NCBI GenBank assembly: GCA_052327205.1
Contig: CM126218.1
Coordinates: 67,952,001-68,016,000 of the forward strand
DNA length: 64,000 nt
Direction: 5' to 3'
Source: Somniosus microcephalus
Lineage: Eukaryota
Each line of letters begins with the position of its first letter. The first letter of the stretch is position 1. Made by a program: the position numbers and the translations under genes. Positions 1-64,000 of the stretch are shown piece after piece. The notes beneath the pieces were generated by a model. The model searched no databases. It was given only the letters and a program-made list of their open reading frames with translations, and had not been told where the DNA came from.

Positions 1-624
1 CAGGATCTGGGAAACATACAAACTGACAAAACGTTTCACTAACAGAATTGTTTTTGACAAAAAGCTCCCAATGTATGTTACAGTTCATAATGGGTTAAAC
101 TGATGGGCTATGGCCCAATGGAGAAGGGGATGGAGTGAAGTGGCACTTGTCAAATATCTTTAAAAAAAACTCGGCCTAAAAGCAGAGAATTCCTCTTTCA
201 CATTCAAACCATCCAATCAATATTGTTACAGTGTACAGTACTATAGGGCTGGAATGTACTGTACGATGCTCAGGGTCATTGACTTGGTGTTTATAATCCG
301 CAAGGGTCCAAGAGAACGGAGATTCGGAGTAAGGACATTCAGACAGACCACTTTTACTGAGAGGATAATACACGGGTGGTTAAAAAGACAATCAAGATAT
401 GCTTTTGGAGAGAGAAGGGATGGAAGGAAATGATGAAAAGGTGGAAAGGAGGGTGAGAAAAGATAGGATAAAACGGGGTTGATGGACATAATGGCCCATT
501 GCTGTTCCTAAAGGTACTCATGTTCTCTTTTACGTGTGAAAACTCACTCTTTCTCTAACTTCAAAGGTGTTACATGTCATCAGTAAATGCCACAAAAAGT
601 CTTCAACCGATTTTTAAACTCATT

Positions 625-1208
625 AGTTCTGCCCGAGCTCTGGTTCTGCCCGAGCTCCCGTGGTTCGGTTCTGCCCGGTGCTCCCGTGGTTCGGTTCTGC
701 CCGGTGCTCGGTTCTGCCCGTGGTTTGGTCCTGCCCTTCTGCCCATGGTTCGGTTCTGCCCTTCTGCCCGTGGTTCGGTCCTGCCCGAGCTCCCGTGGTC
801 CGGTCCTGCCCGAGCTCCCGTGGTTCGGTTCTGCCCGAGCTTGCCCGTGGTTCGGTTCTGCCCGAGCTTGCCCGTGGTTCGGTTCTGCCCGAGCTTGCCC
901 GTGGTTCGGTTCTGCCCGAGCTCCCGTGGTTTGGTTCTGCCCGAGCTCCCGTGGTTCGGTTCTGCCGGTGCTCCCGTGGTTCGGTTCTGCCGGAGCTCCC
1001 GTGGTTCGGTTCTGGCCGAGCTCCCGTGGTTTGGTTCTGCCCGAGCTCCCGTGGTTCGGTTCTGCCCGAGCTCCCGTGGTTCGGTTCTGCCCGAGCTTGC
1101 CCGTGGTTCGGTTCTGCCCGAGCTTGCCCGTGGTTCGGTTCTGCCCGAGCTCGCCCGTGGTTCGGTTCTGCCCGAGCTCCCGTGGTTCGGTCGTGCCCGA
1201 GCTTGCCC
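625..1208. repeat. GC-rich minisatellite, 29-30 bp unit, about 20 copies
   Basis: The unit GGTTCGGTTCTGCCCGAGCT(C/TG)CCCGT is directly visible in tandem. The long ORFs over it in five frames are repeat artefacts. Confidence 0.95.
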
Positions 1209-3069
1209 AGTTTTTACAACCCCCTTCTGTGTCTCGCTCCAATGAAACAAATGGAAGCATGAAAGTGACAATGAAAAATTGCAAAGTTCCTGGACCGTGC
1301 AATGGCTAAACGCATCGCAATTATAACTTCACATTTTATTTTATAGTGACAGTTTTTATTATATTCTTTGAAGGGGCTAGTTAACTACTTTTTTTCATCC
1401 CTTCCTTTTTGGTTTGTGAACTGTGGGCATTAATCATAACTTCTTAAAACCGCAGTCAATTTCTTTCCCAGCCTCATTTCCTGCACAGTGGAGCATGCTG
1501 TGCCCCATCCTGTGCAGTTATTCTTCCTCTGAAAATGTGCCACGGAATGGTGGATGGTGATGATGATGATGATGATCTAAATGTAAGAAATAAGGACCGT
1601 GTTGGGAGCACACACATACCGCTCCCCCAAGGATTTACAAGTTCGAATCAATGGTCCCGTATGGTACTGAGCCATTCAGACCAGGGTGGTATCAGGTTTT
1701 ATCCTGGCTCATGAACTGCATGGCATTAATGCATTCTGCCATGTTGACATAATTGAGCTGAGTTGGTATGGTCAGGAACCCTGGATTAGAACGGGTGGGT
1801 GGTTCAATTCAGACAGGGTTTCCACTTTAGATTACTGTCTGGCAACTTCTGCTGGAGAATGCATGTGTGTGGACATTAGGAGAGGACACGATCAGGCTTG
1901 AGTGAGACGATTGCCCCCGCCCCCAGAATGATAAAATAGCCTGATGGCACTTGCCACCTCAACTGACAGCTGAACGAGGATCACTTGGGTGAGGTATGAG
2001 CTTGCTCGTAAACCCGTGAACCACTGCCAAAGCACACGCCAAGTGATAGAGGAAGAAAACAAACAGTCTTGTACTTCATTGGAAGAGATTTGGCCATCTG
2101 GCCTACCAGTAAGAACATTCTCCGTCTTTGGAAGCATATTAGGGAAATCACACAAGAGCCACATCACAGCTTTATGCACTGGGGCGCTCGCTGTTTGCGC
2201 ATATTTCCCTGGCGGTGAAGGCAGCAGCTCCGAAGCAGCCAACTATTGCACCGAGCCTGCCCAAGAAACTGTATCGCTGCCAATCTACTTTTTTTTAGTG
2301 CTCGTTGTGAAAACTGTTCTATTCAAACCTCCCCACAGACGGAGAGTTGCAAAATATCGCTTATAAAAATAAATTAAGTTTCTGATTTAATTTTACTTAT
2401 GTGAATTTATTCCTCGTCTCTTTCTTTCCAAGGGAAAGACTTTTTACAAATCATTTTTCTTTTATAAAATGACTACGAGTCAAGTCCCTGCAGGCCTGCA
2501 CACAACACTATTATTTTACTTCTCTGGCAGTTCACAAAAGGAATGATTATTGTAATACATTTTAAATGACTTGGGAATGAGATGGTTTTGTGCTTTATAC
2601 TATAGCTTGTTTGTGCTTGTATAGAGAATCCCAGCATTGTCTTAGCTCCTATCTCAATAGTTGTGATGTTATAATTGACCTCAACGATCCTGGACTAGAG
2701 AAGGCGGGGGGGGGGGGCGGGAGGAATTGTCAAACAACTACACAGCATGCAGCAGTAAAACAAATTATAACATAAATCTCAAGAAATAAAAAACAGTAAA
2801 TGCTGGAAATATACAGCAGGTCCAACTGCATCTGGAAAGAGTAAAGACAGGCGAATGTTTTGGGTATAAACACTTTGTTCGGGCCCATACTGGGCATTAA
2901 AGGAAAGTGCAGATGTAGGAGTCATACTTTTCCAAAGCGCTCTAGTTTTGGGAATTGTGTCTTTGGATTGGAAAATTGCAAATATTACCCATTATTTAGG
3001 ACAGAGGGAGGGAGAAACCAGGTATCGACAGACCTGTCAGTTTTAGTGTTAATTGTAGAGCGGTTACCG

Positions 3070-4132
3070 GAACCTATCATCAGGGACCAACGGAGCACTT
3101 GAACAAGTATAACCAGATGAGAGAGTCAGCATGGATTTGTGAAAGGTCTAATTAATCTAGTTAATATTTTTGAGGAGGTTACTAACACGGTGGATAACAA
3201 TGTGTTCTCTAAATTTGGGCCGGGGTGGGGGGTGGTGCGCACCCCTTTAAACAGCTGTGCAGCCCATTCAGTTTCACGCATGCGCGAAATTTAACTCTGG
3301 AAAAGCCGGCCCCGGACTGTGCAGCTTAGAGGGTAGGGGGGTGTCTATGGGTGTTATCTATACGTACTTCCAGAAGGCATTCGATAAGGTTCTGCACAGG
3401 AAATTAGCAACAAAAATAAAAGCGCAGAGAATGAGAGGTAACCTTGTGACATGGGTTGTCAATTGGTTGGGAGATAGGAGACGGAGACTAGGGATAAAGG
3501 GAATGTACTCAGATTGGTGGGATGTGACAAGCAGTGTCCCCCCAGACATCTGTCCTGGTACCTCAGCTCATCATATACATCAATGACTTGGATGAAGGAA
3601 TAGCGAGTTGAATAATTCAAGTTTGCAAAGTACACAAACAGGAGGCACACTAAGTTGTGTAGACGGGAGCAGAAAGTTTAAAAAAGTCATAGGCAGATTA
3701 AATGAGCAGGCAAAAGTATGGCAGATGGAATTCAATGTAGGGAAGTATGAGGTCAGGTTGCATAAACTTGGCTTGTATTCCCTTGAGGGGTGATCTAATT
3801 GAGGTGTTAAAAATGATAAAAGGATTTGATAGAGTAGATACAAAAAATCTATTTCCTCTGATGGGAAAATCCAGAACAAGGTGTGGGGCGGTGGGAGCAC
3901 AGTCTTAAAATTGGAGCTAGGCCGCTCAGGAGTGAAGTCAGGAAGCACTTTTTCACAAAAAGGGTAGGGGAAATCTGGAACTCGCTCCCCCAAAAGGCTG
4001 TGGATGCTGGGTCAATGATAAGATTGTCATCAAGGTATCAAGAAATGTGAAGCAAAGGCAGGTAAATGGAGTTGAGGTACAGATCAGCCATCATCTAACA
4101 GCTGGTGGGGCTGAATGATCTACACCTGTTCT
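3070..4132 (+). mobile_element. Degenerate CR1 LINE, ORF2 RT and 3' end
   Basis: Translates as FQKAFDKVLHRKL...WLGDRRRRLGI, WQMEFNVGKYEV and LHKLGLYSLE, with frameshifts. A small MITE-like insert lies at about 3197-3332. Confidence 0.88.
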
Positions 4133-4925
4133 TACACTGATGAAAGGTCTACCCCTAAAATGTTAATCTTCCCTCTTTTCAAACATTGACTTACTGTGCA
4201 TTTCTAGCATTTGCAGTTTTTTCCCCGTATCTCTAACAAGCTCATGACAATTTTATTATGTAATATATATGCAGTGCTGAGAGAGTTGACCTCAAATGCA
4301 GAACTGTGACCCCTGTGTGCCAATCTCCCCGTTTATGTTAGTTGCTGCTGCCAGTCCTGAAACAAAAACTTTATTACCATTAGAAAGAAAAGTGGTGGCC
4401 AGATGGAAACTTTTGGAAGCTGTGAAAATGTTGTCGCCAGTGCTGCTAGGTCAGCGGAGGTCATGAGGTACATGGCAGAGTGTAGAGTCAACAAGGAGAG
4501 AACCTACTGCCTGCTGTTCATAGAATCCAATCAATATACAAGATTCTTAAGACAGCAAACAGAATGTCAGGGTTCCAATAAAATGAGTTAGGTGAACAAA
4601 AACCTCCTGAGTTTTTAAATGGTCTGCATTATTATCCAAGATGTTTGAATACTTTACTGCTGTGCAGTTCATGAAGAGGCATCCATTATGCTATACTTTA
4701 TACACCAGGATCAATCCCCTTTCCCTCACCCGCCCTAATCCAATACAACTCTGGGCACCTCCCTTACATGGGATGTAAAGTCACAATATTCAGCGGGCAT
4801 AATTGTGCTAAAACATCCATTGACCACTACTGTTTCTGTCCTTCAGTCAAATTCCCATGAACGCTGCCATGTTCCCTTTAATACCATGTGCCTGATTTTA
4901 TTTTAGAATTTGGCCCTGTTGAGCG

Positions 4926-5064
4926 AAGAACATAAGAATTAAGAGCAGGAGTCGGCCATACAGCCCTTCGAGCCTGCTCTGCCATTCAATAAGGATCAGG
5001 CTGATCTTCGACCTCAACTCCACTTTCCTGCCTGATCCCCATATCCCTTGATTCCCCTAGAGTC
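4926..5064 (-). mobile_element. CR1 LINE 3'-terminal fragment
   Basis: Matches the 3' UTR and tail of the CR1 at 47696 (aacataagaa...agcaggagt...ccttcgagcctgct). Confidence 0.8.
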
Positions 5065-7366
5065 CATAGCTGGCCTACCCAGACCAGCTGCATCTCCTCC
5101 TCGCCTCTGGTCCGCCTGTAGAGGCTAGTGAAATTGTAGTTCAAACGTGACACGAGAGTTCCAGCCATCAAGCTCCTCCCAGAGCCATTTCCTCAAAGTC
5201 CGATACCAAAAGAAAGGGGAAAAAACAGTTCAAGTCAACCCGCACCATCCCTGATCAACAGGAGTGACGCGTGACCCTCTCAGGCCTCTGCTTAAGCCAC
5301 TCTTAAAGGGCCTGCTAACGCTGTGTGCAAAAGTGAGCCGTCATCTTTTACATTGAAAAACGTGGGCCCACGCCCATAGAGCAGGGACACGAGTAAAGTT
5401 GAAAAGTGTCGGAGAGATGATGATCAGCTAAGTCTGGAAGTTATGGTTAGTGATGCCAAGCTTTGGATTTATTTCGATTACATAAGAGGAAGGAAAGACT
5501 GAGGGAGGTAAGGGGTTTTGATGTCCTGAGGAAGGACAAGTTAGAGTAGGAGACCACAGAAACACAAAGGTTCATAGCATAGAAGGATTCAGCCCATCAT
5601 GTCTGTGCCAGCTCTTTGCTAAAGCAATTCAAAATGACTTAAAATAGCCTGCTTCCTCTCTATAGCCATCTATTTTCCACTGCTTCAAATATTTATCCAA
5701 TGTTCCCTTAAAAGATGCAGCTCCCTCTGTTTCAACCACTTCCTGTGGCAAGGCATGCCATGCTCCAACAACTCTGCATCAAGGAATTTCTTATACCCTC
5801 TCTCTTATGATGTAATGAGTCTCTATTTCAACACAGTGAGGATGCAGGGAGCGGGAAGAGCATGTGGAATGACTACTTACCATGAGAATTTACCACAAGG
5901 CGAAAATTTCACAGGCAAATTGCTCTATGAATCTGGTTTAATTGACTTTACAAAAAAACCAATAGTGGCTCCTACAAGGGCCTGGCAGATTGAATCGAGC
6001 AGTTACACATCTTAATGAAAGTGATTTTAAACAAAGCCACTATTCTCAATTACATACATGCCAGGACATTATGCGCTTACAAATCTGCACAAAAGGACAT
6101 TAGAAATATATTTAGCAAAGGAAATCACAATAACTATCATCTGTGACAAGACAGCAATATTGCTGATGTAAAACACTGGATGTGTAAAACAGCCTAATAA
6201 CCAATTATAGTGAAACATTAGATTGGCTCTTTTTATGATGTTATAAATATTCCAGTACAGTTGGTCTTTCTTGGCTCAGTCGTAATCCAGCAGGCTTGTT
6301 AATAAGGCAAAAATCTGGCTTCATCAAACATGGACAGATTTGACCAGTACTACGCCAAGGAAGTAATGACCAGGGTGGTGGGTACTCAGCACCTGGCTGA
6401 ACACAACAGAAGCTGTTGAGGTGAAGCCAAGGACAAACACTACCCTGTGCGACAAAATGCACTGGCTGCCACTCAAGACCAAGCTCAAATTCCACTTCAA
6501 TTTAACTGCAAAATAGCTACTCCCACCTTGTGTGGTCTATTGCTGCTTGTTCTCTTTCTCTGTCCTCCACCCCCAAATCAAGCTGGATCATGCCGAAAGG
6601 ATGATGTAAAGGATTGAATCAATCGCCTACAAGGCCCTACCCTTCAATTGGGGTGCTGATTAGTGGGTACATTTCTAGAATTATCAAACCCATCCCCAAA
6701 CATACGCTGTGCTGTTTCCACAGTTCACAAGATACAAATCCCAACCCAATTACTTCAACAAACTTCATAGATAAGTTTAAAGGAACAACAGGACGCGAGA
6801 GGGTGCACCTCGAGTAGCTCAGAGAACGCTGAAATCCCGCTATGATCAAAAGCCACCATTAGCATCGTAGCAAGTCTTCTCTGCTTTTCGGAATGCTTCA
6901 AGAACAAAACATCAATATCACTAGTTGAAAATTCCACCAGTCCAATAAACATTAAATGATAAAATAGTTTCTACTGGAATATATTTTGTTGCTACAGGGA
7001 GCTGTAATTCTGCCCCAATTTATTGACAGCCTCCAGTGGGAGTAGCAGGATTCCCATTCGTACCTTCCTGCTTAAGTGGCTTGTAAACAACATAATATAC
7101 AACCTCATCGTCACTGGTCAAGTCCATAGGCTTCTCAGTTATTGAGTTTCAATAAAAATGCTCAAAACTACAAAGAGCTTTACTGCATCTGTTGCAGCGA
7201 GTGCGCATTCATCCTTCCAGTCAAGTGGGCTCTGAATAATTCTAGACGTTGGTGTTCTCAGAACATAAAGGTCTCTGGAATGCTCTCATCCACCCCTCCC
7301 CAAATATTTCCTGTTCTTTATTCACTGTTAACAACAGTAGCCAACCCACCGGCAACACACGCCCAT

Positions 7367-7417
7367 CTAGACGGCAATAAACTTGGCTGCAGGGCCTGTT
7401 CTGCCACATTCTCTGGG
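7367..7417 (-). CDS. Putative terminal coding exon of an unidentified host gene (PRECGRTGPAAKFIAV*)
   Basis: A pyrimidine-rich acceptor (...tttccttccattgaaacatctaattttcag|) is followed by a phase-0 frame ending in TAG. The downstream sequence is TE-poor and 3' UTR-like. No homolog recognised. Confidence 0.4.
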   Translation of the reverse strand, partial: PRECGRTGPAAKFIAV

Positions 7418-7901
7418 CTGAAAATTAGATGTTTCAATGGAAGGAAACAAAACAAAACAAAACGCCAGTGAATGAAAAGACAGAACGCACCTCACACTGA
7501 CCCCTTTCAATGTGAGTGCATTGTCTCTGCTTCAGCATATCTGTGTGCTCTAATGTGAAGCTGCCTTTGATGTCTGCATACCAAATACAAACAATTTCAC
7601 TAAGTCATTATTGAATTAATCTTTTTTTCACACTGCCCTTCATTCTCTCAATAGCAAATGGATATTTGAATGCATATAAAGCAACACAACGTAACCCCTG
7701 ACTTTGTGAGGGAGGAGAGGTGGAGAAAATATGCTATTAAAAAGGGGTGCCTTCACCTCATTGGGAATTTTAGTTCATAGAATAGCCTCCTGAAGGGCAA
7801 GTTCAGAGCAGATACCAGGAAGCATCTTTTTCCAAACTGGCCGGTGATATGGGGTGCCCGGAAGGGTGGTTCGCACCACATACTGGACTCTATTAAGAAA
7901 C

Positions 7902-8538
7902 GATAGCAAAATACTGCAGATGCTGGAAATCCGAAATAATAACAGAAAATGCTGGAAAAACTCAGCAGGCCAGGCAACATCCGTGGAGAGAAATTAGAGT
8001 CAACGTTTCAGGTGAACTCTTTGTCAAGACTAAAGAAGCACAGGAAATGAAATAGATTAAGAAGCCAGGCTGGGAGAGAACAAAAGAGAAGTGAAGAGAC
8101 ATTAAGAGGTATTCAAAACGAGACGAGATGGTGATAGGACTAGTGGAGACAAAAGACGGCTCTAGATTAGGTGTGAAATGCGCTGGCAGAATGGGAGACA
8201 TCTGCCATGTGGGAGAGAGAAAAAAAAAGGGGGGGGGGGGGGAAGGGCCAAAAGAAAGGTGTGGATAAAAAATAAGTAAAAATGTAATAGGGGCCGAGGT
8301 TATGTAAAAACTGTCTTTTGTCTCCATTAGTCCTATCACCATCTCGTCTCGTTTTGAATACCTCTTAATGTCTCTTCACATCTCTTTTGTTCTCTCCCAG
8401 CCCGGCCTTTTAATCTATTTCATTTCCTGTGCTTTTCCAGTCTTGACAAAGGGTTTGACCCGAAACGTTGACTCTTTTTTCTCTCCACGGATGTTGCCTG
8501 GCCTGCTGAGTTTTTTCAGCATTTTCTGTTGTTATTTT
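7902..8538. mobile_element. Penelope-like element pLTR pair in inverted orientation
   Basis: About 7940-8160 is the reverse complement of about 8315-8538. It is the same family as the GIY-YIG-bearing copy at 11169. Confidence 0.85.
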
Positions 8539-8617
8539 GAGAAATTATAATTGAGTTTGCAATTGGATAGTAGGAGAAAGGATGTCTTTTAAATACTACT
8601 GTACCACTTAACACTCG

Positions 8618-9063
8618 CCCGTGGCTCAGTGGGTAGCACTCTCGCATCGGAGTCAGAAGGTTGTGGGTTCAAGTCCCACACCAAAGGTTTGAGCACATAA
8701 ATCTAGGCTGACACTCCAGTGCAGTACTGAGAGTGCTGCACTGTCACAGGTGCCGTCTTTCAGATGAGATGTTAAACCGAGGCCCCGTCTGCCCACTCAG
8801 GTGGATGTAAAAGATCCCATGGCACTATTTTGAAGAGCAGGGGATTCTCCTGGCCAATATTTATCCCTCAACCAGCATCACCAACAAAACAGATTATCTG
8901 GTCATTATCACATTGCTGTTTGTGGGAACTTGCTGTGCGCAAATTGGCTGCGTTTCCTACATCACAACAGTGACTGCACTTCAAAAGTACTTCATTGGCT
9001 GTAAAGCACTTTGGGACATCCTGAAGTCGTGAAAGGCGCTAAAGAAATGCAAGTCTTTCTTTC
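8618..9063 (+). mobile_element. tRNA-derived SINE (SacSINE1/DeuSINE-like)
   Basis: A box GTGGCTCAGTGG, B box GGTTCAAGTCC, a Deu-like core (ggatgtaaaagatcccatggcac) and an L2-like tail (aaggcgct...aaatgcaag). Confidence 0.85.
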
Positions 9064-10385
9064 TGATACAAGTACTGCTTAGGAGACAATTTTTGGACTC
9101 CTGTGAACTGGTCTTTGTTGTGTCGGTACCTTTCTACCTAGACACAATTTAGGACTCAGAACTCAGAGATTCAAACATGAAGTGCTTTATTGGAAGGAAA
9201 GGAAGTTCTGGAAAGTTCTGAACAAAGAGCTAAACTTAACCGAGAACACCCAACCATTTATCTCCTGTGACAGTGCCACCACAGGTGGGAGGAGAACACA
9301 CAATACATAACAGTCTTAAGGTTAGAGCTGGAGAAAAGTGCTGGTGGCTCCGGGATCATCAGAGAAAGTCAAGAGCCAATCGGATAGGTGCTGCTGAAAA
9401 TTATGAAGGGTTTTGATGAGATTAATTGGGAAAAACTATTTGTACCAGGCGCGTTGGTGCCTAAACAGTTTCAATTTAAGATCACCACCAATTGAAGGGA
9501 AAAAAGTGTTGAGATTTTTTTTTCCATGCAAAGAGCAGTCAGGACATGTAATGTCTTACCAGAAACAGTGGTGAAAATAGGATCCCTAGTTTTCAAAAGG
9601 GAAGTGGATAAAAGTTTGAAAAAGGGAAATTTGAAGTGTACAGGGAAGGGGCAGGGGGACTGAGACTAAGTGGCTAGTTCTTCCAATGAGCATGCACAGG
9701 CACGATGGGCTGAACAGCCTCCTTCTGTACTGTAAAATTCTAGGATTCTACAGAGGCAGCAAAGATAGCATTTAAGCCAACACGCTCATCTTGTTGAAAG
9801 AAAACAAATCCTTGAAATTTGTAGGGGGAATGTTCCTCGCATTACTCTCTGCCCTCTTGTCCTGATGGTGCTGACTCCACAGGTGCCATCTACTTGAAAC
9901 GTACTTCACCCAGTGTGAGCGCCTAGACAGTGAATACTATTTTATGCCGAGTCAAATCTTCCTTAACCCGCTCACGCACCACACACATACCTCCAAGCAG
10001 GAGTCACAGAGGCTTGGAAACTTGGTTGAATTTTCCCTCTCTTGCCCAAGGACAGTAAAGGCAACTTCACTATTACCCAGCTTAGATCAGTTAATTCAAG
10101 AAACAAACCAGGGACCTTCTGGTTTGCATGGCTCAGACTTTACCAATAGCCAGGATAGCCCAGTGCTCAATACGTCAAATATCTCATGCACTGTGTTGCT
10201 GTAAAGAGATGGATTTCAATACAGCTGAATTCCATTAACCCAGCATCCTGCCTCAATAAGCTGAGAAGTTCATTATCACTTGGAGCACATGGCAATGTGC
10301 AAGATTAGAAGCGACCATTGCTCACATCTGGCCTGTTCGAAAGTCCAAAATATACCTCACTATACTCCTATAATCCCTCAATCAT

Positions 10386-11130
10386 GGGCCAGAAATTCGG
10401 GTCCCCATGGGTGAGTACGCGCTGGGTACTCACGCGTAGGCCCAATGAAAGTGCCGGTTTCGTGCATGCGTGGGAAACCGGAGCTTCCGTTTCCTTAATG
10501 GAAGGGGTTCACAGGTCGAACGCGTGCGCTGGAGGGGCAGCGCGTACGCCTGGAACCTCCGTTTTTTTTGCAGCTTTCTCCGGGAGGGTAAGTCTCCAGG
10601 GGCTACGCTTGTAAAAAGCAGTCGCAAGGCCTGCTTTTAACAAGGTAAGTGGTGAATTAAGTTAAATTAAAACATTTTTCCCACAGGTTTATTATTTTTA
10701 AATACTTTAAAGGTAAGTTTATTTTTAGCCCCGTTAGAAACTGTAAATTAATTTTTCCAAAAATTTAAATTATTGTTTAAAATAGTTATTTTATGTAATT
10801 TAGTTATTTTAAAAATGTGATTTTTTTTTTAAAAATTGACGTTTTAGTGATGTTTTGGGGCTGAATTGTATTCATAGATTTGACAGCTCTTCCTGTCAAA
10901 TCTATGAATACAGATTCCCTGCTACCATTGGCTCTCCATGGCCCACGTGATCCCAGGGGATGCTTCGAACTAACTGCGCCCCTGGGATACGCAAGCACTG
11001 CGCGCCGGCAGTTGGAGGAGGCCCAGGATCGGAATCCCACGCGGGCCCACAGCACAACGGCCGGCGCGCTAGTTAAGTGCAGGTCGAGGGCTTGCACCCA
11101 CAGGAAGCCTCCGACCCGAATTTCTGGGCC
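10386..11130 (+). mobile_element. Non-autonomous Harbinger-type element (MITE)
   Basis: TIRs gggccagaaattcgggtc / gacccgaatttctgggcc and a 3-bp TSD CAT. The TIR resembles that of the 26248 Harbinger. Confidence 0.85.
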
Positions 11131-11168
11131 CATATGTCACCAAAACAAACTACAGGAAACTCTTGTAC

Positions 11169-12165
11169 GATAGCAAAATACTGCAGATGCTGGAAATCCG
11201 AAATAACAACAGAAAATGCTGGAAAAACTCAGCAGGCCAGGCAACATCCGTGGAGAGAAATTAGAGCTGACGTTTCGGGTCGAAACCCTTTTTCCAAGAC
11301 TGGAAAGGAAATAAAATAGATCGAAGTCAGGGCTGCGATAGAACAAAAGAAGTAAAAGAGACATTAAGAGGTATTCCAAACCAGACGAGATGGTAATAGG
11401 ACAGTGGAGACAAGACGGCTGAGATTAGGTGTGAAGTGTACTGGCAGGATGAGACAGAGCTGCCATGTGGGAGAGAGAAAAAAAAAAGGGGGGGGGGGGG
11501 GGGAAGACCCAAAACAAAGGGGTGGAAAAAAATAAGTGTAAACTCTACATTGGGGAGACCAAACGCAGATTGGGTGACCGCTTTGCGGAACACCTCCGTT
11601 CAGCCCGTAAGGGTGACCCCGAGCTTCCGGTCACCTGTCATTTTAATTCACCGCTCCATTCCCACTCGGACCTCACCGTCCTTGGCCTCTTGCATTGTTC
11701 CACGGAAGCTCAACGTAAACTCGAGGAACAGCACCTCATCATCTGATTAGGCACTTTGCAGCCTTCCGGACTCGATATCGAGTTCAACAATTACAGATCA
11801 TAACCTCGGCCCCTATTACATTTTTACTTCTATTTTTTTCCACCCCTTTGTTTTGGGTCTTCCCCCCCCCCCCCCTTTTCCTTTTTTTTTCTCTCTCCCA
11901 CATGGCAGCTCTGTCTCATCCTGCCAGTACACTTCACACCTAATCTCAGCCGTCTTTTGTCTCCACTGTCCTATTACCATTTCGTCTGGTTTGGAATACC
12001 TCTTAATGTCTCTTTTACTTCTTTTGTTCTATCGCAGCCTTGCCTTCAATCTATTTTATTTCCTTTCCAGTTTTGAAAAAGGGTTTCGACCTGAAACGTC
12101 GACTCTAATTTCTCTCCACGGATGTTGCCTGGCCTGCTGAGTTTTTCCAGCATATTCTGTTGTTA
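11169..12165 (+). mobile_element. Penelope-like element: inverted pLTR, GIY-YIG endonuclease 3' fragment and pLTR
   Basis: LYIGETKRRLGDRFAEHLRS...CHFNS...RKLEEQHLI at 11537-11746. About 11205-11535 is inverted relative to about 11828-12165. TGTAC occurs on both flanks. Confidence 0.92.
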
Positions 12166-12774
12166 TACTGTACTCAGTTTCTCTTGAATTTGCTGACACT
12201 GTCCACCTCCTCGATCTCCCTGTGCACGCTGTTCCACTCCTTCATTAACCTTTGTGTGAAGTAGTTAAATCTAAACCAATAGGTTGTACCAAGAAGCATG
12301 TTAAGAAATACAACACTTTCACTTACACTTAGCAATTCAGCCATTCCAAAAATGCACTTAAATGGCAAGGCAGAATTGGGGATTGTTAACTGATGCTGGA
12401 AGTGCATAAAAAATAGTTCTTTGTCTTATAAAACAGTGTCCACAATCTAACCCCAGTCACTAAATCCCTTAGTGGAGAATGCCTTTTATTAAACAAACAC
12501 AAAGAGAATTGTGAGGGTCTGAAATCAATACAGTTACCCTACATTTGACATTCCTGATTTGTGCATCAGCCACAGAGGAATCAGCCTCTGATCTCCAGCT
12601 CTGCTGCTGCATTCACTTCAGGCTGGAGAGAATACCAACAGAAAACTCTAAAGGGGATTGACCTTATCCACAATTATCATCCACTGCAGTCACTCGCTTA
12701 ACATCTAACTGAAGCAGTACCCTGCGACAGGAAAAGGATTTCACATTGTGTCCATGCTCTCACTCTTCTCTGTA

Positions 12775-13660
12775 TGATGATGATTTGTCCATCATTGTCT
12801 CGGATGACAGCCTATGAATTATCTCTAATTAATACAGGTTGTGGTTCTCGTATGTTACAGCAACATGCAAAGTCCGATTTTTCGTAGGGAATGTTTTCCC
12901 ACACACAGGACACTGGATGTCACATTGACCCGAGGTCTGATCTTTCTCTGATTTCCTTTGGGTTCTCTTTTCTTTGGCTAGCTGGATAATACTTGCTTCA
13001 AGCTTTGCTGTGCCATCGTGAATCACCTTTTGCCACTTTTTCCTGTCGCAAGCATCACACTCCCATGTGTCAGTTGAGATGCTACATTTTTTTTTATTGT
13101 TCTGTAAGCAATCCTTATAGCTTTAGAACTGACCACAAGAACATTTACCAAGCTTCAGCTCACTGTTGAATACCTTCTTAGGTAGTCTAGTATCAGGCAT
13201 TCGGACCAAGAGGCCAGCCCACCTTAGCTGCAGTTTTACAATAATTGCCTCCATGTCGAGCATATTTGCTTTTCTGAGGACCTCAAGTGTCCGAAATCTT
13301 GGGCCGCCATCGAATTTGTGATATTTTCAGGCAACCTAGATCGAAGTGATCGAGTTTTCTGATATGGCAGTTGTAAATGGTCCAGCTATCGCACACATAC
13401 TGTTAATATTGGGTGACACATAAGGGGCACTCGGGTGTATAACTGCCATGTACTTCAGACGGACAACGAGGCCAAATTTCCAACAAGCATTCAGAAAAAT
13501 CAATGATGACTTGGAGGTCCTCTTCTGCATGGACACCAAGGGCATAGCCATGAACAAACAAGCTCCCGAACAAGTTCTTCAGAGGTCTTAGTTTTGTACT
13601 GCAGGTTGTAAGTCTTTCTCTTACTACTGTTCGGACCTTGAGAATTACAAATTAGCTTAA
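12775..13660 (-). mobile_element. Degenerate RTE-clade LINE 3' part
   Basis: The minus strand gives ...DRKKWQKVIHDG...QCPVCGKTF..., typical of the RTE C-terminus, and ends in an (ATC)n tail. Confidence 0.75.
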
Positions 13661-13676
13661 CAATGACAGACAAGGA

Positions 13677-14252
13677 TGTGATCAATAAAATTGGTCTTTA
13701 TTCACACTATAGTTCAAAATTCGAGGGTGCATAGAAGCACCTTTGGCAATAAATTCAAAGAACTCTCGGCAACAGATATGCCCACAACTTATTAATTCAA
13801 ACGTACATAAAAGTACCTCCTCAACAATACCTAAACTCTATATCCGACTTTCATACATACGCCTTTATCTCTGGGTGATCGGTCCAGTGAAATTGTAAGT
13901 CGAAACATAGACTGACCAGCTTTCTCAGCTCATTCTTCCTCCTGCTCGGTCTTCTGGGCTTCTTCTGAATCTTGAATCTCCCGTCCCTGGGTTACTTCTG
14001 TTATAGGGCCTTGTCTGCCAGCCTCCGCCGTAAATTACTCTGTGCCTCCCTCTGATGGGTCAGTTTCACTCCAAACCTTCCCTGATTGGAGTTCCTTCCG
14101 CATGACACGTTCCTGTTCCTGTGAGATTTGTGGGGGCGGGACTTCCTTGTCAATCATGTTCTTCCTTCTTGTCCATGTGGCCTCTCAAAGGACCATGCTG
14201 ACCACCAGGCAAAGGACACCCCTGCTGACTTCCACCATTCTGTGTCTTCACA
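13677..14252 (-). mobile_element. Putative solo LTR
   Basis: TGTGA...TCACA ends, with AATAAA just inside the minus-strand 3' end and a TATA-like ctataa upstream. No TSD seen. Confidence 0.45.
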
Positions 14253-14779
14253 AACAAAGAACACATGCTGATTTCCTACATTTTGAATCCGTCTGTAACC
14301 ATTTCACAATTCATTGAGCTTCGACCTCCACATGGTAGCAGCGATTTTATTACAATTCTCAGAATCTTACAAGATGGCAGAAATTGTATAATTTGCCATC
14401 CGTCCTGAAGCAAATACACACTCCTTTATCCAAGTCCCTGAAGGCATAAGTAAGCACAGAAGCAAACTAGGTGGAACACAACCTTGATTCATTCCATTTG
14501 AGGGGGGAATGGAGTTAAAATTTCACCATCTTCCATGACTATGCTCATCATGGAACTGGCAGATCATCTGAATAAACGTTTCAGATTTATACTCTTCTCT
14601 GTATGGGATCTGACTGGTTGCCTTGATTTGGATTTAGGGAGTGGGGTGAAGAATACAAAAGGAGTAAACGTCCCACAAAAGCAGCAGGCAAAGGAAAATA
14701 GGGATTTCAGAACAGTGATTACATTGACATTAAAGCTTTCCGAAAGATAGAGAGAACAGCAACAGCATTGAAGCTGCTC

Positions 14780-15170
14780 AGGCCTCAAATTGCCTCAGTT
14801 GGTAGCATCTTTGGGTTTGTAGGTTTAAGACCCAGGTCATGAGCACATGATCTAGTCTACATTCCTGAGGAAATGCTTCATTGTGAGGGCTGCCATTCTT
14901 TAGGAGAGATGCTAAACCAAGCCCCCAATTCTCCGCTCTGGTGGATATTAAAGATCCCACAGCACCATTCAGAAGAATAGCAGGGATCACTTGCGATGTC
15001 TCCCAATACCAACAAATACAGATTAATTTGTCATATGGCTCAATGCAGTTTGTGGGCTCTTGCCGTGCGTAAAATGGCTGCTGCATTTGCCTACACAAGT
15101 CTTATTTCAAAGCAATTCATTATAAGTGAAGCGCTTCAAGAGGCATGATAAGACCGTAATAAAATGAGAG
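14780..15170 (+). mobile_element. Degenerate SacSINE1-like SINE
   Basis: Diverged match to 8618-9063 (ctcagttggtagca, aaagatcccac, aaatggctgctgcattt). Confidence 0.65.
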
Positions 15171-15681
15171 CTTGACTCATTTTCAAATAATTGAACTACA
15201 CACTCAAATTACAGACACCTCTACACCAAGGATTTGCAAACATGCTGATTTCCTACATTTTGAATCCGTCTGTAACCATTTCACAATTCATTGAGCTTCG
15301 ACCTCCACATGGTAGCAGCGATTTTATTACAATTCTCAGAATCTTACAAGATCATTCCTTTCCTCCAGCAACGTGTATGAGTCACTGAGGCAGGTGCTCC
15401 AACATGCATGTACAAAATGTTAGGACATTGACTCTGCAATAAAAAAAACTCCAACTGCATTCTGTGCAGGGAGGAGAGAATAGTGAGCAGTAACGCCATT
15501 TTAAAGGAATTGATCCCCTTTTCTTACTGACCCCACCCCCACAGCACAAGCAGACTTGAAGGGCACAGGAAAGTCACCAGTCTGTCCTGTTGGTCACAGA
15601 ATATTGATAGTGGGCGGAGAACGAAGCAAGAGTGAAAAATGTGAGAAAGAACAGTAAAATGAAAGCTGCCAATCTTCTTAC

Positions 15682-15726
15682 TCGGCTCTTCAGTCTTGCT
15701 GAAATAATTGGCAGGTACTTCATAAC
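15682..15726 (-). CDS. Putative 45-nt internal exon (VMKYLPIISARLKSR)
   Basis: AG|...|GTAAGA boundaries, phase 0/0 and open reading. The acceptor polypyrimidine tract is weak. Confidence 0.35.
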
Positions 15727-16341
15727 CTTTCAGAGAGTCTGGGGGTTTTATTAAAATATTGCATTATTCTAGTATCGAAAGCAGTCAAGAGGACACAGGC
15801 ATGGAATACCGACATTAACCATCCTGCAATAAACTGACATGTACCCTCTCTTCTGCCTGGATGAAAATGTTAAATACATTCAAAAATTAAGAAAGAGATT
15901 AGAAATTATTGTGCAGCATTCATAGCATCAATTTACTGTGCTTGTGATTGCCAGGCACCCGATAATATCACACTGAGTAGTCTGAACTAGTGCAAGAGTA
16001 GAGGCTAGGGAGCAGTCTCACCCACGCATGCTGCAACAGAGGTAATCAAATCAAATGTAAACAGACAGAAATTGTGGATAATGACAGGCAAAAACAGGGT
16101 TTATACACATCCAGTGATTTTTTTTTTTTATCAATCACCCAAATTAAGCTTCTACATTTTCCAGGAAATGTTATTTGAACTTTAAACACTGGAAATAAAT
16201 CCTGAAACAGAACAAAGCAGCAATTGCGATCAATATAGAGACTGTCAATGAAGTAGAGGAGAGCTGAAACAGGCCACAGTGGATCAAACAGGACGGCAGA
16301 GAAGGGAAGAGGATATTAAAAATTATACATGTGCATTACAG

Positions 16342-16810
16342 AAAAAGGGACTTTTTATATATCGTCTTTCACAACCTCAGGACGTCCCAAAGCGCTTTAC
16401 AGCCAATAAAGTACTTTTGAAGTGTATTCATTGTTGTAATGTAGGAAATGCGGCAGCCTTTTGCGCACTGCAAGCTCCCACATTCAGCAATATGATCATG
16501 ACCAGATAATTTATTTTTTATTTTTTTAAAGTGATGTTGCTTGAGGGATAAATATTGGCCCGGATACCAGGGATAGCTCCCCTGTTCTTCTTCAAAATAG
16601 TGCCATGGGATCTTTTATGCCCACCTGAGAGAGCAGACGGGCTCTCGGTTTAACGTCTCCTCCAAAAGACGGCACTTCCGACAGTGCAGCACTCCCTCAG
16701 TACTGTAGTGGAGTGTCAGCCTATATTTTTGTGCTCAAGTCTCTGGAGTGGGAATTGAACCCACAACCTTCTGACTCAGAGACAAAAGTGCTACCAACTG
16801 AGCACGGCTG
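16342..16810 (-). mobile_element. tRNA-derived SINE (SacSINE1-like), full length
   Basis: Reverse complement of the 8618-9063 family, including head, core and tail. Confidence 0.85.
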
Positions 16811-19599
16811 CTACTTTGGTTGTTATTAATTTGAACTTCACAACTGCAGCAAACACACAAGCACATTGCTGTTTTAGCAAATGGTGGATTGCAGCAACCA
16901 CACTCCTCACAAAAATATCCAATTTTTGGAGGGAGGGCTGGGTGGGGGGGATGTTCCAATATGTCTGTCTAGGTCTTCTATATTTCTTAGTTAGCTGAAA
17001 CTTTACACTTTGAGTACCTATGGAACAGAACACTGGGACTGCGATGTTAAAGTTATGGATTCTGCGGTTTTGTTTTGATTGAGGTAAAGTGGGTGGTTGG
17101 GGGGAAGAACATCAAACTATTTAAAATGGGATCGATGAGGTATTACTTTCAAGCCAGCCAAGAAAGTAAGGCTAGAGGATATAAAGGACACTCAGTAAAA
17201 ACAACATTTAGAGTTGATAGCAGGAGAAACATCTTCATTCAAAACGTAATTAATTGTTGGAAAAAATCTACCAAGCAAAAAGGAACAGAAGCAAAAGCAT
17301 TCAGGTAATTCAAAAAGCAATTAGATTTCTCCCAACTTTTAACCAGTATTCACAAATACAGTCAGTAGGTAGTGTGCTACAGGGACTAACCATTTCCCTT
17401 AACGGTATGTTGTACTGGAGACTGCGTAGAACAGCTGAATAGGAGAGTTGGGTCTTTAGCAGCGAAGTATGCCGTGAGGCTAGAACTACCTAAAACAAGG
17501 TCCCCGCATAAAGATGTTTAATAGCTGCCAAGACAGGCATCTGGTAAGTGTGTGCAGATACTGGACTATAAATGCAAATTTCCACCCAAGGTATTAGAAC
17601 ACATGCAGGGTTACTGGTATACAATATCTAGGCATTGTTTATCTCATTTCCCAATCATCATCTGATAACCTTGCACTGACCATGACAACCACACCCAACA
17701 AACCTTCTACTAAAAGCAGCATACAATCATGGATCCCAATTGAACGTTCATTCTAAATCTCACTCCAAGCACTCATCTCAAGGGTTGGATGACAAGAGAT
17801 GCCAGAATTGTGCAAGACTTTCTAGAACTCGCGAACACAAAACGTATCATTGAGGATAATTACGCACTCCGGATGGCTCAGTTGGTAAATGCAACCTTCA
17901 ATGTGATTTGAGGTAAGGAGACCAACAAGATCCTGAGTTTGACTTCCGCCCGGTGCTGAGTTAGGTCATCTCAGCTGAGACAGTAGTCTGGGTGCTATAA
18001 AAGCTGCTCAGAACAGAATCAGGCTTGGTGCCATGCCCTCCATAATTAAGTAGGCTGCAGCACTCAATACCCAAGTCACATATGCAAAATGGCCACTTGG
18101 GCACCTGAGAGTGACCACTGGCTGTGGAACCAGAACCCTGCTACTGGAGAGGAGGGCAGGGGAAAAAATGTGTGTGTGTGGGGGTGGTGGGAGGAAAGAG
18201 AGATATGGGGGAATGAAAAGGACTATGCATGAATTTATAGTACACATAATTAGAGATATCTCTATGTATATACACTGATGCATGCTCTTTCAGTGATTCT
18301 GCAACTTCAGTAATTTAAGCAAAATGTCACAACTGCTGAATAATTCACATCGAATCATTCCCCCAATTTAATAAGCAAGGCTCGCGAGTGGAAAAACCAG
18401 AGGCGCTGGAGAGTCAAATTCATTATTCATAAGAATGTAGACATAATATTACTTAAAAAGGAACACGCATCGTCAACAGAAGCAAAGACATTTACTTTTA
18501 TTATAAAAATATCTCAACTTAGCTGGGTTATTGTGCTGAGCAGAGTTTCTTAAATATTGATATTTTCAGATGGGGACGGGACGGACAACTGGCGAAAGAA
18601 TAGACCTTGCACCAGCTAGTCCATGCACTAGAGCACTGGGTTACTCTGGAACATCAGGATCTGCAGTTATTCAGAGCTCCAATGGAAGACCAATACATTG
18701 GAGTGATTACTGGGCAGTAACTTAATGAAGTCAGAAACTAGGGTGACCTAATGGGTGAAAGTATCACCATGGTGCAGCATCGACCAAAAGGACCCAGGTT
18801 TGATTCCCAGTAAGTGCTGACTCAGCTGGTCTGAGTCACGTTAGGAGTGGGCCTGCCTACAATTTGAATCAGCCCTTCATGGTTCCTACTCCTGACTGTA
18901 TTCGCCATATGCTGCTGGAGTGCAAGTGTGTGTCTTGCAGTTGGATAGCCCGTTGACACTCAGTGTTTGAGCGTACATGAAGAATGGGCAAAGTAGCAGA
19001 AAGCTGGCAGTGACCATGTAATGGTATGCCAGCAGGAGGCTGCACCTTCAGGAGAGGAGAAAAGAAAACGGAGAGGGAATAAAAAAGTAAAAAGGTTGCA
19101 TCAAAAAGATTGCTTTGCCTTTTGATTTGGGACTTTGGGTATACCATTCCTTACAAGACAGACTTATGTACACATTTCATCCTGGGCACTAGGCACAGTG
19201 GGTTGGATTATGGAGTTTTTCCTCTGGGATGACACTCTCTTCTGTCTGCTGACTAAAGAATGCTGCAGTTTGGTTTGTAGCAATCCCATTTCCAATGGCA
19301 GTAGGATGGTCAACTTACACAGAATCTACAGCACAGGAATAGGCCCTTTGGGACCTTGTTATGCCCAAAATGGCTGCCACATTTCCTACATTACCACAGT
19401 GACTACACTTCAGAAAGTACTTCATTGACTGTAAAGCGTCTTGGGATACCCTGAGATTGTGAAAGGCGCTATATAAATGCAAGTTCGTTCTCTTTCTTTA
19501 ATGGCTTCAATGTCTCCATATGGCAGCGAGTTCCACATTCTCTCCACTCTTTGTGCAAAGAAATTCCTCCTAAATTCTTGATTTGATCAGTTAGTGGCT

Positions 19600-20370
19600 A
19601 TTGTATATTTATGTTGTATTCGCTGCTCATAATGCTCTCTACATTCGCAAGACCAAATGCAGATTGTGAGATCGCTTTGCTGAACGCCTCGCCTCCATCT
19701 ACAAGTGCGACCCTGAGCTTCAGGTTGTTTTCCAGTTCAATTCTCCATCCCACTCCCTCTCTGACCTCACTGTCGGCCTTGTACACTGTTCCAATGAAGA
19801 CACAACCTCTAGAAACAGCACCTCATCTTTCTACCAGGCACCTTACAGCCCTCTGGCCTTAACATTGACTTTACGAGGTTCAGACCTTAACCACAGCTTC
19901 CCTTGGCCAGCAGGTGCTGGTAATGTAGGATGGGCGCAGCAGCACTTCAAGGATTGGGGGAGGGAGTGGGCTGGTGCTTCGATCACTACACAGCCAGCGG
20001 GGTGGCCTGCATCCCTGGTGTCACTTGCCTTTTTCTTCCACCCCACTCCCAGGTCACTGGAACCTTCTCAGCGTTGCCAGGTTTTCTATGCTCCCCCTCC
20101 TCCTCTGCTAATCTGTTGTAACCATTCACACATCCTCTGGGTCTCCCATACATCTTTTGTTTCTCTAATTTTGCTCATTATTGTCTTCTTTTGTCTTGCA
20201 CCATTATCACTTCTGTCATTTCGTAGTTCCCAGATCTCCATTTAATTACAGAACATCCTTTTTTTTGCTCCCCATCCCCTTTTCCCTGGTTCTGTTCCTT
20301 CTTATGAGCTGTTCAGCTGTAACACCTCCTGGTTCTGACAAAAGGTCATCGTCCTGAAACATTAACTCTT
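19600..20370 (+). mobile_element. Old, degenerate Penelope-like 3' fragment
   Basis: GIY-YIG remnant (ctctacatt...gaccaaatgcagatt...; gaaacagcacctcatct) and a hammerhead-like pLTR motif at about 20333. Confidence 0.65.
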
Positions 20371-20400
20371 CTCCAGTGGTTCAATATCCTGCATGTAGTA

Positions 20401-22390
20401 CAAAAGCAAAATACTGCAGATGCTGGAAACCGGAAATAAAAACAGAAAATGTTGGAAATACTCAGCAGGCCAGGCAGCATCTGTGGAGAGAGAAACAGAA
20501 TTAACCTTTCAGGTCAATCAATGACCTTTCATCACAACTGGAAAAAGTCGGAAAAGTTCTGATGAAAAGTCATCGACCTGAAACATTAACTCTGGCCGCG
20601 ATTTCACCAGCAGAGGCGGGATCGCAGCGAGAGAGCTGGGTGGCGGGTCCCGGTCCCGTTCCCGGCTCCAGCCTGCTCTCTCCAAGTGATTTTATGTAGA
20701 TTGGGCCTGTTAAGCCCGCCCTGTGCATTTCTCTGCCAATTAAAAGGAAGCGGGTCTGATGACATCATTTGATGACATGTCGTCAGCCTTAAAGGGGCCA
20801 TGTCCACATTCATTTTGACAGTTGTTCTGCAGCATTGAGGTGCTGCAAACACTGACCAGCATTGCACGGCTGCACCCAGGCTCTCGTATGACTCCCTCCA
20901 TATGTTTATGGAGGGAGTCACCGCACGCAGGGAGGTTTCTCTTCCCTTCCCATGGGCGTAAGAGACCTCGCCAGGAGATCCAAGCAGTCTGGTTGCACAA
21001 TGCACAGGAGGACACAGCAGGAATGTCGTCAGGAGGACCAGGCTGCAGTGGCGCAAACCCTTCAATGATCTGAGCAGATCACGAAACGTTACTGCCAAGC
21101 CACACTCAACCTCATCCTGCTGTGCCACTCATCACATCCACATCACTCTGCCTGCCCTACTCCTGCAGATCTTTACTCACACCAACTTACCTGGCACTTC
21201 CACTCATCCCCCTCTATCTACATCATCACTTCCCCATCTCACTAGCCACTCCTCACACTCACCCTCATCCTACTGCAAGCATACCAACTAACAAACAAGG
21301 GTACGCACTGGAGTGGTTTAGCCAATGTTCATGAAGTTTCTGTTAATGTTTTGTCAAATATTGAAATCTATACTTTCAACACTTTACCTTATTGGACAGA
21401 TCTGTGCACACCTTTAGAAGTGTCTTAGTGAGTTCCAGTGAATGCTGAGACATAACTCCCCCCCCCACCAATTGTGATGTATGACAGGAATGGCTTGGAC
21501 ATTATAGGGATGCTTTATGGTGCTGGTGTGGGGTGGTGTCAACCTGGTGCATCATGTGGCAGCCAGGGTGTACAGTGTCAAGTGAAGTAAATCTGGCCAT
21601 GGTGATGCCATCGCTGGCCTCCCGGGCAGCAATGTTGTTGGGTGCTGATGCCCTGTGCAACATCAGGTGATTGCGGAGAAGGTTGGTGTTGCTGTTGGTA
21701 TGCCTGGTGATGTTCGTGCTGGGGCTGATCGTGGAGGGATTCAGAGGACCAAGGTGAGATTTTTTCAAGGGCACCGATGTTGCTGGAATAGATGGCAGCT
21801 GAAGTTGAGATGACAGAAGCGATCTGTCAATGATGAGAGAGCTTGCTCCAAGGAGGTGACAGTGGATAGAGAGTTTGCTCCAAGCACTTCCAAACTGCAT
21901 ACAGCTCAAAGGCATCATCCAAGTTCTGAAAGCTCAAGCTTCTGACATTGGAAAGTGACCAGCTGTGAAATGGTAGCTTTCATACCACTTTTGCAGCTGT
22001 CACCTATTCACAGCAATGGGTAGACAGAGAGAGCCCGAGCTACTTACCTGACATAATTCCCGAGTGACGGGAAGCTTGTTAAAAAAAAAGTGGTAAAATA
22101 GAAATAGGCTGGCAAAATAGTAGTTAACAAGCTTTTAACCATCTTAAATGCCTACCCCGCCGCTTGGTATCAGGTCTGTTCTGAAATCGCAGACTCGACA
22201 CTTTGGAAACTTACATGGAGGCGGGTTCGGAGCGGGTTCCCAACCCGCTGTCAATCATTTCGATTTTGACAGCAGACCCGCCTCCAAACCCGCACTCTGA
22301 GCGCCTGCAAAATTCAGCCCTCTGTTTCTCTCTCCACAGATGCTGCCTGCGCTGCTGAGTGTTTCCAGCATTTGCTGTTGGCATTCCTTT
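20401..22390 (+). mobile_element. Short Penelope-derived inverted-pLTR unit interrupted by a Harbinger derivative
   Basis: An inverted pLTR is followed by a forward pLTR that resumes at 22321. The 8-bp TSD ATGTAGTA lies at 20393 and 22391. Confidence 0.8.
20594..22320. mobile_element. Internally deleted, degenerate Harbinger element
   Basis: 3-bp TSD TCT, imperfect TIRs (ggccgcgattt / aaattcagccc), a Myb/SANT remnant on + (about 20860-21090) and a transposase-like remnant on - (about 21500-21900). Confidence 0.75.
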
Positions 22391-23983
22391 ATGTAGTATG
22401 GAGGCCAGCACCACACACACTGCTCCAAGTGAAGTCTAACCAAGGTTCGATATAAATTTAACATTACCTTCCTGCTTTTGTAAACTATTCCCCCAGAAAT
22501 GAACCCCAGTACTTTGCATGCACTCTTTATGCTGTTGCTACTTTTAGTGATTTATGTTTCTATATTCTTAGATCTCTCTGCTTCTTTACCCCATTTAATT
22601 TCTTCCCTTCCAAGGAATAAGTGGCCCCCCTATTCGTCCCACCAAAATGAACCACCTCACACTTCACCATATTGAATTTCATTTGCCCTTTACCTGCCCA
22701 CTTTGCAAGCCTATTTATGTGCAGAAGTGCTCTTCTGAAGTTAGGCGAGGCATGATGTTGTGCAGTTAAGAGTAGTAGAAAGTTTTAGTGTGCATCTTAC
22801 TGCTGCCACTGGGTACCTGAAATGGAAAGTGTTCTATTCCCAGCACTAACAATTTGATAATGGAGGTTGTGAAATAATGGAGCTTCTTCAAAGCTACTAA
22901 ATCAATACTTCGCTGTGGCACATCCATTTACTGTGATATTTATCCATCAACAGTGTTTCTGACTCTATACTAAACAGCAACTGACAATTGGTGTCAGGAG
23001 CAAGTTAAGTTCATATGGGATTCAGCTTGCCTCGTGGCAGGATGTTTGTACTGAGATCTGGACTTCCTCTTCACAGGTATTTTCTTCTTCTCTTTCGTTT
23101 CCTACATTTCAACAGTGATTACACTTCAAAAAAGTACTTCATTGGCTGTAAAGCGCTTTGGGACATCCAGTGATCGTGAAAGGCGCTATATAAATGCAAG
23201 TCTTTCTTTCTTTTACTTGTAGCCCTCCAGAAATAATGACATTATATTCCCCCATCCCCGCCCCACACAATATCTGCAATTAAGAGCCGAGCATTGCAGT
23301 CTACCATTCCATGGTACTCACTAGTGTTGTGGCATCTCATCTATTACAAACTAATTCAGGACCTGATAAATGAGAATAAATTGCTTCAAAAGTCATAGGG
23401 TTCCTGCTCCTAAGTTTTCTTCTTTCTCTCCCCTTTTCTGAAGGTACTGATGTGTACTGGTTCCACAGGCACCATCTGCCTTCCTGTGCCTTAAGTGGCC
23501 ATTCTGCATGCGTGCACGTAGACAGTGAATGTGCGAAGATTATTTAACCTTTCACAGCCTTTAACATTTCACAGACAAACTGGATCTTGTCCTCACTTTA
23601 CTTCCACACACTCTCTCCCAAGTCTAGGCTGCCAATTTGTAGCACCCTTCAGTTGCCCTACTCGAAATCAGCTAACTGAGCACAGAGCAGCGACTGAGGC
23701 AGAGATTTTCCTGGCCTTTAGGGCTTGATATACCAACCGATGCTTTTCTCCATTAAGCCATCACAGAAGGAACCTATAAAAGCTCAAAGTAACTTGCTAA
23801 CAGCCACAGAAAAATAGATTTGTTTCCAGTTAAGTTTTTGAGTTAGACTGCAATAGTTTCCTTTTCATCAAGATTTTTGCAATGATCTGAAGAACACCTG
23901 CTGTAATCATCTCTCTTACCAACAGCATACACTTTCTTTGTTTGGGAGTCTCTTTCCAAATGAAACACACAACTTAAAACAAT

Positions 23984-24751
23984 GGCCCAGTAATTCCGGG
24001 CACAACGCGTGAGTAAGGACGGGGTACCCACGCGTGTGCCCGGAGGAATTGCTGGTTTTCAGCTTGCACAGCGCATGCGCTGAAAACCGGCATTTCCTGT
24101 CCTCTGACCCAAGGGGTTAAGAGGCAGTACGCGTGCGACTGCACAGGCAGTGCGTGCGCAGTGAAATTCCTTTTTTCCCCCCCACAGTTGTCAGAGTGTA
24201 AAGGCCTCCAGTCTTTACGCGTGGAAAAACCAAACGTAAGTATTTAGTTTTACAGGTAAGTGGGCTTTTAGTACAATGTAGAATTTTTTTTTCCACAGGT
24301 TTGTTATTTTTAAAGAATTTACAGTAAGGTAAGTTTAGTTTTAGACCCTATTTTTAAAAATTTTATTTTTTACAAAAAATTGATTAATTGTTTAAAACAT
24401 TTTTAAAAACTTATTTATAGTTAATATAATCAGTGGGATGTTTTTTAAAATTTTATTTAAAGTTAAAGTAGTGTTTTGGCAGCCCATACTTTTCATGAGT
24501 TTGACAGCTCTTACTGTCAAACTCATGAATGAGTTTCCCCTCCCCTGATTGGCTGCACAGTGCTCACCTGATCCCAGCCGGCACATCGCACTAACTACGC
24601 CGCTGGATCAGGTAAGCACATCGCGCCGACATCTGAACCGGGCCAGTGACAGGAAATGCGAGCAGGCCCAGGCTTCAGATGTCGGCGCGCAGGGTGAGTG
24701 CAGATCGGGGGCTTGCACGCGCGGCAAGCTCCCGATCCTAATTTCAGGGCC
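23984..24751 (+). mobile_element. Non-autonomous Harbinger-type element, diverged relative of 10386-11130
   Basis: TIRs ggcccagtaatt / aatttcagggcc, flanks AAT and ATT, and colinear similarity to the 10386 copy. Confidence 0.8.
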
Positions 24752-26608
24752 ATTGCAATTTAGAACTGGTTCTATCCAATCCTCTAATTAAAGCCTTCAG
24801 TTGGTTTTCTAAGTGGGTACTAATTGTGGACAGACTTGAGATTGAATTTTGCTTTTCTCACTCTTTAGGTAGACAGCACACAAATCAAAATGATCACTGA
24901 GCCATCCAGGGAAACCTAACCATCTCCCCTTCCCCCCCCCCAAAACTATATTATCTGGTGTTACCAGGTTGCCTCTCATTTAAGTGTTAACCAGGCCTGA
25001 TCTTGTTGAGCTTTTGAGATTGGACATTTGCAGAGTAGCGCAGCCACATGCAGATAGGCTTTTGCCCAGATGCGATTACAATGTGCAGCCTACGGATCTC
25101 GAGTCAGACAGGTTACCGTTGTGCTACTTTCGCTAATGTTTCCCCAGTGCCTGCCTATCTGTTTCTAATTATACCAATGTTGCTACACTTGCTATGAAGA
25201 ACAGCTAGCTCACAGCAGGAATCTGGTCCCACTGAAATAAATGCCATTAAAATTTGTACATGAAACAAGCTCACCAAGAGCCATGCTGATTAGAAACCCC
25301 TGTTCAGTTTGAGTGAAGTAACTTTGTATTACAGAATATTAGGAGGTAAAGATAATCCTGGGAGTGAGCTACAGGCTACAATCTAATTGCGGGCTTCAAA
25401 TATCACCAGGTACCTTGAGTGTAAAGCAGGAGTGCTTAATAATTCCAAACCCCTTGATTAGATTTCAGCCTGCAACTCACTCTTGGATGTTCCATTAATC
25501 AAACGAACACAAATCGTGTTATTTTAGTAACGGTCTTCTCTGAATACACTTGAACAATTAGGACGTAAGCTTGGTTCTGTCTTGAACTAGACATTGATGC
25601 AGCTCTTGGAGGGTTAAAGCTCTCTGAAGTGTTGTAGCCCTGGAACGCCCTACTACAAAGGGCTACACAGTCGATGCAGTGCCCTTCATCTTTCACTCAC
25701 TTCGGTAATAATCAGGCACGTCAAAGGAACTGCTCTCCTCCTCTCAGCCACTGCACCAAGTCATTTAACTTTCCAGATGAGGTTTGTGATGGTGAAAAAT
25801 GTTGCAATTACCTTCATCTGTGCAAAGCCGCCTACTCAGCTTCAAACAAATTTCCCCTCTCCGGACAGTCCTGAGTAACTATTATACAGCAATAAGCATT
25901 CCGTTAATAGAAGAAAATGCCACAGGAACAATGGCAATTCAGGAGCTCTCTTCCTCTCACTCCCAAAGATAAGCTGTGGATTTGGCAAATGTTACTGCAC
26001 CACTGTGACAGAACAGATTCCCATTGCAATACACAGGGTTACTGAACATCTGCTCATAAAATATGGCATTTTTTTTTATTGTGCTTCATTTCAGCAAACC
26101 AGATAACATTTCCATGTCAAATACCAGTTGTGACCCCTTATATGTGAGGCTGACTACAAATGAATAAAGTCAGTTTTGGGGAGAGAGGGGAAGATGGAAG
26201 GCAGGAAGGGCTCAGAGTAAAACACAAAACATTTTACAAGGCTCAATGGCCTAGAAATTCAGTATAGCCATGTTTGGGGCGCTACAGCCGGGCGTTCGCT
26301 AAATTTAGCGCCCGGCGCAACTTAGCGCCACCTTCGCTGATATTCAGTTGCATCGCCCCAAGAGGTTGCTGCTGCGCTAAAGCAGGCAATGCACGACTAT
26401 CATAAGGCGCTAAGCCGGCGTGCCGAGGCGCCAACACCGAGGACGGGCGTAGCGCAGGTGCGGCGAGTTGCTGATTGAAGGCAGACACGCTGGCGCCGGT
26501 CAGCTCTTAAAGGGGGAGGGTGGACTTGTTTGGCTGCCACGCCCTGCACACTGCAGCCCTGAATCAAGGCCTGAACATAGCTGCTTCAACAGTTCAACGC
26601 CCACGACT

Positions 26609-28404
26609 ATGGAGAAGGCTAGGGAGCGAGCGCAGCACTTCAGCGAGGGTGCCCTGAAGGTACTGGTTGGCGCAGTGGAGCGCAGGCGACTTGTCCTCTT
26701 CCCTGATAGTGGCAGGAGGCCGCTGCCCAGCAAGTATAGAAAAGCCTGGAGGGAAGTGGCAAACAGGGTGACCTCCAACAGCATGGTTGCCAGGACTCCT
26801 GTGCAATGCAGAAAAAAGTTCAACGACCTCACTCGGGTTGTCAGGGTGAGTATCCTTTCCAGTATCCTCCTCATCCCTGCATATGCACCTCACTTTATGG
26901 CCAAAGGGACCTGAAAGCCCCAATGCCCAGCCCTCATCCAACAGCTATGGGACTCTCATGAAAATCACTTGCACATTCAGCACTTTACACACTGTCAGGG
27001 CTATTCCACCATGGGAGGCAGTGCAGGCAAGATCAGGGCTTGACACTGTCAGGGCTATTCCACCATGGGAGGCAGTGCAGGCAAGATCAGGGCTTGACAC
27101 TGTCAGGGCTATTCCACCATGGGAGGCAGTGCAGGCCAGATCAGGGCTTGACACTGTACTGAGAGGCCATCCTTTCTCTTGCAGGGCAAGCTGGCCCACA
27201 ATCGCAGGCAGCAGCGACGGACCGGGGAGGCCGTCCTGACCTCAAAGAGCTCAGCGACCTGGAGCAGCGTGTGGAGCGCATTATGGCAGGCCAGCTGATT
27301 GGCCCCGTCGCCAGTGGAGATGCCGACCCTGTTCTGGACAGCAATGGTAAGGTCATCACCTTTTTGACCTCTCTCTTTCCACTTGTGCCTCACACCAGCA
27401 TCCTTTGCCACTATCGTACCAATGCAGTGCATAGCAGCACTTATGCCTCCCTCGCTGCCGTCCTGTCCTCACTCTAAAGCAACTCTTGTGCCTCCCTGCT
27501 TTCAGATGCTGAATCGCCAGGTGAGGAGGCGGGCCCTCAAGCTGCCACTGTCAGTGATTCTGAATTCGAGGGGAAGAGGAAGCTGGCCCATCAGTGCCAC
27601 CCTCAGCCGAGGCAGCCCATGGCCATGATGGGGACATGTCTTCCCTGGAAGGGAGCAGGGGGGAAGGGTCTGAGGAGAGTGAAGCTCCGGGGCCCAGCGG
27701 GCTGCAGCAACGCAGGAAGCTCGGCGGCCTTCTCCCCGGAGGGTGAGTGCAGCCTCCAGTCCTGCTACAGTGAGCGTAGAGGAGGTGCGGCTCCTTGGTG
27801 AAATGGGCGCTCAGGCTGAGCGCAGGCACACTGAGCTCATGGCTGCAGTGGCAAGGATGCCTGACCCCATAGAGTCACTGGCAAGGAGTGCTCAGGAATT
27901 CGGGGCAGCACAGGCCAGGAGTCTGCAAGAATTCAATGCAGCACAGGCAAGGAGTCTGCAGGACTTCGCGACAGCCAAGTGCTCAGTCGTGCCATGCATT
28001 CACTGGCTGGTCTGATGCAGACACAAATCAGGGCCACACGGGCACTAACTGCTGCCACCCTCGCTGGGTCGGCCAGGCATCGCCAGGGCCCTCGCCGCGC
28101 CGCAGCAGCCCAGCAGTCTGTGCTTCAGCAGATTGCTGCGTATGCTGCAGTGCTGGCCCGTGCGAGTGCCAGTGTATCAGCCGACCAGGGAGTGCCTGTG
28201 CTCTGTCAGGTTGGCAGCATTCCTGCAGCCAACACTGTCACTCCTCCACTGCAGCTGCCACCACCCGCAGGACAGACTGCTGCCGCCCAAGCAGAGTTGG
28301 AGCAGTCAGCAGCCGGGCCCTCCAGGCCGTCCCCCAAGGGCATCTGCCGTCTCACCCTCAGCAGCCTTCCCCCAGCCTTGCTGCAGCCACTGGGGTCCCA
28401 TTGA
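26609..28404 (+). pseudogene. Harbinger Myb/SANT-like DNA-binding protein gene (3 exons, frameshifted)
   Basis: Exon 1 (26609-26845) reads MEKARERAQHFSEGALKVLV...KAWREVA...RTPVQCRKKFNDL then GTGAGT. Exon 2 (27185-27346) reads KLAHNRRQQRRTG with a 1-nt frameshift in a G run. Exon 3 starts at 27506. The 3' end is approximate. Confidence 0.85.
26988..27157. repeat. 54-bp tandem repeat x3 in intron 1 of the Myb/SANT gene
   Basis: ACACTGTCAGGGCTATTCCACCATGGGAGGCAGTGCAGGCAAGATCAGGGCTTG, near-identical copies. Confidence 0.95.
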
Positions 28405-28504
28405 GGAGGAGCTGCAGGGCGGGAAGGGGCCACTCGCGGAAGCGAGGCGGATCACCCTCGCTGGGGAAAAAGTACACAGTGTGGCCAAATGTTTTTTTTT
28501 ATAT

Positions 28505-28610
28505 ATGAAGGCCGAGAAGGTTTTTTTTAATATATGAAGGCCGAGACTGTTGTGTTTGTTTTTTATGAAGGCCGAGACTGTTGTGTTTGTTTTTTATATG
28601 AAGGCCGAGG
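28505..28610. repeat. Four copies of ATGAAGGCCGAG with T-rich spacers, between the convergent Harbinger genes
   Basis: Directly visible, period about 30 bp. Confidence 0.9.
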
Positions 28611-28872
28611 ATCATGGTCATTTTTGTTTAACTGTTTTTTTCATTTTCTGAAGGTTGAGAGAGCCAGTTATGTCTGACTGTTTTTTGGGGAGGTTTATCT
28701 GAATGAGTTTGTCATGCGGGAAGGGCACAGAGTTTGCACAGTAAAAAAGTTTCTTCAATCACATTGTCCATGTTTGCACTTTGAACTATTTGTTGCCTTG
28801 ACCGGCTGAGGGCTTGCGGAGTGGCTCCATTCATGTTCTTTCAATGGCACAAGCCATTCCCTGAGAGGGGGC

Positions 28873-29957
28873 CTAGAACCAAGTTGCAATAAGCCACCGA
28901 CGGACGGCCCTTGCACTTTGTGCCTCCCTCCCGTCTTGGTGCTCCTCCTCCTCTTCTGGTGGTCCTCCAATGTCTGCTGGCAGTGGCTGAGTCCTGACGA
29001 TAGCCAGGTTGTGCAGCATGCAGCACACTACAACGAAATGGGAGACTCGCTCAGGCGAGTACTGTAGGGCTCCTCCGGAACGATCCAGACAGCGGAACCG
29101 TTGCTTGAGCACGCTGATTGTGTGCTCAATGATGTTCCTGGTAGCTTGATGGCTGTCATTGTATCGCTTTTCAGCAGGGGTGCTGGGCGCACGGAGCGGG
29201 GTCATCAGCCAGGTGCACAAAGGATAGCCTTTGTCCCAAAGAAGCCATCCTCGTGGGTGAGCCTGGGCTTCGAAAATGTCTGCCACAGAATGAAGGCATC
29301 GTGGCTGCTGCCTGGAAAGCGGGCATTGACAGCTAGTATGAGCTGCCTGTGGTCACACACCAACTGGACGTTGAGCGAATGGTAGCCCTTCCGGTTGCGG
29401 TAATCCTCGGCATTCTGTAGAGGTGCCCGCAAAGCCACATGCGTGCAGTCAATGGCACCCTGGACCATGGGGAAGCCCACTATTCCTCCAAATCCCATTG
29501 CACGCTCTTGCTGCTTGTCCAGGGTCATGGGGAAGGAGATGTACTAACGTCTCCTTCTGAAAAGGGCATTGGTCACCTGGCGGATGCAGCAATGTACCGC
29601 GAACTGGGAGATGCTGGCAATGTCCCCAGTAGCGGATTGGAAGGAGCTGGTGGCGTAGAAGTTGAGAGCCACCGCCACCTTCACTGCCACCGACAGAGAC
29701 GTCCTGCTCCTCAGCTGTGGCTGCAGATCTCTGCGAAGCAGGTGGCAGATCTCAGTGACCACCTCCCTTCTGAATCGCAGCCTCCGAACACACTGCTCCT
29801 CAGACATGTTCAGATATGAGAACTGCTGGCGGTATACCCTGGGTGGGTAAGGCCTCCTGTGCTGACGCCTGTTGGCCCTTCTCCGTCTGGCCATGACTGG
29901 CACTCTCTCACGGCGTCTGAGCCCTTTGAATGCAATGCAGTAAGCCAACGTTTCCAC
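28873..29957 (-). pseudogene. Harbinger (HARBI1-like) DDE transposase, disabled
   Basis: Motifs GAIDCTHV, NRKGYHSLNVQLVCD, PGSSHDAFIL, DKGYP and RNIIEHTISVLKQRFRCL. There is an in-frame TAG at 29544-29546 and a frameshifting deletion near 29286. Confidence 0.93.
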
Positions 29958-32900
29958 CCACTGCAGCCCCCATTATATGTGGCGACTCAAGTTAAATCCA
30001 AGTGCAAAGCTCTGGCCTGAAGCACCTCTGCGAGTGCGGAGTCAAACCAGAAAGCTCTCTCCCTTTGTCTCTCTCCAAATATCCATCTCTCACAAAATGG
30101 CTGCCACTTATAATGCAGGAGGAGTCCCCTTTAAATAGCGCCCCCCCCCCCCCGGCGCCCCGTTCCCCATTACCAGTCACTGGGGGCGCCAGGCGCACAG
30201 AAGGGCGGCGCCACTGAAGTTTCGGTTCGGGGCGCACCAAGGGCGTTGCACCATGAAATGACGTCAGGATCTGCGCACGCAGCTGAGCGGGCGCTGCGGT
30301 TTTGCGCCGCCGCTAAATCTTGAGTGAAGTTCGCGAGAGGCGCAGATCGCGCCGTGCCCGGGCGCTAGCCGCTTAGCGCCCCACTTCTCCTCCTAAGGCG
30401 CTAGCGGCTGGCGCTAACAACTGAATTTCTAGGCCAATATGTTCTAGAGATTTAGCCAACTGTACCAAGTTGCATTTGCATAACACTTTCACACAATAAA
30501 ACATTTCAAAGAACTCTATATAGTGGGAATCAGTGGTCATCAGGCACAAGAGGGAGCTAGAAAGGTGATTGTAGTCAAAAAAAAGTGGAGGTTTTGAGGA
30601 GATTCTGAAGGGGAGGTGTGGGAAGGCAGATGTGTACCTGAAATGCAGACCAGTTAACTGAACATCTGCATGGGGGCAGAATTAAGTTTATGATGCAGAA
30701 TGTGATCACTGGTCATCTATGGGGGGAAATGGACCATAACTAGTCAACATGAATTTCACATCCTCAGGATGCCTCAAAGCACTTCACAAACAATTAGTTC
30801 ATTTTGAAGTGTAGTCATTGTTCTTATATAGGCATAGACCAACTAACCTTGTGGCTATGCTTGCAGCTTTTTCCTCCCATCTTATTGCACTAAGTGGTTA
30901 GATGGAAATGGAGTTCGCCATTCATGTAACACTCTGACATGCAACAAAGCCCAGTACTAAAACGGCAAAAGAAAATCACCACAAACATCCGTGTGGAATT
31001 CTTGTTGCACTTGCATTGCAGAGCAAATTTGATATGTGAAGCTATGGGACATATTGCAAGACTGACTCCCTAAAAGCACTCTTGGGAAAACATGTACTCA
31101 CTTACTGCAGGGCAGATCTGACAGCCAGCCTTTAGGGCTCCGAGTACCTTAGTACTTTCTCTCATTGTGAAGAGATGTGACTTGCGTTGTGATGCCACTT
31201 TTCAACAGTCACATTGGGTACTACAAACTCTCTTCTTTCATCCCCCAGCATCTCCCCTCAAAGCAGAGACTCATGCTGGCACAGGCAACCTTGCCCACGC
31301 AACTAATTTGCATATGCGACGAGACAGTGTTGTCAGGCAATTCAACTGTGGAAGGCATCACAGCTCAACCCAATCTCATCCTCACCTAACATCCATGCAC
31401 TCAATTTTAAGCAGAAATGGCTGGATGGAGATCAATATTGGAAACACTGGCTGATGTTTTCCCTCTCTTGTCTGGGAAAAGTGAGGCCACCCACCCAGTC
31501 CAGAATCATCCAAATGAGAATTTTCTCAGCGAGTATACAGTACTTAACACTGATAAATCTAAAGTGTTTGCGATTGGCAACTGCTTTGCTGAATATTTTC
31601 ACTCCATCCACAGGCATGGTCCTGACCTTCCTGCCCCTTCCCACTCTGACCAGCCTCCTTACACTCTTCACAACAAGCTCACCGCAAACATCAGTAACTG
31701 TATGTAGTCTTCCTCCTGGTCTGAACAATGACATCAGCAACTACTGATGGTAGCCATCTCCCCCACCCCCCCCCCCCACCTCTATTGTTCTGCCAGTTTT
31801 TCTCCATTCTGTTCAGCAGTCTGTCCAGTGCCTTTTCACAGCCATAGATGATTATTTTTGGCCATCATCCTTTCATTCCTTCCCCAGTTTTCAAAAGTAA
31901 AATCCCATTCACAGGCCATTAAACCTCAGTGCTGCTCTCTACTGGTATTTAACATATTTGACCTTGCAGCCTTCACCCATTGACCTCTGTTTTGGTCGGA
32001 CCCATAAAGCGTCTCGCCTGGCTATCCATCTTGAAGTTCTGAGGGGTCTCTACCTGAAATGTTAACCTGTCTTCTCTCTCTTTGGACACTACTATGCAAT
32101 TGCCTTTCTTGTAGATAAAATCTGAAATCAAACAGCAGTTTTAAAACAGGTCAGCCGGTCACTGCAGCAAAGCCCCAAATCTCAAACATAGAGGGAGGGA
32201 GAAATCATACAAAACTGCAATTCCCCCCTGCCCCCAAAGTCTCGGTGTTCCTTCTCCGAAAAGGCAACAGCTCCAATCGAGGTACATTTCTACAGGCATC
32301 AGCTGTTCTTTGGTACCTCACCCATATGTGAGTACTTTCTTGTAGGAGTCACTGGACAGTAATGAGGAACAAGATCTCTGGCTGATTTTTCTCCTCCCTA
32401 GCCCCAAGACACTGAGGCCAGTTTTAGCATTGAAACTCTGTAGAGGTGTCTGGATGATGTGATGTTGAAACCATAGCCCTCTATGGAAGGAGAAGCTAGA
32501 TGAGCCTGTTGGCCTCTTGCATGAACTGGTGGCCACGTGAAGATCAGTCCAGTTATTACAGACAGGTCAAACTCGAGGATTCAGATCTATGTGCTTTCAT
32601 TACTATGCGCTTTCATTACTATGCTTGTGTTATCGAGGGAAGCCCATTTAGAGCTTTTTCATGTTTTTTGTCTTGCTGACAGCAATAAATTAGGTCTCAG
32701 GTAGCAAACACCAGTAAAATCTCAAATAGCCACCCAAAGGTTTCTCGATGGAATAAGGAGGCCCGAGATGTTCTGGCACCAACATGTGGCATCATGTCAA
32801 GACACAGTAGCAGCACTCATGATGGCTCATATGAATATAAATTAGAAATCACTACATACCAAATGACCTCAACTGGCAAATTTATCAACAGTTACACAGC

Positions 32901-32994
32901 CTACTCAAAAAAAATGAGAATGATTCCAGGCTTTAAGGGAGTAAGTTACGGAGAAACAGCCAGGAGAAAGCAGTCTGTTTTATCAATACCCCAT

Positions 32995-33385
32995 CCACCA
33001 CCTTAAACATTCACTCCCTCCACTACCTGCGCACTATGTCTGCAGTGTGTACCATCTACAAGATGCACTGCAGCAACTCGCCAAGGCTTCTTTGACAGCA
33101 TCTCCCAAACCCACAATCTCCACCATCTACTTGGACAAGGGCAGCAGGCCCATGGGAACACCACCACCTCCAAGTTCCCCTCCAAGTCACACACCATCCT
33201 GACTTGGAACTATATCGCCGTTCGTTCGTCAGTAGATCAAAATCCTGGAACTCCCTCCCTAACAGCACTGTGGGAGTACCCTCACCACACGGACTGCAGC
33301 GGTTCAAGAAGGCAGCTCATCGCCACCTTCTCAAGGGCAACTAGGGATGGGCAATAACGCCCACATCCCAAGAATGAATAAATCA
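32995..33385 (+). mobile_element. LINE 3' end (CR1/L2-group)
   Basis: RT C-terminal-like ...LNIHSLHY...WNSLPNSTV.... The tail gggcaactagggatgggcaat...cccacatcc...gaatgaat is shared with about 46255-46460. Confidence 0.65.
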
Positions 33386-33895
33386 AAGAAAAGAAAGGCT
33401 GAAGCAACTAAACATTTTCATCGATAAAACTGATGGGAGATGTGATACAAGTCTTCAAAATAATGAAAGTAAATAATGAAGTAAACAAGCTATTTAAACT
33501 TGGACAACTGAGCATACAACCAGGGGACACAAAATTCACCAGCCTCAAAAAAATGCGAAGAAAAACTTCATCACTGAACAATGGATATATCGAACAAACT
33601 CCCAGAGAAGGGGAGTTCTGCTGAAAGGTCATCGATCTGAAACATTAACTGTTTCTCTCGCCACAGGTCCTGTTTTAATCCGAGAACGGACTTGATTCAG
33701 GGACAACTGACACCTTTGAGCTGGGTCAAATCCATCGATAAGTGGCCGGGGACAGTGTGCGAGAAGGGCTAGAGTGATATTAACAACACGGCTCGATTTT
33801 ATTCCAGGGGAGTACACGATAGAATCATCGTGCATGGGCTGGAGTTTCTCATGTTATTGTCATCAAAATCTGATACAAGACAAACATATGAAAAG

Positions 33896-34093
33896 CAGAA
33901 TAAAAACAGAAAATGCTGGAAATACTCAGGTCAGGCAGCATCCGTGGAAAGAGAGAGAGTTTGGACGAAAGGTCATCGACCTGAAACATTAACTCTGTTT
34001 CTCTCTCCACAAATGCTGTCTGACCTGCTGAGTATTTCCAGCATTTTCTGTTTTTATTTCAGATTTCCAGCATCTGCAGTATTTTGCTTTTGT
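33896..34093 (+). mobile_element. Minimal (~200 bp) Penelope-derived foldback unit with a central hammerhead-like motif
   Basis: Inverted pLTR end followed by the forward pLTR and tail. The 10-bp TSD ATATGAAAAG lies at 33886 and 34094. Confidence 0.8.
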
Positions 34094-36342
34094 ATATGAA
34101 AAGTGGAAATAAGAGCCGACTAGAATTCAATATCACCTTAAGCAACAATGAAGATTTCTAGAGCATTTTACTGCCAGGAACCGCAAGTTGACAACTTCTG
34201 CAGGTAAACTCTCTACATTCGGGGTGAAGGGATTTGTATTTGATGGTGATGGTCGGAATAAAGTCACAGATAAGCCATGTATGGAAAGGGCACAAGTGGG
34301 ACGTTTTGCTGAAATGTGAAGTTAACCACTACATGAACGCTGACCTCTCGACTAACCATCTGTTTTGTGTGCGTGCAGTGTGGAATATTCTCTAAGCACC
34401 TGCTTCTAATGAAAGCGCCTGTGTAAATAATCGAGGGCATCTCCCTAGGGGTCAGGAATGATTTTAATAAATGTTTGTTTTGCGTCTGTAGAACACAGTT
34501 GGAATAGATGGATAGCTTCATAAAAGGAGCTATATGTAGGGGCTGAGTTGAAGGTTCCAATTGCAAAATTCTGTATCATGCGCAAGATTAAGGCTACTAA
34601 TCCAGGTGCATCGTTGCAGGACTGCATTGCAAGGAACGCCAAGATGAAAAGAGTACTTAAAAGAATAGACAGATAAGCTCAAAGGAAAACTGTAGTCAAA
34701 TGATCTGCACAGCAATTTCACTGACATCAAAGATACAGGAATGGGCACACTACAAGAGAACAATCTCGCCCTCAATCATCCTAGTCTATCTGCTCAGCTG
34801 AAATGAGGAGCCGCTTTGTAAACAGCATTATTTCCACCGCGAGCAAACAAAACCCTGAATCATGTGCCATTCCTGAATGTTAAATTTTCACAACTCCTGG
34901 TCTTTCGCTATACTGTAATTCTCAGAAATTTCAGCACAGAAAGCCTTTTGACCCATGTCCATGCTAACTCCCCATCATAGCCATCTCCTCCAATCTCATT
35001 TCCATACACCTTTTAATATTTTTCTTGGCGTTTATCTAATTCACTCAAATGTCATGATTGACTTGACTACAAGTCACCCGCGATAACATATTCCATATTC
35101 TATTATTGTAATCCTTTGTGAAAAAATGTCTTCCAAACCTCTCCCTTTATTCTTCTAGTACAAATTCTGAATTTAGATTACATCTCTAGTTGTTTTTTTA
35201 TACATAAAAGTCTCATGATTAAAACCAGACACTTTAATACCTGATATCATCCTAGTAATTTCACTCCGCCACCCCACTGCCAGAAAACATCCTCCAGCTA
35301 TTGTGAATTTTTTTCAATGAGCATCTCAAAGTGTTGTGCTCTGCGACGCACTGAATTGCTGATTCCTCATATTATATGGCAGGGTTTCAGCCGATTCATT
35401 TTGTACACAAACTGCAATGTAGTAGTCTACACAATGATTTATTTTAATTCTCTTATAAAGAGGAATATCAACACTCCCTCAGTGCTTCAATTTGGTTAAT
35501 GCTCCACATGTTTTCTTACAAAGCTATAAAGACTGCAAGGGTCTTTGGTTTGAGATGCATTAGATCAGCTGAGGTAGAGTGGAGATGGCATTAAAATAGG
35601 ATTTGAGGGACCCTGGATTGTTTGGGTGGGGGCGGTAAAACCTAACAATAAAGAATCAGTCAGTCATTCAGGAGGATGCAACAGCGAGAGAAAGGTAAGG
35701 GGAAGGGAGATGGAAATATGAAAGCACTTCATCACACTTACTATAAAATTATTTACTTTGAATTGGCAACGACTTATATAGGGAGACACAACATTCATTT
35801 TGCACATTACAAAATACCACAAACAGCAATGAAATGAGTGGCCAGTTTTTCCCAAATAGTGGCATGGGATTTATAGCATCCACCTAAACCACTGGAATAG
35901 GCAGAGAGCGCCTTGGGTTTGTCAGAAGCACAGCTCCTCAAACGATGCTGCACTCTGTACGGAAAGTGCATTGTGTGTCTATGTTGGGCAAGAACAGATT
36001 CAGACTCAGCTTGGCTGCGACTCCTGCATGAACAGCCTGCCCGACATTCACTGTCCTGACTCATGCATGAAGATTGGCCTTATAGAGGAGATACTATAGC
36101 ACGAGTTACCATAGGAGGGAAGAAAATTAGAGAATGGGAAAAAAAATTAACCCTTTGAAAGACCATTTGCTAGACTGATCTGAAAGGGCAAACTCCAAGT
36201 TGCAAACAAACTGCTCAGAAGAGAGTTCAAACACACCACTATTGGGTAGTACAAATTGCAGAACCCTCAACAGCCATCATAACCATGTCAGTTTTTTTTT
36301 TAATTAAAAATTTCTGTTCAACTTCTACTCCTCTTCAGTCAT

Positions 36343-36515
36343 GGGGGTAATTTTGACTTTGTGCGATTGTGTAAAACAGGCGACAGGGAATTGGCAGCCC
36401 ATTTCACATCTCCCTCGATTTTTAGTTCTGTTAAATTAAATGGGGAGAGTTGTTAAATGGGTTGCCGATTTGCTACGACCCATTTTATACTATCACACAA
36501 AGTCAAAAGTCTGCC
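36343..36515. mobile_element. Palindromic MITE (Harbinger-like)
   Basis: ttttgactttgtgcgat...atcacacaaagtcaaaa; the whole element is an imperfect hairpin. TSD CAT. Confidence 0.7.
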
Positions 36516-37249
36516 CATGGTCTATTTCTAGGACAGTTTCTCACAGAGCAGAACCCTCACCCAAGTGGCCATTCTTGGGTATGTTGGTGGGTCGTGTGCC
36601 CACAGGAGGCAGCAAAAGAAATTTTCAAAACATGTATGCATTCTTTCCACAGCAGAAGTTGCTGGATAGTAAGCAGAAACGTGAATAACGGCTGATTTCT
36701 TTTCCACCTCCTTAGCCCAGGCCTGCTGAGGCCAACTGTAGAGCCCCATCTGCCACCCACTAACTCAGTACAGACCAGGAAATGAACATGCCACCTTCTC
36801 GTTAGTGTTGCATAGTACTACACCAGACGGTGCCTCTAGCCAATAGGGAGCCTAACTATGAATATTCAGTGTCTTTGAGCATCTAGCTCTGAGCATTAAC
36901 CTTCAGTTTTTTTTTATCATTTCAGATGAAGAAATTTCAAAGCAAGTGTTTTCCATTTAATGTGAGGTAGCAGATGGTGATGTCACACCACTTGCTGCGG
37001 TTGGCTAAAGAACATAGGGAAACGACAATACAAACATAGGCTCCTCTTTTTAAAAAAAATTGATTCCATAAAACAGGATTATGCTGGTAATTAAACAGAA
37101 GATGTGTTAACTACCGTCCTGCGCGCTGCTGAAAGCAGACGACAGCTCCCAGGGAGCTAAAACGAGCGGCCAGCCTGCCCGCCTCAGCTGCTCTCACCGC
37201 CTAGACTGCGGATAGGCTGGTAAAATTCAGTCAGGTTTTGGTTAAACTA

Positions 37250-37898
37250 ATACAAAAAGAAAATACTGCAGATGCTGGAAATCTGAAATAAAAACAGAAA
37301 ATGCTGGAGATACTCAGCAGGTCAGGCAGCATCTGTGAAGAGAGAAACAGAGTTAACGTTTCAGGTCGATGACCTTTCGTCAGAACTGGAAAAAAGCAGG
37401 AAATGGAACAGATTTTTAAGCAAGTGTAAGGGCTGGGAAAGGGGGGGAGGGGATGAAAGAACAAAAGGGAAGGTCTGTGATAGAATAGAAGGCAGGAGAG
37501 GTTAAGAGACATTAAGAGATATTCAAGGCAAAAGGAGATGGTAATGGGACAGGTTAAGAAACAAAGGATGGCTCTAGATGAAGTGTGAATTGCGCTGGCA
37601 GAATGAAAGACAGCTGCCCTGTGGGAGAGAAGAAAAAAAAGACAGACAAAAAGTGTGGATAAAAAATGTGATAGGGGCCGAGGTTATGATCTGAAATTGT
37701 TGAACTCTATGTTGAGTCCAGAGGGCTGTAATGTGCCTAATCAAAAGATGAGGTGCTGCTCCTTCAGCTTACGCTGAGCTTCCGTGGAACAATGCAAGAG
37801 GCCGAGGACAGCGAGGTCTGAGTGGGAGTGGAGCGGAGAATTAAAGTGACAGGCAATCGGAAGCTCAGGGTCCCCCTTACGGGCTGAACGGAGGTGTA
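37250..37898 (-). mobile_element. Penelope-like 3' fragment (GIY-YIG C-terminus and pLTR)
   Basis: Reverse-complement homology to 11590-12165. TSD TAAACTA at 37243 and 37899. Confidence 0.88.
37348..37389 (-). ncRNA. Minimal type I hammerhead ribozyme motif in a Penelope pLTR
   Basis: ccagtt-CUGACGA-a-AGGUC(auc)GACCU-GAAA-CG-UUA-acucug: intact core, helix II and palindromic AACGUU helix III. Confidence 0.8.
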
Positions 37899-38037
37899 TA
37901 AACTAGGGCTATGTTTGAATCAGGACTTCCATAAACTGAAAATTAAACAGCATATTTGCAAATCATTCAGCAATTTCACTCAAAACAAAATTCAAGCCTA
38001 CCAAAGGGATTAGGTTTTTAAAATGCTCCCCTCCTTG

Positions 38038-38152
38038 TAGATCAAACTCCTTCCATTTACCCCACTATAGAATCCCAATAGACAAACTCTTTCCATTTAC
38101 CCCATTGTATAGAATCCCAATAGATTAACTCTTTCTATTTATCCCCATTATA
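38038..38152. repeat. Imperfect ~41-43 bp tandem repeat x3
   Basis: taga..aactc.ttccatttacccca.tatagaatcccaa repeated. Confidence 0.8.
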
Positions 38153-38233
38153 GCATTCCTAATGTCAAGTAAAAAAAAAGTATTTCATTCTTGTGTTTAA
38201 ATAGTCCAGACACGAGCTTCACAGAAACACAAT

Positions 38234-40511
38234 GGCCCAGAAATTCCAGAACGGGGCTTGCAGCGCGTGCAAGCCCCGTATTTACACTTACCCCGCGCTA
38301 CTGCCGATCAGCTCCAGGGACGCCTGGAATTGGTGTTTCCAGAAGAAGAATCCCGGGCAGCGTATGACGTCACGCCGCCCAGGAGTGCAGCCAGCGCGAA
38401 GTCAGGAGTGTGCAGTGCAAGTGAGACTCGCCCCTTGAGGTCTCAGTTTCACTGGACACGCCCCCATGTTTCTGTCAAGCTGCTAACCATTTTTACATGC
38501 AAAGCAGCAGTTTAAATAGGTTTTTGGAAGTTTTTTGAAGATTTTGGTAACTTTCATAAACTTTTTAAAATGTTTACATTATTTTGAGTAATCTGAAGTA
38601 GTTTTAAAGAGAATTAAAGCAATTTAAAGACTTTTAAAAGCCCTAAAAGAATTTTTTAAATTCCATTTATTTATTTAGCAATGTCGTCGTCATACGTGTC
38701 TTCACACTGTTCCCTTTGGGGAACTGTATGAAGTGGTGGAAGGATTTATGGCCATGATTAACGCTCATTCCGTGACCGTAACCATCTTTGAACCAGCCAT
38801 TAGGGCGGTTAGTCCTATGGCGGGAGGGTTTTACGGGCTCCCACAAGCTATACAAGGAGGGGGGGCCACCCACACCCACGGACGCAAATATCCCACTGGA
38901 TGTCAACCCAGAATTTAGAGCCGGAGCTCCGACTCCACTTGCCGGGACTGTCTGGAGCGGGGTTCGAAACCCTACCCTGATCTGGCCCAGCGGCGGGGAT
39001 CCTACCGCTATGACAAAGGCCCAATCCGATTAGCAACGTGAAATGGCAGCATAGGGCTCCAGTCACGGGGAGGGAAAAGGCGCAGGAAACGTATGGGTGT
39101 CACCTTTTGTGCGGAGTGGGCCTTTCGCGTAGCAGTAAGCATCCCCGCCACTGGGCCAGAAGGAGTAGGGTTTTGAACCCCACTCCAGACAGTCCCGGCA
39201 AGTGGAGTCGGAGCTCCAACTTTAAATTCTGGGTGGACATCCAGCGGGATGCTTGCGTCCGTGGGTGTTGGTGGCCCCCCCCCCTCAGATGGGTTGTGGG
39301 AGCCCGTAAAACCCGCCCGCCATAGGACTAACCACCCTAATGGCTGGTTCAAAGATGGTTACGGTCATGGAATGAGCGTTAATCACGGCCATAAATCCTT
39401 CCACCACTTCATACAGTTCCCCAAAGGGAACAGTGTGAGGATACGTACGATGATGACCTCTTGCGCAATGCACCTCCTTGGACCCTCAGTCGCAGATGCG
39501 AGGGGGCAAGTTGTGCAATTGTTAAATTTTTTATTTTATTGACATGTAAAATGTTGGCCCAGTAATTCCCTTCCAAATGCGCTAGTACGGTCGGGGTACT
39601 TACGCATCTGGCCGGATGAAATGCCGGTTTTCAGCATGCACAGTGCATGTGGGGAAAACCGGCATTTCCTGTCCTCTGAACGAAGGGGTTCAGAGGCAGA
39701 ACGCGTGCGACTGCACAGGCAGCGCGTGCGCAGTATAATTCGCCGCTTTCATTAATGCTTTCAGTGAGGTCCAGTCATTACAACTTACACATGAAAAAAG
39801 CATGGGTACAGTTGCTCCAGAGGCTGCGGAGGAAGATATTTCTTATCGTGGAGCTTCTGAAAGTATGTATGTCTGTATATATTCCTTTGCGTGTTATGTA
39901 TATATTCCTTTACTTATGTGTATGAATGTATTATTTAATTATGACTTTCAGAGAAAGTAACTTATTGGAAAATCATAATTAAAAATATACATTCATACAC
40001 ATTAGTAAAGGAATATAAAACATACATACATATACGTAAAGGAATATATGTGGACATACATACATAACTCATTCTCACATTCCATTCACACAGCCACAAT
40101 TGCTCCTTCTACCTACCCTTCTGAAAACCCGTTTAAAAAAAAAAAAATTAAAGTTTAAAAATTAGTTAAAATTTCTTAAAATAACTTCCCTCCCTTTCCC
40201 AAACCTAAATATTGCATTTCATAAGCTCCTCCATAAAATATATCTCCTTCCCCAGCCAATGAACAACTTTACACTTGCTTTTTTTAAGTGCAAGTTCTAG
40301 GGACTTACCCTCACTGAATCCATCAGTGAAATCTACAAAGTTCACTGCGCAAGCGCTGCCTGTGCAGTCGCACGCGCTGTGAATAGACCTCGGGTCTGGA
40401 AATGCCGGCGTTCCCCGCATGCGCTGTTCCTGCTGAACGCCGGCATTTCCAACGGCCAGATGCGTGAGTAACCCGACCGTACTCATGCTTCTGGCCTGGA
40501 ATTTCTGGCCC
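38234..40511. mobile_element. Compound Harbinger-TIR element or cluster with nested foldbacks
   Basis: Left TIR ggcccagaaattccag (38234), a second TIR at 39556, and right TIR ctggaatttctggccc (40511). It is unclear which left end pairs with the right end. Confidence 0.6.
38683..39457. repeat. Long inverted repeat with ~346 bp arms and an ~80 bp spacer
   Basis: 38683-39029 is the reverse complement of 39112-39457. Many of the mismatches fall at CpG sites. Confidence 0.95.
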
Positions 40512-41354
40512 ATTAGGACATTGAAAACCCCTCACCTGTACACGTTAGTGCTTTCTTTTACCGAATTGCTGAAAGGTTAAATTTTTAGATGGGATGTAGA
40601 GATTTCAAATTGGTTGTTCTTATCTGGAGATTATAGTAATCCTGATCCAAGCAAAACAAACCTTTGCAAAGTTGATATGTTCATCAAAACATCTGAGGTT
40701 TGTACTAAAGATTAATTCACAATACTGGCTCCTGTTGCAAACAAGCCAATTTTAGCTCAACGATTTTGTAGGCTTTCTTGAAAATGCTTACACAGTTCAA
40801 ATATTTAATAAAATTTTAGTAGCTCTCTTATGCTGCTGCTCAAGCTGAGGTGAAGGATATATGTTTTTTCACATGGGCCTAACAGTAGCTGAACTTTACT
40901 TCCAGCAGAGTCAAAGGGTGCCCCTCACAACCCCTCCTCCAGCGCAGGGCTTCTCACTGCCCGTCCCTCTTCTCTTCCCCCTCTGCTCAACATCAAGACT
41001 GTTACTTTGGATGCCTGAATGTGAGCATTCAGCTGGCAGGATAGTGTGGTGAAATACAGGAGCCCAGAGGAGGGGAAAGGGGAGGTTTGATACAAGTGTA
41101 CAAGGTAAGTTTGAGACATTTGTTGTCTTCGTTGGGGAGCGGGTCGGTGAGAAACTGTCATGGTGGCTGTGACAGAATTTATTTTTGCTGGAATCTGATT
41201 TTGGACAAAATTGAAATTGGGGAGCAGGATTTTGCGCCATGCGATTGATGAATAATAGAAGTAAAAAATAATGAATTAGAAAGGAAACAGATTTAGCTTG
41301 CGAGGAAGAAGAAAACTGACAACAGAATTGGTGGCCAGGATGTACTGTACTAAG

Positions 41355-43636
41355 ATTCTAGATTTGGGTAAGGCCGACTTCATCGGGATGAGACCGAGAC
41401 TGTCCACAGTAAACTGGCAAATCTGTTAATGGGTAAAATGACAGATCATCATAAGAACATAAGAAGTAGGAGCAGGAGTAGGCCATACGGCCCCTCGGGT
41501 CTGCTCCGCCATTCAATAGGATCATGGCTGATCCGAATCTAGACTCACGTCCACTTCCCTGCCCTCTCCCCGTAACCCCTAATTCCCTTATCTGCTAGGA
41601 AACTGTCTATCTCCATTCTAAATTTATTTAATGTTGCAGCTTCCACAGTGGGAGGTGTTTAAAAAAAATGTAAGGTGATACAGAGCCAGTTTATGCCCAA
41701 GGGGCAAGAGCCCTACTTGCCCAAACAAAACCAGCCACGGATGACTAAAGAGGTAAGAGACAGCATAAAACTAAAAGAAAAAGCAGACAAAAATGCAAAA
41801 AATAGCACAAATCCTGGCAAATGGGAAAGATACAAAGAACAACAAAGGATCACAAAACAGATAGTAAGAGCTACAAAAAGGGAGTATGAAATGAAATTTG
41901 CAAGAGATATCAAAATCAACACAATGAATTTTTACAATTATATTAGGAAAAAGAGGGCAGTCAGGAGCAATGTGGGCCTCTTAAAAACTGAAAGCGGTGA
42001 TATTGTCACTGATAATAAGGAAATGGCGGACATGTTGCATAATTACTTTGGGTCAGTATTTACAGTAGAGGAAGAGGATAGCATGCCAGAAATCCCAAGG
42101 AAACTAATATTGAATCAGGGACAGGGACACAATAAAATTAATGTAAGAATTATAACAGCAATGAAGAAAATAATGGCACAAAAGAGTGACAAATCCCCAA
42201 CATCAGATGGTTTCCAGGAACTGTTCCTTTAGATTGGAAAATTGCGCATGCCACTCCGCTATTTAAGAATGGCAAGAGAGGGAAACCAGGGAATTATAGA
42301 TCAGTTAGCCTAACATCTGTTGTCGGGAAATTGCTCGAGTCTATAATTAAGGACAGGGTGACTGAACATCTCAAAAATGTTCAGCTGATCAGAGAGAGCC
42401 AGCATGGAGTTGTGAAAGGTAGGTCATGCCTGACAAACCTGATTGAATTTTTTGAGGAAGTGACTAAAGGGGAATGTCTATGGATGTTATTTATATGGAC
42501 TTCCAGAAGGCATTTGATAAAGTCCCACATAAGAGACTGTTAACTAAGGTGGAAGCCCACAGAATTGAGGGCAAATTATTGACCTGGTTAGGAAATTGGC
42601 TGAGCGGCAGGAGACAGAGAGTAGGGATAATGGGTCGGTACTCTAATTGGCAGGATGTGACAAGTGGTGTCCTGCTGGGATCCATTTTGGGGCCTCAACT
42701 ATTCACAGTATTTATTAACGACTTAGATGATGGCATAGAAAGTCATATATCCAAATCTGCCAATGACACAAAGATAGGCGGCAGTGTAGATGGAAGCATA
42801 AAATTACAAAGGGATATCGGCAGATTAAGTGAATGGGCAAAACTGTGGCAAATGGATTTCAATGTCGGCAAATGTGAGGTCATCCACTTTGGACCTGAAA
42901 AGGATAGAACAGGGTACTTTCTAAATGGTGAAAAGCTAAAAACAGTGGAGGCTCAAAGAGACTTGGGGGGGGGGCAGGTACATTGATCATTAAAATGTCA
43001 TCAACAGGTACAGAAAATAATCAAAAGGCTAATATAATGTTGGCCTTTATACCTAGAGGACTAGAATACAAGGGGGTAGAAGTTATACTGCAGCTATACA
43101 AAACCCTGGTTGGACCACACCTCGAGTACTGTGAGCAGTTCTGGATACCATACCTTAGGAAGGATATATTGGCCTTGGAGGGAGTGCAGCGTAGGTTTAC
43201 CAGAATGATACCCGGGCTTCAAGGGTTAAATTATGAGGAAAGATTACACAAATTAGGGTTGTATTCCCTAGAATTTAGAAGGTTAAGGGGTGATCTGATA
43301 GAAGTTTTCAAGCTATTAAGGGGAACAGATAGGAGAGAGAAACTATTTCCGCTGGTTCGGGATTCTAGGGCTAGAGGGTACAGTCCAAAAATTAGAGCCA
43401 GATCTTTCAGCAGTAAAATTAGGAAACACTTCTACACACAATGGATGGTAGAAGTTGGGAACTCTCTTCCGTAAACGGCAATTAATGCTAGATCAATTAT
43501 TAATTTTAAATTGGAAATTGATAGCTTTCTGTTAACCAAAGGTATTAAAGGATATGGTGCAAAGGCGGGTATATGGAATTGGGTTACAGATCAGCCAGGA
43601 GCTCATTGAATGGCAGAACAGGCTCAAGGGGCTAAA
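41355..43636 (+). mobile_element. CR1 LINE, 5'-truncated, ORF2 frameshifted
   Basis: GRSCLTNLIEFFEEV, DFQKAFDKVPH, GSILGPQLF, NDTKIG and RFTRMIPGL, ending in the CR1 3' UTR. A minus-strand CR1 3' piece is nested at about 41450-41648. Confidence 0.92.
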
Positions 43637-44114
43637 TGGCCTCCTCCTGTTCCTATAAATGAAATCGACTATAATGGTGTTTAAAGTAAGTTCAGAACCA
43701 CAGACCAAAAGGTTGCAGGTTTGAGCCCTGCTCTGAGCTACTGGCCAATTGCCTCTTTGAGCTAAAGAGAAATCAACGATCACTCACCCCTCATCACTAT
43801 CCAGTGCAACTGGCTAGATCAGGGGTTCTCAACTGGGAGTCTATGGCGCCCAAGTAGGTTTCAGGGGATCAGCCATAAATGTCCTCCAGGATTTTAAAAA
43901 ATACACAGTCACGCAAAGGTGGAATCGAGCTGAGCAAACTGGCGGCTCTGGCCCAGACAGGGACCTCTGTTTCCCCCCCACCCAAATATCTGAATCCAGG
44001 CCCCCGCTCGCTGAGAGAGAGAGACCGCGGTTGCTGAGCGCAGATCCCTCGGCTCAAGCTCTCCCTCCTCCGCTCTGCTCTTGCTAGGTCCTGCTGTCCG
44101 AACAGTTGCAGTAG

Positions 44115-44392
44115 TCATAGAGTTTTACAGCACAGAAAGAGGCCCTTCGGCCCATCGTGTCTGCGCCGCCCATCCATCCCTGTCCAGTCTAATCCCATTT
44201 TCCAGCATTTGGTCCATAGCCTTGTATGCAATGGCATTTCAAGTGCTCATCCAAATGCTTCTTGAATGTTGTGAGGGTTCCTGCCTCTACCACCCTTTCA
44301 GGCAGTGAGTTCCAGATTCCAACCACCCTCTGGGTGAAAAAGTTCCTCCTCAAATCCCCTCTAAATCTCCTGCCCCTTACCCTGAATCTATG
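44115..44392 (-). mobile_element. CR1 LINE 3' fragment
   Basis: RNFFTQRVVGIWNSLPERVVEAGTLTTFKKHLD followed by the 3' UTR. Confidence 0.88.
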
Positions 44393-44664
44393 TACTACTG
44401 GAAAAGCGCCGCTGGAACCATCTACATGTCCAACTGATCTGACATCTAGACTCGCGACCAAAAGCGGCCGACTACACCCTTAACTTATTCTGCGCAATAT
44501 CGGAAACTCCCGGATAGCCGATAGATTTTAGCAAGATTGTTGATTCACACTGTAGTAAAGTTACAAGGATGCTGACTAACCTCATTCATTCTTCACCTGT
44601 GAGCCTATACCTTGTGCTCTACCAAGGAGGGCATCAAAGGCAGACCCGATTGTGTGCACACTAT

Positions 44665-45653
44665 CACAATAGCAAAATACTGCGGATGCTGGAAACCTGA
44701 AATAACAGAAAATGCTGGAAACACTCAGCAGGTCAGGCAGCATCGTGGAGAGAGAAACCTACTCGGGTCCCCTCCCTCACCTCTTTTTCCGGTACATTGA
44801 TGACTGTATTGGTGCAGTTTCCTGCTCTCGCCCTGAACTAGAAAATTTAATTCACTTTGCTTCCAATTTCCACCCTTCCCATATCTTCACATGATCCATC
44901 TCCGACTCCCCCCGTCCCTTCCTCAACTTCTGTCTCCATTTCTGAGGATAGGCTATTGACAAACATCCACTATAAGCCCACTGGCTCCCACAGCTACCTG
45001 GACTACACTTCCTCCCACTCCGCTTCCTGTAAGGACTCTATTCCATTCTACCAGTTTCTCAGTCTCCGCCGCATCTGTTCTGACGATGCCGCCTTCCAGA
45101 CTAGTGCTTTTGATATGTGTTCCTTTTTCCGCAACCGAGGATTCCCCTCTATTGTAGTTGACATGGCCCTCGACCGTGCCTCTTACACTGTTCCTGCGAA
45201 GCTCAACGTAAGCTCGAGGAACAGCACCTCATCTTTCGATTAGGCACTTTATAGCCTTCTGGACTCAACATCGAGTTCAACAATTTCAGACTATAACCTC
45301 GGCCCTTATTTAAAAAAAATTTTTTTCCCTTTTCTCTCACATGGCAGTTGATGTTTCTGCCATTGCCATTTACACCTCATCTAGAGTCATCTTTTGTTTC
45401 TTAACTTGTTCCATTACCATCTCTTTTTGCCTTGCACCCTTTTGTTTTTTAATCTCTCCTGCCTTCCAGCCTATCACAGACCTTCCCTTTGTTCTTTCCT
45501 CCCTTTCTCTGCCCGTACACTTGCTTAAAACCCGTTACATCTCCAACGTTTTCCAGTTCTGAAGAAGGGTCATCGGCCTGAAACGTTAACTCTGTTTCTC
45601 TCTCCACGATGTTGCCTGACCTGCTGAGTGTTCTTAGCATTTTCTGTTGCTCA
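44665..45653 (+). mobile_element. Penelope-like element with RT fragment, internal deletion and pLTR
   Basis: FFRYIDD and HYKPTGSHSYLDYTSSH...FLSLRRICSDD, a short inverted pLTR end at the 5' side, and TSD CACACTAT at 44657 and 45654. Confidence 0.9.
45553..45594 (+). ncRNA. Minimal hammerhead ribozyme motif
   Basis: ccagtt-CUGAAGA-a-GGGUC(auc)GGCCU-GAAA-CG-UUA-acucug; helix II is retained through G-U pairs. Confidence 0.75.
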
Positions 45654-46721
45654 CACACTATGTTGGCCTCCAGCTAGGATTTCAACCTTCCAGGATTGTT
45701 CTGGAGTCGCCAGGAATAAAACATTAATCTGAACACTGCTGCGAGCAATTTGGGAGAAAAATCATACAGGGCTTAAAAAAATGTTTTTTTCATTTTCATT
45801 GTACACTTTTGTTTATTAGTTACAGAATTATTGGAAATGGGGGAAAAAGGCTGTTTGACAATCAAGCAGAGAACCGAGACCGGCTGGTGTGCCGGGAACA
45901 GTTGGTGAGGGAGTCGGGGGTTGCAGTGGAAAGAGGGAGGCTGGGGTCAGGTGATTGGGGCTCATGGGGAGGGAAAGAGAGAGTGGGATGGGCGTGGGGA
46001 CCAGTATTATCTGCAGTGCCGGGATAGCAGCAGCAGTAACATGGTGAGTGGGAGCGGCGCCGAGAGAATTTTGATAATGAAAAAATACTCGTGTTGTGTT
46101 ATGGGGGTCCTTGGAATTTTTATAACACGGGAGGGGGCCTCTGAAGCAAAAAGGTTGAGAACCCCGATCTAGATGGTTTAGTCGGCAACTGTATGCTATC
46201 ACAAAATCTGCAAAACCAAATTGTTTCACTTAATGTACTTTAGCGAAGGAAACCTTCCGCCCTTACCTGGTCTGGCCTGTATGCGACTCCAGTCCTATAG
46301 AAACATGGTTGACTCTTAACTGCCCTCTGAAGTGACCTAGCAAGATACTCAGTTGCATCAAAACTGCTACGTCGGGTGCACTACCACCTTTCTGAGGGCA
46401 ACGAGGGATGGGCAATTAATGCCACCCTCACCAACGACACCCACATCCTGAGAATGAATTGAAAAATTCTCTGCTTTGTCAGAACATAAAATGATGATTA
46501 ATTCACAAAGTAAACCTTTGCCACTGTACTAGATGTTCTGTACCGAGATTGTAAACATGATTCAGTTTATTTTAAGTTTCATTCTCACATCATTACAGAC
46601 TCGGGGTGTTAATTAACAATGTACTAATTTTCATACGAGATGTCCCCTCCTGTTTGTACTCATCAGTGATCCACGTAATGTTCCTTGTAGATCAGTACCC
46701 GGGTTCTGTGGGGTTCGTTAC

Positions 46722-46911
46722 CTGATGCTGCGTGGGCTCATTTAATGGTAAGGTCAATCTGCGGAGGATTGCAAGACGTTTGTACAGATTGATTAGAGCC
46801 AAGGACTTGTATCTAGAGAATTCAGTGATGAAAGCTCTCTCGCTCCTTCCCTCTCCTTTCAGGAAACCAGGTAGTCTGAATCTTTGAAAAGGACTCCGGT
46901 CATCAGGGATG
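46722..46911 (-). CDS. Putative 190-nt internal coding exon of an unidentified host gene
   Basis: CAG|...CAG|GTAACG boundaries in non-repetitive sequence, reading IPDDRSPFQRFRLPGFLKGEGRSERAFITEFSRYKSLALINLYKRLAILRRLTLPLNEPTQHQ and ending in phase 0. Confidence 0.5.
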
Positions 46912-47695
46912 CTGACAGTTATATATGCCAACACATCATTATTCTGTTACATTGTTAAGGCAACCATTTCAGAGTCATATTCAAATCTCCAGGCAGCTAG
47001 ATTATTCTTGCAGGCATTATAGAGCACCAAATGTATATTCTGAATGAAAAATTAGGATTTAGAAAGTTGTTTAAAAAAAGACCATACTGCTGAGAAATGC
47101 TAGTTGCAGTGTGCCAGAATTCTGGATTCAGAAAGGAATCTAATAGGTCTCATTTTTAGTATAAGACGACAAATTTAACAATCCCCCTACCCCATCCAAA
47201 AAAAAATGTAAAACATATTCTGTTGTAATAGGTGGTCTTTTGCACTTCCATTATGGTGTCTATTATTAATGCACACATCAAAATGTCAACACAAGTTTTG
47301 TTTTTGTCGTTGCGATACTTCACAAAGATTTCAGCATCCCAAGTGATAAAAGGTCAGAATCAGTCGAGACAGTGTCCCACTGCTAATTTTCCCCCCCCTC
47401 CCCAGTCCAACTAAATCAGTCAGAGTTCAGCTCCTGATCACGCTCCAAAGTACGCCTGTGTGCAGACATTAGGTGAGGACAGCAGGAGGCCAGAGTGTGA
47501 TGCCCCTCATGTTGAATAGCTTGCTGACAGCTGAAAAATGACCAGCGCATCAGGGGGTGGTCAGTATGTATGGACCCGTGCTTCACAAGTGTCACCACTT
47601 TAGGGGCATGAGGGGAAAGTGTCTTTGGTTGTGAAGTGGTCACAAAATTTCTACACCTCTTCCGAAGCAGAGAATTTACCCCTTCCCCCTCCTCT

Positions 47696-50375
47696 AAACA
47701 TAGAAACATAGAAGATAGGAGCAGGAGTAGGCCATTCGGCCCTTCGAGCCTGCTGCACCATTCAATGAGATCATGGCTGATCATTCAAATTAAGTACCCT
47801 GTCCCTGCCTTCTCCCCATATCCCTTGATCCCTTTAGCCGTAAGAAATATATCCAACTCCTTCTTGAATATATTTAATGAACGGGCCTCCACCGCCCTCT
47901 GTGGCAGAGAATTCCACAGGTTCACCACTCTCTGGGTGAAGAAATTCCTCCTCATCTCTGTCCTAAATGGCTTACCCCTTATCCTTAGACTATGACCCCT
48001 GGTTCTGGACTCCCCGACCATCGGGAACATCCTTCCAGCATCTAGTCTGTCCAGGCCTGACAGAATTTTATAGGTTTTGATGAGATCCCCTCTCAATCTT
48101 CTAAACTCCAGTGAGTATAAGCCCAATCGACACAATATCTCCTCATAGGTCATTCCTGCCATCCCAGGCATCAGCCTGGTGAATCTTCGCTGCACTCCTT
48201 CCATGGCAAGAACGTCCTTCCTCAGATAAGGCGACCAAAACTGCACACAATACTCAAGGTGCGGTCTCACCAAGGCCCTGTACAACTGTAGCAAGACATC
48301 CTTGTTCCTGTACTCGAACCCTCTTGCTACGAAGGCCAACATACCATTTGCCTTCTTAACAGCCTGCTGCACCTGCATGCTTACCTTCAGCGACTGGTGC
48401 ACAAGAACACCCAGGTCTCTCTGCACTTCCCCTTCTCCCAATCTATTGCCATTCAAATAATAATCTGCCTTCCTGTTTTTGCCACCAAAGTGGATAACCT
48501 CACATTTATCCACATTATAGTGCATTTGCCATGTTTCTGCCCAATCACCTAACCTGTCCAAATCGCACTGGAGTTTCATGACATCCTCCTCGCAGTATAC
48601 CCTCCCACCCAGCTTTGTGTCGTCTGCAAATTTGGCGATATTACATACAATTCCCTCGTCCAGATCATTAATATATATTGTGACCAGCTGGGGTCCTAGG
48701 ACCGATCCTTGCGGTACCCCACTAGTCACTGCCTGCCACTCGGAAAATGACCCGTTTATTCCAACTCTTTGCTTTCTGTCCGCCAACCAGTTCTCTGTCC
48801 AAGTCAATACCTTGCCCCCAATCCCATGTGCCTTAATTTTGCACGCTAATCTCTTAGGCGGGACCTTATCGAAAGCCTTCTGAAAGTCCAAATACACCAC
48901 ATCCACTGGTTCTCCCTTATCTATTTTACCAGTTACATCCTCAAAAAATTCCAGTAGCTTAGTCAAGCATGATTTACCTTTTGTAAATCCATGTTGACTT
49001 TGTCCGATCCTGTCACTGCTTTCCAAGTGCTCTGCTATTACATCTTTTATAATGGACTCTAGCATTTTCCCCACTACCGATGTCAGGCTTACCGGTCTAT
49101 AATTCCCCGCTTTTTCTCTGCCACCTTTTTTGAATAGTGGGGTAACATTAGCTACCCTCCAATCCATGGGTACTATTCCAGAGTCTATCGAGTTCTGGAA
49201 GATGACCAGCAATACATCTACTATTTCTAGGGCCACTTCCTTAAGTACCCTGGGATGTAGATTATCAGGCCCTGGGGATTTATCGGCCTTCAGTCCCATC
49301 AATTTTCCTAACACCATTTCCCTACAAATACTGATTTCTTTCAGTTCCACCCTTTCATCAGACCCTATGTTCCCCGGTATTTCTGGGAGGTTATTTGTGT
49401 CCTCATTTGTGAAGACAGAACCAAAATATGTATTTAGTTGGTCTGCCATTTCCTTGTTCCCCATTATAAATTCCCCCGATTCTGACTGCAAGGGACCTAC
49501 GCTTGACTTCACCAATCTTTTTATCTTCACATATCTATAAAAGCTTTTACAGTCAGTTTTTATGTTCCCTGCAAGCTTACTCTCATTCTATTTTCCCTTT
49601 CTTAATTAATCCCTTTGTCCTCCTTTGTTGAATCCTGAACTGCTCCCAATCCTCAGGATTATTGCTTTTTCTGGCCAATTTGTATGTCCTCTCCTTGGAT
49701 CTTATGCGATCCCTAATTTCCCTTGTTACCCACGGTTGAGTCACCTTTTTTATTTTATTTTTATGCCAAACTGGGATGAACAAATTCTGTAGTTCATCCA
49801 TTCGGTCTTTGAATGTTTGCCATTGCCTATCCACCGTCAACCCTTTGAGTGCCATTCCCCAATCAATCCTACCCAACTCGCTCCTCAGACCATCGTAGTT
49901 TCCTTTATTTAAATTGAGGACCCTTGTTTCCTGAGTCAACTACTTCATTCTCCATCTTAATGAAGAATTCGATCATATTATGATCGCTCCGACCCAAGGG
50001 GCCTCGTACAACAAGATTGCTAATTAATCCTTTCTCGTTACATAATACCCAGTCTAAGATGGCCTGATCACTGGTTGGTTCCTTGACATACTGGTCCAGG
50101 AAACCATCCCGTAAACACTCCAGGAATTCCTCCTCCACAGTATTGTTACTAATTTGGTTAGCCTAATCTATATGTAGATTAAAGTCACCCATGATGACTG
50201 CTGTGCCCTTATTGCACGCGTCTCTAATTTCCCTTTTAATGCCATCCCCAACCTCCGCCTTACTGTTTGGAGGTCTATATACCACTCCCACTAATGTTTT
50301 TTTCCCCTTAGTATTTCTCAATTCTACCCATACAGATTCCACATCATCAGAGCTAATATCCTTCATTACAATCTA
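47696..50375 (-). mobile_element. Relatively young CR1 LINE, 5'-truncated (endonuclease C-terminus and RT)
   Basis: A 581-aa uninterrupted RT ORF (47785-49530) with GVPQGSVLGP and FADDTK, an upstream APE fragment (VYRPP, MGDFN, SDHN), and a (TATGTTTC)n-type tail. Confidence 0.96.
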
Positions 50376-50639
50376 TTGAGACACTGGTGGAAAGGGAAGT
50401 AGAGAGAGCGCGCCGGAGGAAGAGACAAAGGGGAAGGGAAAACAATAAGAGAATTGACCAGACAACGATAGGCAAGTAGAGGGAGGGAAGGACCAAGAAA
50501 TATATCCTAATGTCAGGAATTCCACAGGCAAACAGGGTTACAAGTAAAAATCTTCAGCAAAGATTCATGATGGCTACACAGAGAGCTCTAGCTGGTTTAG
50601 CAACCAGGCATTGTGGCTCTGTGGAACGCCGATGGGCAG

Positions 50640-51637
50640 TGCTGTTTCCCACAATGCCACATGCATGCAGTTAATGGCGTCCTGAGCCATGGGGAAGCCC
50701 GCTATCCTAGCAAAGCCACATGCGCGTTCACGCTGTTTGTCTCTGCTCACGGGGAAAGAGATGTACTCCCTTCTCCTTTGGTGTAGAGCATTTGTGACCT
50801 CCCGGATGCAACAATGGACGGCAAACTGGGAGATCTTCACAATATCCCCAGCTGAAGCCTGGAAGGAGCCGCTGGCATAGAAATTGAGAGCCACCGTCAC
50901 CTTCACTGCCATCAATAGGGACGTCCTGGTCCTGAGCTGAGGCTGCAGCTCTGGCTGCAGGAGGTGGCAGAGCTCTGTGACCACCTCCTTGCTGAAGCGG
51001 GGCCTTCTAAAACACTGCTCCTCGGGCAAATGAATGTAGGAGAATTGCTCCCGGAATACCCTGGGAGGGTAAGGTGCAGCGCCCTGTTGGTCCTCCTACC
51101 TCTGGCCACGTTTGCCACTCTCTCTCTGCTGCCTCTGAAGATGAAGCTGGAGAACGACGCCCCATGTTAGTACAGCCCCCATTTAATCTTCTAAATATGG
51201 TAGTAATAAAGCGAACAGAAATGGGAACCCGAAAAGTGTTGGTGAGGAACAAAACTCCTTGTAGGACAGCGTTAAATGTCTCTAGACGCCTCTCTCCCTC
51301 TCAACCTGTGTATGCAGAATATTTTACAGACAGAAAAAAGCAGGAAGCGCACGCCTTTAAATAGCGCTCCCCCAGCTCCCAGCCAATTGCAAAACGTCTC
51401 CCTCCACCTGTCAGCAGGCGCATAGGCAGGGGTCAAGAATCAATTTGCGGTCCAGGGCGCTACCGGGGCATTGCACGCTACGATGACGTCACGATCTTCG
51501 GGCGCAAGAGATCATGGCGGTAGTGTTTAGCGCCACCACAAACCGGCAGGTCAATTTTGTGGGCGGCGCGAAAATTGCCGTGATCAGGCGTTAAGTCGTT
51601 AGCGACCCCGAGGTGCTAACCAACTGAATTTTTCCCC
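50640..51637 (-). mobile_element. Truncated Harbinger: transposase N-terminal half and one end
   Basis: EEQCFRRPRFSKEVVTELCHLL...VTVALNFYASGSFQ is paralogous to 29544-29957. A TIR-like actgaatttttcccc lies at 51623-51637. Confidence 0.85.
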
Positions 51638-54600
51638 TTAAGAGCTGAAGCAAACCGCCACCCCAAGTAAGTAAAATAATCATTTCTCACGTGTGGTTAC
51701 AAACAACGGACCTCACCCAAATCTTATAAAATGGCGTTCCTATGCTGAAATGATCTCTCAGTTCCTGCTTATCCCAGACAGCCGCCTATATCGGAGTTGA
51801 CCATTTGCCATAGACGTCAATTACAAAGGCTCCACTTAAATCGTATTAAGCGGGTCGGCTATTTCGGTCAGTTAAAGCCATATTAGTTGTCATTAAGTCC
51901 TAATCTCTACCCCCACCGTGGCCTCTTGAACTGCTGCCACTGCTACGAGCTCTTCTTGCCGGCTTGTTAAGCTGGACACCTCCCGGCTCCATTTTAAATT
52001 TTGGAAAAAGAGGTTACAAAGGCCAATTTTTTTCCCCTCAAAATGAAAAAAATTGCAGTTAAGTATGATCCAATTTTTTAAAATAAAGAATTGAGGTGAC
52101 ACATTCCAGCTCCATTTTAAGTTGAGCGCCGCACCTGGCCCCTTTAACTTACCTTCCTACAGGCAGCTGACGGTTCTGGGGCTTTAATCGCAGCAAAGTT
52201 GACATTCAGCAGTTGTCAGTACAGCCTTTTGAATCACCCTCTGCAAGTGCTGAGCAGAACACCGGCCTCCACCACCTCACCATCATGTGTTTGTTACACC
52301 TGCCACCACATACAGCGAACAAATCGCGTTGACACTAATGCGCCCAAGGTAAGCAGTGGGGACTGTACTTCATAAAACAAGATGGTTCACTGGTGCTGGG
52401 TTGGAGTGGGGTTATGGAATACCGTCTAGGAAGGAAGCAAGGTAGTGTTGAAATGGTGGCAAGGTGAAGATAATGAATATGCTGGAGTTCTGCAGGATTA
52501 CCCTCAAGGGTTCAGGGAGCATTCAAAAAGAACTTTCCCTCAGATGATTCAATGGGTTTGGTAGAGTCAACAACAACTTGCATTTAGATAGCACCTTTAA
52601 CGTAGTAAAAACATCCCAAGGCGCTTCACAGGAGCATTATCAAACAAAATTTGACACCGAACCACATAGGACACCTGGCCAAAAGATTGGTCAAAGAGGT
52701 AGGTTTTAAAGAGTGTCTCAAAGGAGGAGAGGTAGAGAGGAGTCTGTGATTTGAGAAAGGAGTGAGGCAGATAGGCTGGATACTTCATGCGTTCTTATGC
52801 TCAGTTTCTTTTAAAGCTGCTGGCTGGATGACGACTTTGCATCCTGTTGTCCAGCCTGCCCTCATGAAAGCTTATTAGCATTCCTAAAAGAACAAATTAT
52901 GGAACAGAAACCTCAAAACACATCAACAGGTGGTTCATAAAAGATCACAGACAAAGATGATGCACCATCATTCTCTCACACCGCAGAAGGCCAATGGGCT
53001 ATGTGCTTTACTAATGGAATATTAAAACATTAATAATTTCATTTTTTCATCTATGTGTCACTTACCATATCCCACCCAGCCAGTGAGCGGGAAAGTAACA
53101 AGCCCCCAGGTCCATATCATTGCCACCTAGATTGTTTACTCGAGGAAGGCTTTTAACGTAACTGGGGCAATTTTCTCTCCCTCCCTAGAAGCAGCACCTG
53201 GTTAGCACAGTGGAGTACTTAACCTGCATCCTGCTCCTCTTCAGCTAGGGCAGTGGGAGATAAACCACTCATCCACTCCTCTGTGCAGAGTTAGCCTCAA
53301 ACTGCTACCCACCACGGACTCCTCTACCTGAATCATAATCATGAAAAACATTTCACCCAATGAAGGACCATCAGAAGGTACAATGCAAGTAGGTGAATAT
53401 GTACAAGGCCATTTGGCTTTAGAATGTTGCTTCACGCACCACTGACCCACCCTCTCATTTCTTATGTCTATTATAAAGAGGACACAGGAAACTTCTCCAC
53501 TGGCTTCAATTTGACGGTTGCAGTTCATTTTAGGGTTGTTTATCTGGGTCTCGTCTATAGCATATGTTTAGCTGTGCTTTTTTGGAATTTGAGTTTGTGA
53601 GCTGGAATGGTTATGTATATACAAACATGCCTGTGTATTCTCGGGCAGATCCAGCCCGTCTGTCTGAGCTGCAAGAACTGCTGACTAGGTAATATTCATG
53701 CTGTTCAAAAGGAGGATGAACAGCTGCAATCTGTTAACTTTGGGGAGGAAAAAAATAATTATCAGCAAACTGCACCACATCACATATTCCTGAAAGAGGA
53801 TCAGGATTTCAAAGTAGAGCTTGGGACAGAAGCGGTTTGTTGGTTTTCACGGTTCAATTATTTTCCAAATTATACATTTGCTTACAGTTGCATTTTTCTA
53901 AGCAGTGCAGGTGGTGTTCTTTAATAGAAAGTGTTTACATTGGAGTAAGTCTGTCATCGTATTTACTGTCAATCAAGGCTCAAATTCAAGTACAGTGTTG
54001 CAATGCTTAAATACACCAAGAGGATTGGTAGGACACACCTTGTGCCTCTTCGCCAGACTCTACACGCAACCAGAGTTCATCTTCTCAGCAAGAAATTCAA
54101 GGCGACTGACAGACAAAGGGAAGGCGGCGGACAAAGGGTGACTGAACCAGAAGTGGTGTCATGGAGGCTGTCTCGGAACTGCCCAGAGAGTTGTCTAGGA
54201 GCTGCCCAGAGAGTAGCAGTGGCACATGTCTGTCAAGGAAGCCCCTCAGCTAAGCTTGGGAGAGGGCGAAGGTTTTGGGTTGATAATTAATTTGTATCTT
54301 TGGAATTTCAGCTCTCATTGTATATATTTACACACAAGCTCAAGGCTCTCCCATTATGACCCAACACAAGGACATAACCCCAACTCCTATCTGCTTCCCT
54401 AAATACCATGCAACAGAAACACAGTAATACATGTAGAAGCTGTTTAAAGAAAATAACTCTTGGGGAAAATAATAGATCTCAACCAGCATAGTTGTCCTTT
54501 TGGGCAGTCTCAGTTCCTGAACAGCAAACCCCCAAACATTCCACTGCACTACTGCCATATTTTCGGGTGGCAGAGCACATCTTGCAGCAGGTTCAGTAAT

Positions 54601-54670
54601 TGTGGCCACACCTGCCTGGCAATACAATGCATCCTGACTTTGTCAGATTCACCAGGAAATTCCCAGATAC

Positions 54671-55224
54671 CCCCCATCCCAGGAACCAGTCTGGTGAACC
54701 TTCATTGCACGCCCTCTATGGCAAGTATATCCTTCATTATGTAAGGAGACCAAAACTGTACAACAATACTCCAGGTGTGGTCTCACCAGGGCCCTGTATA
54801 ATTGCAGTACTGATACTGTAAATTGTTAAGAGAGGTTGAATAGACTAGGCCTATATTCTCTAGAGTTTAGAAGAATGAGAGGTGATCTCATTGAAACATA
54901 CAAAATTCTTACAGGGCGTGACAGGGTAGATTCAGGGAGGATGTTTCCCCTGGCTGGGGAGTCTAGAACCAGGAGTGTCAATCTCAGAATAAGGGGCCGG
55001 CCATTTAGGACTGAGATGAGGAGAATTTTCTTCACAGAGGGCTGTGGAGGCTCAGTCGTTGAGTATATTCAAGACAGAGATCGATGGATTTTAGAATATT
55101 AAGGAATCAAGGGATATGGGGATAGTGCAGGAAAGTGGGGATGAGGTAGAAGATCAGCCATGATCTTATTGAATGGCGGAGCAGGCTCAAAGGGCCTACT
55201 CCTGCTCCTATTTCTGATGTTCTT
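54671..55224 (+). mobile_element. CR1 3' fragment with a 5' inversion
   Basis: 54671-54809 is CR1 ORF2 on the minus strand. 54828-55224 is the immediately following CR1 sequence on the plus strand. Confidence 0.85.
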
Positions 55225-58200
55225 ATCTCCTTGTCTGGCACTCCAAACAATAATCCACCGGAAGAGGGCAATAAAAATAAGGATTTGGGGATGAGTACCG
55301 AAGAAACCCTGAAAGCATCTAATCAATAGAAGCAGTTATTAATAAGGTAAATCAGATACTGGAGTGCATCTGGGCAGCATTGGATTACGGGTCAGAATAC
55401 ATCCTGCTTCACTCCAAGTCCCACTCGCCATCATCCCCGACAGACATTTGTTCCCCAATCTCCAATACATTAAATTTTAAATCCTTGTACATGTCTTTAA
55501 TCACTCCTTTGCCTCACCCCACGCTGCGATCGCTTCCAGGTCTAAACACCTCACTCGAGCACTGCGTTGCAGTGAATCTGCCCTCTCCCTTTGTCCCACC
55601 ATAGGCAGTTGATGCTACTCCTGGAACCCCTCAGCTTCCCTCTTCCACTTTAAAAACTCCCAAAACCCATCTCTTTGATCGCCCTTTCTAACCGCTCCAT
55701 TTATGGCTAATACCAGTTTTCCATGTGCCTTTCTGTGAAACACCGTGGGACATTTTTTGTTAAAGATGCTATATAGGTACACGTTGATATTATATTGACT
55801 TTAAACAAAATGATGATGCGGTCAGTTCTGGAATGAAGCATGCAATCTTGATCACACTATCTCGAAAGGTACACATTAGAAAACGTTCAGAGAACTGAGA
55901 GAAGAATGATTCCAGACCTTGGAAGACTAAATGGTCAGGAAAGGCTCAAACAACTGAAAGTTGATTTGCTGAAAAAAGGACAACTGAGGGAAGCTGGGAG
56001 AACATAATGCCAGTCTTGAGAATAATGAAAAGCTATAAATAACATTGAAGTAGGCTATCTACTTATTTTCAATAACAAAATCTAAAGTCTTGAGTACGGT
56101 TAGAGATTAGAAAAAAATCGTCCCCTCTGCCCACCTCCTGTGATAACATATCTATGTGGAGCAGACTTCCAGAGAAGGGAGTTGATTCATGGTCAACTGC
56201 GATAGGACAAATATACATAGATTGGCTTAGAAGTGGGATTGATGGACTGAACAGCCTTTTATTGTTTAGGATTTAATCCATACAAAGTCAGAATGTGCAA
56301 AATGAACTTTGCAACCTGTGTTATATCGAGACAACTGAATGGCAAGGAGTGGATAAGACAGAAACCAAATCAAAAGGTGCTTAAATGCCATAAAATCTTG
56401 AATGGTTTGTCATCTGAATCTGGTCTTTGAATTACTATCCAGTGTTTGCTTTAAATATTCTTTTTAAAACCTCCGTCACGTTTCTGCTGCTGAGTGATTT
56501 TGCAGACGAACCCAGAGACATTAGGTTCTTTCAAACAGTTTTAAAATATTTTATGGATAAGATTTATTTTAAGGGATTACTAAAGTTTGAAACTTTAATC
56601 AGAATATCTGTGAGAGGCTGCATGTTCAACGGGTCATTCGATTGCTGTAATTCTACTTCATCATTAATATTCTGCTTTCCACATTTACAACAAAGTGTGT
56701 GTAATTTGAGGACATTCAATACCGGGGGTTAAACTATGTCAAACGCACAAAGGGTTGAATTTTAATTGGTGTATCATGGGCTGACAGCAAGAAATGCAAT
56801 TGTGTTATACTACAAAAGTGTGCATGTGTCGTTCAAAGGCAAATTGACCTCATTCAGTCTTCTACCCCTCCTCCCTCACCACAAGATATATAAAAAAAAA
56901 GAATTATTGGCAAATGAAAGGCACAGATGTGTGACTCCTAAATCCCTATTTTCCATGACTCAGGGAAAATACAGTCTTTCAATCTCCTACAAGCTGTGAA
57001 AGTGGCATGCACAGATTTCAATTCCAAAATTATGGGACAGGGATTATGCACAATTGGGGGGGGGGGGGGTGTGGAGAAAGAGAGGCAAGTTTTAACAGGA
57101 ACTAAATTTTGTTCATCAAAAAAAAGTCAAGGTTTTTTCTTATGCGTCTTCATCGAAAATGCATTAAATGAACAGCTTTTACTTTGAACAAAGTGGCCTT
57201 TATACGAATCACTTTACAAGTCAGCTTTGTAACATTCAGAAACACCACCAGATTCTTAATAGGTGCTATTATATTAACTGTGATGCTGTCAATGCCCAAT
57301 GGTTGAAAGAGGTGGAGGCGTCTCCTCCCAAGCAGTTGACAGTACCACCTCGTATAAACTGTCCGGCCTACCTACGTCCGGCACCAGTGATGGCCCATTT
57401 TATCATGATTCTTGACCACTCAATGGATCCACCTGACTAGTGTCAGACTTCAAATGCAAGAACAGGAGGTTGATGTAGGGAGGTATTTTTTGGCATTGCT
57501 CTCCCAGGACTCAGGCTGCACTAAGCCACACTGTAAATACCTTTTACTACAGCTTAGACTGTTCTGCCATTACAAGCATCCCACTCCCCATTCCAAAAAA
57601 AGTTGTAAACATCTGAAGTGGTGGGATGAGTTGGTGGTTGAACAGAGGCAAGAGCATTTTGGCATGAAAATTCTTTTGGGGCGCCAATGTATTCTCAACA
57701 ATTGTAAACATTGTGCGATTCGATTTGGTTTAAGTGCCTGATGTGTGGTAGGCTGCAGGGCAGACACATTTAAATTGTGGAAAAACTCAAATTATTACAA
57801 TGCTTGAAAAGACACAATGATGATCTGCTGTTACCCACATACTGTAAAGCAGTAGTGGGGCTAAGCGTACAAATTTATGGGGGGGGGGGGGGGGCGGTGC
57901 GGCGGCAGAGGGAACACTTCTAAATATGCAGTGTTTGCACCTGTACACTTCTTAGTGAATGAGTGACAACAGATTCCCATTGGTCTGTCACAGGTTAATG
58001 TATTAATTTTGTTTGCATAAGCAGACCGTTTAATCTCAAGTGTGGGTCCAGCATATATCTATCCCTTCAAAGAAATTAAATGTTATGTAGTATTACCTAT
58101 TACCATAACATTCAACCCATCAATATCATAACTGTCCTTTAAGTGACAATTCCACATGCAGCACTTGTATCAGACACATTAAATTGGTCCCTTAACCGAC

Positions 58201-59355
58201 ATTCCAACATGACACAAATATGATTAGCATCATGTAATATGCTCTTTCCCACATTAGATGTCCCTTGAATGCCATAAAACTACAATGTAGTCAAAAGCTG
58301 CTTTTTTTTATTTTAAGAAATCCTTTGGTCCCCAGTAAATTCTTTGTACATCAAGTTCAGTGATGCCAAGACTGGGACATGTAAGATTTCCCACTTCAGG
58401 CACTTGGCATCAGCAGCAAGCACTCCCGAGTCAGCTATAGCACAGTGTAGGTCCCGCCGTTCTGCCCCAATTTAACAGCATCCTCAAGTGAACCAGTGAG
58501 ACATCTTCCACGGCAGCAGCCATCCTGTGACATCCGAGTAAGAATTCCCATTAGCTGCAGCTTTCTGTTCTTGCACCCCACCCCCCTCCGCCAACACCCC
58601 CCGCCCACTCGGAGATAGGTTGAAGCTGCTCAAACCTGCAGCCGGCACACCGACATCTTCACCAGATGCATGGTTGGTATTTCCTCACCACAGATAATGT
58701 GACTTGAATTCAGAACTTAACAGAAATGTAAACTGGTACACGCAACCAGGCTCAGTAACAAGGTGGTAGTGAATAGTGATCAGCATAAAAGAGGAAAGCA
58801 AAGTTGCATTTACATGGTCCGGGTGTAACCTCTGGTTAATAGAGATCCATCTAATCTACACTACTGTAGATGTTTTCACTGTTAAAACACAGATTCATGT
58901 TTTTAAAGACATACTGATGCAATTTTGTTGAATTGATTAACCTAATCATACCAGCTCCATCTTCTTCATAGGGTGTCAGCCTTGGCTCAGTGGGTAGCAC
59001 TCTCGCCTCAGAGTCAGACTTGAGCAGATAATCTAGGCTGACACTGCCAGTGCAGTACGGAGGGAGCGCGTATGCAAAAGTGATGTTCTGGCTGGAGGAA
59101 AACCAAGTTTAGGGTTTTAAAACCCTGCAAATTGTACAAGATAAGGGAAGACTGAGGAGGCAAGGAGTTTGACAGTTTGAGGTCCTGGGAAAGAAATAAG
59201 CAGGAAACAGTGAAATTAGTTGCTTTTTCAATCCAGGTGCAAGGAGAAGGAAGTGAAAGTAGGTCAATTTATTTGAGGCTTATGAGGAACTAAACAGGAA
59301 CATTCAGAGGGCTAATAATCACAGTAGTTACAATAAAATCGAAAAAGGCAAGCAG

Positions 59356-59423
59356 CAACGTTCCCTTTAAGCTGCGTGGTCCCAAAGGGGCTGCGCACCC
59401 AAAAAAAATTAACGTGAACATTG
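59356..59423. mobile_element. 68-bp hAT-type MITE
   Basis: TIRs CAACGTTC / GAACATTG and a perfect 8-bp TSD GCAAGCAG. Confidence 0.8.
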
Positions 59424-59587
59424 GCAAGCAGGATTGTGAGGGAGAAAGAATGAGTGGGGTGCTATGGAAGAGCAGAGGGATTCAGGGTCATAAGACATGA
59501 AACCAGCAGCTCAAGTAGATAAGGTCATTAAAAGCGCTAAGGGAATAATATTGGGGTTGTTGTCTTCAGTGCCTGAGCATTGAGAGA

Positions 59588-59985
59588 TCAGCTATGGCTC
59601 AGTGGCTAGCACTCTTGTGCCGGAGTTAGAAAGTTGTAGGTTCAAGCCCTACTCTAGAAACTTGAGCACCAAATCTAGGCTGACACTCCCAGTGCAGCAC
59701 TGCGAGAGAGCTGCACTGTCTGAGGTATCCGCCTTTCGGATGAGACTTCTGCCCCTTCAGGTAGATGTAAAAGATCCCATCCTATTTCGAAGAGGAGCAG
59801 GGTAGTTGTCCCATGCCCTGGCCAATATTTATCCCTCAACCAACTTCACTAATAAAATTTTTTATCTGGTAATGATCACCTTGCTGTGTGCAAATTGGCT
59901 GCCGTGTTTCCTATATTACAACAGTGACTACACTTCAAAAGTACTTTATTAGCTGTAAAAGGTCCAGAGGTTGTGAAAGGCGCCA
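59588..59985 (+). mobile_element. tRNA-derived SINE (SacSINE1-like)
   Basis: Colinear with 8618-9063. Confidence 0.82.
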
Positions 59986-61142
59986 CAGGAAACTTTCTGG
60001 TATCCGGCACTGACGGGACCGAGCTGGTGCCGGTTGATCAAAACTGCCGGAGAAACCAGCGCTAATGTTAAAACATACGGAGCTTCTGAGCTCCGTGTGA
60101 AGCAACAAACCCTGTTGCTTAACAACAGCTTCAAAACAGTCGGCATAGCTTGCAAGCGTCTCTGTAGCTAAGCAACAGCTTCAGCTAGGCCTTGCAGAGC
60201 CACGACTGGAGAAAAAAAGCAACGAGAAGTAAAAAAACTTATCTGAACCGACTCCTGAAGTTTCCTGTATATAAATGCATTCTTCCCCACCCCCCCCCCC
60301 CCACCCCCTTTGGCCGCTGATTGGGCAGGCGAATCACATGTTTTTTGTTGAACCAGCCTGATTTTCATTCCATTGAAATTGCGCTGAGCTGCCTGTTTCT
60401 GTGTTGTAAACTCTCTGCAATTCTATGTTAGAAATGAGGGGAGGATCCTAAGCTGTTACTTGTATCCTGTTCAGAAGGGCTAGAAAAATATCAGAAGAGC
60501 TACCCAGATATGGGGCAGTATTTAATCTTGGATAAACCTGAGCTTTAGAGAGCTCATAGTTGTTGAAAAGAAAAGAAATACTTTGTACAAAAGGAAGAAA
60601 CCAAGTCCCTTGGAGGCATTAGCACTGGAAGAGATGCGGGAGCTCAATTTGAATTCAGAGGATATAATGAGGGCACGATACCCGTTGTTTAGACTTGGGA
60701 AGACATAAAAAACTGTTTCTTCAAAGAATTAGGTGAGATTTCCATTGCCCCAAAGGGCTTGAAAGAGATCAAAATGTAACGATTCAGAAACTGCACTGTG
60801 AGGAATGAAGGCCAACTGAGCATATGATCTGAAGGAAGTTGGTGAATGCAGAATGAAAGCATTAGCAAGAGAATAGATAGGGACAGTTGACAAATGATGA
60901 AGGGAGAGGGTCATTGAGATGGAGAAGAAAAAGAGAGGCAGAGTGAAAGGGAACAGAACCCAAGGAACCCCTGAGATGATGGGGGTGGTGGGGTGCGGAG
61001 GGGGAGAAGAGAGAAATGTCAAGATAATGAACTAACTACTACAGCAGAGACAGAGAAAGATTTGAGGAGAAACCAGATGGTCGTAATCAGAACTTTGGTG
61101 CAAGACAATGTAGTGGTAACTTGTTTAGAAATGCACGTTACT

Positions 61143-61662
61143 AACAATTTGCATTTATATAGCGCCGTTAATGTAGAAAAACATCTCCAGGTGCTTTTCA
61201 GAATTGTAATGAGACAAAAATTGACACCAAGCCAGAGAAGAAAATATTGGCGGGGTGACTAAAAGCTTGGTCAGAGGTAGGTTTTAAGGATGATCTTAAA
61301 GAAGGAGAAAAAGGTGTCGAGACAGAGGGGTTTAGGGAAGGAATTCCAGAGTCTAGGGCCTAGACAGCTGAAGGCACGGCTGCCAATGGTGAGGCGAAGG
61401 GGGTGGATGCACAAGAGGCCAGAATTGAGGGTTGCAGGGCTCAAGGAGGTTACAGAGTTAAGGAGGGGAAGAGGTCGTGAAGGGACAAGGTTAAGAATTT
61501 TAAATTGGAGGCGTTTTGGACGGGAACCAATGTAGGTGAGCGTGATGGTGCAAATTAGGATACAGGCAACAGAGTTTTGGATGAGCTCAAGTTTAAAGAG
61601 GATGGAAGTCCAGCCAGGAAAGCATTAAAATAGTTGAGCCTGGAGGTGACAAAGGCATGGAT
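61143..61662 (-). mobile_element. L2-clade LINE 3' fragment
   Basis: Begins with the reverse complement of the tail shared with the SINEs (ttgcatttatatagcgcc), followed by L2-like ORF2 sequence (ggaattccaga...tttaaattggaggcg). Confidence 0.7.
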
Positions 61663-62042
61663 GATTACATAAGATTACATAGGATATACGGCACAGAAAC
61701 AGGCTATTCGGTCCAACCAGTCCATGCTGGCGTTTATGCTCCACTCGAGCCTCCTCCCGTCTTTCATTATCTAAATCTATCAGCATAACCCTTGTGGTGA
61801 TTATTCTTTATGTTAGTAAGAAGTATTGTGATTGGTTGTTTGTTTCCTGCCTTGGGATATATGCTGTAATCTCATTGGTAGTTGATGTCATGTGATTTGT
61901 GGTGGCCATCTTAAATTCTGTTCTTTCTAGCTTTGGTTGGGACCGGGTGTGGAAAGATGTGCTACAGGATTTTAAAGTTAATAAAGCCTAGATTAGAAAG
62001 GCAAATCTATTCTTTATTTCAATTTATTAACTTTATGTCAGA

Positions 62043-63194
62043 ATGGAGCGATATCTTGAACCAGAACGATTCAATGCTGACCCTAATTCTGCTGGAGTGG
62101 ATGATAAATGGAAACACTGGTATTGTACATTTAAAAACTTTTTGGGCGTGTTGGATCAAGAGTCTCTAAATAAGTTGAACATGATCAACTACATTGCTCC
62201 GGATGTGTATAAGTATATTTTGGACTGTAAAACTTACGAAGTGGCTATTTCTACATTGGAAAAGATTTTTGTTAAACCAAAGAATGAGGTATTTGCACGT
62301 CACCTTCTATCTGCCCGTAGGCAGCAGGTGGGAGAATCTTTGGATACTTATTTACAAGCACTTCGGTGCCTTAGTGTTAACTGTAATTATAAGGCCGTGA
62401 CGGCTGAAGAATATAAGGAAGAATCGGTACGGGATGCTTTTATTAATGGATTACTGTCTAGATCAATTCGTCAGCGGTTGTTAGAAAATAAGACTTGGGA
62501 TCTTAAGAGTGCTTTTGAGCAAGCTTCTACATTGGATGTGGCTCAGAGAAGTTCGGATTCTTATGCTCTTTTTAATCGGCCTGCGACTGTGGTTTCGGCA
62601 GTTCCGGATGAAAAGGAATTATGTGGACTTAATAGGAGTGGTTTACTAGATTCTGAAACAGTTTCTACTTCGGCGGCTGTTGCCTCTAGGATTCAGAAGT
62701 GTTATTTTTGTGGGAACGTCCGGCACCCTCGTCTGAAGTGTCCTGCTCGGGAGGCTGTGTGTAGTAAATGCGGCAAGAGAGGTCATTACGCACGTGTGTG
62801 TAAATCAGCAGGTTCAATTACCTCCTCTGTGACTATTCAGCCTTTAGATAGGGCGTTTATTGCATCAATTTCTGCTGCATTTGCTCATGGCCTAAACAAA
62901 GCTATAGTTACGGCCCAAGTTAATGGGTTGGAAGTGAAGGCCCTTATAGATACGGGCAGTACCGAGAGTTTTTTAAGTCTTCAGTTTGCGAAGGAGAAGC
63001 ATTTGAAAATTTCGCCTGTTACGTATCAGGTGTGTATGGCTCCGACGACTCTCACTTCACAAGTAGCTGGTTGTTGCCTTGTGAAATTGATTCTTCTAGG
63101 TAATACGTATACTGATATACGCCAATCTGTTTTGCCTAATCTCTGTGCGGATATTTTGATTGGTCATGATGTGCTTCAGTTACACGAGTCTTAG
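62043..63194 (+). CDS. gag: Gypsy Gag and aspartic protease
   Basis: 383 aa with two CCHC knuckles (CYFCGNVRHPRLKC, CSKCGKRGHYARVC) and protease motifs LIDTGS and ILIGHD. Confidence 0.93.
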   Translation: MERYLEPERFNADPNSAGVDDKWKHWYCTFKNFLGVLDQESLNKLNMINYIAPDVYKYILDCKTYEVAISTLEKIFVKPKNEVFARHLLSARRQQVGESLDTYLQALRCLSVNCNYKAVTAEEYKEESVRDAFINGLLSRSIRQRLLENKTWDLKSAFEQASTLDVAQRSSDSYALFNRPATVVSAVPDEKELCGLNRSGLLDSETVSTSAAVASRIQKCYFCGNVRHPRLKCPAREAVCSKCGKRGHYARVCKSAGSITSSVTIQPLDRAFIASISAAFAHGLNKAIVTAQVNGLEVKALIDTGSTESFLSLQFAKEKHLKISPVTYQVCMAPTTLTSQVAGCCLVKLILLGNTYTDIRQSVLPNLCADILIGHDVLQLHES

Positions 63195-63999
63195 TCTTTC
63201 ATTTGGAGGGACTAAGCCACCTTTATCTATTTGTGGATTAACCTCTTTATCCATTTCTCCATTATCACTTTTTTCCAATTTGATGCCGGATTGTAAGCCA
63301 ATTGCTACCAAGTCAAGAAGGTATAGCAGTCAGGATAGAGAATTTATTAATTCTGAAGTTCAACGTCTCTTATTGGAAGGAATCATTGAACCTAGTTGTT
63401 CGCCTTGGCGAGCACAGGTAGTTGTCACGACTAACGAGAGACATAAGAAACGAATGGTGATAGACTATTCCCAAACTATTAATAGGTATACTCAATTAGA
63501 TGCGTACCCCTTGCCTAAGATTGATGAGCTTATCAACAAAGTATCTCAGTATAAGGTTTTTAGCACTATTGACTTAAAGAGTGCTTATCATCAGATTCCT
63601 ATTGTTGAGAAGGATCAACCATATACGGCCTTTGAGGCTGGTGGAAAGCTGTATCAGTTTTGCCGAATACCATTTGGTGTTACTAATGGTGTTGCTTGTT
63701 TTCAACGGGCAATGGATGCTTTTATAAGTGATAACTCTCTCTCTGACACCTTTTCATACTTAGATGACATCACAGTGTGTGGCAAATCAAGGGTGGAGCA
63801 TGATTCTAATTTAAAAAGATTCCTTGAAGCTGCGGAAAAAGTTGGTTTAACTTTTAATAAAGAGAAGTGTATCTTTTCGACCACTGAGGTAAATCTATTG
63901 GGGTATATTATCTCGGGAAACAAGATTAAACCAGATCCAGAACGTCTGCGACCATTGATTGATTTACCTTGTCCTACTAATTCTAAGGCTTTGCAATGA
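63185..63999 (+). CDS. pol: Gypsy reverse transcriptase, in a shifted frame relative to gag-pro
   Basis: IIEPSCSPWRAQVVV, RMVIDY, DAYPLPKI, IDLKSAYHQI, PFGVTN and YLDD. Confidence 0.93.
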
Positions 64000-64000
64000 G

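Follow-up and report, generated by a model that had tools for sequence, protein, structure and literature searches.

How can a non-coding transposon family keep its hairpins while the letters that form them drift, and does the pairing serve a fold? The question is raised by a 64-kb stretch of Somniosus microcephalus DNA (hereafter the window), in which an initial annotation had described a Harbinger-TIR MITE family with stems preserved by compensatory changes, and had suggested a functional single-stranded DNA or RNA fold, with arm-to-arm template switching as the neutral alternative. The copies between 10386 and 40511 are non-coding Harbinger-type MITEs of about 750 bp, much repeated:

10386..11130, + strand: MITE copy c1, 745 bp, with 12-bp TIRs and CAT/CAT flanks
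23984..24751, + strand: MITE copy c2, 768 bp, with AAT/ATT flanks and an empty site in another species
39556..40511, + strand: copy c3, a 956-bp foldback in which two diverged left ends enclose a palindromic centre, with GTT/ATT flanks
38234..38682, - strand: partial copy c4, a right end that bears the TIR, an AAT flank and hairpins at 38251-38279 and 38408-38459

Copies c1 and c2 are 67% identical from end to end, the foldback arms of c3 are 74% alike over about 307 bases, and the 12-bp TIR stands at both ends of c1, c2 and c3 and at the single end of c4. The target duplication is of 3 bp and of the A-W-T type (CAT/CAT, AAT/ATT and GTT/ATT, two of these three pairs differing by one base); at the empty site of c2, carried by one contig of run X11 from the second species, the skip is of 771 bases, i.e. 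768 + 3. No ORF of at least 120 amino acids lies inside the MITE copies, and 11,447 contigs of run X1 match c2 at a depth far above that of its flank, a figure that attests high repetition and is not a copy count. The left part of c4 was not found beyond c3 and an insert at 38683-39457, scores there being within those of shuffles. All four copies or ends listed in the initial annotation are genuine, but 39556 and 40511 mark opposite ends of a single foldback, so that its four items amount to three elements; the right end at 38234 (reverse) is a fifth, unlisted end. The TIRs, the 3-bp duplication and a TIR-sharing coding element, also missed earlier, bear out the assignment to a Harbinger-TIR MITE family:

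26248..30435, no strand assigned: autonomous-type Harbinger, 4,188 bp, with the same TIR start, AAT/AAT flanks and two convergent genes, broken
26453..26914, + strand: Myb/SANT-like DNA-binding ORF, first coding stretch (PF13873, E 2.8e-9)
28873..29972, - strand: HARBI1-like DDE transposase in two pieces, with an in-frame stop and a frameshift (PF13359, E 8.7e-19)

The transposase relatives of this element come from sharks and rays. Its ends carry TAGCGC repeats and fold no better than shuffles (z -0.5 to -1.9), whereas the MITE ends fold. As a direct parent of the MITE it was rejected, since beyond the TIR it has no 7- or 8-mers in common with c1-c3 above background, and its end motifs differ as well; c4 has 50 7-mers in common with it against 33, and is AT-rich. 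Because only the TIR is common to both, the mover is probably a sister family of this Harbinger, whose transposase and Myb/SANT protein would have moved the MITE in trans.

A TIR common with a DDE_Tnp_4 plus Myb/SANT element, together with the 3-bp duplication, places the family in the PHIS superfamily (Harbinger in the wide sense), although the combination of A-W-T duplication and Myb/SANT partner is an exact fit to none of its published groups. PIF/Harbinger in the strict sense (Han 2015) requires a TWA duplication, which occurs in none of the five flanked end sets (AAT, ATT and CAT were seen). For ISL2EU, a 2-bp AT duplication would suit c1 and c2 by eye, but the empty site removes 768 + 3, and the coding Harbinger has AAT/AAT and a Myb/SANT ORF, not a YqaJ second ORF. 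Pangu (Han et al. 2015, PMC4482050) is alike in its ANT-type duplication (AAT or ATT at c2, c3 on the right, c4 and the coding Harbinger; CAT at c1) and its GG-starting TIR of 11-40 bp; however, its second ORF is without known motif, whereas the TIR-sharing element here combines a Myb/SANT second ORF with a HARBI1-like transposase, and no vertebrate host is listed for Pangu. Tourist-like PIF/Harbinger (PHIS) MITEs such as mPing and Harbinger3N_DR, as described in passages of PMC2836001 and PMC13668399, are likewise short and non-coding, with a G-starting TIR common with a two-gene DDE plus Myb/SANT element, a 3-bp duplication, high repetition and no resemblance to the coding element outside the TIR. 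Unlike them, the present family has the A-W-T rather than the TWA duplication, a length of about 750-950 bp and, compared with those passages on mPing-type elements, an interior tiled with numerous distinct hairpins, each compensated on its own, mapped as follows:

10400..10644, unstranded: c1 left-end hairpins H1 (10400-10443), B (10447-10488), H4 (10521-10548, with its own outer stem) and H5 (10608-10644)
10867..10912, unstranded: c1 hairpin A, a 20-bp perfect stem, 20/20 Watson-Crick
10939..11116, unstranded: c1 right-end hairpins H6 (10939-10998), H7 (11000-11069) and H8 (11082-11116)
23995..24158, unstranded: c2 left-end hairpins H1 (23995-24044), B (24044-24098) and H3/H4 (to 24158)
24492..24529, unstranded: c2 hairpin A, a 16-bp perfect stem, 16/16, with three adjacent pairs different from c1
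24560..24737, unstranded: c2 right-end hairpins H6 (24560-24619), H7 (24621-24690) and H8 (24703-24737)
39618..39668, unstranded: c3 hairpin B in the left foldback arm, TT/AA version, 15/15 pairs
40397..40451, unstranded: c3 hairpin B in the right foldback arm, CG/CG version, 17/17, the same version being present in three contigs of run X1

Hairpins occur at 6.2 per kb in the MITEs vs 0.15 elsewhere; 18 of the 27 hairpins scoring at least 10 in the window fall within 2,918 MITE bases, and at a score of at least 9 each of c1, c2 and c3 has 6-10 hairpins vs 0.1-0.2 in 40 dinucleotide shuffles. The tiling covers the two ends and some of the centre and persists at 33% divergence; the AT-rich centre is the weakest part, and most of its helices are not carried between c1 and c2. 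Every stem that the initial annotation had quoted for hairpins A and B is in place and fully Watson-Crick, with three adjacent covarying pairs in hairpin A between c1 and c2 and two adjacent changed pairs between the two versions of hairpin B; the stem-loops that it had placed in the first ~200 bp are present, but they are not limited to that part and reach the right TIR.

Across 114 columns of eight stems there are 17 double substitutions and two paired one-base deletions, where neutral simulation expects 1.5-3.3 (at the stem rate) or 3.2-6.6 (at about 30% divergence; P <=0.0012). Registers and gaps were set by hand in this count, which takes c4 in H8 only and omits H3, H5, the AT-rich centre and the hairpin A and H7 regions of c4, because partners or registers differ among copies there. 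Hands-off counts gave 16/200 and 12/197 pairs against 5.6-8.4 and 4.4-6.6 expected (P 0.011 and 0.035), and two others gave 9/45 and 8/60 pairs (0/500 shuffles each), the latter under the tool's caution that a structure derived from the very sequences under test favours covariation; of the six left-end comparisons (P 0.034-0.78), two lacked an excess, at P 0.36 and 0.78. Four-arm patterns were concerted in 31 cases, cross in one and by side in 13. The tests draw on two to four sequences per stem and are not phylogeny-aware, and their scope is five arm sets of one window plus 40/202 variable places from sequencing runs, with no subfamily consensus sequences. Within that scope the excess by both hand-set and hands-off counts, although from few sequences, upholds the claim of real covariation.

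The changes themselves bear a signature of copying: transversions make up 8 of the 17 double changes, two indels are paired, changed columns cluster (6 adjacent vs 2.8 expected, P 0.035) and helices switch partner, as where a stretch that pairs upstream in c2 and the left arm of c3 is rewritten to pair downstream in the right arm of c3 and in c1. New small hairpins lie beside that stretch. Among nine listed variable stem places, the common family letter restores a pair missing from c2 at six and breaks a pair present in c2 at three (24000, 24002 and 24128), and arms of the c1 and c3 types turn up in many reads; restored pairs and recurring arms together indicate that pairing is a property of subfamilies and decay one of parked copies. 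Certain mismatches are common to copies, namely two G-T pairs and a bulge in H4 (4/4, 3/4 and 3/4 copies) and a C-A mismatch in H6 (2/2).

The explanation that we favour, and to which we give an even chance of being correct, is that the paired changes arose by arm-to-arm template switching in mobile lineages, around inverted putative protein-binding motifs, and not from a functional RNA. The invariant stem parts (GTRAGT in H1 and H6, CGCGTGCG in H4) would be repeated putative binding motifs, held by sequence, which may have seeded the palindromes. When a mobile copy is re-synthesised, whether in donor-gap repair or in replication through the element, the new strand could fold on such near-palindromes, so that one arm templates the other and a mismatch is fixed or erased in a single step; now and then a further hairpin, or even an entire foldback like c3, would result, and the parked copy would then decay one base at a time. 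Template switching can create and repair stems, also without selection, according to PMC5453318 and PMC8794818, and PMC3814204 invokes it for foldback MITE birth in gap repair. Several observations count against it or bound it. The long arms of c3 have not been homogenised, the common letter unpairs a c2 stem at three of the nine listed places, and the H4 and H6 mismatches, common and never perfected, imply that arm copying has not gone unchecked; these mismatches are tentatively ascribed to constraint on the putative motifs. As 52 of 338 stem cells are unpaired, parked copies are not visibly repaired, and a raised rate in mobile lineages must be assumed. Moreover, PIF/Harbinger excision sites are usually rejoined precisely (109/110 in yeast, PMC2836001), which counts against gap-repair synthesis as the usual route. 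The neutral alternative of the initial annotation is a better fit than RNA, but most of these patterns would also be expected if a single-stranded or cruciform DNA fold were under selection.

Under that last reading, which is possible though on balance doubtful, it is as DNA structure that the hairpins undergo selection: excision, pairing or duplication would be more frequent for copies able to fold (single strand or cruciform), and new subfamilies would come from well-paired copies only. This would suit a tiling of both ends and part of the centre that survives 33% divergence, the replacement of lost hairpins by new ones and the decay of parked copies as against the pairing of subfamily letters; the almost purely Watson-Crick pairing of both strands would fit a cruciform. 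For the fish MITE Angel, replication by fold-back has been modelled (cited second-hand in PMC5172404). However, the related coding Harbinger moved with unstructured ends, so folding is not needed for such chemistry; loop length, register and partner vary freely; and every adjacent triple, transversion double or paired indel would take two matching hits, except where one arm is copied from the other. The fuller proposition that the family multiplies via a folded single-stranded or cruciform DNA stage, its tiling being a selected structure through which the passenger is duplicated or captured far more than a coding element with unfolded ends, we regard as unlikely.

It is improbable that the stems are simply binding sites in inverted pairs, which a dimeric Myb/SANT-transposase complex reads in double-stranded DNA with no strand folding. 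GTRAGT occurs 5, 5 and 4 times in c1, c2 and c3 vs 0.4-0.7 expected (P 0.003-0.013), CGYGYRCG is enriched in c1 and c3, inverted GTRAG pairs lie in H1 and H6, where the common C-A mismatch of H6 falls on the R, and the G-T pairs of H4 are explained by its being a direct repeat of a near-palindromic motif. GTRAGT may resemble the motif of human MSANTD3, a likeness for which a literature search found no paper and which is not counted as evidence. Such sites would account for the invariant parts of stems and not for the covarying ones: at least eight stems of unrelated sequence covary, and paired changes sit at variable positions between invariant ones, where recognition would let the arms drift. 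That Harbinger Myb-like proteins bind terminal or subterminal DNA is stated in PMC13668399 and PMC2836001.

A structured RNA whose fold is under selection, one of the two kinds of fold suggested in the initial annotation, is decidedly improbable. RNA folding is strong (z -10.5 to -19.9), two common G-T pairs in H4 lie on the + strand, splice-donor-like GTRAGT favours the + strand by 9 to 1 in c1 and c2, and family reads are present in two RNA-seq runs chosen by species label, with first mates on + at 0.58 and 0.64 (library strandedness unrecorded). The AT-rich centre also holds one candidate splicing feature:

24287..24348, + strand: conserved block with splice-acceptor-like and splice-donor-like motifs, matched by second-species contigs, no spliced joint seen

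Yet the proposed bias of G-U over A-C failed to appear, single-copy G-T and A-C mismatches on the + strand standing at 6:11 (P 0.33) and automatic counts at 14:11 and 9:7, and shared wobbles point to opposite strands, that of H6 favouring the other. Both strands fold about equally under Watson-Crick-only DNA folding (z -8.0/-8.0 for c1 and -13.2/-11.7 for c2; further pairs -7.6/-7.1, -6.3/-6.8 and -3.8/-5.4), the better-folding strand is not the same in c1 and c2, and the transversions, about half of the changes, could not have passed through G-U. In the two runs the reads resemble passenger transcripts: they cover both strands without sharp ends at the TIRs, about half of those matched continue into unlike flanks and the strand share swings between 0.35 and 0.84 along the element. 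No GT-AG skip was seen among the five joints listed or among 10,474 reads (636 loose ends could hide host-exon splicing), and no Rfam match in the window reached the gathering score, the three weak hairpin-type ones on c2 falling far short of it. Finally, that the covariation is an artefact of stems picked for pairing in two to four sequences each, with modest hands-off P values and a tool that warns of this very leaning, is very improbable, as the changed pairs lie within perfect 14-17-bp stems between invariant pairs, concerted patterns outnumber cross ones by 31 to 1 and three counting methods concur.

Arm-to-arm template switching, the favoured explanation, has precedents that differ from the family described here. 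The foldback MITEs Angel (zebrafish), Goblin, Hairpin and Cele7 are non-coding and palindromic, and c3 is such a foldback; they are each one long palindrome, however, whereas c1 and c2 have differing left and right ends and strings of local hairpins, and in c3 perfect local hairpins sit in long arms that differ by a quarter. The structure of Angel is reportedly kept through deep divergence. For the origin of foldback MITEs, fold-back synthesis or template switching has been proposed (PMC5172404 and PMC3814204). Stem mutation by template switching (Loytynoja and Goldman 2017; Monttinen and Loytynoja 2022) is alike in its multi-base compensatory changes, perfect Watson-Crick stems and one-step new hairpins, but these papers report it as a rare occurrence in human DNA and RNA genes rather than as the prevailing way in which a transposon changes. 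A literature search, which did not cover Repbase or Dfam, where the family may be contained, returned no description of this hairpin-tiled architecture, and exact-pattern scans for hairpins A and B found no match in metagenome or viral contigs.

Two questions about MITEs are long-standing and open: what makes them retain secondary structure, and whether stems can persist by template switching alone, with no selection. The present family offers many subfamilies, very many copies and about ten separate stems per element, with a built-in control in its coding relatives and in parked copies without upkeep; a subfamily tree from any shark assembly can therefore tell arm copying in one step from selected compensation in two. 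The family also carries a warning for RNA-gene finders, as covariation here is strong without strand bias or, in the two RNA-seq runs, a discrete RNA. If the reading with a folded-DNA stage were true, a DNA shape free of sequence would count among the heritable fitness traits of a vertebrate transposon.

The same 12-bp terminal inverted repeat (TIR) bounds three whole elements and one partial copy of a non-coding Harbinger-type MITE in the 64-kb window.

Copies of the MITE in the window, with flanking trinucleotides
c1, 10386-11130: whole element, 12-bp TIR, flanks CAT/CAT
c2, 23984-24751: whole element, 12-bp TIR, flanks AAT/ATT
c3, 39556-40511: whole element, 12-bp TIR, flanks GTT/ATT
c4, from 38234, reverse: partial, right end only, flank AAT

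An ORF scan of the copies found none of at least 120 aa. End to end, c1 and c2 align at 67 %, and in both the left end is unlike the right. Since c3 is a foldback made of two left ends, with arms (c3L and c3R) 74 % alike across about 307 bases, 39556 and 40511, which the initial annotation had counted separately among four copies or ends, belong to one element; c1, c2 and c3 stand as elements. An inverted repeat at 38683-39457 (293-base arms, 91 % complementary) splits c4.

A coding Harbinger of 4,188 bp (26248-30435) begins and ends with the MITE's TIR, has an AAT/AAT duplication, and carries a Myb/SANT gene (PF13873, E 2.8e-9) convergent with a DDE_Tnp_4 transposase (PF13359, E 8.7e-19) that is disrupted by one stop and one frameshift. 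All 25 listed relatives of this transposase at E 1e-30 or better are putative nuclease HARBI1 of sharks and rays, 46-74 % identical, which makes an elasmobranch the likely source of the window. The element is probably a sister family rather than the MITE's parent, because outside the TIR c1-c3 and its ends have no above-background k-mers in common; those ends have TAGCGC repeats instead. Both fit the Harbinger superfamily in the wide sense (PHIS); since strict PIF/Harbinger elements have TWA duplications, and Pangu elements an ANT duplication without a Myb ORF (passages of Han et al., PMC4482050), neither group matches exactly. One survey detected no Harbinger in the elephant shark and calls for checking of further cartilaginous fishes (PMC9179366).

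The likely intron of the Myb gene holds a 54-bp tandem triplication (26989-27157), and the remains of another Harbinger transposase, 77 % similar to this one across 300 bases, lie at 50574-51637; an element may end near 51637. Other repeats include a dispersed family, often in inverted pairs (7896-8537, 11163-12166, 20331-20607, 33614-34103, 37231-37897 and 44660-45648), which tentatively resembles Penelope-type retroelement ends with hammerhead-like motifs and has no Rfam match at gathering score; CR1-like LINE reverse-transcriptase ORFs and a Gypsy-like LTR gag-pol stretch, labelled by eye, at 47785-49587 (-), 41663-43474 (+) and 62031-63999 (+); and a tandem array of a 25-base unit at 627-1203.

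Folding of the MITE copies gives stem-loops in series from TIR to TIR, and the quoted stems of hairpins A and B are exact in every case. The 2,918 MITE bases contain 18 of the window's 27 hairpins scoring at least 10, or 6.2 per kb versus 0.15 elsewhere. With Watson-Crick-only folding and DNA energies, MITE pieces reach z -3.8 to -13.2 whichever strand is folded, against -0.5 to -1.9 for the coding Harbinger's ends. Outside the MITEs, a hairpin at 20889-20920 has a perfect 14-bp stem and a 4-base loop.

The covarying stem pairs described in the initial annotation are confirmed. Eight stems were compared (114 columns and 338 cells, 286 paired, with hand-set registers and gaps, leaving out hairpins H3 and H5, the AT-rich centre and most of c4). 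They carry 17 double substitutions, nine of them transitions and eight transversions, as well as two one-base deletions matched in both arms. When an initially perfect stem is simulated under neutrality, 1.5-3.3 double changes are expected if sites change as fast as the stems do, and 3.2-6.6 if divergence is about 30 %; P does not exceed 0.0012. Changed columns are clumped (6 adjacent vs 2.8, P 0.035), and the four-arm patterns, from non-independent copy pairs, are 31 concerted, 13 by side and 1 cross. Hands-off counts give weaker support than this hand-registered one: c2 helices read in c1 are compensated in 16 of 200 cases, where 5.6-8.4 are expected (P 0.011), while 64 are one-sided and 10 doubly broken. 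For c1 helices read in c2 the count is 12 of 197 (P 0.035). Each of six comparisons between left ends yields 1-3 (P 0.034-0.78).

Four of the 21 listed sequencing runs were aligned to c2 at 80 % likeness. In one, run X1, 11,447 contigs align, at thousands of times the flank depth, a figure that is not a copy count. Arms of c1 and c3 type recur in many reads and contigs as loose ends of alignments to c2. One contig from another species (run X11) skips 771 bases, the c2 element plus three, and thus represents an empty site with a 3-bp duplication. In runs X11 and X21 (place 24097), a different perfect 12-bp hairpin, of another subfamily, directly follows hairpin B; because it contains the hairpin A core in reversed order, hairpin modules seem to have been swapped between families. 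The greatest depth on c2 in the second species is at hairpin B. Among 40 of 202 variable c2 places shown, nine lie inside defined stems, and there the alternative letter is common or dominant in the family. At six (24016, 24028, 24053, 24151, 24621 and 24730) it re-forms a pair absent in c2 and at three (24000, 24002 and 24128) it disrupts one present, so pairing is mainly a subfamily trait, with parked copies, which no longer move, losing pairs one side at a time.

The mechanism proposed would have two layers, sequence-held motifs and arm-to-arm copying at free positions. Copying by template switching, the neutral alternative of the initial annotation, is the preferred account of the covariation, at roughly even chances; one arm copied onto the other would give the clustered columns and blocks, transversions and indels. 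Template switching yields such stem changes in one step and may maintain stems without selection (passages of PMC5453318 and PMC8794818), and its proposed role, during gap repair, in the birth of foldback MITEs (part of PMC3814204) suits c3. However, a higher rate in mobile lineages has to be assumed, Harbinger excision usually leaves a precisely rejoined donor site (a passage of PMC2836001), and the long c3 arms are not homogenised. A DNA fold selected for aiding the element's multiplication, reminiscent of the Angel model (as part of PMC5172404 describes it), predicts much the same patterns, with five arm sets to tell the two apart, and is a tentative second choice; of the functional ssDNA or RNA fold first suggested, the DNA half keeps this standing, and the RNA half is not supported. 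Besides copying, the motif layer would explain invariant columns and shared mismatches: GTRAGT is enriched (5, 5 and 4 in c1, c2 and c3 vs 0.4-0.7) and forms inverted pairs within H1 and H6, and H4 is a near-palindromic motif repeated directly. These are plausibly Myb/SANT protein sites, that protein binding terminal or subterminal DNA in Harbinger (passages of PMC13668399 and PMC2836001); such sites by themselves are improbable as the whole explanation of the stems.

Slightly less probable still is a structured RNA under selection. Single-copy mismatches (6 G-T, 11 A-C, 20 other and 3 bulges) lack the strand bias for G-U over A-C named earlier as a check (P 0.33); shared wobbles conflict in strand (two G-T in H4 on +, one C-A in H6 on -), and as RNA c2 folds better on + and c1 on -. 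In RNA helices, compensation is generally taken to go via G-U (a passage of PMC8794818), a route impossible for the transversions and paired indels. Partners also switch: one stretch has its partner upstream in c2 and c3L but downstream in c3R and c1, with small new hairpins alongside. Two RNA-seq runs (2,164 and 8,310 reads aligned to c2) cover both strands, with the first mate on + at 0.58 and 0.64 overall and at 0.35-0.84 in single bins; half the reads continue into unlike flanks, neither run has sharp read ends at the TIRs, and the joints listed from their 10,474 reads include none of GT-AG type. This is the pattern expected of passenger transcription from scattered copies. No Rfam family reaches gathering score, and the MITE is probably not an RNA gene. 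Its AT-rich centre (c2 24287-24348, c1 10676-10732) has a well-conserved block of acceptor-like CACAG, 26-30 bases and donor-like AG-GTAAGT, also matched by contigs of the second species; no spliced joint occurs there in the 10,474 RNA reads, and GTRAGT in c1 and c2 falls 9 to 1 on one strand.

That the covariation is an artefact is scarcely credible. A pair-count tool, itself warning of circularity, scored 9 of 45 pairs and, separately, 8 of 60, each matched by 0 of 500 shuffles. MITEs of palindromic and foldback form are already known. The literature, searched apart from repeat databases, yielded no description of a vertebrate Harbinger-type MITE tiled by many hairpins that are each compensated separately, and the family is a good test bed for copying versus selection.

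Follow-up and report, generated by a model that had tools for sequence, protein, structure and literature searches.

An 832-bp palindromic insert in a Harbinger-type MITE, probably a dead, 5'-truncated Penelope-like retrotransposition product

The stretch of DNA that we analyzed, a window of 64,000 nucleotides, is repeat-rich and, judging from its sequence, appears to come from a cartilaginous fish. It contains many copies of one Penelope family. Elsewhere in the window, we noted a 600-aa open RT-like frame on the minus strand (47785-49587), which by eye is of CR1 type from its translation, an LTR-retrotransposon gag-protease-RT region on the plus strand (62031-63999) that continues past the window end, a 180-bp degenerate palindrome (36340-36519, 70% self-complementary) that is probably an old MITE, and tandem arrays at 627-1200 and 38038-38149, with units of 25 nt and 42 nt. 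The feature under study is another palindrome, which lies within a non-autonomous Harbinger-type element (Table 1).

Table 1. Coordinates of the palindromic insert, its host element and one Penelope-family neighbor, numbered from the first base of the window
Feature	Positions	Strand	Remarks
Host non-autonomous Harbinger-type element	38234-40511		Left TIR at 38234, right TIR ends at 40511; flanks AAT / ATT
Candidate TSD, left copy	38678-38682	+	GCAAT, 5 bp
Left arm	38683-39028	-	Inverted copy without tail; sense would be on the minus strand under the PLE reading
B-box-like 11-mer	38961-38971	+	In a small hairpin; would be antisense under the PLE reading
Spacer	39029-39111		83 nt; 39071-39112 resembles arm end plus tail start
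Right arm	39112-39457	+	Runs on into the tail without a break
One-sided tail	39458-39514	+	57 nt, GC-rich; holds an extra GCAAT at 39465-39469
Candidate TSD, right copy	39515-39519	+	GCAAT, at the GC-to-AT change-point 39517
Penelope-family insertion	11168-12166		340/344-nt arms, 94% identical, one-sided tail, GIY-YIG-type coding piece in spacer

The palindrome spans 775 bases (38683-39457), and its arms of 346 nt each and spacer of 83 nt agree with the two ~346-bp inverted arms and ~80-bp spacer of the original prediction, which was made from the sequence alone. The same prediction had described the palindrome as GC- and CpG-rich and unlike anything else in the window, and both points held: the arms have 56% GC and a CpG o/e of 0.63-0.74, compared with 44.7% and 0.45 for the window, and no further copy was found in the 64 kb by blastn with word size 7 (best E 0.57) or by nhmmer --max (best E 0.3). 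When the arms are aligned, 312 of the 348 columns are identical, and the others comprise 24 transitions, 8 transversions and 4 gap columns. Many of the differences had been described as CpG transitions, and indeed 15 of the 24 transitions are in CpG context. CpG columns differ at 16/52 and other columns at 16/292 (5.5%), a decay that is ~5.6 times faster at CpG (p = 8e-7). The arms are decaying independently, with a CpG bias, and because they differ by 10% in this CpG-biased way, an assembly fold-back artefact could be ruled out. The differences are also mildly clustered (p = 0.045), which would weakly fit two different template RNAs. Folded as RNA, positions 38660-39540 reach -697.5 kcal/mol (z = -48.6 against 20 shuffles), with perfect duplex runs of 52, 35, 33 and 21 bp within the hairpin.

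The original prediction also had the host element opening with a Harbinger TIR, and this is the case: the TIR at 38234 has 12/13 bases of the TIR of a transposase-bearing element at 26248-30435, and it pairs with the one ending at 40511 over 18/19 complementary bases. The element at 26248-30435 has TIRs and an exact TSD (AAT), with a broken DDE_Tnp_4 transposase on the minus strand and, on the plus strand, a Myb/SANT ORF that looks spliced; it is the probable partner of the MITEs. We found two sister MITEs with the same two ends and an AT-rich middle, at 10386-11130 (745 bp) and 23984-24751 (768 bp); at only 60-84% identity they may be other subfamilies. Their middles carry repeated splice-donor-like and acceptor-like words. 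The 3-bp flanks are AAT/ATT at 38234 and 23984, which are not exact duplications, and are exact at 26248 (AAT) and 10386 (CAT). In the host MITE, the part at 39556-40511 begins with a second copy of the other end, which is 84% like the 23984 copy and 74% like the 40511 end, and it includes an AT-rich palindrome at 39863-40063; this part may be another nested element or, alternatively, a symmetric MITE in its own right.

One earlier suggestion was captured cargo, that is, a piece that the MITE took up and moved, and the position between matching Harbinger-type TIRs would suit it. However, arm, spacer and tail were absent from both sister MITEs (0/2, best shuffle p 0.12) and from the autonomous element, so the palindrome is probably not cargo. 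In addition, the insert has its own candidate target-site duplication, described below, and the 5.5% non-CpG divergence of its arms is far less than the 16-40% by which the MITE ends differ from each other. Capture is therefore very improbable, although later movement of the composite is possible. Most simply, the palindrome is a later insertion into the AT-rich middle (15-22% GC) of a resident MITE.

Two features at the borders of the palindrome were overlooked in the original prediction, which had seen no TSD belonging to it. The right arm, and only the right arm, is followed by a 57-nt extension of ~60% GC, and the best GC change-point, from 61% to 13%, falls at 39517, just beyond the end of this tail. 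The word GCAAT adjoins the left arm and recurs beyond the tail. Based on the tail and the GCAAT pair, the insert is best drawn as 38683-39514, a total of 832 bp, and GCAAT becomes a candidate for its TSD. As a TSD it is short, at 5 bp, and a third copy lies within the tail. GCAAT occurs somewhere in 21% of shuffled 73-nt right flanks, whereas by simple arithmetic a given 5-mer would fall within ~10 positions roughly 1% of the time; the word has weight as a TSD because it sits on the composition border. Helitron and LTR ends were absent from the insert borders.

Foldback and other long-TIR transposons have a TSD abutting both TIR ends and tandem repeats inside the TIRs. The proposal of an undescribed foldback element would make 38683-39457 a non-autonomous foldback or MULE-like DNA transposon with 346-nt TIRs, for which the equal arms, sharp outer ends and short spacer are what one would look for. 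But no direct repeat abuts both arm ends (the flanks at 38682 and 39458 differ), the insert contains no tandem repeats (0/7 TRF rows), and 57 nt of GC-rich foreign sequence would be left over on one side. In light of the one-sided tail and of arms that lack tandem repeats, we consider a long-TIR transposon quite unlikely. It is improbable as well that a non-palindromic foreign piece was inserted and subsequently duplicated in inverted orientation by repair or replication template switch, as a one-off event with no family behind it. Such an event would fit a single copy in 64 kb and the lack of any database match, but a candidate TSD that brackets the entire structure suggests that it was inserted all at once, the 64 kb cover a very small part of the genome, and the DNA collections searched are without animal genomes.

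The spacer has some resemblance to the end of the arm: 39071-39112 matches 39425-39466 at 28 of 42 ungapped positions (67%, shuffle p 0.004-0.006, noticed post hoc), a likeness to which we give no weight. DIRS1-like elements have an internal region complementary to both termini, and a non-autonomous DIRS-like element would offer inverted terminal repeats, an extension on the right only and a spacer related to the arm end. In this case, however, the spacer has no complementarity to the extension (p 0.55), its match to the end is only 67% when the arms are 90% alike, and DIRS elements are not known to leave a TSD, making such an origin extremely improbable.

A self-BLAST search for local inverted repeats returned nine in the window: the palindrome, two in its host MITE, the degenerate palindrome at 36340-36519, and five insertions of one Penelope family, near 7901-8537, 11168-12166, 20401-22379, 33899-34092 and 44667-45648. 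In all five of these (5/5), the family tail is on one side only, with alignment scores of 50-62 there and 12-19 on the other side, and the tails are ~33-40 nt. The five share flanking words of 5, 5, 5, 10 and 8 nt; these control TSDs were chosen as the longest shared words, and the three that are only 5-mers could be chance. In two of the five (2/5), the spacer has PLE-type coding sequence that matches named shark, ray and echinoderm proteins with E down to 1e-40. The Pfam GIY-YIG match in the 11168-12166 copy is weak (E 0.05), but homologs bearing RT or GIY-YIG domains were found among 36/91 candidates for the spacer coding piece, and the six best homologs of the piece at 11543-11743 are named proteins of Leucoraja, Hypanus, Rhincodon, Stegostoma and Mobula. 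Exact hammerhead cores number six in the window, three of them in Penelope-family copies; the copies at 7901 and 11168 are without one, and the five insertions appear to include two subtypes that differ in the core. At 20600-22300, nested in a Penelope inverted pair, we also observed a GC-rich insert whose long ORFs have no Pfam match and whose ends resemble another TIR element.

The layout of the 832-bp insert, with inverted arms, a one-sided tail and a common flanking word, is shared with 5/5 of these Penelope-family neighbors, a likeness that the original prediction had also overlooked. The arm length is close to the 340/344 nt of the copy at 11168-12166. Non-CpG arm divergence in two of the Penelope controls is 11/321 (3.4%) and 13/212 (6.1%), similar to that of the palindrome, suggesting events of similar age. 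Based on this architecture, we believe, with a probability of roughly 60%, that the insert is one dead, 5'-truncated retrotransposition product of the PLE type that landed in the AT-rich middle of the Harbinger MITE. The sense strand would then be given by the position of the tail.

The link to PLEs is one of architecture only. A tblastn search with nine named PLE-type proteins gave no match to the insert (best E 0.18), there was no DNA match to the Penelope copies in the window, and no hammerhead core was found in the insert at 0 or 1 mismatch. A stem-based hammerhead scan was discarded, as it recovered no Penelope control. No RT or GIY-YIG ORF was found in the insert either (Pfam on 8 ORFs, 0 matches), which is expected because the insert would be a short 3' fragment. 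At 57 nt, the tail exceeds both the published 30-40 nt and the ~33-40 nt of the controls. Given a PLE-like layout with a longer tail and without hammerhead, protein or DNA similarity, the insert is not filed in any named PLE clade. Only one copy was seen in 64 kb, so the insert is at most a candidate member of a repeat family, which may well be catalogued already in Dfam or Repbase.

The main rival, which we consider unlikely, is a 5'-truncated non-LTR element outside the PLEs (LINE/SINE, for example of the RTE, I/Vingi or R2-R4 groups), in which the cDNA snapped back to copy 346 nt of itself and then joined the upstream target, the "tail" being the part not copied back. Short trinucleotide runs are common at LINE 3' ends, and the arm closes in a short trinucleotide run. 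An origin of this kind would account for the missing hammerhead and PLE similarity and would suit a short TSD, and R2 proteins have been documented to form inverted 5' junctions by cDNA snap-back (PMC11371274). However, the trinucleotide run is 57 nt inside the right end and not at the TSD, the candidate TSD is not adjoined by a poly(A) or tandem tail, and among long inverted pairs within 2.5 kb in the window, none is on the CR1-like RT stretches and five are Penelope. The inverted 5'-truncated copy with a 30-40-bp tail at one end is described as a general PLE feature, and is stated in the same source not to be seen in non-LTR TPRT (PMC8557442).

Under the preferred PLE reading, the insert could have formed as follows. 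A PLE endonuclease would have nicked an AT-rich target inside the already resident Harbinger MITE, and reverse transcription would have produced a 5'-truncated copy ending in the tail, which is now the right arm plus tail. A second, opposite copy, primed from the other nicked strand or self-primed, would have started 57 nt further in and given the left arm without a tail. Joining of the two copies would have taken place on the inner side, where each was truncated; the longer copy would have had an unpaired overhang, now the spacer, and 5 bp of target would have been duplicated by fill-in. Afterwards, the arms would have mutated independently under CpG methylation. In published work with a purified PLE protein, both strands were nicked and extended, AT-rich ATT sites were preferred, and reverse transcription started at two adjacent positions on the RNA, the distance between which is the tail (PMC11167929). 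Inverted pLTRs have been described with TSDs of 8-10 bp around them and with unrelated sequence between them that is mobilized, along with a self-priming model on an antisense template (PMC3846280).

A variant of this idea is that arm plus tail represent a family of structured RNAs in cartilaginous fishes, non-coding and without a hammerhead, that has no homology to PLE pLTRs and hijacks a Penelope enzyme in trans, a SINE-like PLE parasite that would insert as a ready-made long hairpin. Although we consider this rather unlikely, the B-box-like word runs from the tail inward, in what would be the "antisense" direction, and this may agree with the antisense self-priming PLE template suggested in PMC3846280. 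Under this variant, the 67% echo of the arm end in the spacer could be what is left of an old tandem unit.

The perfect B-box at 38961-38971 and the small internal hairpin that the original prediction had reported are both present. The strict B-box pattern matches only here in the window; among 20,000 shuffled arms it turned up in 0.44%, whereas a looser pattern occurs in 14% of shuffles. A 13-mer at 11277-11289, in a hammerhead-like hairpin of a Penelope copy, has 12/13 bases of the B-box hairpin at 38961-38973, probably by chance, and shows that B-box-like words arise in such hairpins. In tRNA-derived SINEs, an A box and a B box are properly spaced near the 5' end. The insert does not have this layout: the best A-box-like words have 2 mismatches and are 61 or 10 nt upstream of the B-box, which is itself ~280 nt from the arm end. 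ARAGORN found no tRNA genes (0).

We think it highly improbable that the insert is under selection as a gene for hairpin RNA or endo-siRNA, or that it yields a Pol III transcript. The long perfect duplex runs would suit such a gene, as would the strict B-box (p 0.004 in shuffles) and the fold of one arm plus tail, with z = -2.3 on the plus strand (-1.4 on the minus strand). But G-U versus A-C mismatches in the arm pairing are 10:14 (p 0.54), and with this lack of wobble bias we see no sign of selection for arm pairing. Moreover, the CpG decay is neutral, there is no good A-box, a T4 run lies upstream of the B-box at 38829, and we found neither an Rfam match at gathering level nor a host gene. 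As for the earlier suggestion of a source of hairpin dsRNA or endo-siRNA, long dsRNA can form if the region is transcribed, but the mismatch ratio, the CpG decay and the lack of a host gene leave a functional role without support. The palindrome had also been placed within an intron, and we could not confirm this in the part of the window's ORFs that was scanned, as no host exon was found. Of the 143 unmasked ORFs of >=38 aa between 30.4 and 47.6 kb, a scan of 140 returned a single Pfam match, below threshold, and the other three were scanned separately; the window has 503 such ORFs. None of 41 splice-bounded candidates inspected by eye was recognizable as a host exon. A coding role for the palindrome was rejected: 7.6% of shuffles have a frame without stops over one arm, and 19% have no more than one stop across spacer, arm and tail.

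We searched for the insert in several collections. Rfam gave no match (0) in the whole window at gathering level and, by E-value, none near the gathering score; because Rfam missed a control hammerhead, its ribozyme negatives are weak. We set aside a U8 snoRNA resemblance at the outer end of the right arm, which scored 18.4 bits against a gathering score of 41 (E 0.54), because the left arm matched nothing up to E 10, and an miRNA match of 24.5 bits turned up in a control stretch. Also set aside was an HDV-like descriptor match at 38957-39030 with 2 mismatches, one of 50 such in the window. A blastn search of the insert against phages and plasmids gave no match, two exact patterns of the insert were found in 0 GTDB genome contigs, and searches for homologs of two insert ORFs returned 0/11 and 0/2 candidates. 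With phmmer against 1.84 billion representatives there was one match (E 8e-4, 25% identity), and the top ESM Atlas score of 0.84 (recognition 1190) is at noise level. In the literature, we found no paper describing the insert sequence, and six short arm words matched a single, unrelated paper.

Most likely, both the shape of this palindrome and the kind of event behind it are ordinary. Given that five Penelope neighbors have the same layout, a long palindrome in a shark-type genome does not have to be a foldback transposon or a hairpin-RNA gene, and can be a routine by-product of Penelope-type insertion. The significance is thus mostly for annotation. The tail and candidate TSD provide a handle for retrieving and classifying the parent family, and if this family proves to be without PLE homology, it would lend itself well to testing which RNA features are required by a PLE enzyme and how the tail and the inverted copy originate. 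If the region is transcribed, the long hairpin would be a by-product and probably an ADAR substrate, as would other such inserts; heavy editing has been described for lizard Penelope and for palindromic frog Harbinger repeats (PMC5625713).

Among the closest known systems, Penelope/Poseidon-type PLEs (PMC8557442, PMC3846280, PMC11167929) share several features with the insert, namely inverted arms with their outer ends at the element 3' end, a one-sided extension, a short TSD (here a candidate), an AT-rich target, and similar arm length and divergence. Unlike them, the insert is CpG-rich, has a tail of 57 instead of 30-40 nt, and is without a hammerhead core, an RT/GIY-YIG remnant, or DNA similarity to the Penelope family of the window. 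The Penelope/Poseidon, Neptune, Nematis and Hydra clades carry a hammerhead ribozyme in the pLTR, and the insert has none at 0-1 mismatch.

Naiad and Chlamys PLEs resemble the insert in their tandem or inverted layout, their tail and the lack of a canonical hammerhead; the hammerhead-less Naiad clades include fish members, and non-autonomous Chlamys derivatives exist (PMC8557442). The word "shark" is absent from the main text of that paper. In contrast to the insert, whose flanks are AT-rich but not (TA)n, these elements prefer microsatellite targets such as (TA)n. Naiad has an N-terminal GIY-YIG, a CxC linker and a C-terminal RT, to which the insert offers no coding part for comparison.

R2 snap-back insertions have an inverted copy at the 5' junction, as here, but they were observed at rDNA targets in engineered human cells and would give no recurrent tailless end (PMC11371274). 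Finally, the palindromic Harbinger MITE of Xenopus tropicalis is, like the insert, a self-folding repeat and would-be ADAR target that requires no neighboring copy; in the frog the MITE's own consensus (~200 bp) is the palindrome, whereas here the palindrome is a separate insert in the MITE (PMC5625713).
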